Origin: a virus
Reading direction: 5' to 3' (one strand)
Length of the DNA stretch: 64,000 bases
Virus record (IMG/VR): IMGVR_UViG_3300027815_000003
Coordinates: 64,001-128,000 of that record
Shown here in pieces: positions 1-64,000 of the stretch. How positions within the stretch are numbered: position 1 is the first letter of the stretch; each line of letters starts with the position of its first letter. The translations under genes and the position numbers were made by a program. The notes below the pieces were generated by a model. The model was not told the DNA's origin, made no database searches, and saw only the letters and a list, made by a program, of their open reading frames with translations.

Positions 1-142
1 AAACAAATAAATCAATTTTATTATTAAACCACAAATTATTAAAATTTTTTAAATCATTGATATCTATGTTATTTATTTCAAAAATTTCTTTTAATGAAAC
101 ATTTCCCATATCAGTAATTATTTTCGTCTCCGCATCTAAACA
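1..142 (-). mobile_element. N-terminal part of an intein in NrdJ
   Basis: After ...STCAPTG the frame continues CLDAETKIITDMGNVSLKEIF (intein block A) instead of the expected RNR T-(V/I)-S; Cys is codon 500. Confidence 0.85.
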
Positions 143-1639
143 CCCCGTAGGGGCACAAGTTGAAATAGAAACATTTCTACGTCCATATTTCATCATTCTC
201 CCGTACATTTCTGGATATTCATTTTTTAACATTTGAATAAATAAAGATGTATTTTCTATTTCTGAATCAAATCCATCAAATGATCCTCTTTCCACTGCCA
301 TATCTATAGAAGATTCAAATTCAGATTGACATTTTATAAACATCATTTTATTTATGAATTCTAAAGATTCTTTAGAATCATATTTAAACCCTAATGCAGC
401 AATAGCGTCAGCCAAAGCGGTAAAACCTAATCCTGTTCTGCGTCCAGATTTACCATTTTTATACAATAATTTCCATGTATCCCTTTCTACACTTTTGATA
501 TAATCTGGCTCTGTATCTGAATCTATTTTATTTTGTATTCTATCAATTGATTCTAATTCTAAATCTACCAAATCATCCATTAATCTTTGAGATTCATAAT
601 TATCTTTATAAAATTTTTCATAATCAAACCATGCATTTTTTGTAAACGGATTCCTAATATATCCAAATAAATTAATAGCAATTAATCTACAACTATCCCC
701 ACCCTGCATCATTATTTCGGAACAGGGGTTCGAAACAAGATTTTTAAATTGTGGATAAACAGAAGAAGTAGAATACCAATGGTGTTTATCTCCAAACATT
801 AATCCTGGTTCTGCTGATGTCCACGCACACTTGATTATTGTATCCCAAAGTTTTTTTGCATTGATTTTTTTTACTATTTGTGGATTATCTGAATCCACAG
901 GCCATTGTTGAGTAAATTCTTTATTTTCTTTTACACAATTTAAAAATTCATCAGAGATAATGATAGATACATTAGCCCCAGTAACTTTTTTTAAATCTTG
1001 TTTAATTAAAGCAAATTGTTCTACATCTGGATGTTTTATATCTATAGCAATCATCAATGCACCTCTTCTTCCGTTTTGCGCCACCTCCCGACAGGTATTG
1101 GAAAACCGTTCCATAAAAGAAACAGCACCAGTGGAAGTCATAGCAGCATTAGTCACATTACTTCCTTCTGGTCTAAGAGAAGATATATTAATTCCAGCGC
1201 CCATCCTTCTTTTCATTGCCTGTGCCAATTGTTGATCTGTATAAAAAATACCACCATAAGAATCAAATATTTCTGGAAAGGTAACGCAGTTACTTAAACT
1301 TCCGAAAACATAAGGATTACCTAATAACGCCATAGGGGATCCTTGTGGAATCGGGCCATTAAAATGGTCAAACATATCAAATATTTTTTGTTCTGTTAAT
1401 TCTTCTCTTTCTTGCCCATATTTAGAAAGTTTTGATTTATCTTCTTCTTTTACTTTATAATTTTTCTCTATTCTTGCAAATTCTTTTGCCATACGTCTAT
1501 GCATTTGGGATGGATTTGTTTCTACAAATTCTCCTTTTTCATTACGCATTGCATATTTATTTACAAATACATCTGCTGCTAATTCATCACCATTAAAATA
1601 TTGTAGGCTATCTTTAATAGCATCCTCATAAGTCGCCAT
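1..1639 (-). CDS. nrdJ: Class II (adenosylcobalamin-dependent) ribonucleotide reductase, intein-containing, 3'-truncated by window edge (not in ORF track)
   Basis: Manual translation of the start and several internal segments from ATG 1639 (GGAG RBS): DELAADVFVNKYAM, PQGSPM, SLSNCV, GRRGALM, SNPCSEI, RRTGLG, VSISTCAPTG, all in one frame. Confidence 0.9.
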   Translation of the reverse strand, partial: MATYEDAIKDSLQYFNGDELAADVFVNKYAMRNEKGEFVETNPSQMHRRMAKEFARIEKNYKVKEEDKSKLSKYGQEREELTEQKIFDMFDHFNGPIPQGSPMALLGNPYVFGSLSNCVTFPEIFDSYGGIFYTDQQLAQAMKRRMGAGINISSLRPEGSNVTNAAMTSTGAVSFMERFSNTCREVAQNGRRGALMIAIDIKHPDVEQFALIKQDLKKVTGANVSIIISDEFLNCVKENKEFTQQWPVDSDNPQIVKKINAKKLWDTIIKCAWTSAEPGLMFGDKHHWYSTSSVYPQFKNLVSNPCSEIMMQGGDSCRLIAINLFGYIRNPFTKNAWFDYEKFYKDNYESQRLMDDLVDLELESIDRIQNKIDSDTEPDYIKSVERDTWKLLYKNGKSGRRTGLGFTALADAIAALGFKYDSKESLEFINKMMFIKCQSEFESSIDMAVERGSFDGFDSEIENTSLFIQMLKNEYPEMYGRMMKYGRRNVSISTCAPTGCLDAETKIITDMGNVSLKEIFEINNIDINDLKNFNNLWFNNKIDLFV

Positions 1640-1657
1640 TTAATTATTTTTCTCCAT

Positions 1658-4321
1658 TTATATTATTATCTTCCTTTTTATTTCACCATTTACCATTATT
1701 CTCCCGTCATACCCACAAACGAGACACAATTTATTATCCTTTATATATGCAGGATATCCTAATCCACAATCTGGGCAAAACTCTTCACCAGCACCACTTT
1801 GAACTTGTTTTCTTATCGCTGGAATATTATTTTCTATTACATTAGCAAAATCTTGTACATTACCCATAATCTGTGTACCGACATTCCCAACCAATTCACT
1901 ATATGCCTTACAAGCAAGCAAAGAACTAAAAAAACTATTTCCAGAAAATACAGCCTTACCGTTTCTTCTCACCAATAAAATATGATTTGAAACGGTTGCA
2001 CAATATATTTTACCATTATAATTTTCCCAACAGTCTGTTTTAACTTTGTTAGAATAAGGCATATTTTCTTTTTTCAAAACAGCTATTTCATATTTTAAAT
2101 GTTTTACAAAGCCATGTGGAGCTTTTTTACCAATATTATTTATCATATAAATATTTGATCCATAATTTAATTTTATACATAATTCCTGAAATTGATCAGC
2201 TAATAATTTAGATGTTGTACTATATCTTATATTTGTATAAAGTTGAGTCCCGTCCCCTAACATTAATGCATCAAAAATAATTTTAAGTTTATCTGTAGAT
2301 AATTCTAAACACCATTCTGGTATTTTTTTATTCCAAGAATATCTTCCAATTAAATTATCTAATTCTAAAGATAACCTAGTATTATATATCTCAAAATATG
2401 GGGCATCTTTATTTTTATAATTATGCTTTGTATATTTCCAGGGAAGTTTATTGAAACAATTTTCTATTTTTTCGCTTTTCCATCCATCTTTTTGATCTAT
2501 TCTAAAATATGCATTTTTAATACTTCCGTCTTTCTTTTTATGATAAGATGAATATCCTTCTGAGATAGAATATCCTAAAAATTCTAAAAATAAATCAATA
2601 TCTAATAATTCACCAGCCAATTCAACTTTATTTTTTTCTTTACCCCTCCATAATGCAGATTTTTTATATCTATATTGTTTACCTATTATATTTGACGCTT
2701 TTTTAAAATTAAAAAATGAAAAATCTTTACTGTTCCGTGAAACTAACATATTATGATTTGGTGTAACTAATAAATCAACATGATTGTTTTTTTGATGATA
2801 CATTTGGCCAGAATAATTTTCTGAAATAAGTTTAGATGGTTTTTCATATATCAAATATCCGTCTTTATCTAACGAGGCTAATTCATCTTCATAAATGACT
2901 TCTTTCCAAAATTTCCATCCCTTTTTTGTTAAAACTTCTGTTTGTTCATCGTAACATTCTCCGTGCCCATATTTTTTAGTTCTTGGCGCATCATAATTTC
3001 CATTTACACTTATTATCTGTGTATGTTGCATTATATCAAACATATATTCTATTTTTTTAGTATTTATTATTTTACTATAATTAGCTGCAAGAACACCAAT
3101 ATTTGTCCTTCCAAAAACATGACCGTGCCAACAAGATGTTAAACCTCTATCATCTAATTCTGGTCTTGTAGAATCCCAATAACCTCTTGTTATATTAAAA
3201 TTTTCTGACAATAAATTAAAATATTCAACTTGATCATTTGGTTCCCAATTCCATAAAAGTTTTTGAAAAATTTGTATCATTTTTCCAGTTTTTTCATTTA
3301 CCTTAAATATACTTACATGTGTCGGGTCTATTTTTACTCCTATATCAGCACCAGCAATAATAAACCAATCATCACCAAATTCGTGCTTTTCATATTCATC
3401 TAAATTTTTCAAATCATAATTTTCACATTGTTTAAGTGATTCTTCTGTAATATATGAATTTGCAGTAGAATATGGCATCATCATATATTCTGTAGCAAAT
3501 TCTCTTGGATTATTTTTTTGATAATCAAGTAAATATTTTTCAGTTGTTAATTCTGGACATAAAATCTTTCTATCTGGTGTTGGATTTAATGCGGTTAATA
3601 CTATAGGGACAAATCTATCATCATCTACAGCTTTCATCAACATATCATCTTGTGCCATTGGAGTTCCAGTAAGAATACGGATAATATGATCCCCAGTTGG
3701 AATATTATACGCCTCTCCCCAAAATCTATTCTCTATTTTTTCAAGTTGAGATGTATTAAGTGGGTTTTGGGGATCTTTTAAAATATCATCAAATACACCA
3801 AATCTATTTGTATGAACACCACGTTTAGCAGTAAATATTCCACCAGACATTATTTCACATCGTTTATTCCCAACCATATAACGAAATAAATATTCTGCAT
3901 CTTTCTCTGTATCTTTGAACCACTCTCCTAGTTGTTCATTATCAGATATTTGTCTACGCATTTCCCTTAAATGATATTGAGCAAGAGGTTCTATATATGA
4001 CATAAATATGCCACTTAAATTTTTAGTATCTTTTAATGTTTTTAAAAATATCCAGAGAGGAAATGCCTGGCATAATATACTTGTTTTCCAATGATATCTT
4101 GGAGCCATACAAACTATATCTTTATGATTTTCCCAAGCATATTCTGCTTTTTCTGCGATATATCCACAGTGCCATAATTTATAATATTCTGGTTTATCAA
4201 AACTTTTTGAAAAAATATTTACAAGAAATTCTTCAAAACTCCCAACTTTAATACTTGGCCTATTAACCAATCTATCATTTATTAATTTTGTTGCATCTTC
4301 AACTGTTATTAAATCAGACAT
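1658..4321 (-). CDS. terL: Terminase large subunit with intein; C-terminal Zn-ribbon tail
   Basis: Walker A-like APRYHWKT, Walker B VFDDI, GTP coupling motif, nuclease IAGADIG; about 547 aa after intein removal; CPDC...CLVC at C-terminus. Confidence 0.88.
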   Translation of the reverse strand: MSDLITVEDATKLINDRLVNRPSIKVGSFEEFLVNIFSKSFDKPEYYKLWHCGYIAEKAEYAWENHKDIVCMAPRYHWKTSILCQAFPLWIFLKTLKDTKNLSGIFMSYIEPLAQYHLREMRRQISDNEQLGEWFKDTEKDAEYLFRYMVGNKRCEIMSGGIFTAKRGVHTNRFGVFDDILKDPQNPLNTSQLEKIENRFWGEAYNIPTGDHIIRILTGTPMAQDDMLMKAVDDDRFVPIVLTALNPTPDRKILCPELTTEKYLLDYQKNNPREFATEYMMMPYSTANSYITEESLKQCENYDLKNLDEYEKHEFGDDWFIIAGADIGVKIDPTHVSIFKVNEKTGKMIQIFQKLLWNWEPNDQVEYFNLLSENFNITRGYWDSTRPELDDRGLTSCWHGHVFGRTNIGVLAANYSKIINTKKIEYMFDIMQHTQIISVNGNYDAPRTKKYGHGECYDEQTEVLTKKGWKFWKEVIYEDELASLDKDGYLIYEKPSKLISENYSGQMYHQKNNHVDLLVTPNHNMLVSRNSKDFSFFNFKKASNIIGKQYRYKKSALWRGKEKNKVELAGELLDIDLFLEFLGYSISEGYSSYHKKKDGSIKNAYFRIDQKDGWKSEKIENCFNKLPWKYTKHNYKNKDAPYFEIYNTRLSLELDNLIGRYSWNKKIPEWCLELSTDKLKIIFDALMLGDGTQLYTNIRYSTTSKLLADQFQELCIKLNYGSNIYMINNIGKKAPHGFVKHLKYEIAVLKKENMPYSNKVKTDCWENYNGKIYCATVSNHILLVRRNGKAVFSGNSFFSSLLACKAYSELVGNVGTQIMGNVQDFANVIENNIPAIRKQVQSGAGEEFCPDCGLGYPAYIKDNKLCLVCGYDGRIMVNGEIKRKIII
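1937..2956 (-). mobile_element. 340-aa intein with LAGLIDADG homing endonuclease in TerL nuclease domain
   Basis: GHGE|CYDEQTEVLTKKGWK ... FLGYSISEG ... ALMLGDG ... HILLVRRNGKAVFSGN|SFFS (Cys1, terminal Asn, +1 Ser). Confidence 0.92.
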
Positions 4322-4323
4322 TC

Positions 4324-4659
4324 TTATCTAAAAAATTTATTCATAGTCCAGAGTTTTACCCGCCCACCACATTTATGAATTAAATCCCCATCCTGTATTT
4401 TAAATTTTAATACCACACTATTTCTTTTTATCCAAGATTCAAATACTTCGTTTGGCATTGAGCCATATTCAAAAAATGTAAACAAAAAAGGCTCTATACC
4501 TTCTATATCATCTATATACATTGAAAAAATATCTAAACAAAAAGAACATTGTCCTATATAATGTATAGGATTATATTTCCTCTTGTAAAATCTTTTGTAG
4601 CTTGATCTGTATCCTTTTGAGTAATTCTGGATCATCTGGGATTTCCTCCAATAATACAT
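4324..4659 (-). CDS. Hypothetical protein, possible Zn-binding (CSFC...HKC); start uncertain
   Basis: ORF track; lies between putative terS and terL. Confidence 0.5.
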   Translation of the reverse strand: MYYWRKSQMIQNYSKGYRSSYKRFYKRKYNPIHYIGQCSFCLDIFSMYIDDIEGIEPFLFTFFEYGSMPNEVFESWIKRNSVVLKFKIQDGDLIHKCGGRVKLWTMNKFFR

Positions 4660-5071
4660 TAATTAAAGCTTCAACGAATTTCATTTCTATTATCCCTTTT
4701 GCCAACTTATTATATGCTTGTGATGCATCAACAATTGCTTTTGCCGCACCTTCAGCTTTTTCAAAAGGTAGGTATTCTAATTCTTCGTTAGCTTTAACCG
4801 TTATTTTGTTTAGCTTATCCATATGCTCTAATTGATTACGAGCATAATCAGCTAATGTTTGTGTTTGTTTGGTAGTTACATCATTATATGCATTAGCTCT
4901 TGCTAATGCACGGGTTGTTTTCCAATCTCCTTCTTTTGCCCAAGAATTTATTGTTTCTGATTTTATGATAGCATCAAATTCTTCATCTATCTTACTAATA
5001 ACTTGCTGATTATTAATACCTTCTATATATAATTCATAAGCTCTTTTTTTTATTTCTTCTGGATATTTCAT
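4571..5071 (-). CDS. Putative terminase small subunit
   Basis: N-terminal HTH (YPEEIKKRAYELY...TINSWAKEGDW), helical body, upstream of terL. Confidence 0.65.
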   Translation of the reverse strand: MKYPEEIKKRAYELYIEGINNQQVISKIDEEFDAIIKSETINSWAKEGDWKTTRALARANAYNDVTTKQTQTLADYARNQLEHMDKLNKITVKANEELEYLPFEKAEGAAKAIVDASQAYNKLAKGIIEMKFVEALINVLLEEIPDDPELLKRIQIKLQKILQEEI

Positions 5072-5074
5072 TTT

Positions 5075-5524
5075 CTATGTAATTGGTTTAAGTTTTTCTT
5101 CAACGCTAGGACGTGGATATAAATCCCCAGTTATCCCGTCTATGTTAGGTGCATTGGATATGTTGCCGCCATAGGGCATTCCTGAATGGTCTAAAAATCT
5201 ATCTAAATTTACACCTTTACCCCATTTTTTCATACTTCTAAAATTACAAACCACATCTCCATTTTCTTTAGTTGTAAAGCCAACTTCTGGTCTTATACAT
5301 ATACCTTTATATGGTGCTTCAAATTCAGAATAATGACCACCACCAACAACCATTCCACCACGTTTTATTCTTTTACCCTGGTCTAAATCTTTATTATAAA
5401 CACAACCAGATTCTTTACAAAAAATTATTTTGCAATTATCCCAGAATAACAAATTACAAGTTTCATGTGTCGGTAATTTACATTCTTCCCCATATAATAA
5501 ACATTTGTTTTCTTCTTTATTCAT
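5075..5524 (-). CDS. Cys-rich hypothetical protein
   Basis: ORF track; first gene after promoter at 5554-5582. Confidence 0.6.
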   Translation of the reverse strand: MNKEENKCLLYGEECKLPTHETCNLLFWDNCKIIFCKESGCVYNKDLDQGKRIKRGGMVVGGGHYSEFEAPYKGICIRPEVGFTTKENGDVVCNFRSMKKWGKGVNLDRFLDHSGMPYGGNISNAPNIDGITGDLYPRPSVEEKLKPIT

Positions 5525-5553
5525 ATCTTAATTTTTATCCTTTTGTACTTTCT

Positions 5554-5582
5554 ATTATAACATACTTTTAGTCTATTGTAAA
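5554..5582 (-). promoter_or_regulatory. sigma70/sigmaA-type promoter
   Basis: TTTACA-17 nt-TATAAT with TG extension. Confidence 0.75.
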
Positions 5583-5587
5583 GTAAA

Positions 5588-5806
5588 TTATCTAATCATC
5601 CCACTTGGCCCACTATCTGGAGTCCAAATTTGAACTTCTTTCTTTTCTTCTATTTTTTGTTCTTTTGGTTTCTCTTTTATATCAAGAATTTGCGGTAACA
5701 TCCAAACTAGGAAATGTGTAAAATCTGTATGCCTAAAACACATAGAAATTTTACTTTGTTGATAAATTGTATTATTACAATCTGGGACAATACATTTATT
5801 TTTCAT
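5588..5806 (-). CDS. Small Zn-binding protein (C-x4-C...C-x2-H)
   Basis: MKNKCIVPDC...SMCFRH; start overlaps nuclease stop. Confidence 0.6.
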   Translation of the reverse strand: MKNKCIVPDCNNTIYQQSKISMCFRHTDFTHFLVWMLPQILDIKEKPKEQKIEEKKEVQIWTPDSGPSGMIR

Positions 5807-7091
5807 TTATTAATTCTTTTTTTATCCTTTCATATCCATTTTTCAATATTATCATAAGTGTTTCTTTGGGATATAACAATTCAAATTCATCTATTTTATT
5901 TTTACTTCCTTTATCCATATATCCTTTTATCTCTAAATATATCCCTAATTCTGGTAAATAAAAATCTGGAAAATAACGATGTCCATTATTCAATAAAAAT
6001 CCTTTTGGTTCATACAACCATTTAATATTAAACTTATTAAAATAGTCTATCGTTGTTGTTTCCCAAGAACTCCTTGTTAAAATTATTTTATTTTGTTCTT
6101 TTGAAAATCTATAATCTTTTTTGTAAAAATTTCCCAAAGGATTATTTGGGGGTGGATTATTTTTATAAAATTCTTTCATTCTTTTAGACATAATTTCTTT
6201 TAAATAACAACCACAACTAATCGTAATACCATCTAATAAATTTTTTGTTCTTACAAAACTTATTTTTCCACAATCACATTGACATTTCCATCTCACAATA
6301 TTCTTATTCATATCTATATCTATTACTATTAATCTACCAAATTTTTCTCCTATTAAATATCTTTTTCTATCAATAATTGGTATTTTTATATTTTCGTTTT
6401 TACAAAAATAATTTATACAACCAAAAGAAAAAGATAAAATTTTAGATAATTCCATTAAAGAATATTTACCGCTTTTTATTAGTTCTATATTTTCTTTTGT
6501 TAATTGACTTACTTTATTATATTTTACTTTTTGTCTTTCTCTAGTTTTTCCGTGACCTGGGACATAATAACGCAAACATCTTTGTCCACATCCACACTTA
6601 CAATATTTTTTTATTCTTTTTTGTTCTCTATATATATTGGAACTATTATTTTTACAATCTTTGCATAGATAATTTAAACCATCAACAGACATCTTCAATA
6701 TTCCAAACTCATTTTTATTTTTTATAATTTTACATTTATAACAAATTTTAAATCCTTCTGTAATAATTATTTTTTCTGGAACAAAACCATACTTTCTTAT
6801 AAAACAATAATCACTATAACATTTTTTACATATTCTCTGTAAGCCATCTATAAATTTTTTATTTTTTGAAAATTCTGGCTTATTTTTTTTAATATGACAT
6901 TTAGAACAAATTTTAAAATCACTTTCAACTATTATTTCTTGTTCTTTTAATTTTATATATCCATATTTCTTCAAAGAATAATAATCATAATTACATTCTC
7001 TACAACTTCCATATAATCCATCCTTACTTCTTTTTAATTTACCAAATTCACTTTCTTCTTTTTCTACTTTACATTTACTACAAACTTTCAT
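5796..7091 (-). CDS. Cassette 1 endonuclease: CxxC repeats + CGCG motif + LIGEKFGRL domain + PD-(D/E)XK nuclease
   Basis: MKVCSKCK repeats; RSSWE...YEP...YFPDFYLPELGIYLEIKG. Confidence 0.8.
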   Translation of the reverse strand: MKVCSKCKVEKEESEFGKLKRSKDGLYGSCRECNYDYYSLKKYGYIKLKEQEIIVESDFKICSKCHIKKNKPEFSKNKKFIDGLQRICKKCYSDYCFIRKYGFVPEKIIITEGFKICYKCKIIKNKNEFGILKMSVDGLNYLCKDCKNNSSNIYREQKRIKKYCKCGCGQRCLRYYVPGHGKTRERQKVKYNKVSQLTKENIELIKSGKYSLMELSKILSFSFGCINYFCKNENIKIPIIDRKRYLIGEKFGRLIVIDIDMNKNIVRWKCQCDCGKISFVRTKNLLDGITISCGCYLKEIMSKRMKEFYKNNPPPNNPLGNFYKKDYRFSKEQNKIILTRSSWETTTIDYFNKFNIKWLYEPKGFLLNNGHRYFPDFYLPELGIYLEIKGYMDKGSKNKIDEFELLYPKETLMIILKNGYERIKKELINEK

Positions 7092-7094
7092 TTT

Positions 7095-7156
7095 TATTCT
7101 CCTTATACAATCTTATGTATACTTATATTATACCACATAATTATAAAAGAAGAAAT
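7095..7156 (-). promoter_or_regulatory. Extended -10 promoter and RBS of cassette 1 nuclease
   Basis: TGTGGTATAAT (-10 at 7127-7132); AAGGAG RBS; upstream TTCTTCTT can pair with AAGGAGAA. Confidence 0.65.
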
Positions 7157-7160
7157 GTTT

Positions 7161-7310
7161 TTATTTATATTTTTGTATTAAATCCAAAATTGCTTCATCA
7201 AAAAGTTTTGACATTGTTATTCTGGTCTGTTTTGAAAGTTCTTGTAAATTATTAATAATTCCAATATCAATTGAAGTGCAAATTCGTTTTCTGTTTTTTA
7301 AATCCGACAT
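7161..7310 (-). CDS. Ribbon-helix-helix protein, cassette 1 (49 aa, not in track)
   Basis: MSDLKNRKRICTSIDIGIINNLQELSKQTRITMSKLFDEAILDLIQKYK; paralog of 20327, 27566, 30027. Confidence 0.85.
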   Translation of the reverse strand: MSDLKNRKRICTSIDIGIINNLQELSKQTRITMSKLFDEAILDLIQKYK

Positions 7311-7387
7311 ATTAAATATACCTTATTCCCAGAGACTGCTTTACTTGTGCAATATGGGTTTATACATTTTAGTTTATTATTTGCCAT
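7298..7387 (-). pseudogene. Truncated small Zn-protein gene running into RHH1
   Basis: GGAG RBS; MANNKLKCINPYCTSKAVSGNKVYLICRI*; resembles N-terminus of 5588..5806. Confidence 0.55.
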
Positions 7388-7390
7388 TAC

Positions 7391-7585
7391 TTATTTCTCC
7401 TTTTCCATTGATATATCTAAAACCTTAAAATCTTTAGGAATTATAATCTTTATATCTTCCCATTTTATTTCTTGTGATTGTAATTTTAATATATTATTTA
7501 TTAAATTATCTCTTATATGCGGTAATCTAAAAAACGCTTCTAAATCATAATCATCTAAGATTATATTAGTATCTTTTATTCTCAT
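7391..7585 (-). CDS. Hypothetical protein
   Basis: ORF track; coupled TAATG start. Confidence 0.55.
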   Translation of the reverse strand: MRIKDTNIILDDYDLEAFFRLPHIRDNLINNILKLQSQEIKWEDIKIIIPKDFKVLDISMEKEK

Positions 7586-7785
7586 TAAATAATTATTTTC
7601 CTTTTGATTTCCCCATCTTCTGTAACTGGTATTTCTGGTTCTTTTATTTTATCCTCTTCTTGTTTTTTATCTTCCATAAGTTCAATTAACTTCTCTGTAT
7701 AAGAAGCACTACTATTAGTATTATTTGTAGTAATAGTTACATAATATATTATTTGTCCTTTTTCATTTACAAAATAATTATTCAT
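7585..7785 (-). CDS. Hypothetical protein ending GEIKRKIII (same as TerL C-terminus)
   Basis: ORF track; ATGA overlap with upstream gene. Confidence 0.6.
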   Translation of the reverse strand: MNNYFVNEKGQIIYYVTITTNNTNSSASYTEKLIELMEDKKQEEDKIKEPEIPVTEDGEIKRKIII

Positions 7786-8240
7786 TTTATAACTCCAGAT
7801 AAAGCAATTAATGCACTATCATAAAAATCCTGATCTAAAGATTCTGATAAACCAAAAATTTCTATTGCTTTTTTCTTTATATCGTCCTTTTTACAATTAC
7901 CCTTTAGCCCAGGAATTAATCTCTTCCATGTTGTGTTCCCCACTTCTTCTACCAATATCCCTCTATTTTTTAATGTAAGTTTTATCCCAGAAATTATCTG
8001 TATCAAACTTCTTGATGTAAGAAAATTTTGAATATAAATAGGTGCTTCTATTAAAACTTTTGCGTTATCAAAAAATCCATTATTTACATCAACTTCCAAT
8101 TTTTCTATTAAGTCATAAAACTTTTCATTTATATCTTTTTTGTTTGTCTCCCATTTTTTTTGTAAAAGTAATTTCCCATTTTCATCCAAAACTGTACAAT
8201 GTATCCTATTACTAGCCGAATCAATCCCGATTACGTTCAT
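7782..8240 (-). CDS. RuvC-like Holliday junction resolvase
   Basis: VIGIDS, VLIEAP, QDFYDSALIA acidic triad of the RNase H fold. Confidence 0.8.
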   Translation of the reverse strand: MNVIGIDSASNRIHCTVLDENGKLLLQKKWETNKKDINEKFYDLIEKLEVDVNNGFFDNAKVLIEAPIYIQNFLTSRSLIQIISGIKLTLKNRGILVEEVGNTTWKRLIPGLKGNCKKDDIKKKAIEIFGLSESLDQDFYDSALIALSGVIK

Positions 8241-8246
8241 CTTACT

Positions 8247-8525
8247 TCAATAAAATAACCAATTTACCAAGACATCCATTAAGATTGTATCCAAATAAAT
8301 ATATAAATTATCCCTATTTTCAAAAATTTCTTTTTGCGCTATTTTTAATTCTGTTTTTATATTTGAGTTTTCTTTTAGTTCAAATATTATTATTATCTGA
8401 CTCGTGTTTATATCATTTATAATATAAAAATTTAACAAAAACCCTATGTTACGACTTTTTAACCAATTTTGTATAATATAGAATAGAGAATCTTTATCCA
8501 TAGTTTCTGTATTAATATTTATCAT
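8247..8525 (-). CDS. Hypothetical protein
   Basis: ORF track. Confidence 0.55.
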   Translation of the reverse strand: MININTETMDKDSLFYIIQNWLKSRNIGFLLNFYIINDINTSQIIIIFELKENSNIKTELKIAQKEIFENRDNLYIYLDTILMDVLVNWLFY

Positions 8526-8816
8526 TTAATCTTTATTAGCAACTGCTAATAAAATTTCTCCATGTCAGGCTAATGGAACACAAAAACAAATTAAATCTTT
8601 TCCCTTTAATTCTTCTTTTACTGCTTTCAACAATTCTGGATTTCCCATAATATATTCTCTATATCTATCTATAGCTTCTTGTCTGGTTTTAACTTTATAT
8701 TTAGCTAGTGTCCCAGATAAATGAGAATACAAATTACCAAATTTTGTTGGACGCCCCACATAAATAGCCTCTTTAGGGATATCTTTATTAATATTTTTAT
8801 TATAAAGTTTGGGCAT
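8526..8816 (-). CDS. DUF4326-like protein, 96 aa, with in-frame UGA at codon 84 (candidate selenocysteine)
   Basis: IYVGRPTKFGN...LKGKDLICFCVPLA-TGA(8565-8567)-HGEILLAVANKD-TAA(8526-8528); extended frame stops directly before next ATG (8525). Confidence 0.8.
8532..8553 (-). promoter_or_regulatory. Bacterial SECIS-like hairpin
   Basis: TTTATTAGC-AGTT-GCTAATAAA: perfect 9-bp stem beginning 11 nt after UGA; loop G at position 2 followed by U. Confidence 0.7.
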
Positions 8817-8818
8817 TT

Positions 8819-9325
8819 CTATAATCCTAACCATTCCATCATTTGTTCTCTATTTATTAAACTCTTACATTTATAATTTCCACGATTTAATAAACAAATT
8901 TTCCCGCTCACAACAAAACCATTATTTTCTAATATTTTCTGTGCGCTATCCATTGCATTACCAGTTGTGACAACATCATCAATCAGATAAACATTTCTGT
9001 TTTCTAATGAAATATTATAACCAAATGGTAGATATAAATTAAAATCAGGAATATCTGGATAGATTTGTATATGTTTTGTTCCCTTTTTAATAAATCTAGA
9101 CGCACCACTCATTATCACACCTGGAATATAAACATTATTACTCATACCATAAATAAAAATATCTTCGCATATTTCTTTATCTAGCTTATCTATATCAAAT
9201 TTTAATAATGCCTCTTTGCCCGAATGTAATCTAAAATTATCTACAGTAATCATCTGCTTTAATATTTCTCTTAAGTCTATATTTGCACCACCATTATACA
9301 TATTAATAAATCTATTCTCATCCAT
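8819..9325 (-). CDS. Type I phosphoribosyltransferase (orotate PRTase-like)
   Basis: PRPP-binding VYLIDDVVTTGNAM; N-terminal F-x-LHSG. Confidence 0.8.
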   Translation of the reverse strand: MDENRFINMYNGGANIDLREILKQMITVDNFRLHSGKEALLKFDIDKLDKEICEDIFIYGMSNNVYIPGVIMSGASRFIKKGTKHIQIYPDIPDFNLYLPFGYNISLENRNVYLIDDVVTTGNAMDSAQKILENNGFVVSGKICLLNRGNYKCKSLINREQMMEWLGL

Positions 9326-9328
9326 AAA

Positions 9329-10471
9329 TTAAAATCCCATCTTTCCTTTCACTTCATTTAAACTATTTGGATCTTCTCCGTTTTTTATTTGATATATTTC
9401 AGCTAGAGTGTACTCTCTTTTAGATAATTTTATATCACCTACCAATTTTTGTGAATGCTCAAAAGATAAATTTCCAACCTCTATATTAGCCAAACATCTA
9501 CCAGGACGAATTATAGCTGGGTCTATTTTTTTAATATCTGTATTAAATGTAATAAGAATAATACTATCTGCAACTAAAGATAATAATCCTTCACTAACAT
9601 TAAGAAGATTTGCTCTTGCATCAATATGATTTGATGACGAATCCATTGTTAGTAAATCACCAATATCTTCAAAAACAAGTAAAGATTTTTTAAAATTAGA
9701 CATTACATTATCTAACTTACCCGCATCATTAAGAAATACCATAGGAGGGGAGCAAACAACTGCACGTCTTTTTTTCATTTCAGTTAATATAGAACGTACT
9801 AACCAAGTTTTCCCAGAACCTTGTATCCCATGTAAAACAACTATCCCATTTTGAGTATCTTCTAATTGTTTAAATAATTTTTCTATTTTATTTATTACAT
9901 TCGTTTCATAGTTCTGTTTTATAGAAGCAAATGGGACTTTATCAAATTCGTGAGTATTATAAACAATACCATCTGGTTTTAAATAAGCAAATGTGATTGG
10001 GACAAAACCACCTTGATATGAAAAAGAATTTATTATTTTAAATCCATATTCTGTTAGTTTCTGTTTTATATCTTTAAATAAATTTTTATCTTTTGTACAA
10101 AGCTCAAAATCAAATTCACTGCTATCTTCTAATTCTTTTTGTTCTTGTACAACATAAGGCTCATTTTCATCATAATAATCTGATTTTGTTTTATTTTTTC
10201 TAGAAAAATAAAAAATATTATACAAAGAAGATAAACAATATTGTTCATTATTAGAAATAAAAGATGTCTTACATATATAATCTTTTTTTATTTTATCAAA
10301 TATATCTTGAATATCACCAGATTCTAATTTTACATGAAGTCTTTGCCATAAAACCTCACCATAATTTTGTCTTACCATATCTTCTTTTATTAAATTGTAT
10401 TGTAAACTAAAAACATCATAACTAAGATGAGTTCTATGACTAAATATATCTATTTCTTTTCTCATTACCAT
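9329..10471 (-). CDS. AAA+ ATPase (start revised to coupled TAATG at 10471)
   Basis: HGIQGSGKT, LVFEDIG, TFN, DPAIIRPGR. Confidence 0.85.
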   Translation of the reverse strand: MVMRKEIDIFSHRTHLSYDVFSLQYNLIKEDMVRQNYGEVLWQRLHVKLESGDIQDIFDKIKKDYICKTSFISNNEQYCLSSLYNIFYFSRKNKTKSDYYDENEPYVVQEQKELEDSSEFDFELCTKDKNLFKDIKQKLTEYGFKIINSFSYQGGFVPITFAYLKPDGIVYNTHEFDKVPFASIKQNYETNVINKIEKLFKQLEDTQNGIVVLHGIQGSGKTWLVRSILTEMKKRRAVVCSPPMVFLNDAGKLDNVMSNFKKSLLVFEDIGDLLTMDSSSNHIDARANLLNVSEGLLSLVADSIILITFNTDIKKIDPAIIRPGRCLANIEVGNLSFEHSQKLVGDIKLSKREYTLAEIYQIKNGEDPNSLNEVKGKMGF

Positions 10472-11115
10472 TAATACACCTGCTTCTCTAAAGCTCTTAG
10501 AGAAATAATACGAGAAACTGTTTCCCACAATATCTTATAAGATATAGCTAGACCATTAATTCTAGTATATAATCCTTCACATTCTATTAAATCTTGTCTT
10601 ATTTTTTTAAGTTGAGGATTTTTATCTATTGCCTCTCCCCTTAAAAGTTCTTTTGTTTTCCTTTTTTCGCTTTCTTCTAATGACAATAAATAAGTTGCTT
10701 TATTTAACATTTCTTCAAATGTAGCTTCTAAAACACCTTTTTTACTACCGACAAAAGATAACTGACTCTCTATGTATCCCCTAAAAGCACCATACTGTAT
10801 CAATAGTTTTTCTAATTCATCATTCGAACATTCAGCAAAATTATTAATATCTAAGAGTTCTTCATTATCTTTAGGTTTAGTTATTTCTGGAACTTTTAAT
10901 TGATTTACAAATTTTTCTATTCCATTTAAAACAGTATCTATGTTCCATTTTTTAAGAGAAGATATTTGTGGGTAAGATAAAACTATATTACCTTCTTCAT
11001 CTTTCTCTCCTCTTCTCATCATCAAAGCCATATCTTCACTATCTGAAATAGTATAAACTAATTTCTCATTAGTCTCTTCATTCTTTACTATTACTTGATT
11101 TTCAGCTAATTTCAT
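10471..11115 (-). CDS. Coiled-coil protein, possible UvsY-like recombination mediator
   Basis: Long amphipathic helices ending SRIISLR; in the recA/exonuclease cluster. Confidence 0.4.
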   Translation of the reverse strand: MKLAENQVIVKNEETNEKLVYTISDSEDMALMMRRGEKDEEGNIVLSYPQISSLKKWNIDTVLNGIEKFVNQLKVPEITKPKDNEELLDINNFAECSNDELEKLLIQYGAFRGYIESQLSFVGSKKGVLEATFEEMLNKATYLLSLEESEKRKTKELLRGEAIDKNPQLKKIRQDLIECEGLYTRINGLAISYKILWETVSRIISLRALEKQVY

Positions 11116-11813
11116 AAAACGTCGTCAAAACTTTCATTATTTTGGTAATTTATACATCTGCAAAACCTAGCATCATGTATTACGGATTTTATATCTGGAA
11201 TTTCTTTTAGCCCCATCACATAATTGCATTTTTCTACTATTTTGTTCCATTTTTCTTTATTTTTTCTTTGAGAGAAAGCCTTTATTTCCTGTGTATTTTT
11301 ATCCTCATATAATACACTTCCCTTTTCTATATCCAGGACATTAAGATAAACCTGTAATTGTATTTCATGCTCTGGTTTAGCCATTTTATCTAATTTTCTA
11401 AATTCCGCATCATTTATGGTCTTAAGTTCTATAATATATCTTTTGTCATTTATATTAAGAATAAAATCTGCTCTACCGTGTAAAGGAGGATTTTCTATAT
11501 TTGCATCTACCTCTTTATCTTCATAATAACCCATTTTTTTGAAATAGGCTTCATATCTATCTTGGGTTATATTACCATGATCAAATATTCTTTTAGTCCT
11601 ACCATTTATTTTTTCTGGTAATAAAAGTCCATGATAATGAAGATACAATAATCTATGACAAGAATAGCCAATAGAACTTACTTGAAAATAACCCCCTCTA
11701 GGGATATTACCATTTTCCGATAACGCATCTTCTATTTGTTTCTCTAACCATATTTCTCTTGACTCATCTATTTGACTGTATCCATTTTTTTGGCGTAATG
11801 CCTTAATTCCCAA
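11112..11813 (-). CDS. Cas4/RecB-like PD-(D/E)XK exonuclease
   Basis: SSIGYSCHR, GRADFI, IELKT, QLQVY. Confidence 0.8.
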   Translation of the reverse strand: MGIKALRQKNGYSQIDESREIWLEKQIEDALSENGNIPRGGYFQVSSIGYSCHRLLYLHYHGLLLPEKINGRTKRIFDHGNITQDRYEAYFKKMGYYEDKEVDANIENPPLHGRADFILNINDKRYIIELKTINDAEFRKLDKMAKPEHEIQLQVYLNVLDIEKGSVLYEDKNTQEIKAFSQRKNKEKWNKIVEKCNYVMGLKEIPDIKSVIHDARFCRCINYQNNESFDDVL

Positions 11814-12144
11814 AATAAATTTCCAACTCTTTCTTTATATCTTCTTTTTCATAAGAGACTATATGTATTATTTTTTCTACACCTAAAGATAATAATTCTT
11901 CGTCTCTTTTTTCATTAGCTTTTTTAGAATGATTTGCTGTTTTACCATCACACTCTATAACTGCATTATCATCTGATAAGAAAATATCAACAGATAAAGG
12001 ATTTTTAGGTTTCCCAATTTTATTTAGTTCTTTTCTATAAAATCTTTTTTGTTGTTGATATCTTATTCCCATTTCACTAAGAACTTCAGCAACCAATTTC
12101 TCTTGTTTTGTAAAATCTTTATTCGGACGGTTCAATTGATTCAA
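11803..12144 (-). CDS. Vsr/DUF559-like endonuclease
   Basis: QEKLVAEVL...VDIF...VIECDG...H...RDEELL. Confidence 0.7.
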   Translation of the reverse strand: MNQLNRPNKDFTKQEKLVAEVLSEMGIRYQQQKRFYRKELNKIGKPKNPLSVDIFLSDDNAVIECDGKTANHSKKANEKRDEELLSLGVEKIIHIVSYEKEDIKKELEIYFGN

Positions 12145-13087
12145 CTTCTTTTTTAAGTAATTCTAAAGCATTTGGATTTGAAATAAAATATTCTTTCAGT
12201 CCAGTTCTTCCCTGTTTTTTTGTCCCATCTTTTAATAAATACCAAGTTCCACCTTTTGTAATCAATCCTTTATCTATAAAATCATCAATTAAAAGTTCAA
12301 TTAAATCAATTCCACCCTTAAGTCTAAAAGCAATAGCTACATCATCGTAAGATGCACCCCTTACTTTACTTTTTCTTTGACGGATATTTATATTAAACCC
12401 TACTCTAGTTTTCTCTCCACCAATTGTTTCTTCTATCCAACCATCTCTGCGTACCTGCAATATAATATGAGCAAAAAACGTCTGTGCAAGGCCACCAGGG
12501 GTAACATCTTGTGCATAAGGGCCAATTCCCTCTCTTAATTGATTAATAAACAGTAATGTCGTTCCTTCGCCTAAACTTGATATTAAACGAGATATACCGT
12601 CATTTACCATTCTTGCCCTATTTGCCATAGGGGAATGAGCTAGTGCCTCTTCATTTAGTGCTGTTGGCACTAATGCAGCGACACTGTCTAAAACAACCAA
12701 ATCAATTTTATTTCTCATTAGTTCACGGATTATATCAAATGCAACCTCTCCGCTTTCTGGTTGAGAAACTAAAACATCATCTATATTAACTCCATTTTCT
12801 TTTGCCCATTCTGCATCCCAACTCCATTCAGCATCAATCCAAGCAGCAGTACCACCTTTTTCTTGAATAGATTTTACCGCCTTAAATGCCAGAAGAGACT
12901 TACCAGTATTACTATCACCGATTAATAATGTAAGTCTTTTTGTGGGTAAACCACCACCAATAAGTTTATCTAATGGTTCTATATTAAAAGGTATTCTTTC
13001 ATATTTAAAATAATCATCATTACCTTTTCTTAAAGCACCACTTTTAAACAATTCATCTAAATTAACTTCTTTTTTCTTAGGTGGCAT
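12119..13087 (-). CDS. recA: RecA-like recombinase
   Basis: LIGGGLP, GDSNTGKS, WIDAE, VSQPESGE, VLDSVAAL, FINQLR, TPGG. Confidence 0.93.
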   Translation of the reverse strand: MPPKKKEVNLDELFKSGALRKGNDDYFKYERIPFNIEPLDKLIGGGLPTKRLTLLIGDSNTGKSLLAFKAVKSIQEKGGTAAWIDAEWSWDAEWAKENGVNIDDVLVSQPESGEVAFDIIRELMRNKIDLVVLDSVAALVPTALNEEALAHSPMANRARMVNDGISRLISSLGEGTTLLFINQLREGIGPYAQDVTPGGLAQTFFAHIILQVRRDGWIEETIGGEKTRVGFNINIRQRKSKVRGASYDDVAIAFRLKGGIDLIELLIDDFIDKGLITKGGTWYLLKDGTKKQGRTGLKEYFISNPNALELLKKEVESIEPSE

Positions 13088-13317
13088 TAATTTCTCTTTT
13101 CCGTTTTTAGTTTAAATTCTTTTTCAAGATTATCAAAACTTTCATCAACTTTTTTTATTACTACATCCCAAACATTAGGAAAGACATCTTTTACTTCTTT
13201 TAATTGTTCATCTATTGGTTTACTAGTATCTATTCCACCAACTTGTATATTTATCTTTCCACTCTGGTAAGAACCAAAACTTAATGTTAATCCAACTTCT
13301 ACAGACAATTGTGGCAT
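13087..13317 (-). CDS. Hypothetical protein
   Basis: ORF track; AGGA RBS; first gene after promoter. Confidence 0.65.
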   Translation of the reverse strand: MPQLSVEVGLTLSFGSYQSGKINIQVGGIDTSKPIDEQLKEVKDVFPNVWDVVIKKVDESFDNLEKEFKLKTEKRN

Positions 13318-13350
13318 ATTTCAATTTCCTTTCTCTATTTAGTAACTCAA

Positions 13351-13379
13351 ATTATATCACATAATCTTATAATTGTCAA
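13351..13379 (-). promoter_or_regulatory. Consensus sigma70/sigmaA promoter for recA cluster
   Basis: TTGACA-17 nt-TATAAT with TGTG extension. Confidence 0.85.
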
Positions 13380-13380
13380 A

Positions 13381-15996
13381 TTACACTTCTACCTTTACAA
13401 ACGCATCATTTTCTTTCAAAATTTCAAATGTACGTTTTGTTACCGCTCTATATTTCTTTGTTTCAAAATCTTGTTCTGTAAGATAATTTCCAGAAATCAA
13501 ACCCTGCGCTGCTTTTTCACCAATACCTTTTAGATAAGTAAGTCCAGCACGTAATGTTTTATCATCTTCAATCTTCCAATACATTTCGCTTTTACCCAAT
13601 CTAGGCTTTAGAACTCTTAGTCCTTTTCTTTTTGCTCCTTGTGCTATAGCCTTTATCTTTTCTTCATCTTTTTCTTTAGAAAGTCTAGCCCAATAATATT
13701 GGATTGGATAATGTTGTTTAAAATACATTCCCCAAAATGCCACCAAAGCATAACAAACAGCGTGAGATTTATTAAAAGCATACCCACCGAATTTCTTAAT
13801 ATCATCCCAAAGTTTTCTTGCCTGTTCTTCAGTTACCCCATTTTTAGAACAACCATCTCTAAATTGTATAAACCATTTTTCAAAATCTTCATCACCATAT
13901 TTTTTACCCATTAGTTTTCTAATTTTATCAGTATCAGACCAGTTCATCCCAGCTAATCTATTACAGACATACATAATCTGTTCTTGATAAACAAGAACAT
14001 CATATGTGTCTTTAACAATTTCTTTCAATATAGGATTCCAAGTATAACTATTATCTTTAAAACCATTAGCACCGCTAATATATTTTTCTGTCATTTTAGA
14101 CTCTAATGGGCCAGGACGACTTAAGGCTACTGTTGCGACTAATTGATCAAAAGAATTAAGATTTTTAAACCCCTGTAAAACTTTTTTAGTAGCATACCCA
14201 CTAAATTGGAATATTCCATCTGTATCTATTTTTTTAAATCCTAATAAAGTTTCTTTATCATCTATTGGAATTTTGTATAAATCATCAAGTGATATTCCTA
14301 TAAGTTTACATATATCAGAAATAACAGTAAGTTCAGTAATACCCAAAATATCAACCTTAAGAAGTCCTAAATCTGCACTATCATTCATGTCAAAACAACT
14401 AAATTGTGTTATTTTATCATCTTTTTCTCGTTCATAAATAGCAATAATATCTGTAAGTGGAATATTAGATATAACGACACCAGAAGCATGTTCTCCCATT
14501 TGTCTTACATGACCATCTATATATTCAGCCTTTTTAAGCATAGGATATTTTTTAAGTAATTCTTTTGCTTTATCAGAACTTGAAAACATTTCTTTTATAG
14601 TAGAATTTCCACGTTCATCACTTTCGTTGTATTCTGGTATTTCTGGCTTAATAAAATTTATTTCTTCTGTTGGAAGTTCATAAATTCTTCTGATATCATC
14701 TAAAGCACTTCTACCTTTGAAAAATCCAAAAGTCCCAATATTACAAACATTATCTTTCCCATATTTAGAAGAAATATATTCTTTGACATCATCACGTCTA
14801 TCCATGTCAAAATCAACATCAATATCAGGAGGCTCCTTCCTTCCTTCTTGCAAAAAACGTTCAAATAACAAATCATGTTTTATTGGATCTATTGTTGTGA
14901 TACCAGTCAAATAACAAATAAGACTACCTGCAGAGCTCCCCCTTCCTGGGCCTGTAAATATATTTTGAGATTTAGCCCATTTTACAATATCTGCGATTAC
15001 TAAAATATAATCACAAAAACCATATTTAGCTATTACATCTAGTTCTTTTTCAAATCTTTCTTTATATATCCCTTCGTTTTTTATACTAAGTTTATTAAAT
15101 CCTTCTAAAGACCATTGTTTGAGTAATTCATAACTATTGTCTGTGTTATATTTAGGCGAACCACCCTTTATCATAGGTATAACATCTATTCTTTGTGAAA
15201 CATTATATGTGTTCTCAAAATATTTTTCCCAAGATGAATTAGGAGATAAAGTTTTTACCGCTTCAAATAACTCTTCTGCGGGCCATTGATAAGCACCATA
15301 AATTATTTGATTAGCATCAAAAGTTCTTCTATCTCTAATAGCATGAAGAATTTCTTGCACTTCTGCTTGATCAGCGGTCAAATAATGAGGATCACAAGTT
15401 AATACAATTGGTATATCTAATTGTGCAGAAACATATTCTAGTCCATTTATTGTGTCTTTAAATAGTGGAAAATGTTGTGTTTCTAAATAGTATCTATCTC
15501 CAAATACAGATTTAAACTCCTGTGCAATTTTCGTAGCACCATTTATATTATTTTCTCTTAATTCTTTTTGAACAAATCCAGTCCAACATCCAGACAAAAC
15601 AATAAGCCCCTCTTGATGTTCAAAAAGCATTTTAGTATCTATTGTACTTCTATAATAAAACCCCTCAGAAAAACCTAAAGAAGCAAGTTTAAGGATATTT
15701 CTATATCCCTTTTCGTTTTGCGCCAATATAGTAATATGAGATTTTTCTCTTATTTTATCTTCTCTCATTTTTTCTATATCTGTAACAATATAACTTTCAA
15801 TTCCAAAGATATTTCTTATTTTATTTTCTTTACACGCCTTATCAAATTGTACCCAACCACTAATCGTCCCATGATCGGTAATAGCCAAACTATCACGTCC
15901 AATTTCTTTAGCTCTTTTTACAGATTCTAAAGGACTGGGGTGGGAATCGAGACTAGAAAACATGGTGTGGTTGTGTATGTCTACAAATTTTATCAT
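13381..15996 (-). CDS. dnaE: DNA polymerase III alpha subunit (family C), compact, ends after HhH
   Basis: PHP HNH/TDHG/CDPH; GPGRGSSAGS; PPDIDVDFD; KVDILG; GYAFNKSHA. Confidence 0.95.
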   Translation of the reverse strand: MIKFVDIHNHTMFSSLDSHPSPLESVKRAKEIGRDSLAITDHGTISGWVQFDKACKENKIRNIFGIESYIVTDIEKMREDKIREKSHITILAQNEKGYRNILKLASLGFSEGFYYRSTIDTKMLFEHQEGLIVLSGCWTGFVQKELRENNINGATKIAQEFKSVFGDRYYLETQHFPLFKDTINGLEYVSAQLDIPIVLTCDPHYLTADQAEVQEILHAIRDRRTFDANQIIYGAYQWPAEELFEAVKTLSPNSSWEKYFENTYNVSQRIDVIPMIKGGSPKYNTDNSYELLKQWSLEGFNKLSIKNEGIYKERFEKELDVIAKYGFCDYILVIADIVKWAKSQNIFTGPGRGSSAGSLICYLTGITTIDPIKHDLLFERFLQEGRKEPPDIDVDFDMDRRDDVKEYISSKYGKDNVCNIGTFGFFKGRSALDDIRRIYELPTEEINFIKPEIPEYNESDERGNSTIKEMFSSSDKAKELLKKYPMLKKAEYIDGHVRQMGEHASGVVISNIPLTDIIAIYEREKDDKITQFSCFDMNDSADLGLLKVDILGITELTVISDICKLIGISLDDLYKIPIDDKETLLGFKKIDTDGIFQFSGYATKKVLQGFKNLNSFDQLVATVALSRPGPLESKMTEKYISGANGFKDNSYTWNPILKEIVKDTYDVLVYQEQIMYVCNRLAGMNWSDTDKIRKLMGKKYGDEDFEKWFIQFRDGCSKNGVTEEQARKLWDDIKKFGGYAFNKSHAVCYALVAFWGMYFKQHYPIQYYWARLSKEKDEEKIKAIAQGAKRKGLRVLKPRLGKSEMYWKIEDDKTLRAGLTYLKGIGEKAAQGLISGNYLTEQDFETKKYRAVTKRTFEILKENDAFVKVEV

Positions 15997-16331
15997 TATT
16001 TTTCTATAACTTTCATTTCAGTATTAATAAAATCTCTATCATAATCTATTATATAACTATTTTCTATTTCTATAGCAAAATCTTTCATATCTTCCCATTT
16101 CATACTATTTGAAGCCCACTCTTTTATTTCATAATCATCATCCATTATCGCATTAAAATTATCGTCATACATTTTTTGTATATCTATATCATTAGGATAA
16201 TGTTTTGATTTTCTTTCTCTTTCCAAATCTTTTTCAGTCCAATATTGGGCTTTAGGTTTTACTATTATATATGCTGGAATTAAATATGTTTTATTATCAC
16301 TAAAAGTTATTTGTAAATATTTAGTTAACAT
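15996..16331 (-). CDS. Hypothetical protein
   Basis: ORF track; coupled overlaps. Confidence 0.6.
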   Translation of the reverse strand: MLTKYLQITFSDNKTYLIPAYIIVKPKAQYWTEKDLERERKSKHYPNDIDIQKMYDDNFNAIMDDDYEIKEWASNSMKWEDMKDFAIEIENSYIIDYDRDFINTEMKVIEK

Positions 16332-16854
16332 AATTAGGTTTTCTTATTTTTATACCGCAATTTTTATATATATCTATTCCACTAAAACCATACCCTTCAT
16401 AACTATCTAAACTATCCATAATAACCTCTATTATACCAGCACCAACCACACTATTTGCACATTCCATACAAGATGAAACTTCTGCATAGATATAAATAGA
16501 ACAATTGTTTATCGCTCTTCCTAATTTAGCAGCATTAGATATTGCATTTTTTTCTGCATGGCTGCATGGACAAAAATTAGTTCCTTCTCCAGACGCATAC
16601 CCAATTATTTTTCTTGGACATATTCCTTCTTCTAGTTTATTTATTTGTCCTGGTCTTAAATTATATTTATCAATAAAAATATTATTAAACTCTTTTGTCC
16701 CAGGATTTGGAAAATCTTTTTGAGGCCCGTTAAAACCAAAAGAAATGGGATCGTTTCCAAAAGCAATAACAGCCCCACATTTTCTAGATAAACATCTAGA
16801 TTGGTCTGCTGCTCTCTTAGCTAAATCCATAAAAAAACTATCTGAATTTTTCAT
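16321..16854 (-). CDS. dCMP deaminase
   Basis: SRCLSRKCGAVI, HAEKNAI, SCMECA Zn motifs. Confidence 0.88.
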   Translation of the reverse strand: MKNSDSFFMDLAKRAADQSRCLSRKCGAVIAFGNDPISFGFNGPQKDFPNPGTKEFNNIFIDKYNLRPGQINKLEEGICPRKIIGYASGEGTNFCPCSHAEKNAISNAAKLGRAINNCSIYIYAEVSSCMECANSVVGAGIIEVIMDSLDSYEGYGFSGIDIYKNCGIKIRKPNYVN

Positions 16855-17361
16855 CTATCCTCTAAGATTTTGTGGTGGGCTAGAATGATCATCACCAGCC
16901 ACCCAATTTAAAAATACCAATACATTATCTGCAGAAACCCAACCTTCTACACTATCACCATTTTGTAAATCAATCATTTTACCATTTTTAGGCCATGCTG
17001 CGATCTCCGCATCATATGATTCCCATCTATCAGATTTTTTTGGAGCATCAAAATCCCAATTATCGTGATTTGAACAATAATTTCCAGCACCAAACTGTAC
17101 CGATGCTGTCCAACCATTTTCAAATGTTATATGAAATCCTCTATGTCCTGTTATTTTAACATTATTTTTCCTTTCCAATATTTCTAAATCTTTTTTATAT
17201 GCCTCTTCTAACTCCTCTTCGGCATGTGTCAAAACATCCAACAACAATAAGAGAAAATTACGTAAATTTTCATCATCTTTACACTGAGATAGACTATCTT
17301 TTACCGTAGTTATCCATACTTCTTTATTTATCCATACTTCTTTATTATAATAATCGTCCAT
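16855..17361 (-). CDS. Hypothetical protein
   Basis: ORF track; C-half GFHITFENGWTASVQFG...AEIAAW. Confidence 0.6.
   Translation of the reverse strand: MDDYYNKEVWINKEVWITTVKDSLSQCKDDENLRNFLLLLLDVLTHAEEELEEAYKKDLEILERKNNVKITGHRGFHITFENGWTASVQFGAGNYCSNHDNWDFDAPKKSDRWESYDAEIAAWPKNGKMIDLQNGDSVEGWVSADNVLVFLNWVAGDDHSSPPQNLRG
17311..17346. repeat. Perfect 18-bp tandem duplication (NKEVWI x2)
   Basis: tatccatacttctttatt twice, in frame. Confidence 0.95.
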
Positions 17362-17364
17362 ATT

Positions 17365-17634
17365 TTATATTCAGCCACACCTTAAAATACGATAACAAAA
17401 GTTTTATATCATTTTGGAATGATATTATACTGGTTTAGATTCTTTCACTCTAAAACTGTTATCTCTGTACGGCGTTTCGTAAGACAACTCACGCCTTTAA
17501 TTTACTGTATTATTCCAGCACCAATATTTTTTAAATAAATTGGCTGTCTACTCGTGCAGCTATTTAATGTTTCCTTAAGATATTAGATTGTGATAAGAGC
17601 TAATACATCAAAACGACTCACACACCAATTTTAT
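17365..17634 (-). ncRNA. Candidate structured RNA, unassigned
   Basis: No ORF; nested stems ATATTG-G-TGCTGG/CCAGTA-TAATAT, GGCGT/ACGCC, TTTAGA/TCTAAA, ATATCATT/AATGATAT, TATTAG/CTAATA. Confidence 0.45.
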
Positions 17635-18366
17635 TTAAAATAAAGATTCTGTATCTTCTATAGTTTCTTCATTAGTTGAATCTCTGCCTTCCTCTGTTTT
17701 CTTTGAAGAAACCCACTCCACCAAATGTTCTTTTGCATATTCAATAACAGATGGTAAATTTTTAGCTTCCCCCATTTTTTCTTCTGGGATATTAGTTTTA
17801 TCTGACGTTTCTTTCAAGGCATAAACGGTACTATCACCAGTTTTTATTTTTCTTAAACTGGTAACAATACTAGGTAAACTAAATTCCATATCAATAGAAA
17901 TTAAGCTACTTTCAAATAATCTATCTTTACCTACACCACCAAAATAAATTCTAAAATCATTTACTTCTTCACGATATCTATCTAAATTTCCACGTTTAAC
18001 TTTCTTCCATTCCTCTATTACCTTACCTTTTATTACATTTGTTTCGTGTAAAATGTAATAAACATAACACCAAAAACCTAATTGTTCTGCAACAACACCT
18101 TTTTGTTCTCTATATTCTTGTGGAATATCTTCTCTTTTTTCAACTAGAAAATATTTCTTATCATAACCATGATCATCTTTTGCACGTCTCACATAAAATG
18201 ATGCGAAATATCTATCTTCTACAACTTTACCATTTTCATCTTCTTTTTCATCTGTTAAAATACTTATTCTAGCATCATCACCATTTTTTAACCATAAATC
18301 TTTACGTTTTGTTGTTTTTGCATTTGCTCTTTCTTCAGCCTTTTGTTGTAAGTTTTTAATTCCCAT
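17635..18366 (-). CDS. Putative ssDNA-binding protein
   Basis: Aromatic-rich body, acidic C-terminal tail (NEETIEDTESLF), next to primase/helicase. Confidence 0.6.
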   Translation of the reverse strand: MGIKNLQQKAEERANAKTTKRKDLWLKNGDDARISILTDEKEDENGKVVEDRYFASFYVRRAKDDHGYDKKYFLVEKREDIPQEYREQKGVVAEQLGFWCYVYYILHETNVIKGKVIEEWKKVKRGNLDRYREEVNDFRIYFGGVGKDRLFESSLISIDMEFSLPSIVTSLRKIKTGDSTVYALKETSDKTNIPEEKMGEAKNLPSVIEYAKEHLVEWVSSKKTEEGRDSTNEETIEDTESLF

Positions 18367-18388
18367 TTTTTATTTTACTCCTTCTTTC

Positions 18389-19312
18389 TTAATATACTAA
18401 TTTTCGTTTTTCAATAATATCTACTAATTGTTTTAAATCTCTTATGTCTTGTACATCTTTTTTATCTTCTGGTAAATCTATTACACTTAATAAACCATAT
18501 TTTTTCATTTTTGATATAAAACCAGGATGATATTGTTTTTGTTTATCTCTATAACCATAAATACCAGTTCTCCCTGCTTTATCATTATCCAGGCATATAA
18601 TATATTCCCCCTTTTGTAAATTTATTAATCTTCTTTGTTGAGTTTCCGAAAGTTGCATTCCTAAAATTGCAACTGCATTATATCCGTGCTGGTCTAACCA
18701 AATTGCATCTAGTGGCCCTTCACAGACACAAACAAAATTTTGTTCTTTTCTTAGTAAGTGTTCCCCAAACAATACTTTTGATTTCTCAAATCCAACAGGT
18801 GAATATAAATACTTAGGTTCTATACCGTTTGGCCTTCTTGAAACCCAACCGACAATTCTTTTGTTAGAATCTCTTATAGGAAGTATCAAAGAACCAGTTG
18901 ATGTATTATAGCACATCTCAAATCGTTTGTCAATATAACCTTTGGTAAAGCCCCTTTCATATATAAATTCTGGGGCATCTCCTGTTATTTGAAACGGGAA
19001 TTTTACTTCTGGTAATTGAATATTAATATCTTCTACTTCTTTATAGTTATCTTCTTTTATATCAAATAAACTTTCTGGTTGGATATTTTGAAAATCATTA
19101 CCAATCTTAAAACCAAGTCTTATAGCAAGTTGTTCTAAAGTTCCTCCTCCACAAACGAAACAATTATATAAATTTTTATCTATATTTATAGAACATGATG
19201 GATTATTATCCTCATGTTCTGGAAAAGGACACCGACACAATATTTCATTATTTGTAATATTAACAATTTCAATTCCCATAGATACAATAAATTCTATTTT
19301 ACTATTATTCAT
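18389..19312 (-). CDS. DnaG-like primase
   Basis: CPFPEH...CFVC Zn finger; TOPRIM VCEGPLD, CLDND. Confidence 0.9.
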   Translation of the reverse strand: MNNSKIEFIVSMGIEIVNITNNEILCRCPFPEHEDNNPSCSINIDKNLYNCFVCGGGTLEQLAIRLGFKIGNDFQNIQPESLFDIKEDNYKEVEDINIQLPEVKFPFQITGDAPEFIYERGFTKGYIDKRFEMCYNTSTGSLILPIRDSNKRIVGWVSRRPNGIEPKYLYSPVGFEKSKVLFGEHLLRKEQNFVCVCEGPLDAIWLDQHGYNAVAILGMQLSETQQRRLINLQKGEYIICLDNDKAGRTGIYGYRDKQKQYHPGFISKMKKYGLLSVIDLPEDKKDVQDIRDLKQLVDIIEKRKLVY

Positions 19313-20234
19313 ATATAAAATCTAATATTATTCCACTATCAAATCTACCAATAACAGATATTTTATTAAAAAAAATAAAAATATTGTTTTGTAATTTATA
19401 TTTTAAAAGCTCTAATATCTTTTCTTTATCTATATTTTTATAAATTTCTCTAAGAATAAATCTCAAATTGGTAACAGTTATTCTTATTTCATTCCATCCC
19501 AACAAATTTATATCTTCTTTACGTTTTTTATCATGCAAAATATGTTTTTCATCTAAATGAAATTTTCCGTCAATTTCAACATAAAAATTATATTTTAAAA
19601 AAGCAAAATCCAACGAATATCTTAATAAATGATACTCTCTTGTAAAATCAATATTTTCTTGTAACCCCAAATCAGTCAAAAAATTTTTAAATAGGTTTTC
19701 TGGATATGAACCTTCTTTGGCCTGTCTTGTTAATTGCCATCCTATTTTACCCTCTTCTAACATTTTTATTGTCATATCACGATTTTTTAATGCCATATCC
19801 CCACTTAGCATAAACTCTCTTTGTTTTTGTTTCCATTCTTCTGTATGTCTTTTGCCATACATAGGATTTTTACTACCCAGTTTAGATTCAGAACTTTTCT
19901 TTTTTGTCTCTTCTGTTATATTTCTTACTTTTGCATTATGCCCTTTTACAAATCTTTCGTTTTTTGTTAATTCTTTGCAACCACATTCACAAGGATGTTC
20001 AATTAATTTTACACTCTCTCTTAACCATTTGTGATAATGTTTTTTATTTAAAAATCTAGCATTAACCTTTGTTATTGATCTTTCTCCACAACCACACAAA
20101 CAACAAAACTCCTTACTTTCTTTATTTTGATAAGAACATTCTTTACATAAGTTTTTTAATCCATCTTTTTTATTTTTATGTTTATAAAATTCACTTTCAT
20201 CTTTTTTAATTTTACATTTACTACAAACTTTCAT
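19305..20234 (-). CDS. Cassette 2 endonuclease: CxxC + CECGC + NUMOD3-like + DUF559/Vsr-like domain
   Basis: MKVCSKCK; NPMYGKRHTEE; SYPE...YSLDFAF...VEIDG...H...GWNEIRI. Confidence 0.8.
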   Translation of the reverse strand: MKVCSKCKIKKDESEFYKHKNKKDGLKNLCKECSYQNKESKEFCCLCGCGERSITKVNARFLNKKHYHKWLRESVKLIEHPCECGCKELTKNERFVKGHNAKVRNITEETKKKSSESKLGSKNPMYGKRHTEEWKQKQREFMLSGDMALKNRDMTIKMLEEGKIGWQLTRQAKEGSYPENLFKNFLTDLGLQENIDFTREYHLLRYSLDFAFLKYNFYVEIDGKFHLDEKHILHDKKRKEDINLLGWNEIRITVTNLRFILREIYKNIDKEKILELLKYKLQNNIFIFFNKISVIGRFDSGIILDFIYE

Positions 20235-20237
20235 TTT

Positions 20238-20281
20238 TGATATAACTCCTTGTAATTTTTTATTACAATTACATTATATCA
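20238..20281 (-). promoter_or_regulatory. Extended -10 promoter/RBS within inverted repeat (cassette 2)
   Basis: TGATATAAT; outer TGATATAA/TTATATCA, inner TTGTAAT/ATTACAA, RBS AAGGAG between arms. Confidence 0.7.
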
Positions 20282-20326
20282 TATTATATGTTAGTATATG
20301 ATACTTTTTAGATAATATATAAAAGT

Positions 20327-20482
20327 TCAATGAGATTTATGTTTTACAATCAAATCTTCTATAGCTTCGTCTAAAAATTTTGAAACTGGAATTCTGGTCA
20401 TTTTTGAAAGTTCACGAAGATCAGTAACAATCTTAGTATTAATTGTACTACAAAGCCTAGTTCTGTTTTTTAGTTTATTCAT
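20327..20482 (-). CDS. Ribbon-helix-helix protein, cassette 2 (51 aa, not in track)
   Basis: MNKLKNRTRLCSTINTKIVTDLRELSKMTRIPVSKFLDEAIEDLIVKHKSH; ATG directly after helicase TAA. Confidence 0.85.
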   Translation of the reverse strand: MNKLKNRTRLCSTINTKIVTDLRELSKMTRIPVSKFLDEAIEDLIVKHKSH

Positions 20483-21775
20483 TTAAAATTCCTCTTCAGG
20501 TTTTTCTTCTATTATGCCTTCATTAACATTAAATTTTAAATAAGTTACATCATTAGGAGTTTCACGCTTGTTGAACTTAGCCTCTCTACTTCTCGCCGTT
20601 TGAAATTGTACCAACCTTTCGTCCGTCCCATCCACCAAACAGGCAGAAAACAGCATGTCACAAGATTGTAATGCACCATCACTAAAAGAAACATCACTTA
20701 CGGTTGGCGGAATAAATAAATCATTAGCATTTCTATTAGCTTGTGTTGTAACTAAAGCAACAATATTTTTAGAGAGGCAAATATTCTTTACACCATAAAA
20801 TAAACTTGTCATTTTCTCCCAGACACTTTTTTCACCAGAACCAAAAAGTTGTATTGCATCTATCACGACAAAACTTGGGGAATATTTTGATATAAGATTT
20901 CTTACGCTCCCTATATTAAATGTATCTTCTCTTAAATGATCGCAAGCAAACATGTTCTTTTTATCATATTCTTTTAGAAATCTTTTATATTCCGTTTCTT
21001 CTTCTCTAGAGAGAGTTCCATTTTCTATTCCATTGTAAGAAAATTTATAACCAGCAGAATTACCAGCTATTACCTCTGTTCTTGTTTTTATTTGTCTAAG
21101 TGGCATTTCTGCAGAAATAAACAAAGTTCTATACCCCGCATTTGACGCTATGACCGCACTTTTAACAGCTATCCATGTTTTACCTACTTTCGGTCTAGCA
21201 AAAAATGTAATAGATTCTCCTGGCATATACCCAGTGCCAGTGGAATTAAGACTCCTAAATATCGTTGGTATCCCGAATGTCTTAATTCCACTATTTCTTA
21301 GTTCTTTTCTCTTGCCATACTCATCATATCTATCTTCTGAACCAGAGTCAAATACTTCTATATCTTCTTGAATATCTATATTTACATTATTAAGACTATC
21401 CATTATTTTCGGAAACGCTTGAAATGGATTTTCTTTTAATAACTTTTCATTATTTTTAAACGATAACATTACTTTTCTAAATAACACTTGTTGCCCAAAT
21501 TGTTCTATTGAATAATCAAGAGAGACATCAACCGCATTTGGGTCTAATCCATATATTATTTTGCCAGTATCTTTATCTTCCTTTGTTGGAAATTTTTTAT
21601 AAAGTAATGCTCTGGGAGGGAACGACTGATTTTCTTGAAAATAATCAGATAAAAATTCAAATGCCTCACCAAACACACTAAAATCTTTTTTAGAAAATCT
21701 TACCTTTTTGTAATCCTCTAAATTATTAATGTTGAGAATTACTGCCGACTCTATATAAACATTATTATTGTCCAA
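20483..21775 (-). CDS. Replicative DnaB-like (SF4) helicase
   Basis: ARPKVGKT, FISAEM, VVIDAIQL, VTTQANR. Confidence 0.9.
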   Translation of the reverse strand: MDNNNVYIESAVILNINNLEDYKKVRFSKKDFSVFGEAFEFLSDYFQENQSFPPRALLYKKFPTKEDKDTGKIIYGLDPNAVDVSLDYSIEQFGQQVLFRKVMLSFKNNEKLLKENPFQAFPKIMDSLNNVNIDIQEDIEVFDSGSEDRYDEYGKRKELRNSGIKTFGIPTIFRSLNSTGTGYMPGESITFFARPKVGKTWIAVKSAVIASNAGYRTLFISAEMPLRQIKTRTEVIAGNSAGYKFSYNGIENGTLSREEETEYKRFLKEYDKKNMFACDHLREDTFNIGSVRNLISKYSPSFVVIDAIQLFGSGEKSVWEKMTSLFYGVKNICLSKNIVALVTTQANRNANDLFIPPTVSDVSFSDGALQSCDMLFSACLVDGTDERLVQFQTARSREAKFNKRETPNDVTYLKFNVNEGIIEEKPEEEF

Positions 21776-22583
21776 AATTATCCACCTCTACATCAATATC
21801 ACATTCAGTTTTAAATCTTTTTTGTACAAGTTCGCAGTATGTTTTATTAATTTCTATCATAATAAAGTTTCTTCCAAGTTGCTGTGCGGCAATACCTGAT
21901 GTACCACTACCAGCAAACGGATCTAAGATAATATCTTCTCCCTCATTACTCCAGCTTTTTATATGATCTTCTGCTAACTTAACTGGGAAAGTTGCTGGAT
22001 GAGAATACGCCAGACTATTTTTCTTCTGTGAGAAGCCAGCACCAATATTATAAAGCCATACATTCCACCTAACCCCAAAATCATTATATGTTTTGCTCAT
22101 TTTTGTAGGAACAAGCGAACCATCCTTTGCTCTTTTTGTTGTTTGTCCCCAGGGTGTTTTCCATTTATTTTCCCTATCCTTAATTAGATTAACTGTTTTT
22201 GGTTTACCTTTACTAAACACAAACATATATTCCCATACCTGATAATATCTATTAGATGAAGGAAAAGCGCAAGAATTCTTCATATATATCATTGTATCGT
22301 GGATTAAAAATCCCTGTTCCTGAAAATATAATGCCTGTCTAAAAGACGTACCAGACTCTCCACCCTTTATTGTCTGGTCTGCCACAACCCAAACGATAAC
22401 TCCACCTATTTTTGTTACACGATATAATTGTTTTACCAATCCCTCAAAATCAAAAATACTGTTATATGCCCCATCTCTTATAAGGTCGTATGGAGGACTT
22501 GTAACAGTTAAATCAATACAATTATCTGGAAGGGTTTTTAATACTTTAACATTATCGCCACAAATTATTTTATTAACTTCCAT
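21765..22583 (-). CDS. Amino-DNA methyltransferase, beta class (m4C or m6A)
   Basis: TSPPY before HPATFP and DPFAGSGT. Confidence 0.9.
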   Translation of the reverse strand: MEVNKIICGDNVKVLKTLPDNCIDLTVTSPPYDLIRDGAYNSIFDFEGLVKQLYRVTKIGGVIVWVVADQTIKGGESGTSFRQALYFQEQGFLIHDTMIYMKNSCAFPSSNRYYQVWEYMFVFSKGKPKTVNLIKDRENKWKTPWGQTTKRAKDGSLVPTKMSKTYNDFGVRWNVWLYNIGAGFSQKKNSLAYSHPATFPVKLAEDHIKSWSNEGEDIILDPFAGSGTSGIAAQQLGRNFIMIEINKTYCELVQKRFKTECDIDVEVDNFGQ

Positions 22584-23016
22584 ATTCCTTTTCTATCCAT
22601 TCCTCAATTTCTTTTATTAATTGTTTTTGTCTTTTCTGTGTTTCTATATCTGGAACCCATTTTGAGAAACAAAGAGTAAGATGTAACCAATTTTTCTTTT
22701 GTTTCTCATCCCCAAAATGTCCCACGTAAAACTGTAATTTTGAATAATCAGAAAATTTTGGATTATACTTTTGAAAATTTTGTACAAAATATCTTATATC
22801 TCTTACGTTTTTATTTATTGCATCATCTATAGATAATAGAATAACATAAATATCTGCCATCTCAAATAATGCTTTTATTAAAGCTAACTCATTACCACCT
22901 GTACTGTGAACTTGATAGTGTGTTTTATTTTTTCCAAAATATACCTCACACCAATAGTTTCGTATATCTGTGCTTTTATATTCTTCGTATTTTTTAGTTT
23001 TTATCATTTTTCTCAA
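22573..23016 (-). CDS. Hypothetical protein
   Basis: ORF track; overlaps both MTases. Confidence 0.55.
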   Translation of the reverse strand: MRKMIKTKKYEEYKSTDIRNYWCEVYFGKNKTHYQVHSTGGNELALIKALFEMADIYVILLSIDDAINKNVRDIRYFVQNFQKYNPKFSDYSKLQFYVGHFGDEKQKKNWLHLTLCFSKWVPDIETQKRQKQLIKEIEEWIEKEYGS

Positions 23017-23710
23017 TAATAATTATTTCATCTTTAGGATTTATTTCAACCGCTCTAGTTAACCCATAATTTACTTTACTTTCTTGTTTCTTAAAAATCA
23101 AAAAATAACTATGATATTTTCTTGCATGTTGTTGGATGTTGCTGTTTGACCCTATGATACGAGTTTTCGCCAATAGAATAAATAAATCTTTTGGATAAAA
23201 ACCTATCTCATTTGCCATATTTACTATTTCAATATGTGATAAACATTGTTTACCACCATCAACTGTATCTTGACATTTAAAAACTAATATCCCATTTGGC
23301 TTTAATATTCTATAAAATTCACCTAAAGAATCATAATAAAAATCCCATAAATCATGTTGTATATTTTTAAAATAACCAAATCTTTTTTTTATTATTCCTG
23401 TTGGTTCTTTATTATCTGCTGGAATACCAGCTAAAAATGGTGGATCAAACATAATGGTAGAAATAGAATTATTTTCTAATAACAACTTTCTACAATCTGC
23501 TTGTATAGTATCTTCTGTTTGTGGCTTTAAATCAAATTTATATTTTGGCTGTTGTATATTTTTGTAAAAATAACCCTTACTGTATGTTGGGTCTAATTCA
23601 AAACCATTTGGACAATACAGTTTAATAATCCAATTTAATATTTCATCTTGATCATAAGATATAGATTTTATTATATTAGCATTAGTCAACCTATCCATCA
23701 AATTCCCCAT
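22994..23710 (-). CDS. Putative N6-adenine DNA methyltransferase
   Basis: LDPTYSKG motif I, FDPPF motif IV, RILKPNGILVFK. Confidence 0.8.
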   Translation of the reverse strand: MGNLMDRLTNANIIKSISYDQDEILNWIIKLYCPNGFELDPTYSKGYFYKNIQQPKYKFDLKPQTEDTIQADCRKLLLENNSISTIMFDPPFLAGIPADNKEPTGIIKKRFGYFKNIQHDLWDFYYDSLGEFYRILKPNGILVFKCQDTVDGGKQCLSHIEIVNMANEIGFYPKDLFILLAKTRIIGSNSNIQQHARKYHSYFLIFKKQESKVNYGLTRAVEINPKDEIIIIEKNDKN

Positions 23711-25283
23711 AAATCAATCTCTCAAAATCTTTCTTAGATAATTTAGCTAGACTCATACAAATATCCCCATTGATAAATTCCTTAACAAATTTATCTCTAT
23801 TGGTATAAATTTGCATTATTCCTTCATCTATACTATTTTTATAATAGGGTTCTACAATATAGGTATCTCTATTACGCCACATTCTTCTTAATCTTCCGTT
23901 TCTTTGATTCATAGTGGCTGGATTATAGAAATACCCAAAATGAATAATATAATCTGCACTTGTAAAATTTACACCAAATCTACCAGCATCAGTACAGACT
24001 ATTGGTTTGTTATCATTATCAAACTTCTTAATAGTCTCAAATCTTTCTTTACTATCCACATCACTTGTAATTTTATATGGTGTATCTAAATATTTACAAA
24101 GTAAATCTGCACTATCTTTAAAGTAAGTAAAAATAACGACCCTTCCTTTATCTTTTATAAATTCTCTTAACCATTGTAATTTTTGGCTTTCAAAGTTAAA
24201 CCCAAGTATTTCTGGAAATTCCACAAATTGTCTAAGCCTTATTGTCTTTTCTAACGCTGTTTTTAAACTAAATTTACTATTAGATTTTAACCAATCCATA
24301 AACTCTCTTACAATTGCATTATACGCTTGTTGATGTTGTTTGTCAAACACTATTTCCACTGGGATATGTTTTTGTGGTAATAAATTAGGTGCGACTTCAT
24401 CTTCTGTTCTTCTAAGTAAAAATGGAGAAGTTAATTGATGTAATTCATCTAGATTTTTATATCCAACTATACCTCCCCAAAAATCTAATTCACAATATCT
24501 ATATTTAAATTGATAAGCAGATGGAAGTAAATCCTTTCTCACCCACTCCATCATTGATTGGAACTCCATCAAATTGTTTTCAATATAATATCCAGAAAGA
24601 CCAAATTTATAATCAGCTTCTAGTTTTTTTGCCTTCTTAGTTCTTTCGGCTTTACCAGTTTTTAAAAATGTCGCTTCATCGGCAATAATAATATCCCAAT
24701 CTTTAGGGTAGATATCTTTATCGTTTCTTAAAATATCATAAGTGGCAATAGTAAATTGAGATTTAGTTTTCCACAATATTTCTCTTTTCTTTCTTATCCC
24801 ATCTATTACCAAAGGTTCTATATTATAATGTTTTTTAAATTCATTTTCCCAATTATATCTAAGGGAACTAGGACAAAGTATCAGGCATTTTTCTGGTGTT
24901 TTTTCTTTAGCAGCAGTAATTGCCTGGAGACTTTTTCCAACACCCAATCCATCCGCTAATAATGCCTTTTTAGCTGTTTTTAAATAATCAGCACCCACTC
25001 TTTGATGAGGTAAAAGAAAATTATTTGATTCACCCTTTTTAAACTTATAGTCAACTAAAGACAATAAAGCTCTATTTATTTTATCTCTTTGGAATTTTGC
25101 TTCTTCTGTCCATTCAGAATTTTTTAGATTCTCTAAAGTTTTTACAGTTAATTGTGGTACTTTCCAAACCTTTTCTTTTTTATCAAATTCCCTTACTGGA
25201 AGATTTCTTACTATTTCTAAATCTTGTTCGTTATAGGAAAAAGAAAGTAAAAATTTACCATCTTTATGTGATATTGTTATCAT
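23691..25283 (-). CDS. SNF2-family helicase with N-terminal HARP-like domain
   Basis: LLADGLGVGKS, IADEA, LSG, QRNGRLRR. Confidence 0.88.
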   Translation of the reverse strand: MITISHKDGKFLLSFSYNEQDLEIVRNLPVREFDKKEKVWKVPQLTVKTLENLKNSEWTEEAKFQRDKINRALLSLVDYKFKKGESNNFLLPHQRVGADYLKTAKKALLADGLGVGKSLQAITAAKEKTPEKCLILCPSSLRYNWENEFKKHYNIEPLVIDGIRKKREILWKTKSQFTIATYDILRNDKDIYPKDWDIIIADEATFLKTGKAERTKKAKKLEADYKFGLSGYYIENNLMEFQSMMEWVRKDLLPSAYQFKYRYCELDFWGGIVGYKNLDELHQLTSPFLLRRTEDEVAPNLLPQKHIPVEIVFDKQHQQAYNAIVREFMDWLKSNSKFSLKTALEKTIRLRQFVEFPEILGFNFESQKLQWLREFIKDKGRVVIFTYFKDSADLLCKYLDTPYKITSDVDSKERFETIKKFDNDNKPIVCTDAGRFGVNFTSADYIIHFGYFYNPATMNQRNGRLRRMWRNRDTYIVEPYYKNSIDEGIMQIYTNRDKFVKEFINGDICMSLAKLSKKDFERLIYGEFDG

Positions 25284-25356
25284 TTAATTTATACAATCCA
25301 AATCTATTCTATTTTTATCTGATAATGTTAACATTTTTCTCTTTTCTAAAACAAAA

Positions 25357-25378
25357 TCTCTAACAATTTTGTTAGAGA
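25357..25378. repeat. 22-bp palindrome, operator-like
   Basis: TCTCTAACAA-TT-TTGTTAGAGA. Confidence 0.8.
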
Positions 25379-25403
25379 AAATATGTCTTTTATTTATTAT
25401 TAT

Positions 25404-25988
25404 TTATTCTTTATAAGAAAGTTCTGGTGTTACAAACCAACCATTTCTGTTAGAGTTTCTAATTATAGAAACCTTATCTTTTAAGTCGTTATTAAAAGAT
25501 ATATAAATTGGAGATAAATTATATTTCTCTTGATCTTTTTGAACTCTATTTAGTTCATATTTAGAACTAATATTAAATAAAAAATGCGCTCTTTTGTATT
25601 CTGAAAGAACTTTATATTCCTTTAAAGTTTCATCAAACTTACGTCTTTTATCGGTGTTAAGTATAACACAAAAGTTAACGTGTGTCAAGTCAGATAAGCC
25701 TTTAGGTGAAATAGTTCCGTCTGTCTCTATTTCTACTATATATGGTAAATAACGAACTAAAGAAATAAGCTCATTTTTAAATGACATACAAGAACCAGTG
25801 ATTAAAAGATAATCACAAAGATAAATATCTCTATTTAATAATGATATAATTTTTTCTATATTTCTATCTATTCCATCTTCTCCGATATCTAACTTTATAA
25901 TTGGTCTACCATATTGTATTCCTTTTGTTTTTATTGATTCTTGGATATTATTAACTTTCAATGTATTATATTTATAACCTCTCAACAT
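25404..25988 (-). CDS. QueE/NrdG-like radical-SAM fold protein lacking CxxxCxxC
   Basis: KVNNIQESIKTKG...GRP, LITG, VEIETDGT match QueE blocks; the cluster loop is absent. Confidence 0.6.
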   Translation of the reverse strand: MLRGYKYNTLKVNNIQESIKTKGIQYGRPIIKLDIGEDGIDRNIEKIISLLNRDIYLCDYLLITGSCMSFKNELISLVRYLPYIVEIETDGTISPKGLSDLTHVNFCVILNTDKRRKFDETLKEYKVLSEYKRAHFLFNISSKYELNRVQKDQEKYNLSPIYISFNNDLKDKVSIIRNSNRNGWFVTPELSYKE

Positions 25989-25994
25989 ATACTC

Positions 25995-26445
25995 TTCTTA
26001 TTTGTTCCTGTTTTCTTTATTATTTATATGTTATAGACTTATTTAAGGTATAAATGCCCCTTGCAAAATTTTGCAATTTATATTTAAGTATACAGGGTTA
26101 TTTAATACCCAACACCTATACGGCTGTATTTTTTATATTAGCTATGCAATATAAAGAAACCATCACCACACCCCCACAATCCCGATAAAAGGGTGTATAG
26201 AGAACATCTATTATTTAGTGTCAATGCCGCAGTGGAAATACTGCACGGAGATCGCTTCAACCTCTTTTTAAATTAGAAAAGGCGATAGTCATTAACTACG
26301 ACTGTGCAAGATTTAGTGCTAAACCAAGAAAAGCATAACACACCATTATTGTAGGCTATTTAGCCAACTAAGGAAATGGACGACCTTATTTTTTATGTTA
26401 ATTATTGTTCTGTGTTATTTATAAACAAATAATCTTTTTAATCTT
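25995..26445 (-). ncRNA. Candidate large structured RNA, unassigned
   Basis: About 450 nt with no credible ORF, G/C-richer than flanks, at least 10 stems (see findings). Confidence 0.5.
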
Positions 26446-26450
26446 ATAAT

Positions 26451-27509
26451 TTAGCTAATTTTTATATGTTTATTTCTAATAATTGATGTACCAGGGATAT
26501 CAATTCCTTCTCTATTTTTTTCTAATATTTCTTTTTTATCTATTGTCTCATCTGTTCTAAATTCTAACAAATCTTCTGGTACTTTATTGCTTGGTATTTT
26601 TAGAATTGTTGTTTTAAAATTGCTAGGTATTTTCTGTTCATCTGAAATTTGTGATAAATAAATAGTTGCTTTGTTTAATAAAATAATAGAGTCGTTAAAA
26701 AGACCAATTCCCGTATTACATTTCCGACATAATAAACCTCGTATTTTACCAGTTAAATGATCATGATCTACACAAATTTTTGTTTTTTGAAAACTTATAT
26801 TACATATTTTACATGAATTATTTTGTAAAATTAATATATCGTTGTATTTTTTAATATCTAGATTATACAAATATTTCAATGAACGTTCTTTATTTTGTTT
26901 TTTATATTCTTGTGTTGTTGTTGATTCTTTAATTTGTTGTTTATGTGACTCTCTATATTTTTTACTATAATTTTTAATACGTTCTTTATTATTTTTTCTA
27001 TATTTTGTTTTTATATCTCTATCACATATTTTACAATATCTAGATAGATTATCTTTACTTGTAGACGAAGTATAAAATTCATTTTTGCTTTTTTTAATAA
27101 GACATTTTATACAAATTTTATATTCTGTTATTTCTTTTATTGTGTTTTTTAATTTTTCTCTATCTTTTGTCTGACATTCTTTACAATGACTTTGTAAACC
27201 ACTTTTTATTCCATTTCTTTTATTAAATTTATCTATTGATTTTTCGGTTTTACAACTTGGGCATAATTTAACTTTATCTCCAAATTTATTAATTTTAATA
27301 CATATTTTTGCATTGTGCCCTTTGACAAATTTTTTATTTGTTGTTAACTTTCCACACCCACATTCGCAAAAATGATACAAACCTCTTTTATTTTCAGAAA
27401 TTAGACGAAAACAACTTTTACACCATCCTTGTAATCCATTTTTACTACCTTTATCTTTACAAAACTCGTTTTCGTCTTTTTCGATTTTACATTTGGTACA
27501 TATTTTCAT
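26451..27509 (-). CDS. Cassette 3 endonuclease: CxxC repeats + endonuclease VII-type HNH, fused to a Gp157-like C-terminus
   Basis: CKIC...VDHDHLTGKIRGLLCRKCNTGIG; tail ISDEQKIP...IDKKEILEKNREGIDIPGTSII. Confidence 0.8.
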   Translation of the reverse strand: MKICTKCKIEKDENEFCKDKGSKNGLQGWCKSCFRLISENKRGLYHFCECGCGKLTTNKKFVKGHNAKICIKINKFGDKVKLCPSCKTEKSIDKFNKRNGIKSGLQSHCKECQTKDREKLKNTIKEITEYKICIKCLIKKSKNEFYTSSTSKDNLSRYCKICDRDIKTKYRKNNKERIKNYSKKYRESHKQQIKESTTTQEYKKQNKERSLKYLYNLDIKKYNDILILQNNSCKICNISFQKTKICVDHDHLTGKIRGLLCRKCNTGIGLFNDSIILLNKATIYLSQISDEQKIPSNFKTTILKIPSNKVPEDLLEFRTDETIDKKEILEKNREGIDIPGTSIIRNKHIKIS

Positions 27510-27517
27510 GTTTTATT

Positions 27518-27560
27518 TTCTCCTTACATATATTATACCACACTTTTTATATAAGGAGAA
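27518..27560 (-). promoter_or_regulatory. Extended -10 promoter inside RBS-sequestering hairpin (cassette 3)
   Basis: TTCTCCTTATATA...GTGTGGTATAAT...TATGTAAGGAGAA; 13-bp stem with one G-U. Confidence 0.75.
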
Positions 27561-27565
27561 CTATT

Positions 27566-27718
27566 TTATTGATATTTTTGTACTAAATCAAAAACCGCCT
27601 CATCTAAAAGTTTTGACATAGGTGTTTTTAATTGTTTTGATAATTGTTTAAGAAAATAAATAGTTCGTTTATCTAAAGAACTACTAATTCTAATTCTGTT
27701 TTTAAGATCATTTGGCAT
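27566..27718 (-). CDS. Ribbon-helix-helix protein, cassette 3 (50 aa; track start 27769 probably too long)
   Basis: MPNDLKNRIRISSSLDKRTIYFLKQLSKQLKTPMSKLLDEAVFDLVQKYQ. Confidence 0.85.
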   Translation of the reverse strand: MPNDLKNRIRISSSLDKRTIYFLKQLSKQLKTPMSKLLDEAVFDLVQKYQ

Positions 27719-27827
27719 TTTCAAACTCGTCTTGTAAATTTTGTAAAGATTCTTCAAATCCTTCTCCATTACTAGATAATTCTGAAATCACTCTATAGGC
27801 TTCCGAAAGTTCAAACAGTCTTGTCAT
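27708..27827 (-). pseudogene. N-terminal fragment of siphovirus Gp157-like gene
   Basis: MTRLFELSEAYRVISELSSNGEGFEESLQNLQDEFENAK*; coupled TAATG start. Confidence 0.7.
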
Positions 27828-28078
27828 TATTTTCCTTTCTTTTCTCTTTTTCTATCTATAAAAATAGCTAAAGCAAAAGCAGCATTAGCTAAATCTAAAG
27901 ATTCTAGATATATTTTATCTAAATCTTGTTTTTTTATTACTATTTCTTGTTTTAGTTCATCAAACTCTTCTAAAATTACACCTAATGCTTCGTGTGTAGA
28001 ATTATATATGGTTGGATATGTATTTTTTGTTTTTGCATATCTTTCCATAAAATCTTGAATAGCTTTATTTTCAGACAT
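27827..28078 (-). CDS. MazG-like NTP pyrophosphohydrolase
   Basis: STHEALGVILEEFDEL...ESLDLA. Confidence 0.7.
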   Translation of the reverse strand: MSENKAIQDFMERYAKTKNTYPTIYNSTHEALGVILEEFDELKQEIVIKKQDLDKIYLESLDLANAAFALAIFIDRKREKKGK

Positions 28079-28081
28079 TTA

Positions 28082-28882
28082 TTATTCTAACTTTCTACCG
28101 TGATGTTCGTCTTTAAAAGATTTTCTTAACTGCCTCCAGCCAAAAAAATTCCCATATCTTTTATCACTTGCAGAAGAAGCAACATGTTCTAATGGTGAAA
28201 AATGTTTTGAACTTACTAATTTATCAAATAGATTTATGTCGGATATTATATCATGTCTTTCATTCATAGTCAAATATGAAGCTCTGGCACATCTAGCTGC
28301 AGAAATTTTTCTTCTATCCCAAATAGTTCCATCTTCTTCTGTTGTAAGAGGTAAATGCCAACTATCATATTTTATATATTTTGGTTCGTTTTTATCATAA
28401 ATTTCTTTCATCATATCTGCTATTTTTTTTATTTCTGGTTGTGCATCTTTAGCACATCTAAGATAAAAGAAATTATCCCATTCTGTCGCAGAGACGATAA
28501 CGGTGACAAACATCCAAGGTTCCAGTAGTCGATTAATAATTTGTTTATGGACACCTAATTTTGATAATTCTTCTGTATATTTTATCACTGAATCTCTTGC
28601 TTGTATCCAAATTTTATTAGCACTATCTATATCTTCTATTTCTTTTTCTGCAGACATTCCAGGTTGATTTTTACCCCAAAAAACTGGATAAACAGGATCA
28701 TTTTTTATTGCATCTAAAAGTTTTTTATTAGGAATAGCCCGACTGCTTGAAACAGAAAAAGACATTATTCTGTGTCTAAGGTGTTCTGAATGAACAAATC
28801 TCGGATATTGGACTAAAAATGTTGTAAGTCTATTATCAAATTGATTTACACTATCTAATAATATCTCTGCTTTGTAAGGCAT
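28082..28882 (-). CDS. thyX: Flavin-dependent thymidylate synthase
   Basis: RHRIMSFSVSSSR signature; HFSPLEH. Confidence 0.92.
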   Translation of the reverse strand: MPYKAEILLDSVNQFDNRLTTFLVQYPRFVHSEHLRHRIMSFSVSSSRAIPNKKLLDAIKNDPVYPVFWGKNQPGMSAEKEIEDIDSANKIWIQARDSVIKYTEELSKLGVHKQIINRLLEPWMFVTVIVSATEWDNFFYLRCAKDAQPEIKKIADMMKEIYDKNEPKYIKYDSWHLPLTTEEDGTIWDRRKISAARCARASYLTMNERHDIISDINLFDKLVSSKHFSPLEHVASSASDKRYGNFFGWRQLRKSFKDEHHGRKLE

Positions 28883-28949
28883 TACTGTTATCTCTTCCTG
28901 TTTCTTCTATGTATTCTTTATGGTCTCTGTAAAAATGGGATAATAAATA
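28851..28949 (-). pseudogene. Orphan C-terminal half of a C2H2 finger
   Basis: YLLSHFYRDHKEYIEE in an alternative frame; aligns with WLLNHYYSQHKQQED of 30157..30306. Confidence 0.5.
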
Positions 28950-29926
28950 AATTTTTTTAATTTCTCTATTATTTTTTGTTCTGATTTTATTTCTTTTTCC
29001 CAAATAATTAATGTTTTATAACCAAATTTTCTAAAATGGTTTGTTCTAATTTGTTCATCTTCTGGTTTATGCCAATATTCCCCAAAAAACTCAATTATTT
29101 TTTTATCTTTTTCGTCTATAAAATCTGGACATTTTCCATCAATTGTTATTTTCCAATTTCCAACAAATTTATATTTACCTGGGAAATTTTCTTCTAATAA
29201 TTTTATTATATATTGTTCACATTTATTCGGAGAATTTTGAGACGAAATAGATTGTTTTCTTATATAATCTTTATTTTTCCAAAGTTCTTTTATGCTTTGT
29301 GATACCTTTTCATTAACTTCTAAAGGTCTTTGTTTACCTCTAAATTGCGATACCCTTTTTTCTATAGTTTCGGAAGATTGTTTTATACCTAAATGTGATT
29401 TTATTAGTTTTAATTTTGTATTTTCGTTCATAGGTATCCCAATATGAGATTTTGCTATGTTATCTGCCCATTCTTCAGGAAGAGACTTACCCCTTCCACT
29501 ATGCCCTTGTTTATAATTTTGTTTACATAACTCCTCACAACCACATTTGCATAAATTTATCTTTATCTTTTTGTTATATTCTTTTTTATATTCTTCTACA
29601 CATTGTTTACAAGAAGAATATAATCCGTCTTTTTTACCTTTATCTTGATTAAACTCATTTTCTATTTTAGATATTTTACATTTTGTACAAACTTTATAAT
29701 AGTTTTCTTTATTTACAGAGATATAACATTTTTTACCATTATGACCTTTAATAAATCTTTTATTTTTAGTTAATTTATTACATCCACATTCACAAAAATG
29801 TTCTTTTAAATGTTTACTTTCATAAATACATTTTTTACATTGATAATTAAATCCATCTTTAGTTATCCTATCTCTATCAAAATCTTTTTCTTCTTTTTCT
29901 ATTTTACATTTGCTACATATTTTCAT
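28907..29926 (-). CDS. Cassette 4 endonuclease: CxxC + CECGC + NUMOD3-like + Vsr-like domain
   Basis: MKICSKCK; PNKCE...CPDFID...IIEFFGEYWH...LIIWE. Confidence 0.8.
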   Translation of the reverse strand: MKICSKCKIEKEEKDFDRDRITKDGFNYQCKKCIYESKHLKEHFCECGCNKLTKNKRFIKGHNGKKCYISVNKENYYKVCTKCKISKIENEFNQDKGKKDGLYSSCKQCVEEYKKEYNKKIKINLCKCGCEELCKQNYKQGHSGRGKSLPEEWADNIAKSHIGIPMNENTKLKLIKSHLGIKQSSETIEKRVSQFRGKQRPLEVNEKVSQSIKELWKNKDYIRKQSISSQNSPNKCEQYIIKLLEENFPGKYKFVGNWKITIDGKCPDFIDEKDKKIIEFFGEYWHKPEDEQIRTNHFRKFGYKTLIIWEKEIKSEQKIIEKLKKFIYYPIFTETIKNT

Positions 29927-29929
29927 TCT

Positions 29930-29991
29930 TGATATAACTCCTTGTACTTTTTGTACAGTTATATTATATCATAAATTATCATAATGTGCTA
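29930..29991 (-). promoter_or_regulatory. Promoter/RBS within inverted repeat (cassette 4)
   Basis: TAGCAC-17-TATAAT (TG ext.); TGATATAA/TTATATCA; inner TGTAC/GTACA. Confidence 0.7.
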
Positions 29992-30003
29992 TTTTTTTAC
30001 CTA

Positions 30004-30042
30004 ATAATTCGTATCTGAAAAACGAATTATAAACGAGTTTTT
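30004..30042. repeat. 39-bp hairpin-containing repeat, copy A
   Basis: 38/39 identical to 60831..60869; ATAATTCGT-9 nt-ACGAATTAT. Confidence 0.95.
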
Positions 30043-30176
30043 ATAAGATTTTCTATTGCTTCATCTAAAAGTTTAGAAATTGGAATTTTTGTTTGCTTTG
30101 AAAGAAGATGAAGCTGTTCAAAAAGTTTATTATCAATTGAACTTCCAATTCTAGTTCTATTTTTTAGTGTATACAT
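30027..30176 (-). CDS. Ribbon-helix-helix protein, cassette 4 (49 aa, not in track)
   Basis: MYTLKNRTRIGSSIDNKLFEQLHLLSKQTKIPISKLLDEAIENLIKTRL. Confidence 0.85.
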   Translation of the reverse strand: MYTLKNRTRIGSSIDNKLFEQLHLLSKQTKIPISKLLDEAIENLIKTRL

Positions 30177-30306
30177 TTATATCTTCTTGTTGTTTATGCT
30201 GGGAGTAATAATGATTTAATAGCCAAGCATAACTTAATGATTTCTTAGGACACCCATTTACAATACAAACATAAAATTCACTGATATTGTATCCATCTTT
30301 ATTCAC
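30157..30306 (-). CDS. 49-aa classical C2H2 zinc-finger protein (not in track)
   Basis: GTG start overlapping groES stop; Y-x-C-x4-C-x12-H-x4-H. Confidence 0.6.
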   Translation of the reverse strand: MNKDGYNISEFYVCIVNGCPKKSLSYAWLLNHYYSQHKQQEDINVYTKK

Positions 30307-30649
30307 TTTTAGTTACTTCGTCTTTTTTGATATATGCTAAAACTGAATTTTCTGCTACAAAATAATAATCTTTATTGTCTTGTAAAACCTGTTGTGGTGC
30401 TGGCTGAAGTAATAAATGGAACATTACTACATCTCCAACTTCTAAATCAAGTTTTTGTCTTTCTCCATAAAAATTATATCTTCCTGGGCCGACAGCAACA
30501 ATTGTCCCGAATCCAGTCATTGTCTGTCTTGTTTCTGGTATTAGTAAGGCTGTTTTTTTACTACCATTATTATCATAATCTCTATTTACTTTTACGATAA
30601 TATTTGTCCCAGTTGGCTGCCATTTGAATTCTATATTGTTTTCTTCCAT
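30299..30649 (-). CDS. groES: GroES-like co-chaperonin
   Basis: QPTGTNIIVK, LIPET, GTIVAVGPGR, LEVGDVVMF, ENSVLAYI. Confidence 0.88.
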   Translation of the reverse strand: MEENNIEFKWQPTGTNIIVKVNRDYDNNGSKKTALLIPETRQTMTGFGTIVAVGPGRYNFYGERQKLDLEVGDVVMFHLLLQPAPQQVLQDNKDYYFVAENSVLAYIKKDEVTKSE

Positions 30650-30676
30650 GATTTTTCCCTTTCTTTCTATATTTAT

Positions 30677-30705
30677 ATTATATCATTTATTTTATATCTT
30701 GTCAA
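30677..30705 (-). promoter_or_regulatory. Consensus sigma70/sigmaA promoter for groES
   Basis: TTGACA-17 nt-TATAAT with TG. Confidence 0.85.
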
Positions 30706-30719
30706 ATATAGAGATATAA

Positions 30720-31130
30720 CTATTCATATAGTATACTCTCTTTTCGTTTTTCTGTCAAATACAAATTAACGTGCTCTCTACTACAAAAGGCACGTTTTTG
30801 ACGTAATCTAAAAAAATTCTTTTTGAATAAATATCTATACATTGCAATTCTTTTATTACAATAAGCGCAACGTAAGCGTACTCTAAATTTTAATCTTCTA
30901 CATTCATCACTACAAAGAGTTTTTGTCCCAGTCATGGGTTTTAAACAATAAACACAGGGGTGTGTTTTAATAACTGGTACATGAATTGTTTCTTGTTTAT
31001 AACGTTTTAATGTTTCCCAAACAGACCAACGATTTATTTTTATCTCATCGGCAATTTTTTGTAAAGACCATTCTGGATGAGATAAACGTAACTCTATTGT
31101 TTGTCTTACTGTGGATTTATGTGGGCGCAT
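30720..31130 (-). CDS. HTH + two Zn-finger (CxxC...C) putative regulator
   Basis: HPEWSLQKIADEIKINRWSV; CVYC...CSDEC; CAYC...CSREH. Confidence 0.65.
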   Translation of the reverse strand: MRPHKSTVRQTIELRLSHPEWSLQKIADEIKINRWSVWETLKRYKQETIHVPVIKTHPCVYCLKPMTGTKTLCSDECRRLKFRVRLRCAYCNKRIAMYRYLFKKNFFRLRQKRAFCSREHVNLYLTEKRKESILYE

Positions 31131-31132
31131 TT

Positions 31133-34100
31133 TTAATTTGCTACTCTTAAAACACGGAATCCAACTCCACCAGAATCAGCAGCTCCTAATGAAACTAAAG
31201 CTACATTTACACCAGAATTATTATTTAGTCTTATTTCTAGGTTTGTTGTATTAGCTGCGGCATCTTCATCTTTTAATGTCATAGTTCTGTTTCCAGCACC
31301 ATAAAATTCCATATCTCCACTATTACCAGAAATATATCTATCTACAGCATCTACACCAATAAAAAGTTTTTTAAATGGTAAAGAGGAAGTTCCCAAATCT
31401 ATTGAATTGGCAGCATTTGGCTTTAATATATTTCTAAGTGTAATCCCTGTTCCTGTTGAAGCCTCATATAAATTATCAAAAAATGCATTTGTAAATCCAG
31501 CATTAGAAGCGCCAACATTTCCACCAGCAGTACCTGCACGTCTTGTTACAGCATCTATATATAGGTTTACCCCATAAATATCGTCCCAATACTTTGTAGC
31601 ATCACCTAAATCGTGATTTCCTGCTAAACCAGGTATTATTTTTCCCCCACTAGCCAAACTAAACGTAACTGTTGTAGGTGTAGTTATGGACTGAAAGGTA
31701 AAATGACTAGAAAATTCTAATATATTTAAATAGGATGTTAATTTTGTCACATTTGTTGCAGCAGTTACAGATGGTGAAATAACTAAACTCCCAGCAGCAT
31801 CATTATAAATATAAACAGTTTCATACCCAGTATTTTCAAATTGTGCTGCCGATAAACTTAAATTTCCCTTAAAATGGATACCAGTGCTATCTAATTCAAC
31901 CGCTCCAGCGCCAGCATAAAATTTACCATTACTAGAACTTAATTCTGTTTGAAGAACCCCCGCTGCATATCCTCCAATTCTGTCTCCATTTAATGTAAAT
32001 CCAGTAAATCCTGCGATATCTATTATATTGGTTGTTCCAGAAGCTAATCTAATTCCCCCAGCATTTATAAATCCTAAATCTGCTACTAATGCACTTAATT
32101 GTGCAACTTTTAGATGTTCTACATCTGTAACAACTTGTGAACCTTCATTTACTGTTACTAAAATAGCTCTTCTTTGTGCAGCTACTTGTCCAGTATTAGC
32201 GTTCTCTCTTCCCATTGCAATTATTGTTTTATCAAGACCTAAAGCAGAGGCATAAGTTCCCCAAGATAGAGTTGTGCTTCCTTTAGTTATATATCCATAT
32301 TCGTATACTGTAGAAGATGCAAATGTCTTATTGCCTACACTTGCGGCTATAGATTGTGTGGAACCATCGGAATATGTTGCCGTAGCAGCAACCCAAGAAA
32401 TTTCATTTGCATCTACTACTGTAAATATCCCCTCTGTCCCATCAGATACTTTAGTCAAATTGACTAATTGAACATTTTCAGATATTCCACCAGTTGCAGC
32501 TATTGTTTCCCAAGATGCTGTTTCTGCTGTTTCTCTCATTTTTTCAAGAATACCCCTAGAAACGGTTTTACCTTTTGTTGTTCCCATTACGGATATTCTA
32601 GAAATTTTGGTGCTTTCTTGGTGTTCTATTTTGGTAACAATCATATTTACGCCAGCACCAACAGAAGAAACATTTGAATTTATTACTCTAATTACATGAC
32701 CAGAACGAACAGCATAATCTACCCCACCAATTTCATAAGTAGGGTAACGTACAATACTAAATTCCCCGCGTAAAACAGTGTCTCCCTCATGGTATAATAG
32801 CTCTGCAACTTTACCAGCAGTATAATCTATATCTTGTTTTTCATATTCTCTTGTTACAATTTCTATTTCTTGTTCTATTGATTCTCTTAATGAACCTGGT
32901 GGTGTTGCGGTAGAAGCGTTTACTGTAGCGGATTTTATTCCGCTTGTTATTACTAAACCGATAATGGTATTTAACCAAGTGGTATTACTATTTGCAGATG
33001 AAATTATTAAAAATGTGCTTCCGACATGGCGAACTGTGGCTGTATTTGCTCCGCCATTCCATGTAATAATATCATTAACTGCAAACGGCCCGTTTGTTAC
33101 TGCTCCATGATTAATTAAAATACAATCAAGAGTATCTACATCGCCAGAAGTATTTGTCATATAAACAGCCTTTACTCTGGTAAGTAATTCTCTTGATTCT
33201 GTGCTGAAGTTATAATCATGGAGCATTTGTCTGGTTTGATTTCCAGCAGTTCCAAGATATTGAACGGTTAGCCCACTCACAGCAGGATTTGTAGATGGGA
33301 TTGTTCCTCTTTGAAAGTAATGTAAATCTGGTGATGGAGTTGATGGTGTACCATTTATATTTGTAAAATCTGTATCAAGATAATAATCAAAACCATAACC
33401 CGTATTACTAGATAATGTCGCATTCCAAGGTTCTTCTTGTGATAATTCTAAAATAGCCCTTAATGCGTTTTTACCCGCACCAGTAAAATTAGAGGCTAAA
33501 TCAGCCGCAGCAGGGAAAGCATAAGTAGATGCTACAAAATCAACAGTAGTGGTATCTATATTTGATGCAGAAAAAACATGATCATCAATTATTCTTTTAA
33601 CTAATTGACTTCTTCTCGTATATAAAGTTGTTGCATCATAATTTGTTCTTACTGTTCTTTTTAATAATTCCGCTAAATTATCTCTAGCAGAAATTTTAAG
33701 AACTTGACCGAATTGATTATCCCAATAAGGGTCAGTTGTCTCTATTTTTCCATAAAATAGAAATAAATTTGATCCAGAATCAGTTTCTCTTATACGAATT
33801 TTTTGATAATTTACATTATATGCTGTTTCTGCGGTGTTTTGATTATTAGCAATAAGTATTTCTACTGATAAAGGGAAACCAAGAGAATCATTATAATTTA
33901 TATCATAAGTATATTGTTCTGTTACCCAAATTCTATAAGAGTCACCCAAATCCCAATCATTATCTACACCTCCAGCTAAAGTTGCAGTAATAGTATTGGC
34001 GGTATGTGCAGTAATTATTCCGCTAGAACCATCAGTTATATTGTAAATATAATCTCCAGTAAAAGAGGCACTTAAATCTCTTATTCTGGAGTCAGTAAAA

Positions 34101-34186
34101 TTAGCCGAAGAATCAGTTAATACCGCTGCGTTAGCCGCACCAGTATGTGTACCTACTACTTCAAACTGAACCGTAGAAATTCCCAA
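31133..34186 (-). CDS. Tail hub / tail-associated protein with fibre-like C-terminus
   Basis: Follows Dit; hub-like N-half, G/S/T-rich C-half. Confidence 0.7.
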   Translation of the reverse strand: MGISTVQFEVVGTHTGAANAAVLTDSSANFTDSRIRDLSASFTGDYIYNITDGSSGIITAHTANTITATLAGGVDNDWDLGDSYRIWVTEQYTYDINYNDSLGFPLSVEILIANNQNTAETAYNVNYQKIRIRETDSGSNLFLFYGKIETTDPYWDNQFGQVLKISARDNLAELLKRTVRTNYDATTLYTRRSQLVKRIIDDHVFSASNIDTTTVDFVASTYAFPAAADLASNFTGAGKNALRAILELSQEEPWNATLSSNTGYGFDYYLDTDFTNINGTPSTPSPDLHYFQRGTIPSTNPAVSGLTVQYLGTAGNQTRQMLHDYNFSTESRELLTRVKAVYMTNTSGDVDTLDCILINHGAVTNGPFAVNDIITWNGGANTATVRHVGSTFLIISSANSNTTWLNTIIGLVITSGIKSATVNASTATPPGSLRESIEQEIEIVTREYEKQDIDYTAGKVAELLYHEGDTVLRGEFSIVRYPTYEIGGVDYAVRSGHVIRVINSNVSSVGAGVNMIVTKIEHQESTKISRISVMGTTKGKTVSRGILEKMRETAETASWETIAATGGISENVQLVNLTKVSDGTEGIFTVVDANEISWVAATATYSDGSTQSIAASVGNKTFASSTVYEYGYITKGSTTLSWGTYASALGLDKTIIAMGRENANTGQVAAQRRAILVTVNEGSQVVTDVEHLKVAQLSALVADLGFINAGGIRLASGTTNIIDIAGFTGFTLNGDRIGGYAAGVLQTELSSSNGKFYAGAGAVELDSTGIHFKGNLSLSAAQFENTGYETVYIYNDAAGSLVISPSVTAATNVTKLTSYLNILEFSSHFTFQSITTPTTVTFSLASGGKIIPGLAGNHDLGDATKYWDDIYGVNLYIDAVTRRAGTAGGNVGASNAGFTNAFFDNLYEASTGTGITLRNILKPNAANSIDLGTSSLPFKKLFIGVDAVDRYISGNSGDMEFYGAGNRTMTLKDEDAAANTTNLEIRLNNNSGVNVALVSLGAADSGGVGFRVLRVAN

Positions 34187-34201
34187 AATTAATCTCCTAA
34201 A

Positions 34202-34633
34202 CTATGTTGATGTTCTTCTACCTGCGTTAAATTGTAATTTATAAGTCCATCTAGAATCTTGACCACCCATTCTTTCAAAGTTACAATCAAGTGCAAATGC
34301 TTGATATGTATTTGTGTCTGTTAGTGCTCCATTATTTTCATAAAAAATAGTTAGTGTTATTATTGAACCAGAATTATCTAATATAAAATCTTCTAATTCA
34401 TTTTTTGAAGGGATTGCTATTGCCCCATCGGATAAAGAGTCTATATCATCAACAATCCCCTCAAAAGATATTTTATTTTTAAATCCACCTAAATCTATTT
34501 GAATTGGTTCATTTGCAGTCCCAGAAGCAGGTAATGGTATTATAGTTGGATTTTTCCCTATATTTTGATTTAATTTGTCGGCTTTTAAGGCATAAGTAGT
34601 CCCACCAACAGCTAATCTAATAGATAGTGTCAT
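34202..34633 (-). CDS. Distal tail (Dit-like) protein
   Basis: Directly after TMP; beta-rich, ends RWTYKLQF. Confidence 0.55.
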   Translation of the reverse strand: MTLSIRLAVGGTTYALKADKLNQNIGKNPTIIPLPASGTANEPIQIDLGGFKNKISFEGIVDDIDSLSDGAIAIPSKNELEDFILDNSGSIITLTIFYENNGALTDTNTYQAFALDCNFERMGGQDSRWTYKLQFNAGRRTST

Positions 34634-34634
34634 G

Positions 34635-35711
34635 TTATGGAATTCTCCTATCCATTTCTTCTAATAATCCACGTCCTACACTTTGTCCATAACTTGTTGG
34701 ATTTGAGATATTGGAAATATCTGCCCCATTCATATTTACTATAATTGTGTTGTTGTCAAATGATCTGGTGGCTCCAGAAAAATTACCAGGGATGGGTGCT
34801 TGTTGATTTGTTATTGTATTTTTGTTTATTATATCTTTCCATACATCAAAAGACTCTTTTATAAATGAAAAAGGGCCGCCCATTGATGGTAGTTGTTTAA
34901 GAAAATCACTAGCGTGTTCTTTTAATGTATCTTTTATTCCTAATGTTTTTAATATAGGTGATAAAATTTTTGATATAGTTTCTATTATTTTCCCTAACAT
35001 ATCAAAAATTGGGGTTAAAAAGGAAAATTTTTTTTCTATATTATCTACAAGTTTAGAAAACATTTTTTCTATTTGTCCTATAGGATCTTGTAAATAAGCA
35101 GCATATTGTCCCACAAACATAGCTAATGCTTTTAATGCAGGAACAAGAATTGGTATTAATGGAATCAAAATAACATCTACTAAAGCTCCTAATAAATCAT
35201 TAACCGTTTTGGTAGATTCACTTATTATTTTGGATTGTTGTAATATCCCAGCTATACCTAAAGCTCCACCAATTACACCTAATGATGGTAAAAATTTTTT
35301 AAATATACCTCCCTGTTCTTGGATAGACTTGGCATAAATAGCCTCATCTTTCATTTTTAGCAATCCTTGTTTTTCTATTTGTTTGCCTATTTTTAGGTCT
35401 TCAATCATATATTTATCATATTGTTTAAATCCTTCACTTATCTGTTTATCATATAAATTTTCATTTTTTGCTTCTTCTTTTTGTTCTTTTTGTCTAAAAT
35501 TGACAAGATTTTTTTGCTGTTGTTGCATCATTCTTTCAAAATTAAGCATACTTGGAGAAACACCTGTAGGGGAAAACCATCCTTTAGGTACTCCTCCTAT
35601 TCCTCCTCCAGTACCGCCACCAGATAATCCACCACCAGCAGTAGAGGCGGTTATTGCACCGCCCTGTACTTGTATTTTTACGTTAATTGTACCGTTAATT
35701 GTGTTTGCCAT
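34635..35711 (-). CDS. Putative short tape measure protein
   Basis: After G/GT chaperone; hydrophobic helical middle (LLGALVDVILIPLIP); NNTIIVNMNG C-terminus. Confidence 0.7.
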   Translation of the reverse strand: MANTINGTINVKIQVQGGAITASTAGGGLSGGGTGGGIGGVPKGWFSPTGVSPSMLNFERMMQQQQKNLVNFRQKEQKEEAKNENLYDKQISEGFKQYDKYMIEDLKIGKQIEKQGLLKMKDEAIYAKSIQEQGGIFKKFLPSLGVIGGALGIAGILQQSKIISESTKTVNDLLGALVDVILIPLIPILVPALKALAMFVGQYAAYLQDPIGQIEKMFSKLVDNIEKKFSFLTPIFDMLGKIIETISKILSPILKTLGIKDTLKEHASDFLKQLPSMGGPFSFIKESFDVWKDIINKNTITNQQAPIPGNFSGATRSFDNNTIIVNMNGADISNISNPTSYGQSVGRGLLEEMDRRIP

Positions 35712-35730
35712 TTTATTTCTATATTTATTT

Positions 35731-36278
35731 TTAACTATTATTCATATTTTGTTGTTGTTTTTCTAGTATTGCATAATGTAAAGCAAGAAGCATACTTATT
35801 TCTTCTATATCCATTTCTTTTATATCGCTATAAGAAATTCCTAATTTTAATAATTCAAGAATCAACATGCGATAAGAAAAAGAACTTGCTTCTGCAGTAC
35901 TTACTCTTTTTGGATCTATTAGATATAGACTTATTCTTTTTTTAGTATATCTATATTAAGGTTTTCTGTATCTGAATAAGGTGACGGTACTAATTTTTCT
36001 AGAGCCATTCCTAATTTATCGTCTACAGTTAATAAAAACATTTCTGTAGTTTTACCCCAGGGCGCATCAACAAGAAGATATTTAAGGCATTCTCTTACAT
36101 ATAAACTCATATGAAGTTTACCAGAACCATTAGCATCCCAAGATAAACAATTATCTCTTATTTCCATTCTTTTTACCCAGGGAATTTTTCTTACGGTTAT
36201 AGGAATTTCATCTTCATCTATTTTTATTACCATTTTTTCCGTTTCATCTGATTTTTTGATATACTTTTCGTATCCCAT
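35731..36278 (-). CDS. Tail assembly chaperone G-T fusion by -1 frameshift at A AAA AAA (35937-35943)
   Basis: -1 frame open to TAA 35731: KRISLYLIDPK...LLKLGISYSDIKEMDIEEISMLLALHYAILEKQQQNMNNS. Confidence 0.8.
35931..36278 (-). CDS. Tail assembly chaperone (G)
   Basis: Between tube and TMP; ends CTA AAA AAA GAA TAA. Confidence 0.8.
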   Translation of the reverse strand: MGYEKYIKKSDETEKMVIKIDEDEIPITVRKIPWVKRMEIRDNCLSWDANGSGKLHMSLYVRECLKYLLVDAPWGKTTEMFLLTVDDKLGMALEKLVPSPYSDTENLNIDILKKE

Positions 36279-36331
36279 TTGTCTCCTTCTTTGATTAATT
36301 TTTTTTTATCTACTTAAAATGAATAAATTAT

Positions 36332-36550
36332 TTATACGATTGATTTTTCTTCTATTTGAAGTTCTATATTATATTCAGATGAAATTTTTATTGCCTGTTC
36401 TTTTGCCTGTTTTTTTGTATCGTGTATCCCATAAATACTATTATATCTTCCTAAAATATCACATAAATTGTGATTATCTAATGGGCAATAATACTTATGT
36501 CCACTCATTTTAGTCCCTAGTGAGATTACTAAATATTTTTTCTTTGACAT
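36332..36550 (-). CDS. Small hypothetical inserted between tube and chaperone
   Basis: ORF track; AGGAG upstream. Confidence 0.55.
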   Translation of the reverse strand: MSKKKYLVISLGTKMSGHKYYCPLDNHNLCDILGRYNSIYGIHDTKKQAKEQAIKISSEYNIELQIEEKSIV

Positions 36551-36578
36551 ATTTTTATTTTTCTCCTTATAAATTATA

Positions 36579-38279
36579 TTAACAATAAGTCCCTATAGAA
36601 TCGACAATTACTATACTTAAATCTCTAAAAAGTATTTCTACTGGAACTTGTACTGGATTTTCATCTGGATTTATATTATGTGGTGCTCTTAATATAAAAG
36701 ATCCATTAGCATTTATTCCAGTTGCAGCAGCAGACGGAGGAATAGTTATTGTAATGGTATCACTTGTCCCTCTTGTAAATGTTAGTGTTATATCAAATCC
36801 TTGCATTGCTGTCCCATAAACACCTTCAAGTAATAATTCTTTCCATAATGTAGGTGTTGTCGCTGTTGTCGCTATAGAATCTGGCATAGCAATAGTGGCG
36901 GACATTTTATATTCTCTTCGTCTTTCTAATATTTCGTATGGTGAACGATTAAAATATTCATTAGCGATATAATATCTTGGATCTAAATTATTATTTATTT
37001 CTATACTAAAATTTCTTATTCTTGCTAGTGTTTGTCCAAAATATGTAATAGAACCTTGTGAAAAATAATATGGTTCTGTCGTTGGATAACTAGCTTCTCC
37101 TAATGCTCCACCAGAATGAGGTCTACTTCCGCCTACAGCTTGAAAATCAGAGGATTCTTGTGTTGGGTCTATCAATGAACCAGTATATCTGGTAATGTCT
37201 GTAGTCCCACCTCCGACATCTTCGTGATAACGTTGATTATGAAGTAACCCTAAGAACTGAACTTCATCCCAACTCATTCTTAACATTCCGCCTTCTTCGG
37301 CAGAAATAGTAGCTCTTCCCACTTTACCACCAAAATATCTACGTAAGAAATCATTTGCTACTGTCTCTGAAGAGTCCCTCATAAGGATATTCCAGGACAT
37401 AGCGGGTAGGCCAAAATCACTTATAATCGTATGTGTAAATGTCGTACTTGCGGTACATTCACTTACAGTTACACCATTGGCATGAGCTATTTGCAATGGA
37501 TAATCTATAATTAATGTGGTTGTTCCACCACCAGAAATAATTTGTCTTACCTCTGGGTTTGTTCCACTCCATTCTATTTCCACAAATTCTCCATTAGCAA
37601 AAGTAGAAGCCCCAGCAACAGTAACATATCTTTGTCCTACTCTAGTCCCACCAGTTTGGCTTACGGTAGATGAACCGCCAGAAACAGCAGTAGCTACGGT
37701 GCGAACTCTCCCTATAGGGAATCTTAATGGGAATCCATTAAGTAATATAAAATTAGGTACTGAACCAGAAAACGCTTGTTTACCTCTATAAGCGACAGTA
37801 AAATTTCTATCAGAAGAAGTCCCAAGAAAATAATATGGTGTTATTTCTGGTGTCATATCTGGGGCACTTATAGATTCCCAGGCACCAGGAATAAAAGTAA
37901 CTAATGAATCCCCAGCTAAATTATTTAACGTAGAGACTTTTTCATCTATTGCTTCATTATCTAAATGAGAAAAACCAGTTGGTGCATCTAAGAAAATAGT
38001 ACCAGTAGCTCCAGTACCATTATATGTACCCAATGATGCTACCTTTCTTAATTCATAATTACCAGTAGCGGTTCCACCTAAAGCAATATAGTTCCCTGCC
38101 GCTAATGTACCAGAAGCCCCATCAAATGTTATTCCTCTGCTCCCTACGGGTAAATCATTTGCCATATTAATTAATGCTGTCCAGTCACCAGCATCATCTA
38201 TAGCAGATATGTAATCTGGATATCCTTCTCCAGAAGCAAAGCTAAAAACTGACTGGTCTGAACGATAAATGACGCTCAT
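36579..38279 (-). CDS. Major tail tube protein with inserted surface domains
   Basis: Tube-like PYYFSQGSIT...RNFSIEINNNL...REYKMSATI; upstream of chaperone. Confidence 0.75.
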   Translation of the reverse strand: MSVIYRSDQSVFSFASGEGYPDYISAIDDAGDWTALINMANDLPVGSRGITFDGASGTLAAGNYIALGGTATGNYELRKVASLGTYNGTGATGTIFLDAPTGFSHLDNEAIDEKVSTLNNLAGDSLVTFIPGAWESISAPDMTPEITPYYFLGTSSDRNFTVAYRGKQAFSGSVPNFILLNGFPLRFPIGRVRTVATAVSGGSSTVSQTGGTRVGQRYVTVAGASTFANGEFVEIEWSGTNPEVRQIISGGGTTTLIIDYPLQIAHANGVTVSECTASTTFTHTIISDFGLPAMSWNILMRDSSETVANDFLRRYFGGKVGRATISAEEGGMLRMSWDEVQFLGLLHNQRYHEDVGGGTTDITRYTGSLIDPTQESSDFQAVGGSRPHSGGALGEASYPTTEPYYFSQGSITYFGQTLARIRNFSIEINNNLDPRYYIANEYFNRSPYEILERRREYKMSATIAMPDSIATTATTPTLWKELLLEGVYGTAMQGFDITLTFTRGTSDTITITIPPSAAATGINANGSFILRAPHNINPDENPVQVPVEILFRDLSIVIVDSIGTYC

Positions 38280-38303
38280 ATTATTTTAACTCCTATATTT
38301 TAG

Positions 38304-38429
38304 TTAACCCATTATTAATATTTTTATTCTTTCTATAAAAGAATATCTATGTTTTTTATCACAAGTTTTACCCTCATAATGAAAGACTAATTTTTTACCT
38401 TTTGTACAATTCAAACAGTAAGCAGCCAA
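38304..38429 (-). CDS. 41-aa Zn-binding microprotein (TTG start, not in track)
   Basis: MAAYCLNC...TCDKKH; abuts upstream stop. Confidence 0.45.
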   Translation of the reverse strand: MAAYCLNCTKGKKLVFHYEGKTCDKKHRYSFIERIKILIMG

Positions 38430-38894
38430 TTATACTGTACGCTCCATTAACTCAGCACTGTTCAGAAGTTCTACCTCTATCATACCTAGCCACATTGTTA
38501 GATTCTCTTCATAAATTTCATTATAGGATTTGAACTGCACGCGCTGAAATCCAACTGTTGAATGCATCTTAAAGTGTAAAATTCTTCTTATTTCTGCCAT
38601 TAAATTATAAAGCCTTTGTCTACTAGCAATAGAGTACAAATCTATGTTTACAAAATAAGTTCTATGTGCATATGTCCAATTGCCTATAGGCTCTTCTACC
38701 ATTTCCCCACCAGGGTAAATAACTACTAAATCTTGTCTTCCCTGTGTTGGAACAAGTAATCTATCTAAATCAATACGAAGTGTAGTGCCGTCTGAACCTA
38801 AATCAATAAATTTAGGACGGGCGATGTTAGTTTCATTCCATGCTTGGATTAAAATATCTTTTATTTCTTTTGCGGGTATTATTTCATCTGTCAT
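38430..38894 (-). CDS. Tail terminator / completion protein
   Basis: Between adaptor and tube; VNIDLYS...LMAEIRRIL. Confidence 0.6.
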   Translation of the reverse strand: MTDEIIPAKEIKDILIQAWNETNIARPKFIDLGSDGTTLRIDLDRLLVPTQGRQDLVVIYPGGEMVEEPIGNWTYAHRTYFVNIDLYSIASRQRLYNLMAEIRRILHFKMHSTVGFQRVQFKSYNEIYEENLTMWLGMIEVELLNSAELMERTV

Positions 38895-40058
38895 TTAAAA
38901 AACTACCCAAGATTTTAATCTATCAAGTTGTTCTTCTATCTCGTCTTTATAGATTTTTATCTTATCTGCAAAACTTACATTATCACCGCCGCGAATTAAT
39001 AATATAGAGCGGTCACTATTATTAAGAAGATTTATTGCAGCTAATTTACGACATATATCAAAAACCATTGGCCCTTGTTCAACATCAGCATAAATATCTT
39101 TTCCGTAAAAATAAGATATTCTTATTGGTTTATTAAACTCACCCATCCCCCATTGCCAAATTGGGCCTATAAAACGTGCAGGAAGTAAAAAATATCTAGA
39201 AAAATGGACTGTTCCTGTATCCCTTACTAGAAAATAATCCCCAGTTCTTCCTTCAGTTTTTGTTTCCCAACCACTCCCATCCCAAATTTGAAGTCTTGCT
39301 ATCCTTCTTATATCTCTTTCTACTAAATCTATACCATGTATATTAAAATCATATTCTTCATCTATTTTATAGTTTAGTCTCCATGATTTTTGTGTGGTAT
39401 AATCAATTCTTGATTGTGCAGCTCTAATATAATCTTCAACAGAACTTCTTGTTGGGTTTGTGGTAGAATCAAAATCTACATCTAATTGTAATATATTAGC
39501 TACATCTGTTGGACTACAATAATAAGCATAAGGTCTCATTTGTATTTGATTTATTGTTGGGCTTCCTGCAGTTGATGCACTTATTCTAATCCAATATCTT
39601 ATTGTTGTATCTGGAACTGTAGCAGTATGTGGACTTGTGTTAGAAAAAGCTCTAGAAGACCAATTTCTTAATCCATAAAATCCAACTGCTCCATGACCGC
39701 TAAAATCAAAAGCATTATCACCGTCTGAAATTATTGTCTGTCCAAATTCTCCAGGTATAAATTGAGTCCATGTATTATCTGCCCTGGAATATTCATATGT
39801 TAATGTTCCACAGGTAGCAGCACTAGACATAATGAAAGCTGACATATCAAATTTTGATGAACTTCCCAGATACAAATAAAATCCAGATATACTAAAAATA
39901 GTAAATGCTGTTCCGCCATATCTTATAGCTTCTATTGTGTTATTTGTATATCCAGTAGAAGGGCTATACCCCCATACCGCTTCAAAATAGTTTAAACTTT
40001 CAAGGCTAGTTGCGGGGGTAGTTAATGGCGTTCCTTGCCCTTGTCCACTACTTGTCAT
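38895..40058 (-). CDS. Head-tail adaptor with N-terminal extra domain
   Basis: YCSPTDVANIL...VEDYIRAAQSRID helical adaptor signature. Confidence 0.65.
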   Translation of the reverse strand: MTSSGQGQGTPLTTPATSLESLNYFEAVWGYSPSTGYTNNTIEAIRYGGTAFTIFSISGFYLYLGSSSKFDMSAFIMSSAATCGTLTYEYSRADNTWTQFIPGEFGQTIISDGDNAFDFSGHGAVGFYGLRNWSSRAFSNTSPHTATVPDTTIRYWIRISASTAGSPTINQIQMRPYAYYCSPTDVANILQLDVDFDSTTNPTRSSVEDYIRAAQSRIDYTTQKSWRLNYKIDEEYDFNIHGIDLVERDIRRIARLQIWDGSGWETKTEGRTGDYFLVRDTGTVHFSRYFLLPARFIGPIWQWGMGEFNKPIRISYFYGKDIYADVEQGPMVFDICRKLAAINLLNNSDRSILLIRGGDNVSFADKIKIYKDEIEEQLDRLKSWVVF

Positions 40059-40893
40059 TATTCAAAACTCCAATTTTTATTAAATCTTTTTCAAATAAAA
40101 CTTTTATATTATATCCATTTTCAATAGCAAAATTTATTTTATTTTGTGCCAATGGATACATATAACCTTTAACTTCATGCCATTCATTTATTTCTGGTAA
40201 GTAGAAATCTGGGAAATACCACCCAAATGATGTTTTGATAGGATTCTTTTCATATATCCAGTTAATATTATTTTTATCTAAAAATAGTGCATATTTTACT
40301 TCCCAATTTGAACGCATAGAAATAATAATATCGTTGTTTTCATATTTAAACTTTTTATGCCCAGAATTTTGTTGGCGTTTTTTTATTGATTCTTCTGTTT
40401 GTTTTTTTCCAGTATTTATCTTTTTTAATAACTCTTTTGTTTTTTGTGAAACAGGATGACCCTTTAAACAAATAGACGTTAAGTTATTTTTCATGTAAAT
40501 AGATTGATTTTCAGAAAGTTTTTTTAATCTTTTATCAAATTCTTTAGTCAGCCCCTTATTCCAGGAAATTGTTTTACCCGTTTTATGATTATATATATTA
40601 GCGCATAATGTAGAGCAAAAAATACTTTTGTCTTTTTCACATTCTCTTTCTTTTAGTTCTTTGTTATTTCCACAATTTAAACAAATTAATGTTCTATAAT
40701 AATATGGGCCTTTTTTATTATGACCAGATATATAATTATTCCTACATATTTCACCACACCCACATTTACAATAATTTTTTGGCAATAGTTCTAATAATTT
40801 ATACTTATTATCTTTATGAATATTATCAAAATGCTGTAAAATATTTTTAAATATTCTTTTACAAGATGGACATTCATTTACCCATTCACTCAT
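40048..40893 (-). CDS. Free-standing endonuclease (C2H2-like + CGCG + NUMOD3-like + PD-(D/E)XK), no RHH partner
   Basis: MRSNWE...YFPDFYLPEINEWHEVKG. Confidence 0.75.
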   Translation of the reverse strand: MSEWVNECPSCKRIFKNILQHFDNIHKDNKYKLLELLPKNYCKCGCGEICRNNYISGHNKKGPYYYRTLICLNCGNNKELKERECEKDKSIFCSTLCANIYNHKTGKTISWNKGLTKEFDKRLKKLSENQSIYMKNNLTSICLKGHPVSQKTKELLKKINTGKKQTEESIKKRQQNSGHKKFKYENNDIIISMRSNWEVKYALFLDKNNINWIYEKNPIKTSFGWYFPDFYLPEINEWHEVKGYMYPLAQNKINFAIENGYNIKVLFEKDLIKIGVLNNDK

Positions 40894-41180
40894 AATTTTT
40901 CACCATTAACACATTTGTATTGGATTTCGTATGCTCGTTTTTCCAATGGATGTTTATCGGCTGGCTTACCAATACAAATAATAGATAATATCAAATATAA
41001 TAAATACCAGGGAATTATACCAAATTTTTGTATTTGATTAAAATGATATTCTTCGTGTGCTCTAAGACATTTATCACCCTCATATTCTTTTTTGATGATA
41101 ATATAAGGATAAAGAGTTACCGCTGCAACCCACGAAGGGAACAACCATATCTTATTAACTATTTTATATTTTGGTTTCAT
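40890..41180 (-). CDS. Small HExxH zincin-like protein
   Basis: AVTLYPYI...AHEEYH...PLEKRAYE. Confidence 0.65.
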   Translation of the reverse strand: MKPKYKIVNKIWLFPSWVAAVTLYPYIIIKKEYEGDKCLRAHEEYHFNQIQKFGIIPWYLLYLILSIICIGKPADKHPLEKRAYEIQYKCVNGEKL

Positions 41181-41183
41181 TTT

Positions 41184-41645
41184 TTATTCATTATATCCAT
41201 AATCATAATAAGCGGGGAGTGATAAATTTTCTGGAATAATTACTTCATGGTTCCGATGTTTTTCTTCAATTTCTTTTGTGATTTGTTCTGGTGATTTTAT
41301 TAAACTAAATACTTGCTGTGCAAATGCTATTTTCGCATGATCATTTAATCTTGTAAATCCTGGCCCTTTTGTTGTGCCATTAACTGACATAGCTCTTGGT
41401 AATTCTATAAGACAATCATCTTCAATTTCGTTTATTAACAAATTTGCGAGATCTAATGTTACTAATGTTTCTGAAAAATCTGGATATATTTTTTCTGCTC
41501 TTCCATCTTCTATCATTTTAAACCATAAGCATAATAATTCTCTAAAATCCATTATATTTTGAGCTTCTAAATAAGATTCTTCTGGTTTGCTATAATCATA
41601 AATAGCTAAAAATACATCATGTATTGTTATATTTGTATAATCCAA
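41184..41645 (-). CDS. Hypothetical protein
   Basis: ORF track. Confidence 0.55.
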   Translation of the reverse strand: MDYTNITIHDVFLAIYDYSKPEESYLEAQNIMDFRELLCLWFKMIEDGRAEKIYPDFSETLVTLDLANLLINEIEDDCLIELPRAMSVNGTTKGPGFTRLNDHAKIAFAQQVFSLIKSPEQITKEIEEKHRNHEVIIPENLSLPAYYDYGYNE

Positions 41646-41667
41646 TTTATTACACCTTATAGTTAAA

Positions 41668-41808
41668 TCATAAACAAATGTTGGTTTTAGGTTTTAATTT
41701 TTCTAGATTATGATAAAAGTTTTTATTATGCGTAGGGTTAACAAAAATTCTACTTTCTCTTATCCCAGTTACTTCTTCACCACAACCACATTTACATAAT
41801 TTAATCAT
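41668..41808 (-). pseudogene. 46-aa remnant or mini-protein with CKCGCG motif
   Basis: MIKLCKCGCGEEVTG...; same motif as the nucleases, no catalytic domain. Confidence 0.5.
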
Positions 41809-41954
41809 GGTTTTAATGGACGAATCCTACGCCATGTACGAGACCATTGTGTCGGACAATGTAAAGGCTCAGGATCATAGTATTTTTCTGGATCTGGCTC
41901 CCTTACTGGTGATGGAACTTTTGTTGGTGTTTTAACGGGTGTCGTTGTCTGCAT
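41805..41954 (-). CDS. 49-aa Pro/Thr-rich peptide (not in track)
   Basis: MQTTTPVKTPTKVPSPVREPDPEKYYDPEPLHCPTQWSRTWRRIRPLKP; ATGA overlap downstream. Confidence 0.5.
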   Translation of the reverse strand: MQTTTPVKTPTKVPSPVREPDPEKYYDPEPLHCPTQWSRTWRRIRPLKP

Positions 41955-42387
41955 TTGAAATACCTTGTTTTGTTATAATATTTTTTGTTTTATCTTGGAA
42001 ATCTTTTGCATCTATAAATTCTTCATTTATAAAATAATTTGAAATATTCCTTAAGGCTCTGTGTATTTTTACTTTAAGATTAAACCCAATAGATTCTTTT
42101 CCAAACATTATTCCACTATTAGCCATTTCTCTAAGTAACCAAAGTTCTTTTTCAGTAAAATTAATTTCAACTTCTTTTACCTTTTCATCTACACAAACAA
42201 GTAAAGCACTTCCTAATTTTAGAATTAATTCTGGTTCACTTGGCATTTCTGCATTAGAACCAAGTCCTCTCATTGGTTCAAAATAATTATCTTTACTTAC
42301 TCGACTAAGTAATGTTAGTCTATCGTCTATACTTATAATTTCATTTTGGGTGAGAGAAACTTTTTCTAATTTTTCATCTATTTCCAT
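41932..42387 (-). CDS. Hypothetical protein, paralog of 54724..55176
   Basis: LTQNEIISIDDRLTL / LLRE / IGFNLKVKI shared pattern. Confidence 0.65.
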   Translation of the reverse strand: MEIDEKLEKVSLTQNEIISIDDRLTLLSRVSKDNYFEPMRGLGSNAEMPSEPELILKLGSALLVCVDEKVKEVEINFTEKELWLLREMANSGIMFGKESIGFNLKVKIHRALRNISNYFINEEFIDAKDFQDKTKNIITKQGISNADNDTR

Positions 42388-42554
42388 TACTGTTTATCTT
42401 TTTCTTCTAACAATCTAGACAGAAGCTCTATTTGGCCCTGTATTTTTACCGCCATTATTGTTTTTTCTTGTTTAGCTTGTTCAAGCATTTGAACTTCTTG
42501 TGTTAAATTTTGTAATTTACTTTTGGCTTCGTCTATTTCTTTTTTTAAATCCAT
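42387..42554 (-). CDS. 55-aa coiled-coil protein (not in track)
   Basis: MDLKKEIDEAKSKLQNLTQEVQMLEQAK...; AAGG RBS; TAATG coupling. Confidence 0.65.
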   Translation of the reverse strand: MDLKKEIDEAKSKLQNLTQEVQMLEQAKQEKTIMAVKIQGQIELLSRLLEEKDKQ

Positions 42555-42577
42555 TACTATATTTTCCTTTCTTTATT

Positions 42578-42606
42578 ATTATACCACATATATCTTAATT
42601 TGTAAA
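42578..42606 (-). promoter_or_regulatory. sigma70/sigmaA promoter inside structural module
   Basis: TTTACA-17-TATAAT with TGTG. Confidence 0.8.
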
Positions 42607-42611
42607 GTATT

Positions 42612-42989
42612 TTACAATATCCCCATTTTTTTTAAATCTTCTCTAAAAAGTACAGAAAATTTTATATCTGGATAAAGTAATTTAAATTGCTCCATTTTTA
42701 ATTTTGCTTTAGGGAAAAGCCTTCCTTTTATTTCAACAATTTCTACTATTTTATTCTTTTTATGAATGAAAAAATCTGGGAAATAATAACCTACACTTGT
42801 TTTAAAACCTATTATTTCATATTCAAAATATATATTATTGTTTTCTAGATATCTAGCATATTTTACTTCCCAACCAGATCTCATTATTATTTTTCTTTTT
42901 TTATCTTTTGAGATATAAACATTCCTTGTTATTATTTTTTGTTTTCTTTTCTTAATATAATAATTTTTCTTATATCTTTTAAATACCAT
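42612..42989 (-). CDS. Stand-alone PD-(D/E)XK nuclease domain
   Basis: MRSGWE...YFPDFF...VEIKG. Confidence 0.7.
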   Translation of the reverse strand: MVFKRYKKNYYIKKRKQKIITRNVYISKDKKRKIIMRSGWEVKYARYLENNNIYFEYEIIGFKTSVGYYFPDFFIHKKNKIVEIVEIKGRLFPKAKLKMEQFKLLYPDIKFSVLFREDLKKMGIL

Positions 42990-42991
42990 TT

Positions 42992-43372
42992 TTATTCGTT
43001 TACACTTGACAAATTCCAGAAAAAATATTCAAATGGAATATTTTTACTAGAACCTTCCGCGACAAGTGACTGTATTGTAAATCTTATTTTGTATCCTAAC
43101 GGACATTTTTGACCAATAAGGATAGAATTATTAATTCCAGTTGGTGTATATATTATAGTATCAAAAGTTATATATGTTGAATTATTATTCATATCATATT
43201 TTGACCGAATTGTAGCGGTTTGTACTAAATTACTTAAATCAAGCCACAATCCTTTGAATCCCATATTTTGCGTAGGAGTAATTGTAAGTAATGTTGTTTC
43301 ATCTACACTAGATGTAAATGAAAATGGGGATCCTGTAACTACACGATTATAACTCCTAATATCTGCGCTCAT
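42992..43372 (-). CDS. Beta-sandwich virion protein (paralog family)
   Basis: ETTLLTITP...GLWLDLSNL...TIRSKY...RFTIQS. Confidence 0.55.
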   Translation of the reverse strand: MSADIRSYNRVVTGSPFSFTSSVDETTLLTITPTQNMGFKGLWLDLSNLVQTATIRSKYDMNNNSTYITFDTIIYTPTGINNSILIGQKCPLGYKIRFTIQSLVAEGSSKNIPFEYFFWNLSSVNE

Positions 43373-43376
43373 ATAT

Positions 43377-43859
43377 TTATTCCTTTAGTACAAATAACCA
43401 TGTTATTAATTTTTTACCATAAATAATAAAAGAAACACTTATTGCTAATAAAGAAATAATAAGTATCAAAAATTGATTTTGCCATAAATTAAAATAATCT
43501 AATGGTGTATAAAAAAATTGATATAGTGATAATAAACAAAAAGAAAATGAATTATCTATTTCCCATATGGTATGTTTCATTTGTTTGCAAGAAACATACC
43601 ATAAAAAAGAAAACAATAATCCAGTTCCAATACCACCAGCTAAAGATATTATATCTCTGTGTACTTTTGTTGGTATGGTATCAAAGGATATTGTCCCTGA
43701 TGCCTCCCAATTCAAATTTATTGTCGTTTGTACCCCTAAACTTTTTGCCGCTAAATAATGAAATGCTTCATGTATTGGGATTGATGCCCAAAACAAAACA
43801 AAAAGAGTTATAAAAAGAGAAAATGTTCTTTCTATAAAACTTCTTGTTATACTTTGCAT
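43377..43859 (-). CDS. Membrane HExxH metalloprotease-like (M50-like)
   Basis: PIHEAFH in TM helix; SLAGG; four hydrophobic segments. Confidence 0.65.
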   Translation of the reverse strand: MQSITRSFIERTFSLFITLFVLFWASIPIHEAFHYLAAKSLGVQTTINLNWEASGTISFDTIPTKVHRDIISLAGGIGTGLLFSFLWYVSCKQMKHTIWEIDNSFSFCLLSLYQFFYTPLDYFNLWQNQFLILIISLLAISVSFIIYGKKLITWLFVLKE

Positions 43860-44446
43860 TATACTGCGACATCTTCTTGATCTGGATTTGTAAACGAATA
43901 GTCGCTGTGTTTACGCCAGAAAAAATATGTTGAGTTATTATTAAGATATAAAACTACCTGTCCTGAAGAATTAGTTATTCCACTAGCTACTATATTTGCC
44001 CCAGCAGAATCCGTAGTTACCCAAACTTCTACATTTCCTATTGCTGCTGAAGTTATACTATTGGTCACTGTATAGGTGAATGTTACAGCTCCACTTCCTA
44101 GCCCTTCCACCCAGTACTCCCCCGAAATACTTCTATCTGCACCCTCTGTAGTTCCGCTTTGCATTGTAACCCTTAGTGCTTTAGAAACAGCTACAGGGAT
44201 ATCACCCTCTATTAATATCCCATCTTCCATTGCTGTATTCCAAGATATAGTCTGAAAAGTGCGATAATTTGTCCCATCAATTTGATATTTAACCCTAATA
44301 GTGTTGTTTTGGGTTAAATTAGTTGTGTCCAACCAAATCCCCCTTACAATAGAATTTGCAGAAGGTGTAAAGGTAAATACCGTCTGTTCACTCGTACCAG
44401 ACGAATGAGTATAACTGATTGATGTTGTTTGATAAGCAATTGGCAT
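43859..44446 (-). CDS. Virion protein: beta-sandwich + Ig/carboxypeptidase-regulatory-like domain
   Basis: EQTVFTFTP...GIWLDTTNL; IGNVEVWV...TNSSGQV. Confidence 0.55.
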   Translation of the reverse strand: MPIAYQTTSISYTHSSGTSEQTVFTFTPSANSIVRGIWLDTTNLTQNNTIRVKYQIDGTNYRTFQTISWNTAMEDGILIEGDIPVAVSKALRVTMQSGTTEGADRSISGEYWVEGLGSGAVTFTYTVTNSITSAAIGNVEVWVTTDSAGANIVASGITNSSGQVVLYLNNNSTYFFWRKHSDYSFTNPDQEDVAV

Positions 44447-44450
44447 GTTA

Positions 44451-46448
44451 TTAATACGCTGGAGGTAATAATTGTATGTAGTGTGCTGTAATTCTTACAG
44501 CACCAGCAGTAAAAGCCGCACCATTAGATGATGTTATTCTTACTGTTTCTGCAGAAGTTGTTATATATGGAACGGTAACGGTAAAACTCCCTACATTTGT
44601 GGATGTTGCTAGGGTTAAAGCAATAGAAGCACCCCATTTATCAGCATCACTTGTACTTCCTATATGTATTGCTGCTGGCCCAACAATAAGAGTTCTTACA
44701 AATATAGTAACACCAAAAACTAAAGAATTAGCTGGAATTAAATTTGTTGCATCTACAGTTGTCCCGCTTGTTGTATCTACAGAAGTTGTTGAATTTTGAA
44801 TATTCCAAGTTCCAGAATGATTCCCAGTCCTTCCCGTATCAGTGGTACTTCTTTCTCCAATTCGTAATCTATCACTTTGTATATCATAAATAGTATTATT
44901 ATATGTTTCTGCAGGAGACCCACTATCCCCACTTCCACCAGTTAATATTTGACGATTAGATAGATATAATTGTCCATTTGGACTAAATACATTATTTATA
45001 TGGATATCTCTTAATTCTGAAGAACCAGTTGCCCCCATCCCATTAGATTGTATTGTTTTAGTAATAGGTGTATCTTCTTGTATATTATTATATATTAATG
45101 ATTTATATGATGCGCCACCAGAAGCACTTACCATATATATTCTGGGTGTTGCAACTGGACTTCCATTTGTACTCCATCTAAAATTAGTTAATTCAACAGA
45201 CTGATGATAATTATTCGCACAATCTATTAAATATCCATCTGTAGCTCCGTCAAAACCAGAAGGTGTGTTATCTATTTGTGTTGTAACTTGGAAAGACCCC
45301 CCATCTTGAAAAAATCTACCTGTTCCGTTCATTTGACAAAGTTTCCAACATATTTCAGAACTAACATCATGTATTAGAGAGACTGGAGAAGCTGCTGTTG
45401 ATCCATCATCAGTAGCTAAATGTAAAAATATTACACCACTATTATCTACATATGAATTATTAACCTGCATTGTAGACGCATTTCTAAAAGCCGCTAATGT
45501 AGCAAAACTAATATCCATTTTATTAAATGTATTGTTTGCAAATTGGATTTTTGTAATGTTTACAGCATACTGATTTATTTTATTTATTCTTATATTTTCA
45601 AAATTATTTTCTGAATTGTTTGCATCTACACCCTCAAATCTAATCCCATCTGTAAAATGATAACCATCGTCACCATCTAAATTTTCGTAACATCCTATCC
45701 ATATATTCTTGAAATTATTAAATCTATTTGTTCCACCAGTAGATCTATTCATACTAATAGCACAAGTAGGTGTATTTGTTGCGTGTCCTCTAAACCTTAT
45801 ATCAGAAATAAAACATGAATAACAATCTGTTAGTCTGAGTATGGGCGAACCAGCAGCACCAGTCCAACGCAAAATAGTTCCCCCAGTTACGCCCCATCCA
45901 CTTCCTTGAAGAATTAAAGAATCATTAGATACAATTGTTATTGTCGCTGCTATAGCATAAGTTTTTGAAGAAAGAATAACTTTCCCATTACCAGTTCCCC
46001 CACCAGCAGCATCAATTGCCGCTTGTATTTGTACATTATCTGCCGTTCCATCTATTCCCCACCATTCTGGGTATATTTCATTCATTACGCCCACATTAAA
46101 TGTAACCGTCCCAGAACCACTAAATATTTGATGAGATTTAGAGATAATACTTCCATTTATAGTAAAAGTACGACTAACAGATAAATTTAATATAGCCCCA
46201 GGGATAAATTCTATTTCATCTGTTGCATCTAAAGTCAAATTAGATGTTTGTATATTATATGTCCCTGGTAAAAGAATAACTCTTCCGCCAACAGAAGGTA
46301 ATGCTGTTAGTGCAGCAGCAATTTCCGTTTCATCATTAGTCCCATCGCAAAAATAAGTTGCAGAGTTTAAGAAACTACTAGATGTATCACTAGCGGCGAC
46401 AATAAATGATGTTATTCCTATTGGTGAGATACTTCCGAATCTAGGCAT
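44451..46448 (-). CDS. Tailspike-like protein, parallel beta-helix (pectate-lyase-like)
   Basis: DGTNDETEIAAAL, GGRVILLPGTY, repeated N/I-rich beta-helix rungs. Confidence 0.75.
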   Translation of the reverse strand: MPRFGSISPIGITSFIVAASDTSSSFLNSATYFCDGTNDETEIAAALTALPSVGGRVILLPGTYNIQTSNLTLDATDEIEFIPGAILNLSVSRTFTINGSIISKSHQIFSGSGTVTFNVGVMNEIYPEWWGIDGTADNVQIQAAIDAAGGGTGNGKVILSSKTYAIAATITIVSNDSLILQGSGWGVTGGTILRWTGAAGSPILRLTDCYSCFISDIRFRGHATNTPTCAISMNRSTGGTNRFNNFKNIWIGCYENLDGDDGYHFTDGIRFEGVDANNSENNFENIRINKINQYAVNITKIQFANNTFNKMDISFATLAAFRNASTMQVNNSYVDNSGVIFLHLATDDGSTAASPVSLIHDVSSEICWKLCQMNGTGRFFQDGGSFQVTTQIDNTPSGFDGATDGYLIDCANNYHQSVELTNFRWSTNGSPVATPRIYMVSASGGASYKSLIYNNIQEDTPITKTIQSNGMGATGSSELRDIHINNVFSPNGQLYLSNRQILTGGSGDSGSPAETYNNTIYDIQSDRLRIGERSTTDTGRTGNHSGTWNIQNSTTSVDTTSGTTVDATNLIPANSLVFGVTIFVRTLIVGPAAIHIGSTSDADKWGASIALTLATSTNVGSFTVTVPYITTSAETVRITSSNGAAFTAGAVRITAHYIQLLPPAY

Positions 46449-46460
46449 CTTTTGTTCCTT

Positions 46461-47237
46461 TTATACAGCAGCAATAGTGATAGAGGAAAAGGTATTAAAA
46501 GTTAGTTCTATATCAAAAATAACATCAGCAGCATTAGCTATTACACCAGAATAGGAAATAGCAGCAGATATTTCAACTACTTGCTCTGAAATTTCAGCGG
46601 TAGTAATTACTAAAGTTGATAATGTTGGATATGAACCATCTGCTTTTGACGTGGCTACAGCAGTTTCAGAAACCACTTTAACTGCTGATGTGACACCAAC
46701 AGGAGCGCCACCTCCATCACCAGCAACAGCCCTAACAAAATGATAAATACCATTTAATAATGATTGACCAAAAGATCCAACATCACCATCAGTAGATTGT
46801 CTTGCTATTGCCGTAGCATCTATATTTATTTTATAAATACCAGATCCAAGATTAGTCCCAGACGGTGTTGTAACTCTAAATATAGGAGTTACGGCAGCAT
46901 TATCTAAGCCAGTTTTCTTAATAGTTACTCTATATAATCTAGTATCACGAATAATTTGCCCATTGATCGTAGGGGATGTTAATGTTTTTGTAGATAATGA
47001 TTGTGATCCTGTTAAATTAACTATAGTATCTGTAGATGCAGGGATAGTAATGGTTGCAGCAGCATCAGTAGCTTTAGCTAATTGTAATAAATTGCTCCCA
47101 CTATCCATTTCTCCTAAACGTCCAGTGGTAACAAGAACTGCTCCATTTCTTTGTACTCTTCCTGTCACGGACGGATTAGCAGCTTTATCTGCAAATTGTA
47201 AATAATCTATATTAGAGGTTCTACCTACTCTCCCCAT
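46461..47237 (-). CDS. Fibre-like virion protein
   Basis: TIVNLTGSQSLSTKTLTSPTIN fibre motif. Confidence 0.55.
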   Translation of the reverse strand: MGRVGRTSNIDYLQFADKAANPSVTGRVQRNGAVLVTTGRLGEMDSGSNLLQLAKATDAAATITIPASTDTIVNLTGSQSLSTKTLTSPTINGQIIRDTRLYRVTIKKTGLDNAAVTPIFRVTTPSGTNLGSGIYKINIDATAIARQSTDGDVGSFGQSLLNGIYHFVRAVAGDGGGAPVGVTSAVKVVSETAVATSKADGSYPTLSTLVITTAEISEQVVEISAAISYSGVIANAADVIFDIELTFNTFSSITIAAV

Positions 47238-47246
47238 ATTTTACTC

Positions 47247-48338
47247 CTATTCAATAACTTGTGTCACGATATTAAAATCAATATCACGAGCAGCAGCTTC
47301 GTCTACATTTTCTTGATAACTTAATTTCCAATGTTGATTGGTTACGAAATCAACATCAAAAGCTCTTTCGTCCCCAGCACTAACTGTTACTGGTATCGTA
47401 GCATAAAGATCATATGTTACACCATCGATCTTCCTATAAATTCTAAATGTGCCAGTTTGTGTCATATTCTGATTAGAAAATTCTAACCAAATATGTCTGC
47501 GAGTTGTTACTGCATCTGTAACAACATCCTGTTCGGCCCCAGCATCTAAATAAGAATAAGGCCCAGTTGTTTCTGCAGTATCTGTTAATTCTGAAACATA
47601 TCTTAGTCCTTCTGCTAAACTTATTCCATTTCCAGGTGCAGCACCAGAAGGGTATGTCGTTATCCCTGCACCAGCTAAAACATCTGATAAATCTTCTAAT
47701 ACCTGTTCAATATTTGTTCTTACAGAGCCGCCAGGATTTACAGTAGAAGAATAAGCTGCACCAGAAGCAGCAATATATGTTGCTAATTGTGCTAAAGCTG
47801 TATCTAAATCAGTTCTTGTTGCCCCTTGTATTGTTGGGTTAAAAACATTTGCACCATCTGCACCAAATACAACGGATAAATCTTCTAAAACTTGTTCAAA
47901 ATTATCTCTAGCTGCATTACCATTTATTTGTATAGATAATGCCGCACCTGCTGCAGCAAAATATGTTGCAAGAGAATTAAACATTGTCTCTACATCAGTT
48001 CTTGCTCCACCAGCTATAGTAGCACTAAAAGCATCTGCTGAAAATCTAAGTAATATCCGACGTAATTTTGCTAAAGCTGAAGTGGTAGCTATATCAGCTA
48101 ATGTATCAGAAGTGGCTGCATCAGCCATATCACCTAAATCAGCTTGTACCGCATCAATGGCAGCATCAGCTACAACTAATTCATCCCGAATATTTTCTAA
48201 ACTGTCGGTAGTTGACGAGTAAGTTTCTGATGTCGGACTACCATTTACAGTAGCCCCTTTATTTTTAATTAAAGAAAGTGCTTTTTTAAGTTCTGCATCC
48301 ATGTTATTTATTTTTCTCCATTGTCTTTTACCATCCAA
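47247..48338 (-). CDS. Virion fibre protein sharing a helical module with the 1544-aa protein
   Basis: DTLADIATTSALAKLRRILLRFSADAFSATI; C-terminal beta-sandwich. Confidence 0.6.
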   Translation of the reverse strand: MDGKRQWRKINNMDAELKKALSLIKNKGATVNGSPTSETYSSTTDSLENIRDELVVADAAIDAVQADLGDMADAATSDTLADIATTSALAKLRRILLRFSADAFSATIAGGARTDVETMFNSLATYFAAAGAALSIQINGNAARDNFEQVLEDLSVVFGADGANVFNPTIQGATRTDLDTALAQLATYIAASGAAYSSTVNPGGSVRTNIEQVLEDLSDVLAGAGITTYPSGAAPGNGISLAEGLRYVSELTDTAETTGPYSYLDAGAEQDVVTDAVTTRRHIWLEFSNQNMTQTGTFRIYRKIDGVTYDLYATIPVTVSAGDERAFDVDFVTNQHWKLSYQENVDEAAARDIDFNIVTQVIE

Positions 48339-48364
48339 CCATCCTTACAATGGGTTGTAATTAT

Positions 48365-48784
48365 TTATACTCCAGGAAATCCAGGTGGGACTAACATAGC
48401 ATAAGAAACATATTTTGCCCGCCATGCATTTACTAAATCTTGTGTTTCTTTTAATGTTTTTGAACCATTTCTAAAATCATTTTCTAATTTTGCCATTTCT
48501 TCTAAAGCTATAGTTAGTTCATCTTTAGTTTTAACTGTTACTGGTGCAACTAAAACTGGTTCTGTAGGTTTTATTTCTTCTTTATTAATAGGATTAGTTG
48601 TTATTTTAGCCCCATCCATATAGGCTTCACCTAATATCCAGGCAATTATAGCACCAACAACACCTAATACTGTAGTTGTATCTAAATTCCAACCTAATTG
48701 TTCATTTAATACTGGTACAACAGCAGCAACTAAAGCAAACCAAAATTTTCTTGATTTTACTGTTTCCATTAATTTTTCATTCAT
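48365..48784 (-). CDS. Holin-like protein
   Basis: KSRKFWFALVA + two TM helices, then soluble tail. Confidence 0.65.
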   Translation of the reverse strand: MNEKLMETVKSRKFWFALVAAVVPVLNEQLGWNLDTTTVLGVVGAIIAWILGEAYMDGAKITTNPINKEEIKPTEPVLVAPVTVKTKDELTIALEEMAKLENDFRNGSKTLKETQDLVNAWRAKYVSYAMLVPPGFPGV

Positions 48785-48796
48785 TGTTATTTCTCC

Positions 48797-48961
48797 TTAT
48801 TTTTTCTTTAACAATTGTTTGAATAAATAAAACTTATTCATAGATTGATATTTGCTTTGTGCAACGGCCCAAGCAGATTCTTCTTTTGTTTTTCCTTCTT
48901 GTGGTTTAAAATCAGGATCTTCCATTAGCGCATCTTTTATTTTTTCTACTTCTTTGGGCAT
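48797..48961 (-). CDS. 54-aa ChaB-like protein (not in track)
   Basis: MPKEVEKIKDALMEDP...KEESAWAVAQSKY. Confidence 0.5.
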   Translation of the reverse strand: MPKEVEKIKDALMEDPDFKPQEGKTKEESAWAVAQSKYQSMNKFYLFKQLLKKK

Positions 48962-48978
48962 TAATATAATTCCTATAA

Positions 48979-49152
48979 TTAACCGCTTAAATGACTTAAT
49001 TCATCTTTAAGAACTTGTTTTTCGCCATCTTGGATATTATGAATATAGTCACAAGAATGGCAATTTATTTCTGTTCTTCCTTTTATTTCATCTTCAAATA
49101 TAACTTTTATATGGTCATTTGTACAGGTAAATTTATAAATTATAATATCCAT
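48979..49152 (-). CDS. 57-aa Zn-ribbon microprotein (not in track)
   Basis: FTCTNDH...NCHSC; abuts upstream stop. Confidence 0.5.
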   Translation of the reverse strand: MDIIIYKFTCTNDHIKVIFEDEIKGRTEINCHSCDYIHNIQDGEKQVLKDELSHLSG

Positions 49153-49647
49153 CTAAAATTCTTCTTTTACTATACTAACTACTACATCAGTTATATTTAC
49201 ATTAGAAACTGCAAATCCAGAATTTAACCATTTTATTGCTTCAAAAAGTCCACGAAACATAGAACCTAACTGTGCAGTTCCTGTAGGCGGTGTATATTTT
49301 AATTCCACCTCATTAATAGAAGGATCGTAAGTTAATAATACTGTGGAACCCGTTCTACTTATTTCTAATATATGTTTCCCAGAATTTGTAATTTCTTTAG
49401 AAATTTTTTGTGTTCCATTAATTATTGGATTCCCATTATATTGATTTTTAACCAACAATATCCATTTTCTAAACATTATTTGAGCTATTATAAATTCATC
49501 TACTGTAAATCCTATTTTATCTCCTTCTAAAATATCTACTGTACTTGGACTATTTTTATTATAATAATATTTTATCCTTTTATCATGTTTATCCATAAGT
49601 AAACTTGTGTAATCTGTATGTGTTTCTGTTGTATAAATAACATGCAT
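49153..49647 (-). CDS. Hypothetical protein
   Basis: ORF track. Confidence 0.5.
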   Translation of the reverse strand: MHVIYTTETHTDYTSLLMDKHDKRIKYYYNKNSPSTVDILEGDKIGFTVDEFIIAQIMFRKWILLVKNQYNGNPIINGTQKISKEITNSGKHILEISRTGSTVLLTYDPSINEVELKYTPPTGTAQLGSMFRGLFEAIKWLNSGFAVSNVNITDVVVSIVKEEF

Positions 49648-49648
49648 A

Positions 49649-52600
49649 TTAAGACTCTATAATTCTAAATGGAATTGTTTTCGCAGGTGTATCGTCAACC
49701 GCCACGTTAGCTTGAATAGTGAGTCTCACAAAACTTGCACCCTCTATTACAAAACCACTTACAGTTGGCATAACATCGTCTGTTCCCACTAAGAAATCAT
49801 ATCTATCTATAGTTCTAAGATTAGAGCCATCTATCATAAATTTTAATCTAATTACTATAGTTCCAACATAACCATCATCTATAAGTGTTTGTAAATCAAA
49901 TAAAGCTGCGATTCTCCCTAATTTAGTTGGTGTATAATTGACAACTGTTTGCTCAACAGTTGTCATTGCTGCCGTTAATGTAAATGGTGAACCAGTTGTG
50001 TCGGTTTTACCTCTTATTTCTTCTAATCTTTCAAGTACAGAACCATCGCCATTTTCAACTATGTTTGTGGATGCAAAAGCATTATTAGCATTATCTGCTC
50101 CGATTGCACCCAATACACTTGTCGCACTATCAGTTACAACAGAACCAGTTGTACCTAATGCCGTAACTAAACTTGGTGTACCATCAATTTCAAATCCGCC
50201 ACCAGCACCAGAAGCAACGATTCCTAAGCCAGCTATTAAATCTCTAAGTAAAGATATTACAGAAGCAGTAGCAGCTACTGTTACAGCATCATCTCTTTGT
50301 CCAACAGTTGTTAATAGTGAATCGTCTGGATCTGCGGGTGTGGCTCCTACTCTTTCTAAAATTGCTTTAAGGTGAGCAATTACTGAGTCTGTACCTGGTG
50401 CCAAATTCATAGCAGGAATAGAATCAGATTTATTTCCAATTACATGCGCTGTAGTTGTATTATTTGCTCCATTTGCGGCAGGAACTAATGCTGCTTCAGC
50501 AGTTACTATAATATAAGTAACTAATCCTGGTGCTGCTGTAAATGGCTCTTCGGCATCTAATGTAAATACTCCAGTCCCAGTAGTAAAAGAAGTCATAAGA
50601 CGTGGTTGAAAAGCTACTGCACCAGTTAATGGAATTAATATACATCCTTTGAAATAATCACTAGCTTTTGCTGCTTGTCCAGTATCGGCAGGAACAGTTG
50701 TAGAAGACGTTGTAAATGTACCAGTCCCAACTATAATACCAGAAGAAATAGCTTCTAGTCTTTCTAGTACAGAACCATCTATATTAGCGACTATGTTTGT
50801 AGATGCAAATGAATTATCAGCCGTATCTTCACCTATAGATTCAGAAGCATGTCTTAATACTTCGGCTATAGATACACCATTTCCTGCTACAACTCTTGTG
50901 GGGAACGTAGTTATACCAGTAGTGCCAGCTAACATATCAGCAAAATCTTCTAATGTTTGCTCTAGATTATCCTTTGCTGTTCCCCCAGGATTTGCAGTAA
51001 CAGACCATGCTGCACCAGCACTTGACAAATAATTTGAAAGTCCTTGCATCATGTTTTCTACGTCTGTTCTTGCGACACCTTGAATTGTCGCTGAAAAAGC
51101 ATCAGAAGAAAATCTAAGTAACAATCTTCTTAATTTTGCCTGTATTGATGTAGTTGTTACATCGGCTAATGTATCAGCAGTAGCGGTATCATCTCTTTGC
51201 CCTAAATTAGTTAATACTGAATCATCTGGATCTGCAGGAGTTGCCCCGATTCTTTCTAGAATTGCTTTTGCGTGTGCAACTATAGAATCATTACCAGGAG
51301 CAAGATTCATTGCAGGAATAGCATCTGTTTTATTCCCGATTACATGGGGTGTCGTTGTATTAGCGGTAGAATCAGCAGCAGGTACTAATGGATATTTAAA
51401 ATGAATTATAATATAATCTACTAATCCTGGAACTGCTGTAAATGGAAGTTCAGAATCTAATGTAAATACTCCACCAATATTAGCAAAATCAACAATAGTT
51501 CTTGCTTGGCCTAATATAGCCCCAGACAAAGGTATAATTAAATCTCCATTAAAGTAATCATTTGCTTCTGTTCGTCCAGTATCAGCAGGAACTGTCGCAG
51601 AAGATGTGGTAAATGTACCTTTTACGGCAATAAGTGATTGCCATAATGTTCCACCAGTCCCATCTTCTTCAAATCCTGTAGCTGTTCCAGCATCAGTTAT
51701 TCCATGTGCATTTATTATAGCCGCTAATCTTTGAATAACAGAAGCGTCTCTATTTCCAGTAGTTGTAGTAATACTTGCATCAGCAGAACTATTATTTACT
51801 AAAGCGTCCCATAAATCTGGATCACCATCTAATTCAAATTCACCACCACCAGCAGCATTTACAGAAAGTGCGGCTTCAATAGCTCTTAGTCTAGCAATAA
51901 CAGATGCACTACCCGCAGTTACTAATGCCGCATCAGATTTATTTCCTACAACGTGCGCTGAAGTTGAATTACTTGTTGCATCTGCTGTTGGAACTAATGG
52001 ATATTGGAAATAAAGTAATACATATTCATCACCAACTGCAGGCGCAGAGGTAAATGTATTTTGAGGATCAATTGTAAAAATACCACCAGCATTAGCAAAA
52101 TCAACTACAACTCTAGGTTGGAATATTGCTACTCCAGTAGTAGGCATTATTATTACGCCATTCCAATAATTATCTCCTTCTAATCTTCCTGTATCTGCTG
52201 GAACTGTTGTACTAGATGTCGTAAATGTCCCGCTACCTAAAATAGAAGTAGAAAGTAATTGATCTATTGCACCAGAACCAATATAATATTTCCAATTATC
52301 AAAATCTACTACTGCAGTTTGTGCATCAGCAGTTCCACCAGATTCAGCATAAAGATATGCACTGGTTGTTGAAGACATATCCCCTGTAGCGTCTTCATAT
52401 TGAGTAAGTTTTACCCATTGTTGATTAGGATATTGTGTTAGAGAATAAAATATATTCCATACATTATTATATCTTTCTATTTTGAAAGCAACGGCATTAT
52501 CAGTTACCGCAGCGGTTATAGTAGATTGAGGAACGCCCATAAATTCTGCTCTAGCTACTATTCTATCTACAGCATTACTTACTTCTCTAGCTACTAAAAT

Positions 52601-54283
52601 ATAATTAGCAGGATCGTCAACATCACTAGCAGAAATTCTTAATCCTGCATAAGTTGATGTAGCTTGTCCAGCATTTAATGTTACATCTGCATCTACAACT
52701 ACAGAATAATACTTTGAATAAAAAGGTTCATCACGTTTTAATGCATAAGCTGCTTGTGTTGGTGTGGCATCTGGATCTACAGAAACTCTTGCTTGACCAG
52801 CAGTGGTTGTATTAATATTTGCACTACCACCTTCAGTACCAGCAGCAGAACCATCAGAATTTGCGATATATCCTACATCCCAACGTTCATTATTTCCGTC
52901 TGCATCAGCAAAATCAAAATCATCATAATCTGCTAGTACCCAACGTTGTAATTCTTTAGAAAGCTCTGGTTCAAATGTTACATTGGCAATTAATCTTGAT
53001 GTTTCTAATATTGTTTGTTCAACAAGAATTACAGCAGCACTAGCAGCAGTTGTATAATTATTTGCCAGGTTGCCTGTAAATGTTATTTGTGTTGGTGAAT
53101 CAATACTTAAAACAGTAAGCCATTCTGTGTCTGGTGTAGAATCATATAATCTTACTTGTTGCCCAACTTGGAATAAAGCAGCGTTAGTAACAGCAATAAC
53201 AGCCTGCCCAGCAGAAGCATTTGCAGTTAATGTAGTTGCAGTATCAGTATCATTATATATACTTCCACCACTAAAAGTAACAATAATTTGATCCCCTGGT
53301 TGCCAATTATCTTCTAACGGCGTATAGGAGATATAAATAAATCCAGCACTTTCAGATGCAGCAGAAGAAGCTACTATATTGGTAGTAGTCCCATTTCTTA
53401 CTCGATCAATTGTATAATTACCAGGAACAATTTCTCCAGTGGTAGGTATACCTTGTTCAGCAGTCCCTTTTAGTTCAAGTCCGAAAGTATAAGTATTATT
53501 TAAATAAGCGGTATGTGGTTGAGATTTAGAAAATTGTTCAGTTGTCCCAATTAATTGTTGTACCTGAAAAGAAAGTTTTCTTAATTTACTATGTAAACTT
53601 CCATCCGCCCCATCATCCGTCGCAGGTTCGTTCCCAAACCCGATCCCGTCCAATAAGCTATATTCGTAAAAAAATCTTATATCGTCAAATCTAAATGTTA
53701 TAGTATCTGTTAGGTTCCTAAAAGAAAACTGATCAATTAATTCTGGATTCCATGCTGTAGCACCTTCTGCAACTGGCCCAGATCTACTCTCTGTGTTTAG
53801 GAAACCACCACCAGTTAGTGCAGATGTAGAGCCAGAATATAAATCAATTATAAAATCTGTAGTTTTATTTTGAGCAACAGTAAATTGCCATTCTTTATAA
53901 AGAGTAGCATCACTAGCATCAGCAAGACGGACACGAATAGTTTGATTACCTGTAGAAGCTATACCTTTGAAAACAACATAGCGAATTCGTCCAGTATTAC
54001 TACCGACTGGAAAACCAAAGAAATTATTTGAGATAGAACGTGTAAGAGTCCCAGTTCCACCAGCAACAATGACTTCTACTGATTTACGTCCTTTAACCGC
54101 ATTTGCGGCAGTTGTTAACGTTCTTGTACCGTTAGTTACAGACCAAACAGCTTGTATTGCTGCATCATCAGCGTAACTCTCAAAATCATCAAATATTCTA
54201 GCTATTGTTCCTCTAGCTACAGCATCTAAACCTGCTATAGAAGAAACTGGCGCAAAAACTTCTTTCCACTCTAACTGGGGCAT
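49649..54283 (-). CDS. 1544-aa modular virion fibre/adhesin-like protein
   Basis: N-terminal lectin-like domains; three GTFTTSSxTVPADTG repeats; C-terminal beta-sandwich. Confidence 0.7.
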   Translation of the reverse strand: MPQLEWKEVFAPVSSIAGLDAVARGTIARIFDDFESYADDAAIQAVWSVTNGTRTLTTAANAVKGRKSVEVIVAGGTGTLTRSISNNFFGFPVGSNTGRIRYVVFKGIASTGNQTIRVRLADASDATLYKEWQFTVAQNKTTDFIIDLYSGSTSALTGGGFLNTESRSGPVAEGATAWNPELIDQFSFRNLTDTITFRFDDIRFFYEYSLLDGIGFGNEPATDDGADGSLHSKLRKLSFQVQQLIGTTEQFSKSQPHTAYLNNTYTFGLELKGTAEQGIPTTGEIVPGNYTIDRVRNGTTTNIVASSAASESAGFIYISYTPLEDNWQPGDQIIVTFSGGSIYNDTDTATTLTANASAGQAVIAVTNAALFQVGQQVRLYDSTPDTEWLTVLSIDSPTQITFTGNLANNYTTAASAAVILVEQTILETSRLIANVTFEPELSKELQRWVLADYDDFDFADADGNNERWDVGYIANSDGSAAGTEGGSANINTTTAGQARVSVDPDATPTQAAYALKRDEPFYSKYYSVVVDADVTLNAGQATSTYAGLRISASDVDDPANYILVAREVSNAVDRIVARAEFMGVPQSTITAAVTDNAVAFKIERYNNVWNIFYSLTQYPNQQWVKLTQYEDATGDMSSTTSAYLYAESGGTADAQTAVVDFDNWKYYIGSGAIDQLLSTSILGSGTFTTSSTTVPADTGRLEGDNYWNGVIIMPTTGVAIFQPRVVVDFANAGGIFTIDPQNTFTSAPAVGDEYVLLYFQYPLVPTADATSNSTSAHVVGNKSDAALVTAGSASVIARLRAIEAALSVNAAGGGEFELDGDPDLWDALVNNSSADASITTTTGNRDASVIQRLAAIINAHGITDAGTATGFEEDGTGGTLWQSLIAVKGTFTTSSATVPADTGRTEANDYFNGDLIIPLSGAILGQARTIVDFANIGGVFTLDSELPFTAVPGLVDYIIIHFKYPLVPAADSTANTTTPHVIGNKTDAIPAMNLAPGNDSIVAHAKAILERIGATPADPDDSVLTNLGQRDDTATADTLADVTTTSIQAKLRRLLLRFSSDAFSATIQGVARTDVENMMQGLSNYLSSAGAAWSVTANPGGTAKDNLEQTLEDFADMLAGTTGITTFPTRVVAGNGVSIAEVLRHASESIGEDTADNSFASTNIVANIDGSVLERLEAISSGIIVGTGTFTTSSTTVPADTGQAAKASDYFKGCILIPLTGAVAFQPRLMTSFTTGTGVFTLDAEEPFTAAPGLVTYIIVTAEAALVPAANGANNTTTAHVIGNKSDSIPAMNLAPGTDSVIAHLKAILERVGATPADPDDSLLTTVGQRDDAVTVAATASVISLLRDLIAGLGIVASGAGGGFEIDGTPSLVTALGTTGSVVTDSATSVLGAIGADNANNAFASTNIVENGDGSVLERLEEIRGKTDTTGSPFTLTAAMTTVEQTVVNYTPTKLGRIAALFDLQTLIDDGYVGTIVIRLKFMIDGSNLRTIDRYDFLVGTDDVMPTVSGFVIEGASFVRLTIQANVAVDDTPAKTIPFRIIES

Positions 54284-54284
54284 A

Positions 54285-54698
54285 TTATTTACCTCTTATT
54301 ATTTCTTGGAATCTTTCCATAGCCGTTTTTGGATATTTTTGTGTATCCTCGTGTATTTCTGGTTCCTCAAAGTATTTTTTTCTTTCTGGTTTGGGAGGAA
54401 ACTCAAAATCTCTATTTGGTAATAGAGTTGTATTTGGGGTTATTTCTCTTGGATCTACAATAAACGGAGATGGTGTAGATTGTTTTTTAACCTGATAATT
54501 AATAGGTTGGAATAGTTTTCTATTTTTGCTATGTGTATGAAATTTAGGAGCATCATGTTTTACTAAATTTAGAGCTTCATCATTTCTTTTAGATTGTCTA
54601 TATCTATTCCATGCCATTTCCCAGACCTTCTCATTATCATTTTCAAAGTCTGGGTTTTGGATAAAAACTAAATAAATATTTTTTACTATTGCGTTCAT
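54285..54698 (-). CDS. Hypothetical protein, possibly near-leaderless
   Basis: ATG 11 nt below a -10 box; no SD. Confidence 0.55.
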   Translation of the reverse strand: MNAIVKNIYLVFIQNPDFENDNEKVWEMAWNRYRQSKRNDEALNLVKHDAPKFHTHSKNRKLFQPINYQVKKQSTPSPFIVDPREITPNTTLLPNRDFEFPPKPERKKYFEEPEIHEDTQKYPKTAMERFQEIIRGK

Positions 54699-54708
54699 TT
54701 CTATTTAT

Positions 54709-54737
54709 ATTATACCATAAAAATTATGATTTATCAA
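54709..54737 (-). promoter_or_regulatory. sigma70/sigmaA promoter inside structural module
   Basis: TTGATA-17-TATAAT with TG. Confidence 0.75.
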
Positions 54738-55176
54738 AACTTTCTAATATCTTTTTAACTTCCTCTTTTTTCTTTTCTCTTTTTTTACCAACAGGGAGAC
54801 TATTAATATCTATATCCCCAAAATCTTCATGGAAGATATTAACAATTTCTTTCATTATTTTTATTTTAAGCGGAATTCCAATATTTTCATTATTTATTTT
54901 TGCATTACTTTGTGCTATTTCTCTCAATAAAATAATATCTTTTATATCTAATTCTACTTCTATTTCTTCTAAATGATTTTCATCACATTCTAAATAACCT
55001 TTACTTATTTTATATATTAATTCTAAAGAAGTAATAACAGAAGAATCTCCACTTCTAAATTTAAGAGATTCTTCTGTAACTAAATTAAAATATTCTTCTT
55101 CGTCTTCCGCCAGATCAAATAAACTTAATGTAATTTTATCATCTATGTAAAGTAACTCATTTTTTGTTAATATCAT
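54724..55176 (-). CDS. Hypothetical protein, paralog of 41932..42387
   Basis: LTKNELLYIDDKITL / LLRE / IGIPLKIKI. Confidence 0.65.
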   Translation of the reverse strand: MILTKNELLYIDDKITLSLFDLAEDEEEYFNLVTEESLKFRSGDSSVITSLELIYKISKGYLECDENHLEEIEVELDIKDIILLREIAQSNAKINNENIGIPLKIKIMKEIVNIFHEDFGDIDINSLPVGKKREKKKEEVKKILESFDKS

Positions 55177-56108
55177 TATGCTAATTGTCCATAATGTACT
55201 CCGCGAACTACACCATAGACTCTAGGTGTTTCACCAGAATTTACATTAATAAAACTTATATTATTTTTTATATGGATATTGTCTTCCCAAAAATCAGTTC
55301 CAGCACGAATATATCTTCCTATGGTGGAGCTTGCAGTCTGGTCTTCTATTAGATAAATATCACCAGTAGTATGAAGTGTATATCCTCTTACTTGTACTAA
55401 TCCTTTACGTCTATAACTTTCAGATGCATGTGCCGTTCCATACCAAGCGCAATTAATGGCGGTAGAGCCATCAAAATATGCAGTTGGGACACTTTGTTCA
55501 AGTATTTCAACCTGAAAAGCATCTGCATAAAAATTAGTATTATGTTGTGCAGATGTTACTACGTATATCCTATATGTAGCTGGATCTCTACTAGCTAAAT
55601 CTATAGAAGCCTGAGATCGTTGCCAAGAGGCAGCTAATGTAATAGTATTCCCATTACTAATTGTTGTCCCAGAAGAATCAGCAATAACTATTCTTGCACC
55701 ATTTCCACTTCCAGCATTATCATTTAAATAAACTGACGCGACTAATTGTTTTCTTCTACTGACATTTCTCCCCATCGTAGGTGTAGTCCAATAAAACCCT
55801 TCGCCAGCAGCAGCATTATCTGGATTTACTAAAATAGAATTTGTCCCGTTTCTTGCTACTACAGTAGATTGTGATATAGCAGAGCCAACTAAAGTATATC
55901 CAGTTGGTGGATTGCTAGTTTCAAAAGATGGATTTGTCGCTATATTAATAGATGGTCTAGCGGTATCTATTGTAAATAAATTTTGTGCTGTCCCAGCAGT
56001 TGTCAAAGTTGCATCAACTGGAGAGGCTTTTGTATAAATATGTAATGCATCTCTTGGAGTAGGATCTATTTCCCAAGATTCATAAACTTCTATATTATCG
56101 TTAACCAT
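55176..56108 (-). CDS. Virion protein with carbohydrate-binding-like domain
   Basis: NIATNPSFET...W...FYADAFQVE...YFDGS. Confidence 0.65.
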   Translation of the reverse strand: MVNDNIEVYESWEIDPTPRDALHIYTKASPVDATLTTAGTAQNLFTIDTARPSINIATNPSFETSNPPTGYTLVGSAISQSTVVARNGTNSILVNPDNAAAGEGFYWTTPTMGRNVSRRKQLVASVYLNDNAGSGNGARIVIADSSGTTISNGNTITLAASWQRSQASIDLASRDPATYRIYVVTSAQHNTNFYADAFQVEILEQSVPTAYFDGSTAINCAWYGTAHASESYRRKGLVQVRGYTLHTTGDIYLIEDQTASSTIGRYIRAGTDFWEDNIHIKNNISFINVNSGETPRVYGVVRGVHYGQLA

Positions 56109-56111
56109 CGT

Positions 56112-56510
56112 TTATATCCCTTTACCACTTCTTACCATAGCTACTGCTAATCCTATAATTGCCGCTAAAGTGGCGAAAACGACAGAAATAATAATTGTTA
56201 ATTTACCATCATTAGAAGAAACTTCCTTTTCTATTTCATTTATCTTTATGTCTGTTTTATCTAATTTGTCATGTAAAATTTTTGCATCTTCTTTTACATG
56301 GTGGAGATCATTTGTTTCTATTTTTTCTAATTTCTTTTCTATTCTGTTTATACTTTCTGTTTGTAATGTTGTTATTTTTTCTAATTCATTGAACTTAGAA
56401 TTGATTAGATCGTTTGTCTCTATTTTTTCTAATTTCTTTTCGAGGCGGTCAATTGTTTCTTTAACCATATTAGGCCGTTCTCCTTTTTTATAATTACCAG
56501 CCCAACACAA
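56112..56510 (-). CDS. Coiled-coil protein with C-terminal TM helix
   Basis: EKKLEKIETNDL twice; hydrophobic C-terminus. Confidence 0.6.
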   Translation of the reverse strand: MCWAGNYKKGERPNMVKETIDRLEKKLEKIETNDLINSKFNELEKITTLQTESINRIEKKLEKIETNDLHHVKEDAKILHDKLDKTDIKINEIEKEVSSNDGKLTIIISVVFATLAAIIGLAVAMVRSGKGI

Positions 56511-57594
56511 ATATTCTTACTGAAATAGCTGATAAGTTTGTTCCTGCGGGCACTTCATTTAGGGAATTCCCCATATTAGACGCACCCATTAATATCCAGG
56601 GGATACTTACAGTGGCAAGATTTGTTGTTTGGGCAGCAGTCACAGTATTAGTAGATGGACTCCATATAGCTAGTGTGCCATTTGTTGCAGTTCTAGAAGG
56701 CCCACCAAAAGGAATGTCTCTGTTGGTTGCATCAGCTTCTTCCCCGACCAAATGTGTCCCAAGTCCAGGGACAACTAGAGCATTATAGTTACCAGTACCA
56801 GTAAAATTATATGGTTCAAAATCACTTGAAATATCTGTGTCATCTAGAAACATACTTGGATCTGTAAGATAAGAATATGGGATATACGTTACGAGTAATG
56901 CATTTCCATCATCATCTGCATGTGTATCAATAGATGTATTTCCACTATCATTTATATCTATAGATGCTTGATGTGTTGCGGCAGGAGCTTCCCCAGAGGG
57001 AACAATAACATCTATTACTCCATCTGTAGAGTCATAAACATACTGTACCATAGCTGCTCTTGCAGCTAGATTTACTTTAGAGGCTGAAGCTACAACACTT
57101 TCATTTACGGTTGGAGTATCAAATAATGTCCCGCGTTTTCTGGGGAAATATGTTACTAAAGCTGTTGTTACGGCATCGGCAGCAGCAAATGTTACCGCAC
57201 CAGTTGTAAAATTAACAGCAACTTGACCCGCGATAGGTGTTACTGTAGATGGGACAACATGAAGGCCCACAGTAGTATTTCTTGTTACCGCAACTACATA
57301 TGCGGGGATATTTGCTAATGCCCCGACGTTAGTTGTAACAGTTACAGACTCTTCAACAATTAATGCAGGTGTACTTCTTTCTGCTTTTAATAAATGATTA
57401 GTGTAATCATATGAAAATTCATAACCATTGGTTGTGCTTCTAGCCTTTAATTCAATTATTGAATCCCAACCTAAATCAGCAGCAGTTAATGATTCTCCGC
57501 CAGTGGGATAAGAAGAATCAAAAGTAACATCCATTACTCTGTATCTCAAATCCCCAGCTACTCCAGTTTTTATGTCACTTAGCGTTAAAGCCAT
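56494..57594 (-). CDS. Capsid decoration paralog 3 with about 270-aa insertion
   Basis: FDSSYPTGGESLTAADLG...EVPAGTNLSAISVRIFVLG. Confidence 0.7.
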   Translation of the reverse strand: MALTLSDIKTGVAGDLRYRVMDVTFDSSYPTGGESLTAADLGWDSIIELKARSTTNGYEFSYDYTNHLLKAERSTPALIVEESVTVTTNVGALANIPAYVVAVTRNTTVGLHVVPSTVTPIAGQVAVNFTTGAVTFAAADAVTTALVTYFPRKRGTLFDTPTVNESVVASASKVNLAARAAMVQYVYDSTDGVIDVIVPSGEAPAATHQASIDINDSGNTSIDTHADDDGNALLVTYIPYSYLTDPSMFLDDTDISSDFEPYNFTGTGNYNALVVPGLGTHLVGEEADATNRDIPFGGPSRTATNGTLAIWSPSTNTVTAAQTTNLATVSIPWILMGASNMGNSLNEVPAGTNLSAISVRIFVLGW

Positions 57595-57617
57595 TTTTAT
57601 TTCTCCTTATTATTTAT

Positions 57618-57932
57618 TTAATACCCAATTGCAAAAAATTCAACAGAAGTTGCGACAGTGGATATATTTTGTCCAGTTGCGACAAATGATAAAACAACAT
57701 TATTTCCAGAACCAGTTCTGTAAGCTAATATTGTTTGTGCCGCTCTATCCCAATGGAAAACAATCCCACCCTGCTCTTCAATACTTATAAATGAAATATG
57801 ATCCCACCCAAAATCAGAAGCAGCTACTGGTTCCCCAGCAGTTAACCAACTAGAGTCTGCAAGAAAATGTCCAAAAACATATCTCACATCATCTAATACC
57901 CCTTCTCTTTCTTTTGTAATAGTTATAGGCAA
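57618..57932 (-). CDS. Capsid decoration paralog 2 (TTG start)
   Basis: ADSSWLTAGEPVAASDFG...VATSVEFFAIG. Confidence 0.7.
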   Translation of the reverse strand: MPITITKEREGVLDDVRYVFGHFLADSSWLTAGEPVAASDFGWDHISFISIEEQGGIVFHWDRAAQTILAYRTGSGNNVVLSFVATGQNISTVATSVEFFAIGY

Positions 57933-57947
57933 AGTATTTCTCCTTTA

Positions 57948-58262
57948 TTAATGACCTATGGCAAAGAACTCAACACTTGTCGCAACAGAAGAAATATCCT
58001 GTGCATCAACTATAACTGATAAAACAGCATTATCTGCAGAGCCAGTTCTGTACCCTAAAACAGTAGAAGCCGTTCTACTCCAGTGGAAAATAATTCCACC
58101 TTGTTCTTCTATATTTATAAATAAAATTCTATCAAGTCCTAAATCAGCAGCAGTTAATGATTCCCCAACGGTTAACCAGCTATTATCTGCTAAAAATCTA
58201 CCTTGAATATATTGTAAATCACCAATAATTCCCCTTTTTTCTATGGTTAAAGTTAATGCCAA
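57948..58262 (-). CDS. Capsid decoration paralog 1 (TTG start)
   Basis: ADNSWLTVGESLTAADLG...VATSVEFFAIG; directly after MCP. Confidence 0.7.
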   Translation of the reverse strand: MALTLTIEKRGIIGDLQYIQGRFLADNSWLTVGESLTAADLGLDRILFINIEEQGGIIFHWSRTASTVLGYRTGSADNAVLSVIVDAQDISSVATSVEFFAIGH

Positions 58263-58286
58263 AGTATTCTCCTTTATTTTATTTCT

Positions 58287-58327
58287 TCAAAAGCCGCTAG
58301 TAGCTTTTTGGGTAACTACTAGCGGCT
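58287..58327 (-). terminator. Intrinsic terminator after MCP
   Basis: 12-bp perfect stem AGCCGCTAGTAG/CTACTAGCGGCT followed by a short U-run. Confidence 0.75.
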
Positions 58328-58355
58328 ACATTTCCTAACCTATATATTTTGTTTT

Positions 58356-59723
58356 TTATGACAAATCTATAATTTTTGCTTGTCTGTTGGGGGAATAGCA
58401 GCGTAATTCTCCCATAGTATAAAATAAACCACGTACCACTAAAGCATTAGCTGCAAAGTAGTCTCTATTTTCGTAGAATTGTGTGGGTTGTGCTATTGCA
58501 ACTTCTAGATAATCAGTATCAAGAACATAAACATTAGAACCTAATACTGTATCATCACTAGCAACGCTATGTGCAACATCTGTATCGGGAAGAACTGGGA
58601 TACCCTGATAAGTGGCAACCACTAATCCAGTAGCAGTACCTTCAAATGTTTTCTCACTACCGACACCAACTTGTATGAATTTTTCTCCGAAATATCTCTG
58701 TTGTGTGTTAAGTAATCTTTCTAATCTGTAGTATTGATCATGTCCCAAAAGGATTAGTTTTGGTTCCCCACCATTGATACGTATATTTTGTATAGCTGTA
58801 TCAATTAAGTTTAAGGATAAATCACGTCCGACACCAGCATTAGCTTGTACGGAAGCAGCAGCATTCCAATCACCAGCAGCAGCCCGTCCACCAAAAGTAT
58901 AATCATAAGCGCGGATACCACCATTACCAGCAAAGTTTGCATTTGCACTTCCACCACCATATCTTACTCCATCAAATGTTACGATATCATCTATGGAAGT
59001 AAAACCAGCACGACTATAAATAGCTGCAATATCTGTATTGGCGAAAGTTGTTGAACTTGCTACAGTTACTATACCTGTAGATGTATCTACACCAGAAACC
59101 GCTGATCCTGTGGTTCTTATCCAATCTGTTGCAGAATCATCCCATTGTGACACAGTATCACCAATTTTAAAATGATGTGCTATGGAAGCTGGAACTGTAA
59201 AGGTGGTAGCTGCACCATTAGAACATAAATAAGCACCACCAGCAAGTAATTCTTCATTTACTTCTTTAATATGGTCTAATTGTGAGTTCTCCATTTCCAT
59301 TGCAAGAACATCACCAGCACCACCTTCTAATCCAGCAGTGAACATAGATTTCACGCTTACGCCAAAGCTAGTTCCGACTATTCTTGGCAAACTAGAAACT
59401 GTTTGTATATTACTTACATCAATAGTAGGTAATGCTCCAGTTTCAGCTATTGGGCGAGAACGGTTAGAACCTCTATCGGTTCTTACACGCCAACCAACTG
59501 TATTTCCCCAGGTTGAACGTTGTAGAGCATTAAAGAAACGGACTTGGTTATTTAATGCTTGCCAAATTTTTCTTCCAAAAGTGGAAGTGAAAATATTTGT
59601 GCTAGTGTCAACCGTAAAATAGCTCTGTTTCATTAAATATTCAGGGCCTAATACGCTATTAGCATTAGCTCCTCTACGGGCTTGTTGAATAAATTCAACT
59701 AAACTTGGATTTGTTGCAGACAT
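58356..59723 (-). CDS. Major capsid protein (HK97-like fold)
   Basis: After scaffold, before decoration genes; LSLNLIDTAI, GEPKLILLG, YQGIPV, VYVLDTDYL. Confidence 0.85.
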   Translation of the reverse strand: MSATNPSLVEFIQQARRGANANSVLGPEYLMKQSYFTVDTSTNIFTSTFGRKIWQALNNQVRFFNALQRSTWGNTVGWRVRTDRGSNRSRPIAETGALPTIDVSNIQTVSSLPRIVGTSFGVSVKSMFTAGLEGGAGDVLAMEMENSQLDHIKEVNEELLAGGAYLCSNGAATTFTVPASIAHHFKIGDTVSQWDDSATDWIRTTGSAVSGVDTSTGIVTVASSTTFANTDIAAIYSRAGFTSIDDIVTFDGVRYGGGSANANFAGNGGIRAYDYTFGGRAAAGDWNAAASVQANAGVGRDLSLNLIDTAIQNIRINGGEPKLILLGHDQYYRLERLLNTQQRYFGEKFIQVGVGSEKTFEGTATGLVVATYQGIPVLPDTDVAHSVASDDTVLGSNVYVLDTDYLEVAIAQPTQFYENRDYFAANALVVRGLFYTMGELRCYSPNRQAKIIDLS

Positions 59724-59752
59724 TTGTTATTTCTCCTTTTTATATATAACTA
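59724..59752 (-). repeat. Leader repeat upstream of MCP
   Basis: TAGTTATATATAAAAAGGAGAAATAACAA; also at 60637..60666 (one extra A). Confidence 0.9.
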
Positions 59753-59765
59753 ATTTTTTAAGAAA

Positions 59766-60635
59766 TTAGCGTTTATTAAGCCCTTTAGATTCGGCCCAAA
59801 GCGTAGTTAAATCACGTAATGAAGCATTTTTAATCATTTCATCAGTAATTCCATCGGTAGGGGTATTTTCGCTTTTTACAATTGGTGTTACTTCTGTTTT
59901 ACCGTCAGTAGGGATACCTAAAGAAAGTGATGTTAATTTTGGCCCAGCTAATCCTTTTTCTTCTCTAATACCAGATTTCTTTAGTAATTCTTCAAATCTA
60001 CCTATTTTTTTATCTGTAGATTTTTGTACATTGACTAATTTTTCGTCTAATAGTCTAGAAATCATAGCTTCAAGAGAAGCCATATCTAATGGTTGAGCCT
60101 GCCCTTCTGTTTCTTCTACAGGATATTCTTCTACTTTCTCCATTACTGGAGTCATAGGAGGAACAACTGGCTCTTCGTGAGGAACACCTTCATGCATCGC
60201 TTGAATTGGTTTTTGTACTTCAGAAGTCGCAGTCCGCAATTTTGCGGGAACTTCTATATCTTCTTGAACGGTACGTTTACTTGCGGGCCATTTATCATTT
60301 TGAGGAATTGATACATCACCACCATCAACCTTGTGAGAAGTCTTCCCATCCACATCCATTCCTTGAAATGCTTTAGTTACTGCTTCGGTTACATTTTTAG
60401 TAATAGATTCTGTCATGCTTTTAGTAACAGCATCCCAGCGAGAGGCTTCGTCCATGCGAGATTTTTCTAATTTTTCCTCTTCCTCTTTCTTTTTACGAGC
60501 CTCTTCTTCGGCTGTATAACGACTTTCTTGTTTTTGCATTACGCCATAAACATTTTGTAATGCCTCTAATGTTGCTTCAGATTTAGCATCATTTTTTTTG
60601 ATATATTCCATTAATGTTTGTTCATCAAGTGCCAT
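59766..60635 (-). CDS. Capsid scaffolding protein
   Basis: Coiled-coil, E/K/P-rich, directly upstream of MCP. Confidence 0.7.
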   Translation of the reverse strand: MALDEQTLMEYIKKNDAKSEATLEALQNVYGVMQKQESRYTAEEEARKKKEEEEKLEKSRMDEASRWDAVTKSMTESITKNVTEAVTKAFQGMDVDGKTSHKVDGGDVSIPQNDKWPASKRTVQEDIEVPAKLRTATSEVQKPIQAMHEGVPHEEPVVPPMTPVMEKVEEYPVEETEGQAQPLDMASLEAMISRLLDEKLVNVQKSTDKKIGRFEELLKKSGIREEKGLAGPKLTSLSLGIPTDGKTEVTPIVKSENTPTDGITDEMIKNASLRDLTTLWAESKGLNKR

Positions 60636-60636
60636 T

Positions 60637-60666
60637 TTGTTATTTCTCCTTTTTTATATATAACTA
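60637..60666 (-). repeat. Leader repeat upstream of scaffold
   Basis: Near-identical to 59724..59752. Confidence 0.9.
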
Positions 60667-60731
60667 TAAACGGTTAAAAGTTTTTGATTTTTTCTTAGTT
60701 TTTCTTTATTCTATTTTTCTCCTTTTGAGAC

Positions 60732-60767
60732 AAAAATAAAAGACTAAGGCAAACGCCCTAATCTTTT
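60732..60767 (-). terminator. Intrinsic terminator upstream of structural operon
   Basis: AAAAGATTAGGGC-GTTT-GCCTTAGTCTTTT-ATTTTT; fully paired only on minus strand (two G-U). Confidence 0.8.
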
Positions 60768-60789
60768 CTTTACTTTTTACTATAACTGT

Positions 60790-60818
60790 ATTATATCACA
60801 TTTTTTATAAACGTGCAA
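60790..60818 (-). promoter_or_regulatory. sigma70/sigmaA promoter
   Basis: TTGCAC-17-TATAAT with TGTG. Confidence 0.75.
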
Positions 60819-60830
60819 TTTTTAGACACT

Positions 60831-60869
60831 ATAATTCGTATCTGGAAAACGAATTATAAACGAGTTTTT
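60831..60869. repeat. 39-bp hairpin-containing repeat, copy B
   Basis: 38/39 identical to 30004..30042. Confidence 0.95.
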
Positions 60870-61237
60870 TCAAAGTTATAAATTCTTCTTACTAAAACTT
60901 CAAATTCATCGGTTCCTTCTACAGTATTTTTATCAATTAATGGTGAATCAATATAAGATTTATAGCTTGTATTACCATTTTTAGTAAATGTAATTACGAA
61001 TACTTTATTTGGATGAGATGTATTGAATGCAATAGTAAGAGAATAAACACTATTTTTGGGTGTAAATCCGACTTCATTACAATTAATACAAGGCAAGGTT
61101 TCTGGTGCTAATCTATCCCCTCTTTGATTTAATTGATGAAAATGCCCAGCACCCTTGCAAGGGCCACAATAGTCTCTTATTATTTCATAATCTTTTATTT
61201 TAGCTATTTCCAATAACATTTGTTCTTTAGTTGGCAT
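60854..61237 (-). CDS. Hypothetical protein with CxxCxGxG/CxxC motifs
   Basis: CGPCKGAG...CINCNEVG; ends KTRL like RHH4. Confidence 0.6.
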   Translation of the reverse strand: MPTKEQMLLEIAKIKDYEIIRDYCGPCKGAGHFHQLNQRGDRLAPETLPCINCNEVGFTPKNSVYSLTIAFNTSHPNKVFVITFTKNGNTSYKSYIDSPLIDKNTVEGTDEFEVLVRRIYNFEKTRL

Positions 61238-61256
61238 TTTTTTCTCCTTATTTCTT

Positions 61257-61631
61257 TTAGGTATTAATTTCTAATAATTCTCTTAAGTTATTTTTAATAA
61301 TTAAGTCTTGTATAAATTTGTCTATAATATTTTTTAGTTCATCAGTTTTTACTGTTCTGGAATATTGAGATAAAAATAATATACAATTTGCCAAATCTGT
61401 TCTCATTGATTCTATTTTCTCTAATGAATATTCTTTTTCTTGTGAAATTGCCCAATTATAAAATAGTGCATCTAAAAGCTCTTCGTATTGATGTCTTACA
61501 GGTTCTCCTACAAAAGTTTTTCCATATTTTTTTATTCCAACCTCACGTCTTTCTATAAATTCTTTTGTTATATTATCTACAAATTCTTTTATATCTTTTT
61601 CGTCTATTTCACGCCAATTATTTATATTCAT
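61257..61631 (-). CDS. Possible all-alpha NTP pyrophosphatase-like protein
   Basis: RREVGIKKYG...YEELLDALFY. Confidence 0.5.
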   Translation of the reverse strand: MNINNWREIDEKDIKEFVDNITKEFIERREVGIKKYGKTFVGEPVRHQYEELLDALFYNWAISQEKEYSLEKIESMRTDLANCILFLSQYSRTVKTDELKNIIDKFIQDLIIKNNLRELLEINT

Positions 61632-62223
61632 ATTTTACGTTTTCATTTTTCTGAATAATTAATTGTGCTATTTTTCTTCCTTTTCTAAACTCAAAATAAT
61701 TTCCAACCATAGCGGTAACGTATAACATAATTTCCTGTTTACCGTAAATATATTTTGGAGAACCAACCATTATCGCTCCATTAGAAGCAACTTCATCATC
61801 TAAAGAAATAACTCCAAAATAACCATCTGGTATATCTATCATTATACCTGTTTTTGCTTGTGTTGTCAAACCATTATGTAATTCTATATCAGAAAGTAAA
61901 AATAAATCTAACCCTAATTTAGTTTCTTCTATTTTTGCATCTAGATTTAATCTTGTAATAGTAACTATATTTGATTTATTTCCCATTCGTAGGATCTCTG
62001 GAATTTGTATGGTATCTGGAATTATTTTAGTTAAATCATCTTCAAGTGTTGGTTTTGTCACCTGTACGATATTTGGATTTACGTCATTATTTAATAGATT
62101 ATTTATTAGTCCTGGGGCTATAATATTAACAATAACGTTATCTTGCTCTATAGATGTGTGTTTTTTATTTATATTATGACGTTCCAGACCATCATGTTCG
62201 TGCGTTGGGCTTCCTTTAGGCAT
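61618..62223 (-). CDS. Degenerate dUTPase paralog
   Basis: GLDLF and KIAQLI kept; motifs 2, 3 and 5 lost; about 85-aa N-extension. Confidence 0.65.
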   Translation of the reverse strand: MPKGSPTHEHDGLERHNINKKHTSIEQDNVIVNIIAPGLINNLLNNDVNPNIVQVTKPTLEDDLTKIIPDTIQIPEILRMGNKSNIVTITRLNLDAKIEETKLGLDLFLLSDIELHNGLTTQAKTGIMIDIPDGYFGVISLDDEVASNGAIMVGSPKYIYGKQEIMLYVTAMVGNYFEFRKGRKIAQLIIQKNENVKYEYK

Positions 62224-62680
62224 TTTTTACTCCTTCTTTCTTCTGTTCTATATATCCACCAGTAGATCCAAAACCTCCATTGCCCCTCTTTGTCTCTTGT
62301 AATTTATCTACTATTTTTATAGTAGAACTTATTTTGGGTGTTAATATCAGTTGTGCAATTTTTTCTCCCTTTTCAATCCTTTCTGTTACTAAAGAACTCC
62401 AATTCATTTTTATCGCTTGTATTAAAATTTCACCCGTATACGAGGGATCTACAGTCCCCTCAATAATGATTATTCCTTTCTTTTCCATAGAACTACTTCT
62501 CGGAACAATTCTAAAATAATAATCTGATGGTGGTGTTACATAAACACCAGTTCTAATTTTTACATAATGTAATCCATGTGTGAATTGTATTGGTTCATAG
62601 GCAAATAAATCCCATCCAACATCCTCCGTATTTTTTTCTGGTGCTTTTGCGCCGATATCTAATTTTAATTCAAATTCCAA
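62216..62680 (-). CDS. dut: Trimeric dUTPase (TTG start)
   Basis: GWDL, PRSS, GTVDPSYTGEI, KIAQLI, RGNGGFGSTG. Confidence 0.95.
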   Translation of the reverse strand: MEFELKLDIGAKAPEKNTEDVGWDLFAYEPIQFTHGLHYVKIRTGVYVTPPSDYYFRIVPRSSSMEKKGIIIIEGTVDPSYTGEILIQAIKMNWSSLVTERIEKGEKIAQLILTPKISSTIKIVDKLQETKRGNGGFGSTGGYIEQKKEGVKNA

Positions 62681-62860
62681 CTATTTTCCCCTTTCTTTTA
62701 ATTTTTGTTTTGCTTTTTCTGTAAGTTCTTCTTTAATTAATTCCCCTAAATTACATTTACAAATAATAAAACCAGAAGTAGTAACACAATCATGTTCTCC
62801 CCAATCTGCTATTTGTAAATAAATAAATCCAGTATCTTGACACTCATTACATTTAAACAT
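62681..62860 (-). CDS. 59-aa Zn-ribbon microprotein (not in track)
   Basis: MFKCNECQDTG...CKC. Confidence 0.55.
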   Translation of the reverse strand: MFKCNECQDTGFIYLQIADWGEHDCVTTSGFIICKCNLGELIKEELTEKAKQKLKERGK

Positions 62861-62862
62861 TT

Positions 62863-63300
62863 TTATAGTCCAGTTTCTATAATTTCACTTTTAGGTTTAT
62901 AAGGGAATGTTATATAAATACGACTATTTTTATTGGTATAAGTTCCACCATCTTTATCCCTAAAAATTTTGCCCTCTATATCATAAGGATTTAATCCATT
63001 TTCTTTGAAAACATGATAACATCTTTTGTTTTGAAAAACACCAGGCCCTATTTCATTCCATTCATTATCTTCCCCAGTAAGTGGAGTTAATGGCTCAAAC
63101 CTGGATAATTTTTCAAACAAAGAGACAGTCATAAAGGCAGAAGAGCCACTATGACATTCTTCAGAAAAAAGTCTAATTAATTTCATAACACTTTTACCTA
63201 ACTCACCATTATAATCTGAATCTTTTCTAAATAATCCCGCTGCTTCTAATTCTGATCTTGCATAATCTTCTAAATTACTCATTTTTATTTTCCTTTTCAT
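62863..63300 (-). CDS. Hypothetical phage protein
   Basis: ORF track; HSGSSA...PLTPLTGEDNEW...FQNKRC. Confidence 0.65.
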   Translation of the reverse strand: MKRKIKMSNLEDYARSELEAAGLFRKDSDYNGELGKSVMKLIRLFSEECHSGSSAFMTVSLFEKLSRFEPLTPLTGEDNEWNEIGPGVFQNKRCYHVFKENGLNPYDIEGKIFRDKDGGTYTNKNSRIYITFPYKPKSEIIETGL

Positions 63301-63337
63301 AATTACATACTTGACATTCTTTAATAAATTTTTTATG

Positions 63338-63389
63338 CCCCAAAGAAAAATGATGATATTTTAATAACATTGTTTCATGTTCTTTGGGG
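63338..63389. other. Long intergenic hairpin
   Basis: CCCCAAAGAA/TTCTTTGGGG 10-bp outer stem with imperfect inner stem. Confidence 0.6.
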
Positions 63390-63411
63390 ATTTTACCGCA
63401 TAAACAAATAT

Positions 63412-63990
63412 TTAATGCCAATCTTCTGTGTCCTTTAAAAATTCTCGTACTCTTTTATACCATTCTGGCATCCAAAGTTTCATTTCATCTAATGTAAAGT
63501 CAAGTTTCGCTGAATTAGCTCTAAAAGAACAAAATACTATATTCCCCTTTATATATCCTTTCTCTGGTATGATTTTATCTATTGTTATTCCGTCTTTTCT
63601 ATTATGGCCTTTACCATAATATATATTCATATCTATGTCTGTGTAGAAGCATTTCCCGTTTTGTTTATTATATTGTAATAATAAATCTTCTAAAGTTAAA
63701 TTGAAAGGTATATTTTTATTTTTACTTCTTCCTTTTATATTATATAGTCTAAAAAGCATATTTTTTTCTAAACTTTTATTTTTTCTGATATTTTGTATAT
63801 TAGTTTCACAAATATTGCAAATAGCTATAATATATCCTGTTGTTTTATTTAACTTAAAATTATTTAATGTTTTTAATAAATTACATTTTATACATTTTAC
63901 TTTCCCATTTATTATTTTTACTTCAAAAGTTTCAAATCTACTTTTTAATCCAGCATCCTTTAGTCTCCCATATATTGTTGAATATACCAT
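63412..63990 (-). CDS. HNH-type endonuclease
   Basis: CFYT...TIDKIIPEKGYIKGNIVFCSFRAN..K. Confidence 0.75.
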   Translation of the reverse strand: MVYSTIYGRLKDAGLKSRFETFEVKIINGKVKCIKCNLLKTLNNFKLNKTTGYIIAICNICETNIQNIRKNKSLEKNMLFRLYNIKGRSKNKNIPFNLTLEDLLLQYNKQNGKCFYTDIDMNIYYGKGHNRKDGITIDKIIPEKGYIKGNIVFCSFRANSAKLDFTLDEMKLWMPEWYKRVREFLKDTEDWH

Positions 63991-64000
63991 ATCATATTTA

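Follow-up and report, generated by a model that had tools for sequence, protein, structure and literature searches.

Homing-endonuclease cassettes headed by a separate Arc-like gene in an uncultured phage

We identified six cassettes across the 190-kb record of an uncultured, low-GC (~29%) phage, each consisting of a gene for an Arc-like RHH_3 protein (PF12651), a short spacer and a Zn-finger nuclease gene, in that order. Four lie in the window (the 64,000-nucleotide stretch analysed here), all on the minus strand, and two lie outside it. These cassettes are free-standing homing-endonuclease genes (HEGs) in a new layout, not a new class of mobile element, and their RHH gene, spacer and nuclease insert together as one unit. 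The explanation we consider probable, though by no means certain, adds that the RHH protein acts as a repressor and that the nuclease is gated by an RNA hairpin.

Cassette inventory

The first-pass annotation had described four RHH–spacer–nuclease units with differing catalytic domains. All four were recovered on the minus strand with spacers of 56–100 bp, and every catalytic assignment (PD-(D/E)XK, DUF559/Vsr-like, EndoVII and Vsr-like) was matched. The features of cassettes c1–c4, and of the two nucleases outside the window, are as follows.

7161–7310, minus: c1 RHH_3 gene, 49 aa (PF12651, E 4.5e-11; phrog_3180)
7092–7160, minus: c1 spacer, 69 bp, type B, hairpin at 7097–7154
5796–7091, minus: c1 nuclease, 431 aa, C-terminal PD-(D/E)XK domain with motif PDF...LEIKG (phrog_9019, E 7e-17)
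20327–20482, minus: c2 RHH_3 gene, 51 aa (PF12651), ATG directly after the DnaB-helicase stop codon
20235–20326, minus: c2 spacer, 92 bp, type A, extended −10 at about 20273–20283, bipartite hairpin at 20238–20281
19305–20234, minus: c2 nuclease, 309 aa, Zn fingers, NUMOD3 and a DUF559/Vsr-like domain
27566–27718, minus: c3 RHH_3 gene, 50 aa from the ATG at 27718 (PF12651)
27510–27565, minus: c3 spacer, 56 bp, type B, hairpin at 27518–27560 with the extended −10 (27532–27542) in its loop
26451–27509, minus: c3 nuclease ORF, 352 aa, Zn fingers and Endonuclease_7 (Endonuclease VII, HNH; E 6.5e-18)
30027–30176, minus: c4 RHH_3 gene, 49 aa (PF12651, E 1.1e-16)
29927–30026, minus: c4 spacer, 100 bp, type A, extended −10 at 29963–29973, bipartite hairpin at 29925–29976
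28907–29926, minus: c4 nuclease, 339 aa, Zn fingers and a Vsr/DUF559-like domain, upstream of the thymidylate synthase gene ThyX
genome 16592–17854, outside the window: nuclease of an extra RHH-paired cassette, twin-HNH
genome 60215–61359, outside the window: nuclease of an extra RHH-paired cassette, Vsr-like

Throughout the 190-kb genome, RHH_3 matches fell directly upstream of a nuclease containing MK[VI]C[ST]KCK in 6/6 cases, and no unpaired RHH_3 gene was found there, even at E≤10. This strict pairing is far beyond chance. The same genome also holds HEG-like genes without an RHH partner, and none of 39 similar Zn-finger nucleases in IMG/VR (0/39) had an RHH gene within 3 kb; an RHH partner is therefore dispensable for this nuclease class. 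The adjacency for which a database search had been proposed holds for all six RHH_3 genes of this phage and for none of those 39 IMG/VR nucleases.

Pfam, PHROG and motif matches place all six nucleases in HEG-type families with intact catalytic motifs. Four catalytic folds (PD-(D/E)XK, Vsr/DUF559, EndoVII and twin-HNH) stand behind one Zn-finger and regulatory front end; the c1 nuclease, for example, has three CxxC..DG..CxxC fingers and one CKCGCG..GH finger. The four RHH proteins of the window exceed the PF12651 cut-off (E 1e-9 to 1e-16) and all match phrog_3180, 'Arc-like repressor'; cassette RHHs score 38–61 bits against a gathering cut-off of 21.6 bits. Pairwise identity among the cassette RHHs is 42–74%. 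An AF2 monomer has helices at 16–29 and 33–48, in the register of P22 Arc, with a low-confidence N-terminal strand; because no β-strand was built, the DNA-reading residues are uncertain. No sequence homologue of the RHH was found in the PDB.

Insertion limits and exchange of modules

Presence/absence comparison covered c2, c3 and c4, using a syntenic relative (L107/L108, ~80% nucleotide identity) and, at the c2 site, a third phage (L191). Both c3 and c4 are absent from L107/L108, which supplies the empty-site alleles that the first-pass annotation had recommended looking for, and the base-level limits of both inserts include the RHH gene.

26643–27718, minus: c3 insertion, 1,076 bp replacing 227 bp (L107:6616-6842) of a Gp157-like gene
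27708–27827, minus: N-terminal stump of the Gp157-like gene, 39 aa, split by c3
28943–30220, minus: c4 insertion, 1,278 bp versus 2 bp at L107:5234-5235

The empty-site relative has an intact Sipho_Gp157 gene (175 aa, L107:6507-7034). Homology to this relative stops at 27719, which places the start of the c3 insert precisely on the RHH ATG. The other end of the cassette itself is at 26643; beyond it, positions 26451–26642 are a 3′ remnant of the Gp157-like gene in frame with the nuclease ORF, the tail of which matches PF05565 positions 115–161 of 162 (E 3.6e-5). The c4 insert lies within the 3′ end of a small Zn-finger ORF and begins 44 bp upstream of the RHH ATG; the RHH start overlaps the end of a 49-aa Zn-finger ORF at 30157–30306. 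In the relative, the 54-aa Zn-finger ORF is intact, while the window has its 3′ end twice, as a diverged copy upstream of c4 and as the original downstream. The proposal that the left edge coincides with the RHH ATG is therefore exact for c3 and off by 44 bp for c4. The reported lack of terminal repeats holds only with a qualification: diverged duplicates of the target gene's 3′ end flank c4 and c6, and c1 has a possible duplicate of the downstream gene's 5′ end. The duplicates at c4 and c6 could bear on immunity, for which the resident allele would have to differ at the target site.

The RHHs and the nuclease N-termini are paralogous (42–74% identity for the former), as ordinary copies of one RHH–nuclease operon duplicated within the genome, with no mobility, would also be. 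We regard this alternative as barely credible: it is contradicted by empty sites with precise junctions in a close relative, by the presence of a different nuclease at the same site and by the disruption of a host gene with a replacement deletion.

The c2 nuclease sits between the DnaB and primase genes. Between this phage and L107, the flanks of the site are 90% and 77% identical at the amino acid level, the RHHs 76% identical and the spacers 88% identical in nucleotides, whereas the nuclease bodies are non-homologous. In L191, L107's nuclease type stands behind an RHH of the c3/c6 type and a spacer of type B, so each of the three phages has a different cassette at DnaB|primase. Elsewhere, the c4 and c6 nucleases are 40% identical over their full length and their RHHs 45% identical, while c3 and c6 have RHHs that are 74% identical and different nucleases. 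The cassette parts are visibly being reshuffled, and the suggested exchangeability of the nuclease is borne out by the c2 site, where RHH and spacer are conserved and the bodies behind them replaced. Near-identical population variants carry two independent frameshifting indels (+1 A; −20 bp) in the nuclease, with the RHH intact. Together with the empty sites of c3 and c4 and the cassette turnover at DnaB|primase, these inactivating indels support the earlier view of the units as mobile and selfish.

Strict adjacency and the inclusion of the RHH gene in the mobile unit could also be read to mean that the RHH is no regulator of the nuclease but an immunity or targeting factor, which occupies the resident nuclease site or guides the nuclease to its site. 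Such a role appears distinctly unlikely. The N-terminal arm and strand of the RHH are nearly the same in all six cassettes, despite six unrelated insertion sites; large Zn-finger arrays already equip the nucleases for DNA binding; and a specific protein–target partnership would not tolerate the free reassortment of RHH and nuclease modules.

Spacer promoters, hairpins and the putative role of the RHH protein

Every spacer contains TRTGRTATAAT followed by AAGGAG, that is, a host sigma-A-type extended −10 promoter (TGnTATAAT) and a strong SD, inside a predicted RNA hairpin. Fold z-scores of these hairpins range from −2.6 to −5.6 (c1, −3.9; c2, −4.7; c3, −4.9; c4, −3.7). The spacers fall into two types, A (c2, c4 and c5) and B (c1, c3 and c6). 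In c1, the extended −10, TGTGGTATAAT (about 7127–7137), lies within the hairpin, and the 5′ arm of the hairpin pairs with the SD; in c3, the stem pairs an anti-SD, TTCTCCTTATA, with the SD, TAAGGAGAA.

For the type B spacers, the predicted probability that the SD is unpaired is 0.00–0.05 on read-through RNA and 0.93–1.0 on the short RNA from the spacer promoter (c1, 0.00 and 0.97; c3, 0.00 and 0.98), compared with 0.46–0.83 at six other promoters of the genome. The RBS of L191 is likewise predicted to be paired on read-through RNA and free on proximal-promoter RNA. Type A spacers form a stable hairpin in which the SD lies in an internal loop, with a predicted accessibility (~0.6) no different from that of the controls; in c2, the −10 pairs with GTTATATC, which sits between SD and ATG.

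No promoter for the RHH gene was found inside the inserts, and the RHH ATG adjoins the stop codon of the invaded phage gene or overlaps with it (in c1, it overlaps with that of a 26-aa ORF upstream), indicating that the RHH is made from the invaded gene's transcript. This dependence on upstream host-gene transcription, like translational control by a promoter within a hairpin, goes beyond the first-pass annotation.

From these features we infer RHH binding and repression, translational coupling and cleavage of empty sites. The minimal Arc-like RHH_3 gene at the 5′ edge would be expressed off the invaded gene's transcript. The hairpin in the 56–100 bp spacer would mask the nuclease RBS on that read-through RNA, clearly so in the type B spacers, and the nuclease would therefore be translated only from RNA initiated at the spacer promoter. 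An RHH dimer would bind and repress this promoter, much as the IS605 Arc protein acts at the tnpB promoter, so that the nuclease would be present at a low level or only in a brief early pulse. In a mixed infection, the nuclease, built from N-terminal Zn-finger DNA-binding repeats and one of the four catalytic domains, would cut the cassette-free allele, and repair would copy RHH, spacer and nuclease as a single unit. Recombination in the conserved RHH–spacer–MKxCxKCK stretch could then swap nuclease bodies between cassettes.

The Arc protein of IS605 elements is a repressor that binds the promoter of the tnpB gene beside it (bioRxiv 10.64898/2026.09.24.754181, 2026 preprint), and because these homologues act on a neighbouring nuclease promoter, repression of the spacer promoter is, by analogy, the likeliest role of the RHH. 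No RHH operator was recognised in the spacers, in which only the promoter and SD are common to all, as at other promoters of the phage. Repeated TATGATA heptads in the spacers of c2, the relative and c4 are candidate operators only; in c4, a second copy lies 10 bp upstream of the extended −10.

No −35 box is recognisable in the spacer promoters, whereas TTGACA is present at other promoters of the phage. Since RHH expression also depends on upstream transcription, the protein might instead be an activator or coupling device that binds the −35-less promoter and activates the nuclease gene only during expression of the target region. However, extended −10 promoters need neither a −35 box nor an activator, the characterised close homologues are repressors and RHH activators are rare, which makes activation unlikely.

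A further alternative is that the cassettes are toxin–antitoxin-like or exclusion modules, in which an RHH antitoxin neutralises a nuclease that attacks competing phages or host DNA rather than promoting homing. Nucleases can be toxic, and some databases name RHH_3 proteins antitoxins. We nonetheless judge this very unlikely, as the RHH is a bare 49–51-aa fold without a C-terminal toxin-binding tail, a promoter lies between the two genes with no autoregulated promoter upstream in the insert, and typical HEG architectures occupy typical HEG sites (DnaB|primase, ThyX and RNR) with target-end duplications and empty sites. A type II toxin–antitoxin pair was rejected as an identity on the bare RHH, the promoter between the genes and the HEG-type nucleases.

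A rather doubtful further reading is that RHH, hairpin-promoter and first Zn finger, and not the nuclease, form the persistent unit, a portable self-limiting expression platform and in effect a cassette system for homing nucleases, with the six RHHs, as near-identical reading heads, in one cross-regulating network. If so, it would be the platform that invades phage genes, with nuclease bodies of unrelated folds repeatedly swapped behind it.

Relation to known systems

An undescribed mobile element family, as first proposed, is not supported: these units are free-standing HEGs, and Arc homologues beside homing endonucleases have been mentioned in passing (PMC10690162; bioRxiv 10.64898/2026.09.24.754181). 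As with the seg and mob genes of T4-like phages and mobE of Aeh1, the nucleases lie between or inside conserved DNA-metabolism genes and vary in presence among relatives (PMC2988022). An RBS masked by a hairpin that contains a proximal promoter is established for T4 I-TevI, segB and mobE (PMC2988022), and the type B spacers are predicted to share this arrangement on read-through RNA. A modular DNA-binding region joined to a catalytic domain is also common to both. Unlike T4-like free-standing HEGs, the cassettes devote a separate gene at the 5′ edge to the RHH and have four catalytic folds behind one N-terminal Zn-finger and regulatory front end, and their promoter is a host sigma-A extended −10 rather than a T4 late promoter.

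The I-TevI endonuclease binds an operator over its own promoter and so represses itself (PMC2988022). The cassettes would share its two layers of control, promoter occlusion and an RBS hairpin, but the role of I-TevI's own DNA-binding domain would be delegated to a separate Arc-like protein. HEGs need tight restraint; in T4 the nuclease doubles as its own repressor, whereas the cassettes seem to entrust restraint to a distinct Arc-like gene, portable and carried along within the mobile unit. Nothing is overturned: HEGs, Arc repressors and RBS hairpins were each familiar, and the Arc–HEG association had been mentioned before. The locus provides six natural paralogues, spacers of two types, and empty sites and swaps that arose naturally, which together make the regulator idea directly testable, and the cassettes could supply compact regulated nuclease parts.

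The cassette RHHs resemble the Arc proteins of IS605-family transposons and IStrons in family (PF12651), in the LKNRxRI...SKLLDEAI motifs and in their place beside a mobile-element nuclease gene. The cassettes differ in having no TnpA, TnpB or omega-RNA, and in layout: the RHH is co-directional with and upstream of the nuclease, with the candidate regulated promoter downstream of the RHH gene, while the IS605 promoter is divergent and autoregulated. An IS605/IS607 transposon carrying Arc was ruled out as an identity, as Pfam and PHROG matches revealed no transposase, TnpA or TnpB in any cassette. Elsewhere in the relative, a resolvase and TnpB form a separate insertion.

Like the C proteins of R-M systems, the RHH is a small putative DNA-binding regulator encoded just upstream of a dangerous nuclease in a mobile unit. 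C proteins, however, belong to the HTH class, control their own expression from a promoter that precedes their gene and delay the nuclease, whereas the cassettes use an RHH and have no methyltransferase. That one small RHH family accompanies TnpB, R-M enzymes and several HEG families in elements of Firmicutes hints at a 'nuclease governor' module of general use. RHH_3 homologues that are 55–70% identical to the cassette RHHs have the same LKNRxRI N-terminal motif. Their neighbours encode TnpB, a GIY-YIG nuclease and a NUMOD4-HNH nuclease, or, with the RHH_3 gene preceding them, an Eco57I/MmeI-type R-M enzyme and a C5 methyltransferase; the homologue adjoining TnpB is 70% identical to the c4 RHH.

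Six cassettes with a common front end

The source IMG/VR record (190,284 bp, ~94% complete; GC ~29%), of which the window spans bases 64001-128000, has its long ORFs all on the minus strand in the region examined. Four units, each a ribbon-helix-helix (RHH) gene, a spacer and a Zn-finger nuclease, had been reported by the first-pass annotation with differing catalytic domains; both the coordinates and the domains were re-found in the window, listed here with two further features:

5796-7310 (-): c1, nuclease with a PD-(D/E)XK domain
19305-20482 (-): c2, DUF559/Vsr + NUMOD3 nuclease
26451-27718 (-): c3, Endonuclease VII nuclease
28907-30176 (-): c4, DUF559/Vsr nuclease
27708-27827: 39-aa N-terminal stump of the Sipho_Gp157 gene, left by c3
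40048-40893 (-): 281-aa nuclease combining a single CKCGCG..GH finger with a PD-(D/E)XK domain that resembles the c1 C-terminus (phrog_9019)

The small genes of c1–c4 match RHH_3 (PF12651) far over the cut-off, as well as phrog_3180, ‘Arc-like repressor’, while the nuclease N-termini share CxxC..F..DG..CxxC and CxCGC..GH fingers. Two further pairs lie left of the window, one with a twin-HNH nuclease (c5) and one with a Vsr-like nuclease (c6). Even with the threshold relaxed to E≤10, an HMM built from the six cassette RHHs matches the genome exactly six times, each time with an MK[VI]C[ST]KCK nuclease directly downstream. No RHH accompanies three other genes that resemble homing endonuclease genes (HEGs), at window 40048-40893, genome 14981-15736 and genome 62536-63726. 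The first of these, which lacks the spacer as well as the RHH and overlaps both neighbour genes, is an internal control: a c1-like catalytic domain occurs also without the RHH front end. A search for fused RHH–nuclease proteins returned none, which is weak evidence, and a PDB sequence search with the RHH and the c1 nuclease gave no useful match. Rfam and tRNA scans of the window were both empty.

Congruence between RHHs and nucleases was judged from identity matrices. The RHHs of c3 and c6 are 74% identical and those of c2 and a syntenic relative 76%, with the remaining pairs at 42–58%. Across their full length the c4 and c6 nucleases share 40% identity, while their RHHs reach only 45%, and c3 has the RHH partner type of c6, yet fronts an EndoVII nuclease. 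Spacers fall into type A (c2, c4, c5 and the relative) and type B (c1, c3, c6 and L191, a fragment of a third phage), following the RHH grouping in part.

Empty and occupied sites

Megablast of 20 kb against GenBank phages gave no match, and DnaB as a single query in IMG/VR returned no relatives. Among 5.8 billion proteins, DnaB found its own 90% cluster and one fragment only, so the lineage is sparsely sampled. Metagenome contigs with the order DnaB–RHH–DUF559–primase were reached through the RHH P0027; one of them comes from a relative (L107, L109; ENA ERZ28564339 scaffold_1125) and is syntenic along its length at 72–92% nucleotide identity. This contig stops ~350 bp short of the c1 site, so the empty-site comparison covers c2, c3 and c4.

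Empty-site alleles exist for both c3 and c4: each cassette is absent from the relative, and the RHH lies inside each insert. At the c4 site, the relative has GroES, an intact 54-aa C2H2-like ORF and then ThyX; 1,278 bp in the window (28943-30220) correspond to 2 bp in the relative, and the insertion point is within the 3′ end of the small ORF. A diverged replacement end of this ORF (..LLNHYYSQHK..) is kept upstream of c4, while the original end (..LLSHFYRDHKEYIEETGR..) survives downstream, where the c4 nuclease ORF stops inside it. At the c3 site, the relative has an intact Sipho_Gp157 gene of 175 aa, of which 227 bp are replaced by 1,076 bp in the window (26643-27718). Homology at the left edge ends at 27719, a single base ahead of the RHH start codon, and the EndoVII ORF runs into the Gp157 3′ remnant, which matches PF05565 positions 115–161 (E 3.6e-5).

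The c2 site, between the DnaB and primase genes, is filled in both phages, with flanks 90% (DnaB) and 77% (primase) identical in amino acids. The two RHHs are 76% identical and the spacers 88%; DNA homology extends from the RHH across the spacer into the nuclease, where it is lost after 12 nt, and returns ~20 codons into primase; the two nucleases align in short patches only. In L191, the gene after DnaB is an RHH of c3/c6 type, and its type B spacer leads to a nuclease of the relative’s type. Two copies of the 3′ end of the ribonucleotide reductase (RNR) gene (CKKCGW..CD*) flank c6 (local alignment score 43 versus a shuffle maximum of 40), and c1 has a possible flanking duplicate, with a marginal score, of the beginning of the 72-aa gene downstream.

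Near-identical population variants of the relative’s DUF559 nuclease carry an additional A in an A-run (L108:10402-11392) or a 20-bp deletion (L133:732-1460). These indels are independent, come from different metagenomes and are frameshifting and inactivating, and the RHH is unchanged. Nuclease decay is a phase expected in the homing-endonuclease life cycle.

Several other features of these loci were recorded. The c4 target is a small conserved C2H2-like Zn-finger ORF (..CIVNGCPKK..H...H..; window 30157-30306 (-), L107:5148-5312) between GroES and ThyX, without a gene call in the relative’s record. Upstream of GroES, the relative carries a ~1.8-kb serine-resolvase + TnpB (IS607-like) insertion (L107:2917-4642) that has no counterpart in the window: at ~30670-30735, homology passes directly from L107:2914 to L107:4701. 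Between c3 and the next gene, ~460 bp (25989-26450) have no convincing ORF, locally higher GC and 82% conservation with the relative; this stretch has no Rfam match and a fold z-score of only −0.9.

The RNR gene, immediately after whose 3′ end c6 lies, is in two pieces (L007:5362-7726 and window 1-1639; genome 61362-65639). Its C-terminal piece begins with an intein C-terminal splicing block (..THNYLLENKIISHN|S), and the halves are separated by a 396-aa ORF (phrog_22677) with its own promoter, TTTACT..TATGATATAAT. The locus resembles a split-intein ‘fractured gene’ whose parts are separated by a free-standing gene. A 1,082-aa ORF at genome 56460-59708 (-, L007) has an apparent intein-like insertion (..ACYDEQTEVLTKDGWKYF.. 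after a conserved block).

Spacer promoters and the likely role of the RHH

In all spacers, AAGGAG and the nuclease ATG come after TRTGRTATAAT, a sigma-A-type extended −10. About 23 such −10 elements occur in the genome, six of them ahead of cassette nucleases; these six lack a TTGACA −35 box, whereas other phage promoters have one. In five cassettes the RHH start codon adjoins or overlaps the stop codon of the ORF before it, and in c5 it lies ~12 nt downstream of that stop; the c3 insert holds nothing upstream of the RHH ATG. The RHH must therefore rely on transcription of the invaded gene, which for c4 would come from a perfect TTGACA-17-TATAAT promoter preceding GroES.

In the predicted fold of type B spacers (z-scores −2.6 to −4.9), pairing of the nuclease ribosome-binding site (SD) with an anti-SD (CTCCTTATA-like) that precedes the −10 leaves the −10 in the loop.

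Predicted probability that the SD is unpaired
Read-through RNA of c1, c3 and c6: 0.00-0.05
RNA started 7 nt after the −10 (c1, c3, c6): 0.93-1.0
Six other promoters of the genome, read-through: 0.46-0.83

Type A spacers form a bipartite predicted hairpin (z-scores −3.7 to −5.6) in which the −10 (GATATAAT) is base-paired to GTTATATC, located between the SD and ATG; the inner stem TGTAC..GTACA has compensatory changes in c2. Here the SD is in an internal loop, with predicted accessibility indistinguishable from that at control promoters. This predicted promoter-in-hairpin arrangement, clearest for type B, is established for T4 I-TevI, I-TevII, I-TevIII and segB and Aeh1 mobE (PMC2988022).

Arc proteins of IS605 elements bind the transposon promoter and repress tnpB, as demonstrated by ChIP-seq, reporters and protein and site mutants (bioRxiv 10.64898/2026.09.24.754181). 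By this analogy, we lean modestly towards the RHH acting as a repressor of the spacer promoter. A k-mer search of the spacers for a cassette-specific operator found only promoter and SD motifs; repeated or inverted TATGATA heptads in the c2, relative and c4 spacers are a candidate operator only, and an AF2 monomer of the RHH left the DNA-reading strand residues ambiguous, the candidates being positions 6, 8 and 10 or positions 7, 9 and 11. Residue 8 follows spacer type in part. Plausibly, the outcome would be a pulse of nuclease: host RNA polymerase would use the spacer promoter immediately, RHH from the transcript of the invaded early gene would then close it, and the hairpin would meanwhile keep read-through RNA untranslatable.

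Placement and the RHH_3 family

The cassettes conform to free-standing HEGs in nuclease family and, at the c2–c4 sites, in presence/absence or replacement between related phages, and we consider it highly probable that they are mobile HEG cassettes with the RHH as an integral part. They are neither toxin–antitoxin pairs nor restriction–modification systems or IS605 elements. The novelty lies in a dedicated Arc-like gene that always occupies the 5′ edge of the mobile unit and would draw on the invaded gene’s transcript, in combination with a hairpin-embedded sigma-A promoter and with four nuclease folds exchanged freely behind the shared front end. That Arc homologues also adjoin homing endonucleases is mentioned in passing in bioRxiv 10.64898/2026.09.24.754181 and PMC10690162.

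RHH_3 is a tight family of Firmicutes and their elements (839 matches at E≤1e-5) in which the LKNRxRI...SKLLDEAI motifs are shared. Homologues are lone genes in most cases; recurrent neighbours are mobile-element enzymes that cut or modify DNA, including divergently transcribed TnpB. In cultured phages, the homologues are lone or divergent from TnpB, and none is next to HEGs. A HEG-type gene is directly downstream in only 5 of the 49 IMG/VR and 80 metagenome loci: two GIY-YIG, one NUMOD4-HNH and two copies of the relative’s cassette. No RHH was found within 3 kb of similar Zn-finger nucleases in IMG/VR (0/39), and the RHH–nuclease partnership is therefore lineage-restricted.

A recurrent metagenome pair (L125, L128, L139, L140, L142, L162) places RHH_3 9–42 bp upstream of a ~615-aa protein whose only Pfam domain is a weak C-terminal HTH. 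The family repeatedly fronts DNA-cutting or DNA-modifying genes. On a common strand, RHH_3 immediately precedes genes for a GIY-YIG nuclease (across a 15-bp gap), for a NUMOD4-HNH nuclease and a C5 DNA methyltransferase (each overlapped by 4 bp), and for an Eco57I/MmeI-type enzyme; loci pairing it with such genes are L024:3989-4617, L189:292-995, L185:1018-2177 and L012:147-2398.

Follow-up and report, generated by a model that had tools for sequence, protein, structure and literature searches.

Can a bacteriophage gene carry a UGA codon that is read as selenocysteine (Sec)? The question is raised by a short gene on the minus strand of the window, i.e., the whole stretch of 64,000 nucleotides analysed here, which is part of a 190,284-bp phage record from groundwater. 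The gene encodes a member of the DUF4326 family (PF14216) with UGA in place of the codon for a near-invariant cysteine, and the original prediction, made from the letters alone, took this UGA for a Sec codon served by a SECIS-like hairpin immediately downstream. Our analysis makes it probable that this is an intact DUF4326 gene in which the third cysteine of the family motif has been converted to Sec84, decoded by SelB and tRNA-Sec of the host, with both the incorporation of selenium and the host being inferred. What we observe for the phage gene is a UGA at a near-invariant Cys, a conserved frame beyond it, the geometry of a bacterial SECIS element and the recurrence of this arrangement in other lineages. 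The positions originally given for the TGA, the TAA, the next ATG, the spacer, the stem and the loop all hold on re-reading of the sequence, and the locus is composed of the following elements:

8526..8816, minus strand: DUF4326 (PF14216) coding sequence with the UGA read through, 96 aa (PF14216 profile match, homolog alignment, AF2 model)
8580..8588, minus strand: codons of C77-F78-C79, including motif cysteines 1 and 2, invariant in the alignment
8565..8567, minus strand: proposed Sec codon, an in-frame UGA (codon 84) aligned with the third Cys of CxCxPxxCH
8554..8564, minus strand: spacer of 11 nt between the UGA and the stem, encoding His85-Gly-Glu and part of Ile
8532..8553, minus strand: SECIS-like hairpin, with a 9-bp stem (8553-8545 / 8540-8532) and the loop AGUU (8544-8541)
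8526..8528, minus strand: TAA stop of the read-through frame, adjoining the ATG of the next gene (8525)

The frame that opens at the ATG at 8816 (starting instead at the in-frame ATG at 8834 would lengthen the product by 6 residues) runs through C77-F-C79-V-P-L-A into the TGA at 8567-8565 and continues for 12 sense codons, specifying residues typical of the family, up to the TAA at 8528-8526. The read-through protein matches the PF14216 profile with 63.2 bits (cut-off 25) over profile positions 5-81 of 82, and the G-R, G-N, R and LxCxCxPxxCH signatures of the family are conserved in it. The placement of the UGA on the third motif cysteine, as originally proposed, is borne out by the alignments: the column is Cys in 33/33 full-length homologs from the first search, in 164 of the 166 DUF4326 homologs from a wider search and in most of 150 further homologs. 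Among these 166 and 150 homologs, the best matches of two wide searches, no form ends at the UGA site; a protein search for shorter DUF4326 forms, with a length window that was too small, found none either. In the AF2 model (built with Cys for Sec; pLDDT 95), C77 is predicted to end the last strand and residues 84-85 to begin the last helix, so that termination at the UGA would remove the conserved His together with that helix. When checked for decay against a profile built without it, the read-through protein ranked 8th of 34. The Pro that follows G-N, conserved in the family, is replaced by Leu in the phage gene, a change seen in 2 of 289 homologs. We found no close relatives of the gene, the best match being 62% identical and all matches having Cys, and conservation of this particular UGA is therefore not established; DUF4326 is absent from all 14 IMG/VR records related through the capsid protein (64-71% identity, mostly fragments).

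The hairpin consists of nine perfect Watson-Crick pairs and one U.G pair, closed by a loop that starts 20 nt past the UGA and has GU at loop positions 2 and 3; it is both the MFE and the centroid fold (-8.3 to -8.9 kcal/mol, z -3.1, 3/200 shuffles). A bSECIS predictor had been suggested as a check. We coded the published bSECIS constraints (loop of 3-9 nt, stem of 4-16 bp, G in the first two loop positions, spacing of 16-37 nt, MFE <= -7.5) in a script of our own, not using the bSECISearch program, and the phage hairpin satisfies them, with a loop of 4, a stem of 9-10, a spacing of 20 and -8.9 kcal/mol. We also applied a strict rule, namely, at least 5 Watson-Crick pairs, GU in the first loop positions and the loop at +17 to +24, which is passed by about 1.5% of arbitrary codons in the genome; among the 33 TGA-ended ORFs of the genome, a strict hairpin in this interval is found only in the DUF4326 gene. 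Random Cys-type tails of the family (349 tails, phage codon usage) yield the strict feature in 1.3% of cases and 9 or more Watson-Crick pairs in 0.02%. Synonymous shuffling of the gene's own peptide gives P = 0.30 for any strict hairpin and P = 0.05-0.08 for one of such length, as the peptide L-L-A-V-A-N written in AT-rich codons favours a palindrome. Given these values, the hairpin of this single gene, taken alone, is suggestive, not decisive. A role as a terminator was rejected because there is no terminator-like site there. No other convincing Sec genes were found in the phage genome.

More weight comes from other DUF4326 genes, among which the original prediction had called for a search for Cys/TGA pairs at this column. 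A degenerate motif scan for TGA at the third cysteine (Cys3) returned 51 metagenome and 32 GTDB matches, of which 77 were due to chance and six are true DUF4326 (L099, which is the same as L220, and L108, L086, L083, L100 and L138); IMG/VR scans for TGA at Cys3 added no true DUF4326, despite at least 514 Cys forms there. With two forms that have TGA at the first motif cysteine (Cys1) and one at the second (Cys2), nine further DUF4326 forms are known with TGA at a motif Cys. Of the six other Cys3-TGA forms, three have the strict hairpin, against none of the 74-76 Cys forms (Fisher 2e-4 when the phage gene is left out). The stems of these three differ in sequence and comprise 7 bp with a GUA loop (L220), 5 bp with GUU and 5 bp with GGUU, the loops lying at +19 to +21; GU-loop hairpins of different sequence at the same distance thus support the Sec reading. 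The three forms were recovered in 15, 5 and 4 contigs, so that read errors cannot account for them. Because the window of the strict rule was tuned after the TGA cases had been seen, the published bSECIS constraints were applied as well: with a G[GU] loop, they are met by 3/7 Cys3-TGA forms versus 3/76 Cys forms (p 0.04 without the phage gene), and with any G in the loop, by 5/7 versus 7/76 (p 0.002). At position +7, in the last helix, 82% of the Cys forms have E, K or R, whereas the four hairpin forms have A, S, P and G, which is what a constraint of RNA structure on the codons would produce. The support is uneven: 4/10 TGA forms, the phage gene included, lack a strict hairpin, the hairpin is not the MFE fold in L108 and L086, and in the shuffle test no homolog's hairpin is individually significant. 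L138, which has TGA in two variants, comes from a genome of the Blastocatellia in which selA and tRNA-Sec are present, but it lacks a canonical loop; L100, too, is ambiguous.

The most direct comparison is provided by L220, on a 62-kb groundwater phage contig, and its syntenic sibling L216, which belongs to the same cluster at 90% protein identity. L220 has TGA and the 7-bp GUA-loop hairpin in 15 contigs, whereas L216 has TGC in 19 contigs and no hairpin, with the loop G missing and z of +0.75, a contrast that favours the Sec reading. In L216, DUF4326 is fused to RuvC: L216:3001-3855 is a single DUF4326-RuvC fusion, and in L220:3001-4539 a NUMOD3/DUF559 endonuclease gene lies between DUF4326 and RuvC. 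Whether a SECIS element arises or decays together with its codon can be tested directly on this sibling pair. Control scans for TGA at Cys1 and Cys2 covered viral contigs (IMG/VR) only. TGA at Cys1 is found in two IMG/VR phages, L255 (593-895; 96 kb, several contigs, with variants in which gene callers rendered the TGA as Trp) and L258 (3320-3583; 56 kb), and in each a hairpin with a GU loop follows at a distance of about 17-20 nt; the strict feature is present in 2/2 of these forms versus 4/76 Cys forms. The loops of these hairpins contain the Cys3 codon, which weakens the Cys1 evidence. TGA at Cys2 is represented by L254 (3700-4001, minus strand; 9 contigs), where the frame is intact but there is only a weak hairpin with the loop UGG, and the strict feature is absent; whether this TGA specifies Sec or is a fixed nonsense allele is unresolved. 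The Cys1 and Cys2 forms can be taken either as Sec at a second cysteine or as a background of fixed nonsense alleles.

The phage itself has terminase, capsid, DnaE and RecA genes and 14 perfect sigma-70 promoters, and from DnaE, RecA and the promoters the host appears to be of bacterial type. TGA is the stop of 33/241 ORFs, which implies the standard code. By the criteria of a UCA anticodon, an 8/5 fold and at least 47 bits with RF01852, the phage has no tRNA-Sec, the best RF01852 match scoring 46.1 bits. This match is a 94-nt tRNA with a CCA anticodon (G000:C1:15690-15783, minus strand, outside the window; L166, L267), for which tRNA-Sec is the best match in Rfam; it has a long variable arm, an 11-nt D-loop, a 7/5 fold and a U11-A24 pair. 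Its acceptor end, A1-U72 and G73, is of the Trp type, these being identity elements of tRNA-Trp. The molecule is unusual for a tRNA-Trp and might read UGA weakly. Another tRNA, of 93 nt with a UAU anticodon (G000:C1:1867-1959, minus strand), has an unpaired, very long variable region according to ARAGORN.

The main rival to the Sec reading is that an accessory gene has suffered a nonsense mutation (TGY to TGA), which would leave a young pseudogene without the last helix and make the palindrome a by-product of L-L-A-V-A-N. A single base change would be enough, and a background of nonsense TGAs does exist, as follows from L083, evidently ordinary noise, in which the TGA is confined to one contig, the sequence downstream is identical in a Cys twin and a strict hairpin is missing, and from TGA forms without the strict hairpin such as the Cys2 case of L254. 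The substitution of Leu for Pro after G-N, the lack of a close relative confirming the UGA and the ease with which the gene's own peptide yields the feature are all in line with such a mutation. We nonetheless consider it unlikely, given that a Cys-type tail seldom produces a hairpin, least of all one of this length, that independent TGA forms show an enrichment of hairpins, which the Cys sibling lacks, and that the protein has no further signs of decay.

It is very unlikely, in our assessment, that a suppressor-like tRNA, such as the phage tRNA-Trp(CCA) or a tRNA-Cys(UCA) of the host, inserts Trp or Cys at the UGA. The long-armed phage tRNA, with its U11-A24 pair and its similarity to tRNA-Sec, makes this conceivable, as does the tRNA-Cys(UCA) known in some deltaproteobacteria (PMC5389517). 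However, the 7/5 fold, A1-U72 and G73 of the phage molecule speak against such a role, Trp at a near-invariant Cys would likely inactivate the protein, and TGA terminates 33 genes of this very phage; moreover, a tRNA of this phage leaves the hairpins of unrelated phages unexplained, and SelB-type insertion of Cys would still require a SECIS. An error of sequencing or assembly, or a genome-wide reassignment of TGA, is scarcely credible. The records of the exact gene may all come from one sample, and no other sequencing run reaches the UGA codon; yet a Logan contig produced by an independent assembler, with a depth of 18, is identical over 8200-9200 (although its origin may be the source sample itself), and more than one assembly has yielded a record of the truncated product. 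An assembly error, named at the outset as one observation that would refute the Sec codon, is therefore unlikely. Reassignment (code 4 or 25) is contradicted by the normal use of TGA as a stop and by a coding density that barely changes when TGA is opened (0.90 to 0.92).

If the UGA is indeed a Sec codon, then, in a Sec-using bacterial host, the complex of SelB-GTP and Sec-tRNA(Sec) would bind the GU loop, which lies 20 nt past the UGA, and deliver Sec84, whereupon the ribosome would complete the C-terminal helix and halt at the TAA beside the next start codon, yielding a selenoprotein of 96 aa. As the phage encodes no tRNA-Sec, the insertion would depend on the host. The fdhF gene of E. coli also has U-H-G at this point, with a stem that begins 11 nt after the UGA. 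More generally, the phage gene resembles the bacterial genes with a SECIS inside the ORF, of which fdhF is the prototype (for the bSECIS consensus, see PMC13188914, Fig. 2A), in combining a UGA with a downstream SECIS-type hairpin. It differs from the bacterial selenoprotein genes in that it is encoded by a phage and PF14216 is missing from their 2026 catalogue; furthermore, TGA forms of DUF4326 are sporadic, do not form a clade and would have Sec at either of two motif cysteines.

What the Sec residue might do is less certain. Compared with DUF4326 (PF14216; PHROG 464), a family represented in 551 cultured-phage records, the phage protein is a full-length match with all the invariant residues and a stand-alone domain, and differs in having the UGA and the hairpin for Cys. 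The family has been predicted to consist of enzymes of the rhodanese-phosphatase type that act on ADP-ribose phosphates in viral NAD+/ADP-ribose systems (PMC9503650, PMC7824862). A fold search with the model yielded weak matches to the RapZ C-terminal domain (Z 4.8, rmsd 3.2, 80 residues aligned), NADAR (3.6) and many dual-specificity Cys phosphatases (Z 2.5-3.2), Foldseek returned no match, and no solved structure related by sequence was found; the predicted fold is thus compatible with the rhodanese-phosphatase clade (PMC9503650) but is no proof of it. By a still weaker inference, C77...U84-H85, located between the final strand and the final helix, may constitute the active loop of a rhodanese/phosphatase-like fold, and Sec at this place would point to a reactive nucleophilic or redox thiol. 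The enzyme could act on the phosphates of ADP-ribose products in an NAD+-based conflict with the host, as the published prediction would have it, or, alternatively, in the processing of DNA ends; both roles are only weakly inferred. The gene lies in a run of replication and recombination genes, with a phosphoribosyltransferase-like gene on one side and RuvC two genes downstream, and genes suggestive of an NAD salvage / ADP-ribose context are located elsewhere in the genome:

G000:C1:138317-142152 and 40299-40697, minus strand: genes for PncB-like, PncA-like and cytidylyltransferase-like (NadM-type) proteins and a SLOG protein (YAcAr)

Next to RuvC, the stop TGA of a 92-aa ORF (window 8247-8240, minus strand) is in frame with the RuvC ORF, two codons before the RuvC ATG; no SECIS-like hairpin is found at this TGA.

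The TGA forms are very rare among the 19,009 clusters (at 50%) of the family, and a quick tree (96 columns, a short alignment with weak support) shows the seven Cys3-TGA forms dispersed, its well-supported branches requiring at least 4 changes. This rarity and scatter suggest repeated conversion of Cys to Sec, although they also count against the Sec reading. The conversion seems to have had several origins, since only a few substitutions are needed to create a SECIS where U-H-G precedes a short helix. Sporadic conversions of this kind have been described in bacterial families, with rare Sec members amid widespread Cys homologs, as in DUF4326 (PMC1794560). The bacterial cases, however, are mostly thiol oxidoreductases with CxxU or UxxC motifs encoded in cellular genomes, unlike the CxCxPxxUH of DUF4326 in phages. 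The broader proposal, for which we see about even odds, is that Cys3 or Cys1 of DUF4326, as a counter-defence enzyme, has been turned into Sec repeatedly and independently in phages that infect Sec-using bacteria, with a SECIS emerging de novo in the last helix each time (at least 6 lineages), so that these genes represent a recurrent viral use of the host Sec machinery and mark the reactive cysteines in a family whose chemistry is unknown.

The mechanism of decoding is already known; what would be new, if the Sec reading is true, is a selenoprotein that is encoded by a phage and belongs to DUF4326. A 2026 review of prokaryotic selenoproteins includes neither DUF4326/PF14216 nor phages or viruses, and the literature that we found naming the family describes no selenoprotein form of it, in agreement with the original prediction. 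We found no paper describing a phage-encoded selenoprotein, an absence that is uncertain given that most subscription journals were outside the search; one paper merely infers phage selenoproteins, from tRNA calls (PMC10747093). If confirmed, the finding would add a new selenoprotein family, imply that phages borrow SelB and tRNA-Sec from their hosts, predict Sec-using hosts for these uncultured phages and flag the reactive cysteines in a very large family whose activity is merely predicted. The DUF4326 genes with TGA are all truncated by gene callers.

Several other features of this phage were observed along the way. The large terminase subunit (window 1658-4321, minus strand) has an apparent intein-like insertion at about residues 454-800, judging from the sequence and the split PHROG matches. 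The nearest cultured matches of the major capsid protein (window 58356-59723, minus strand) are to haloarchaeal viruses, with 32% identity over one third of the protein, despite the bacterial-type replication genes and promoters, and its IMG/VR relatives are 64-71% identical. Finally, an exact direct repeat of 127 bp (G000:C1:1-127 and 179171-179297) is possibly an assembly k-mer overlap that marks circularity, with extra sequence after it.
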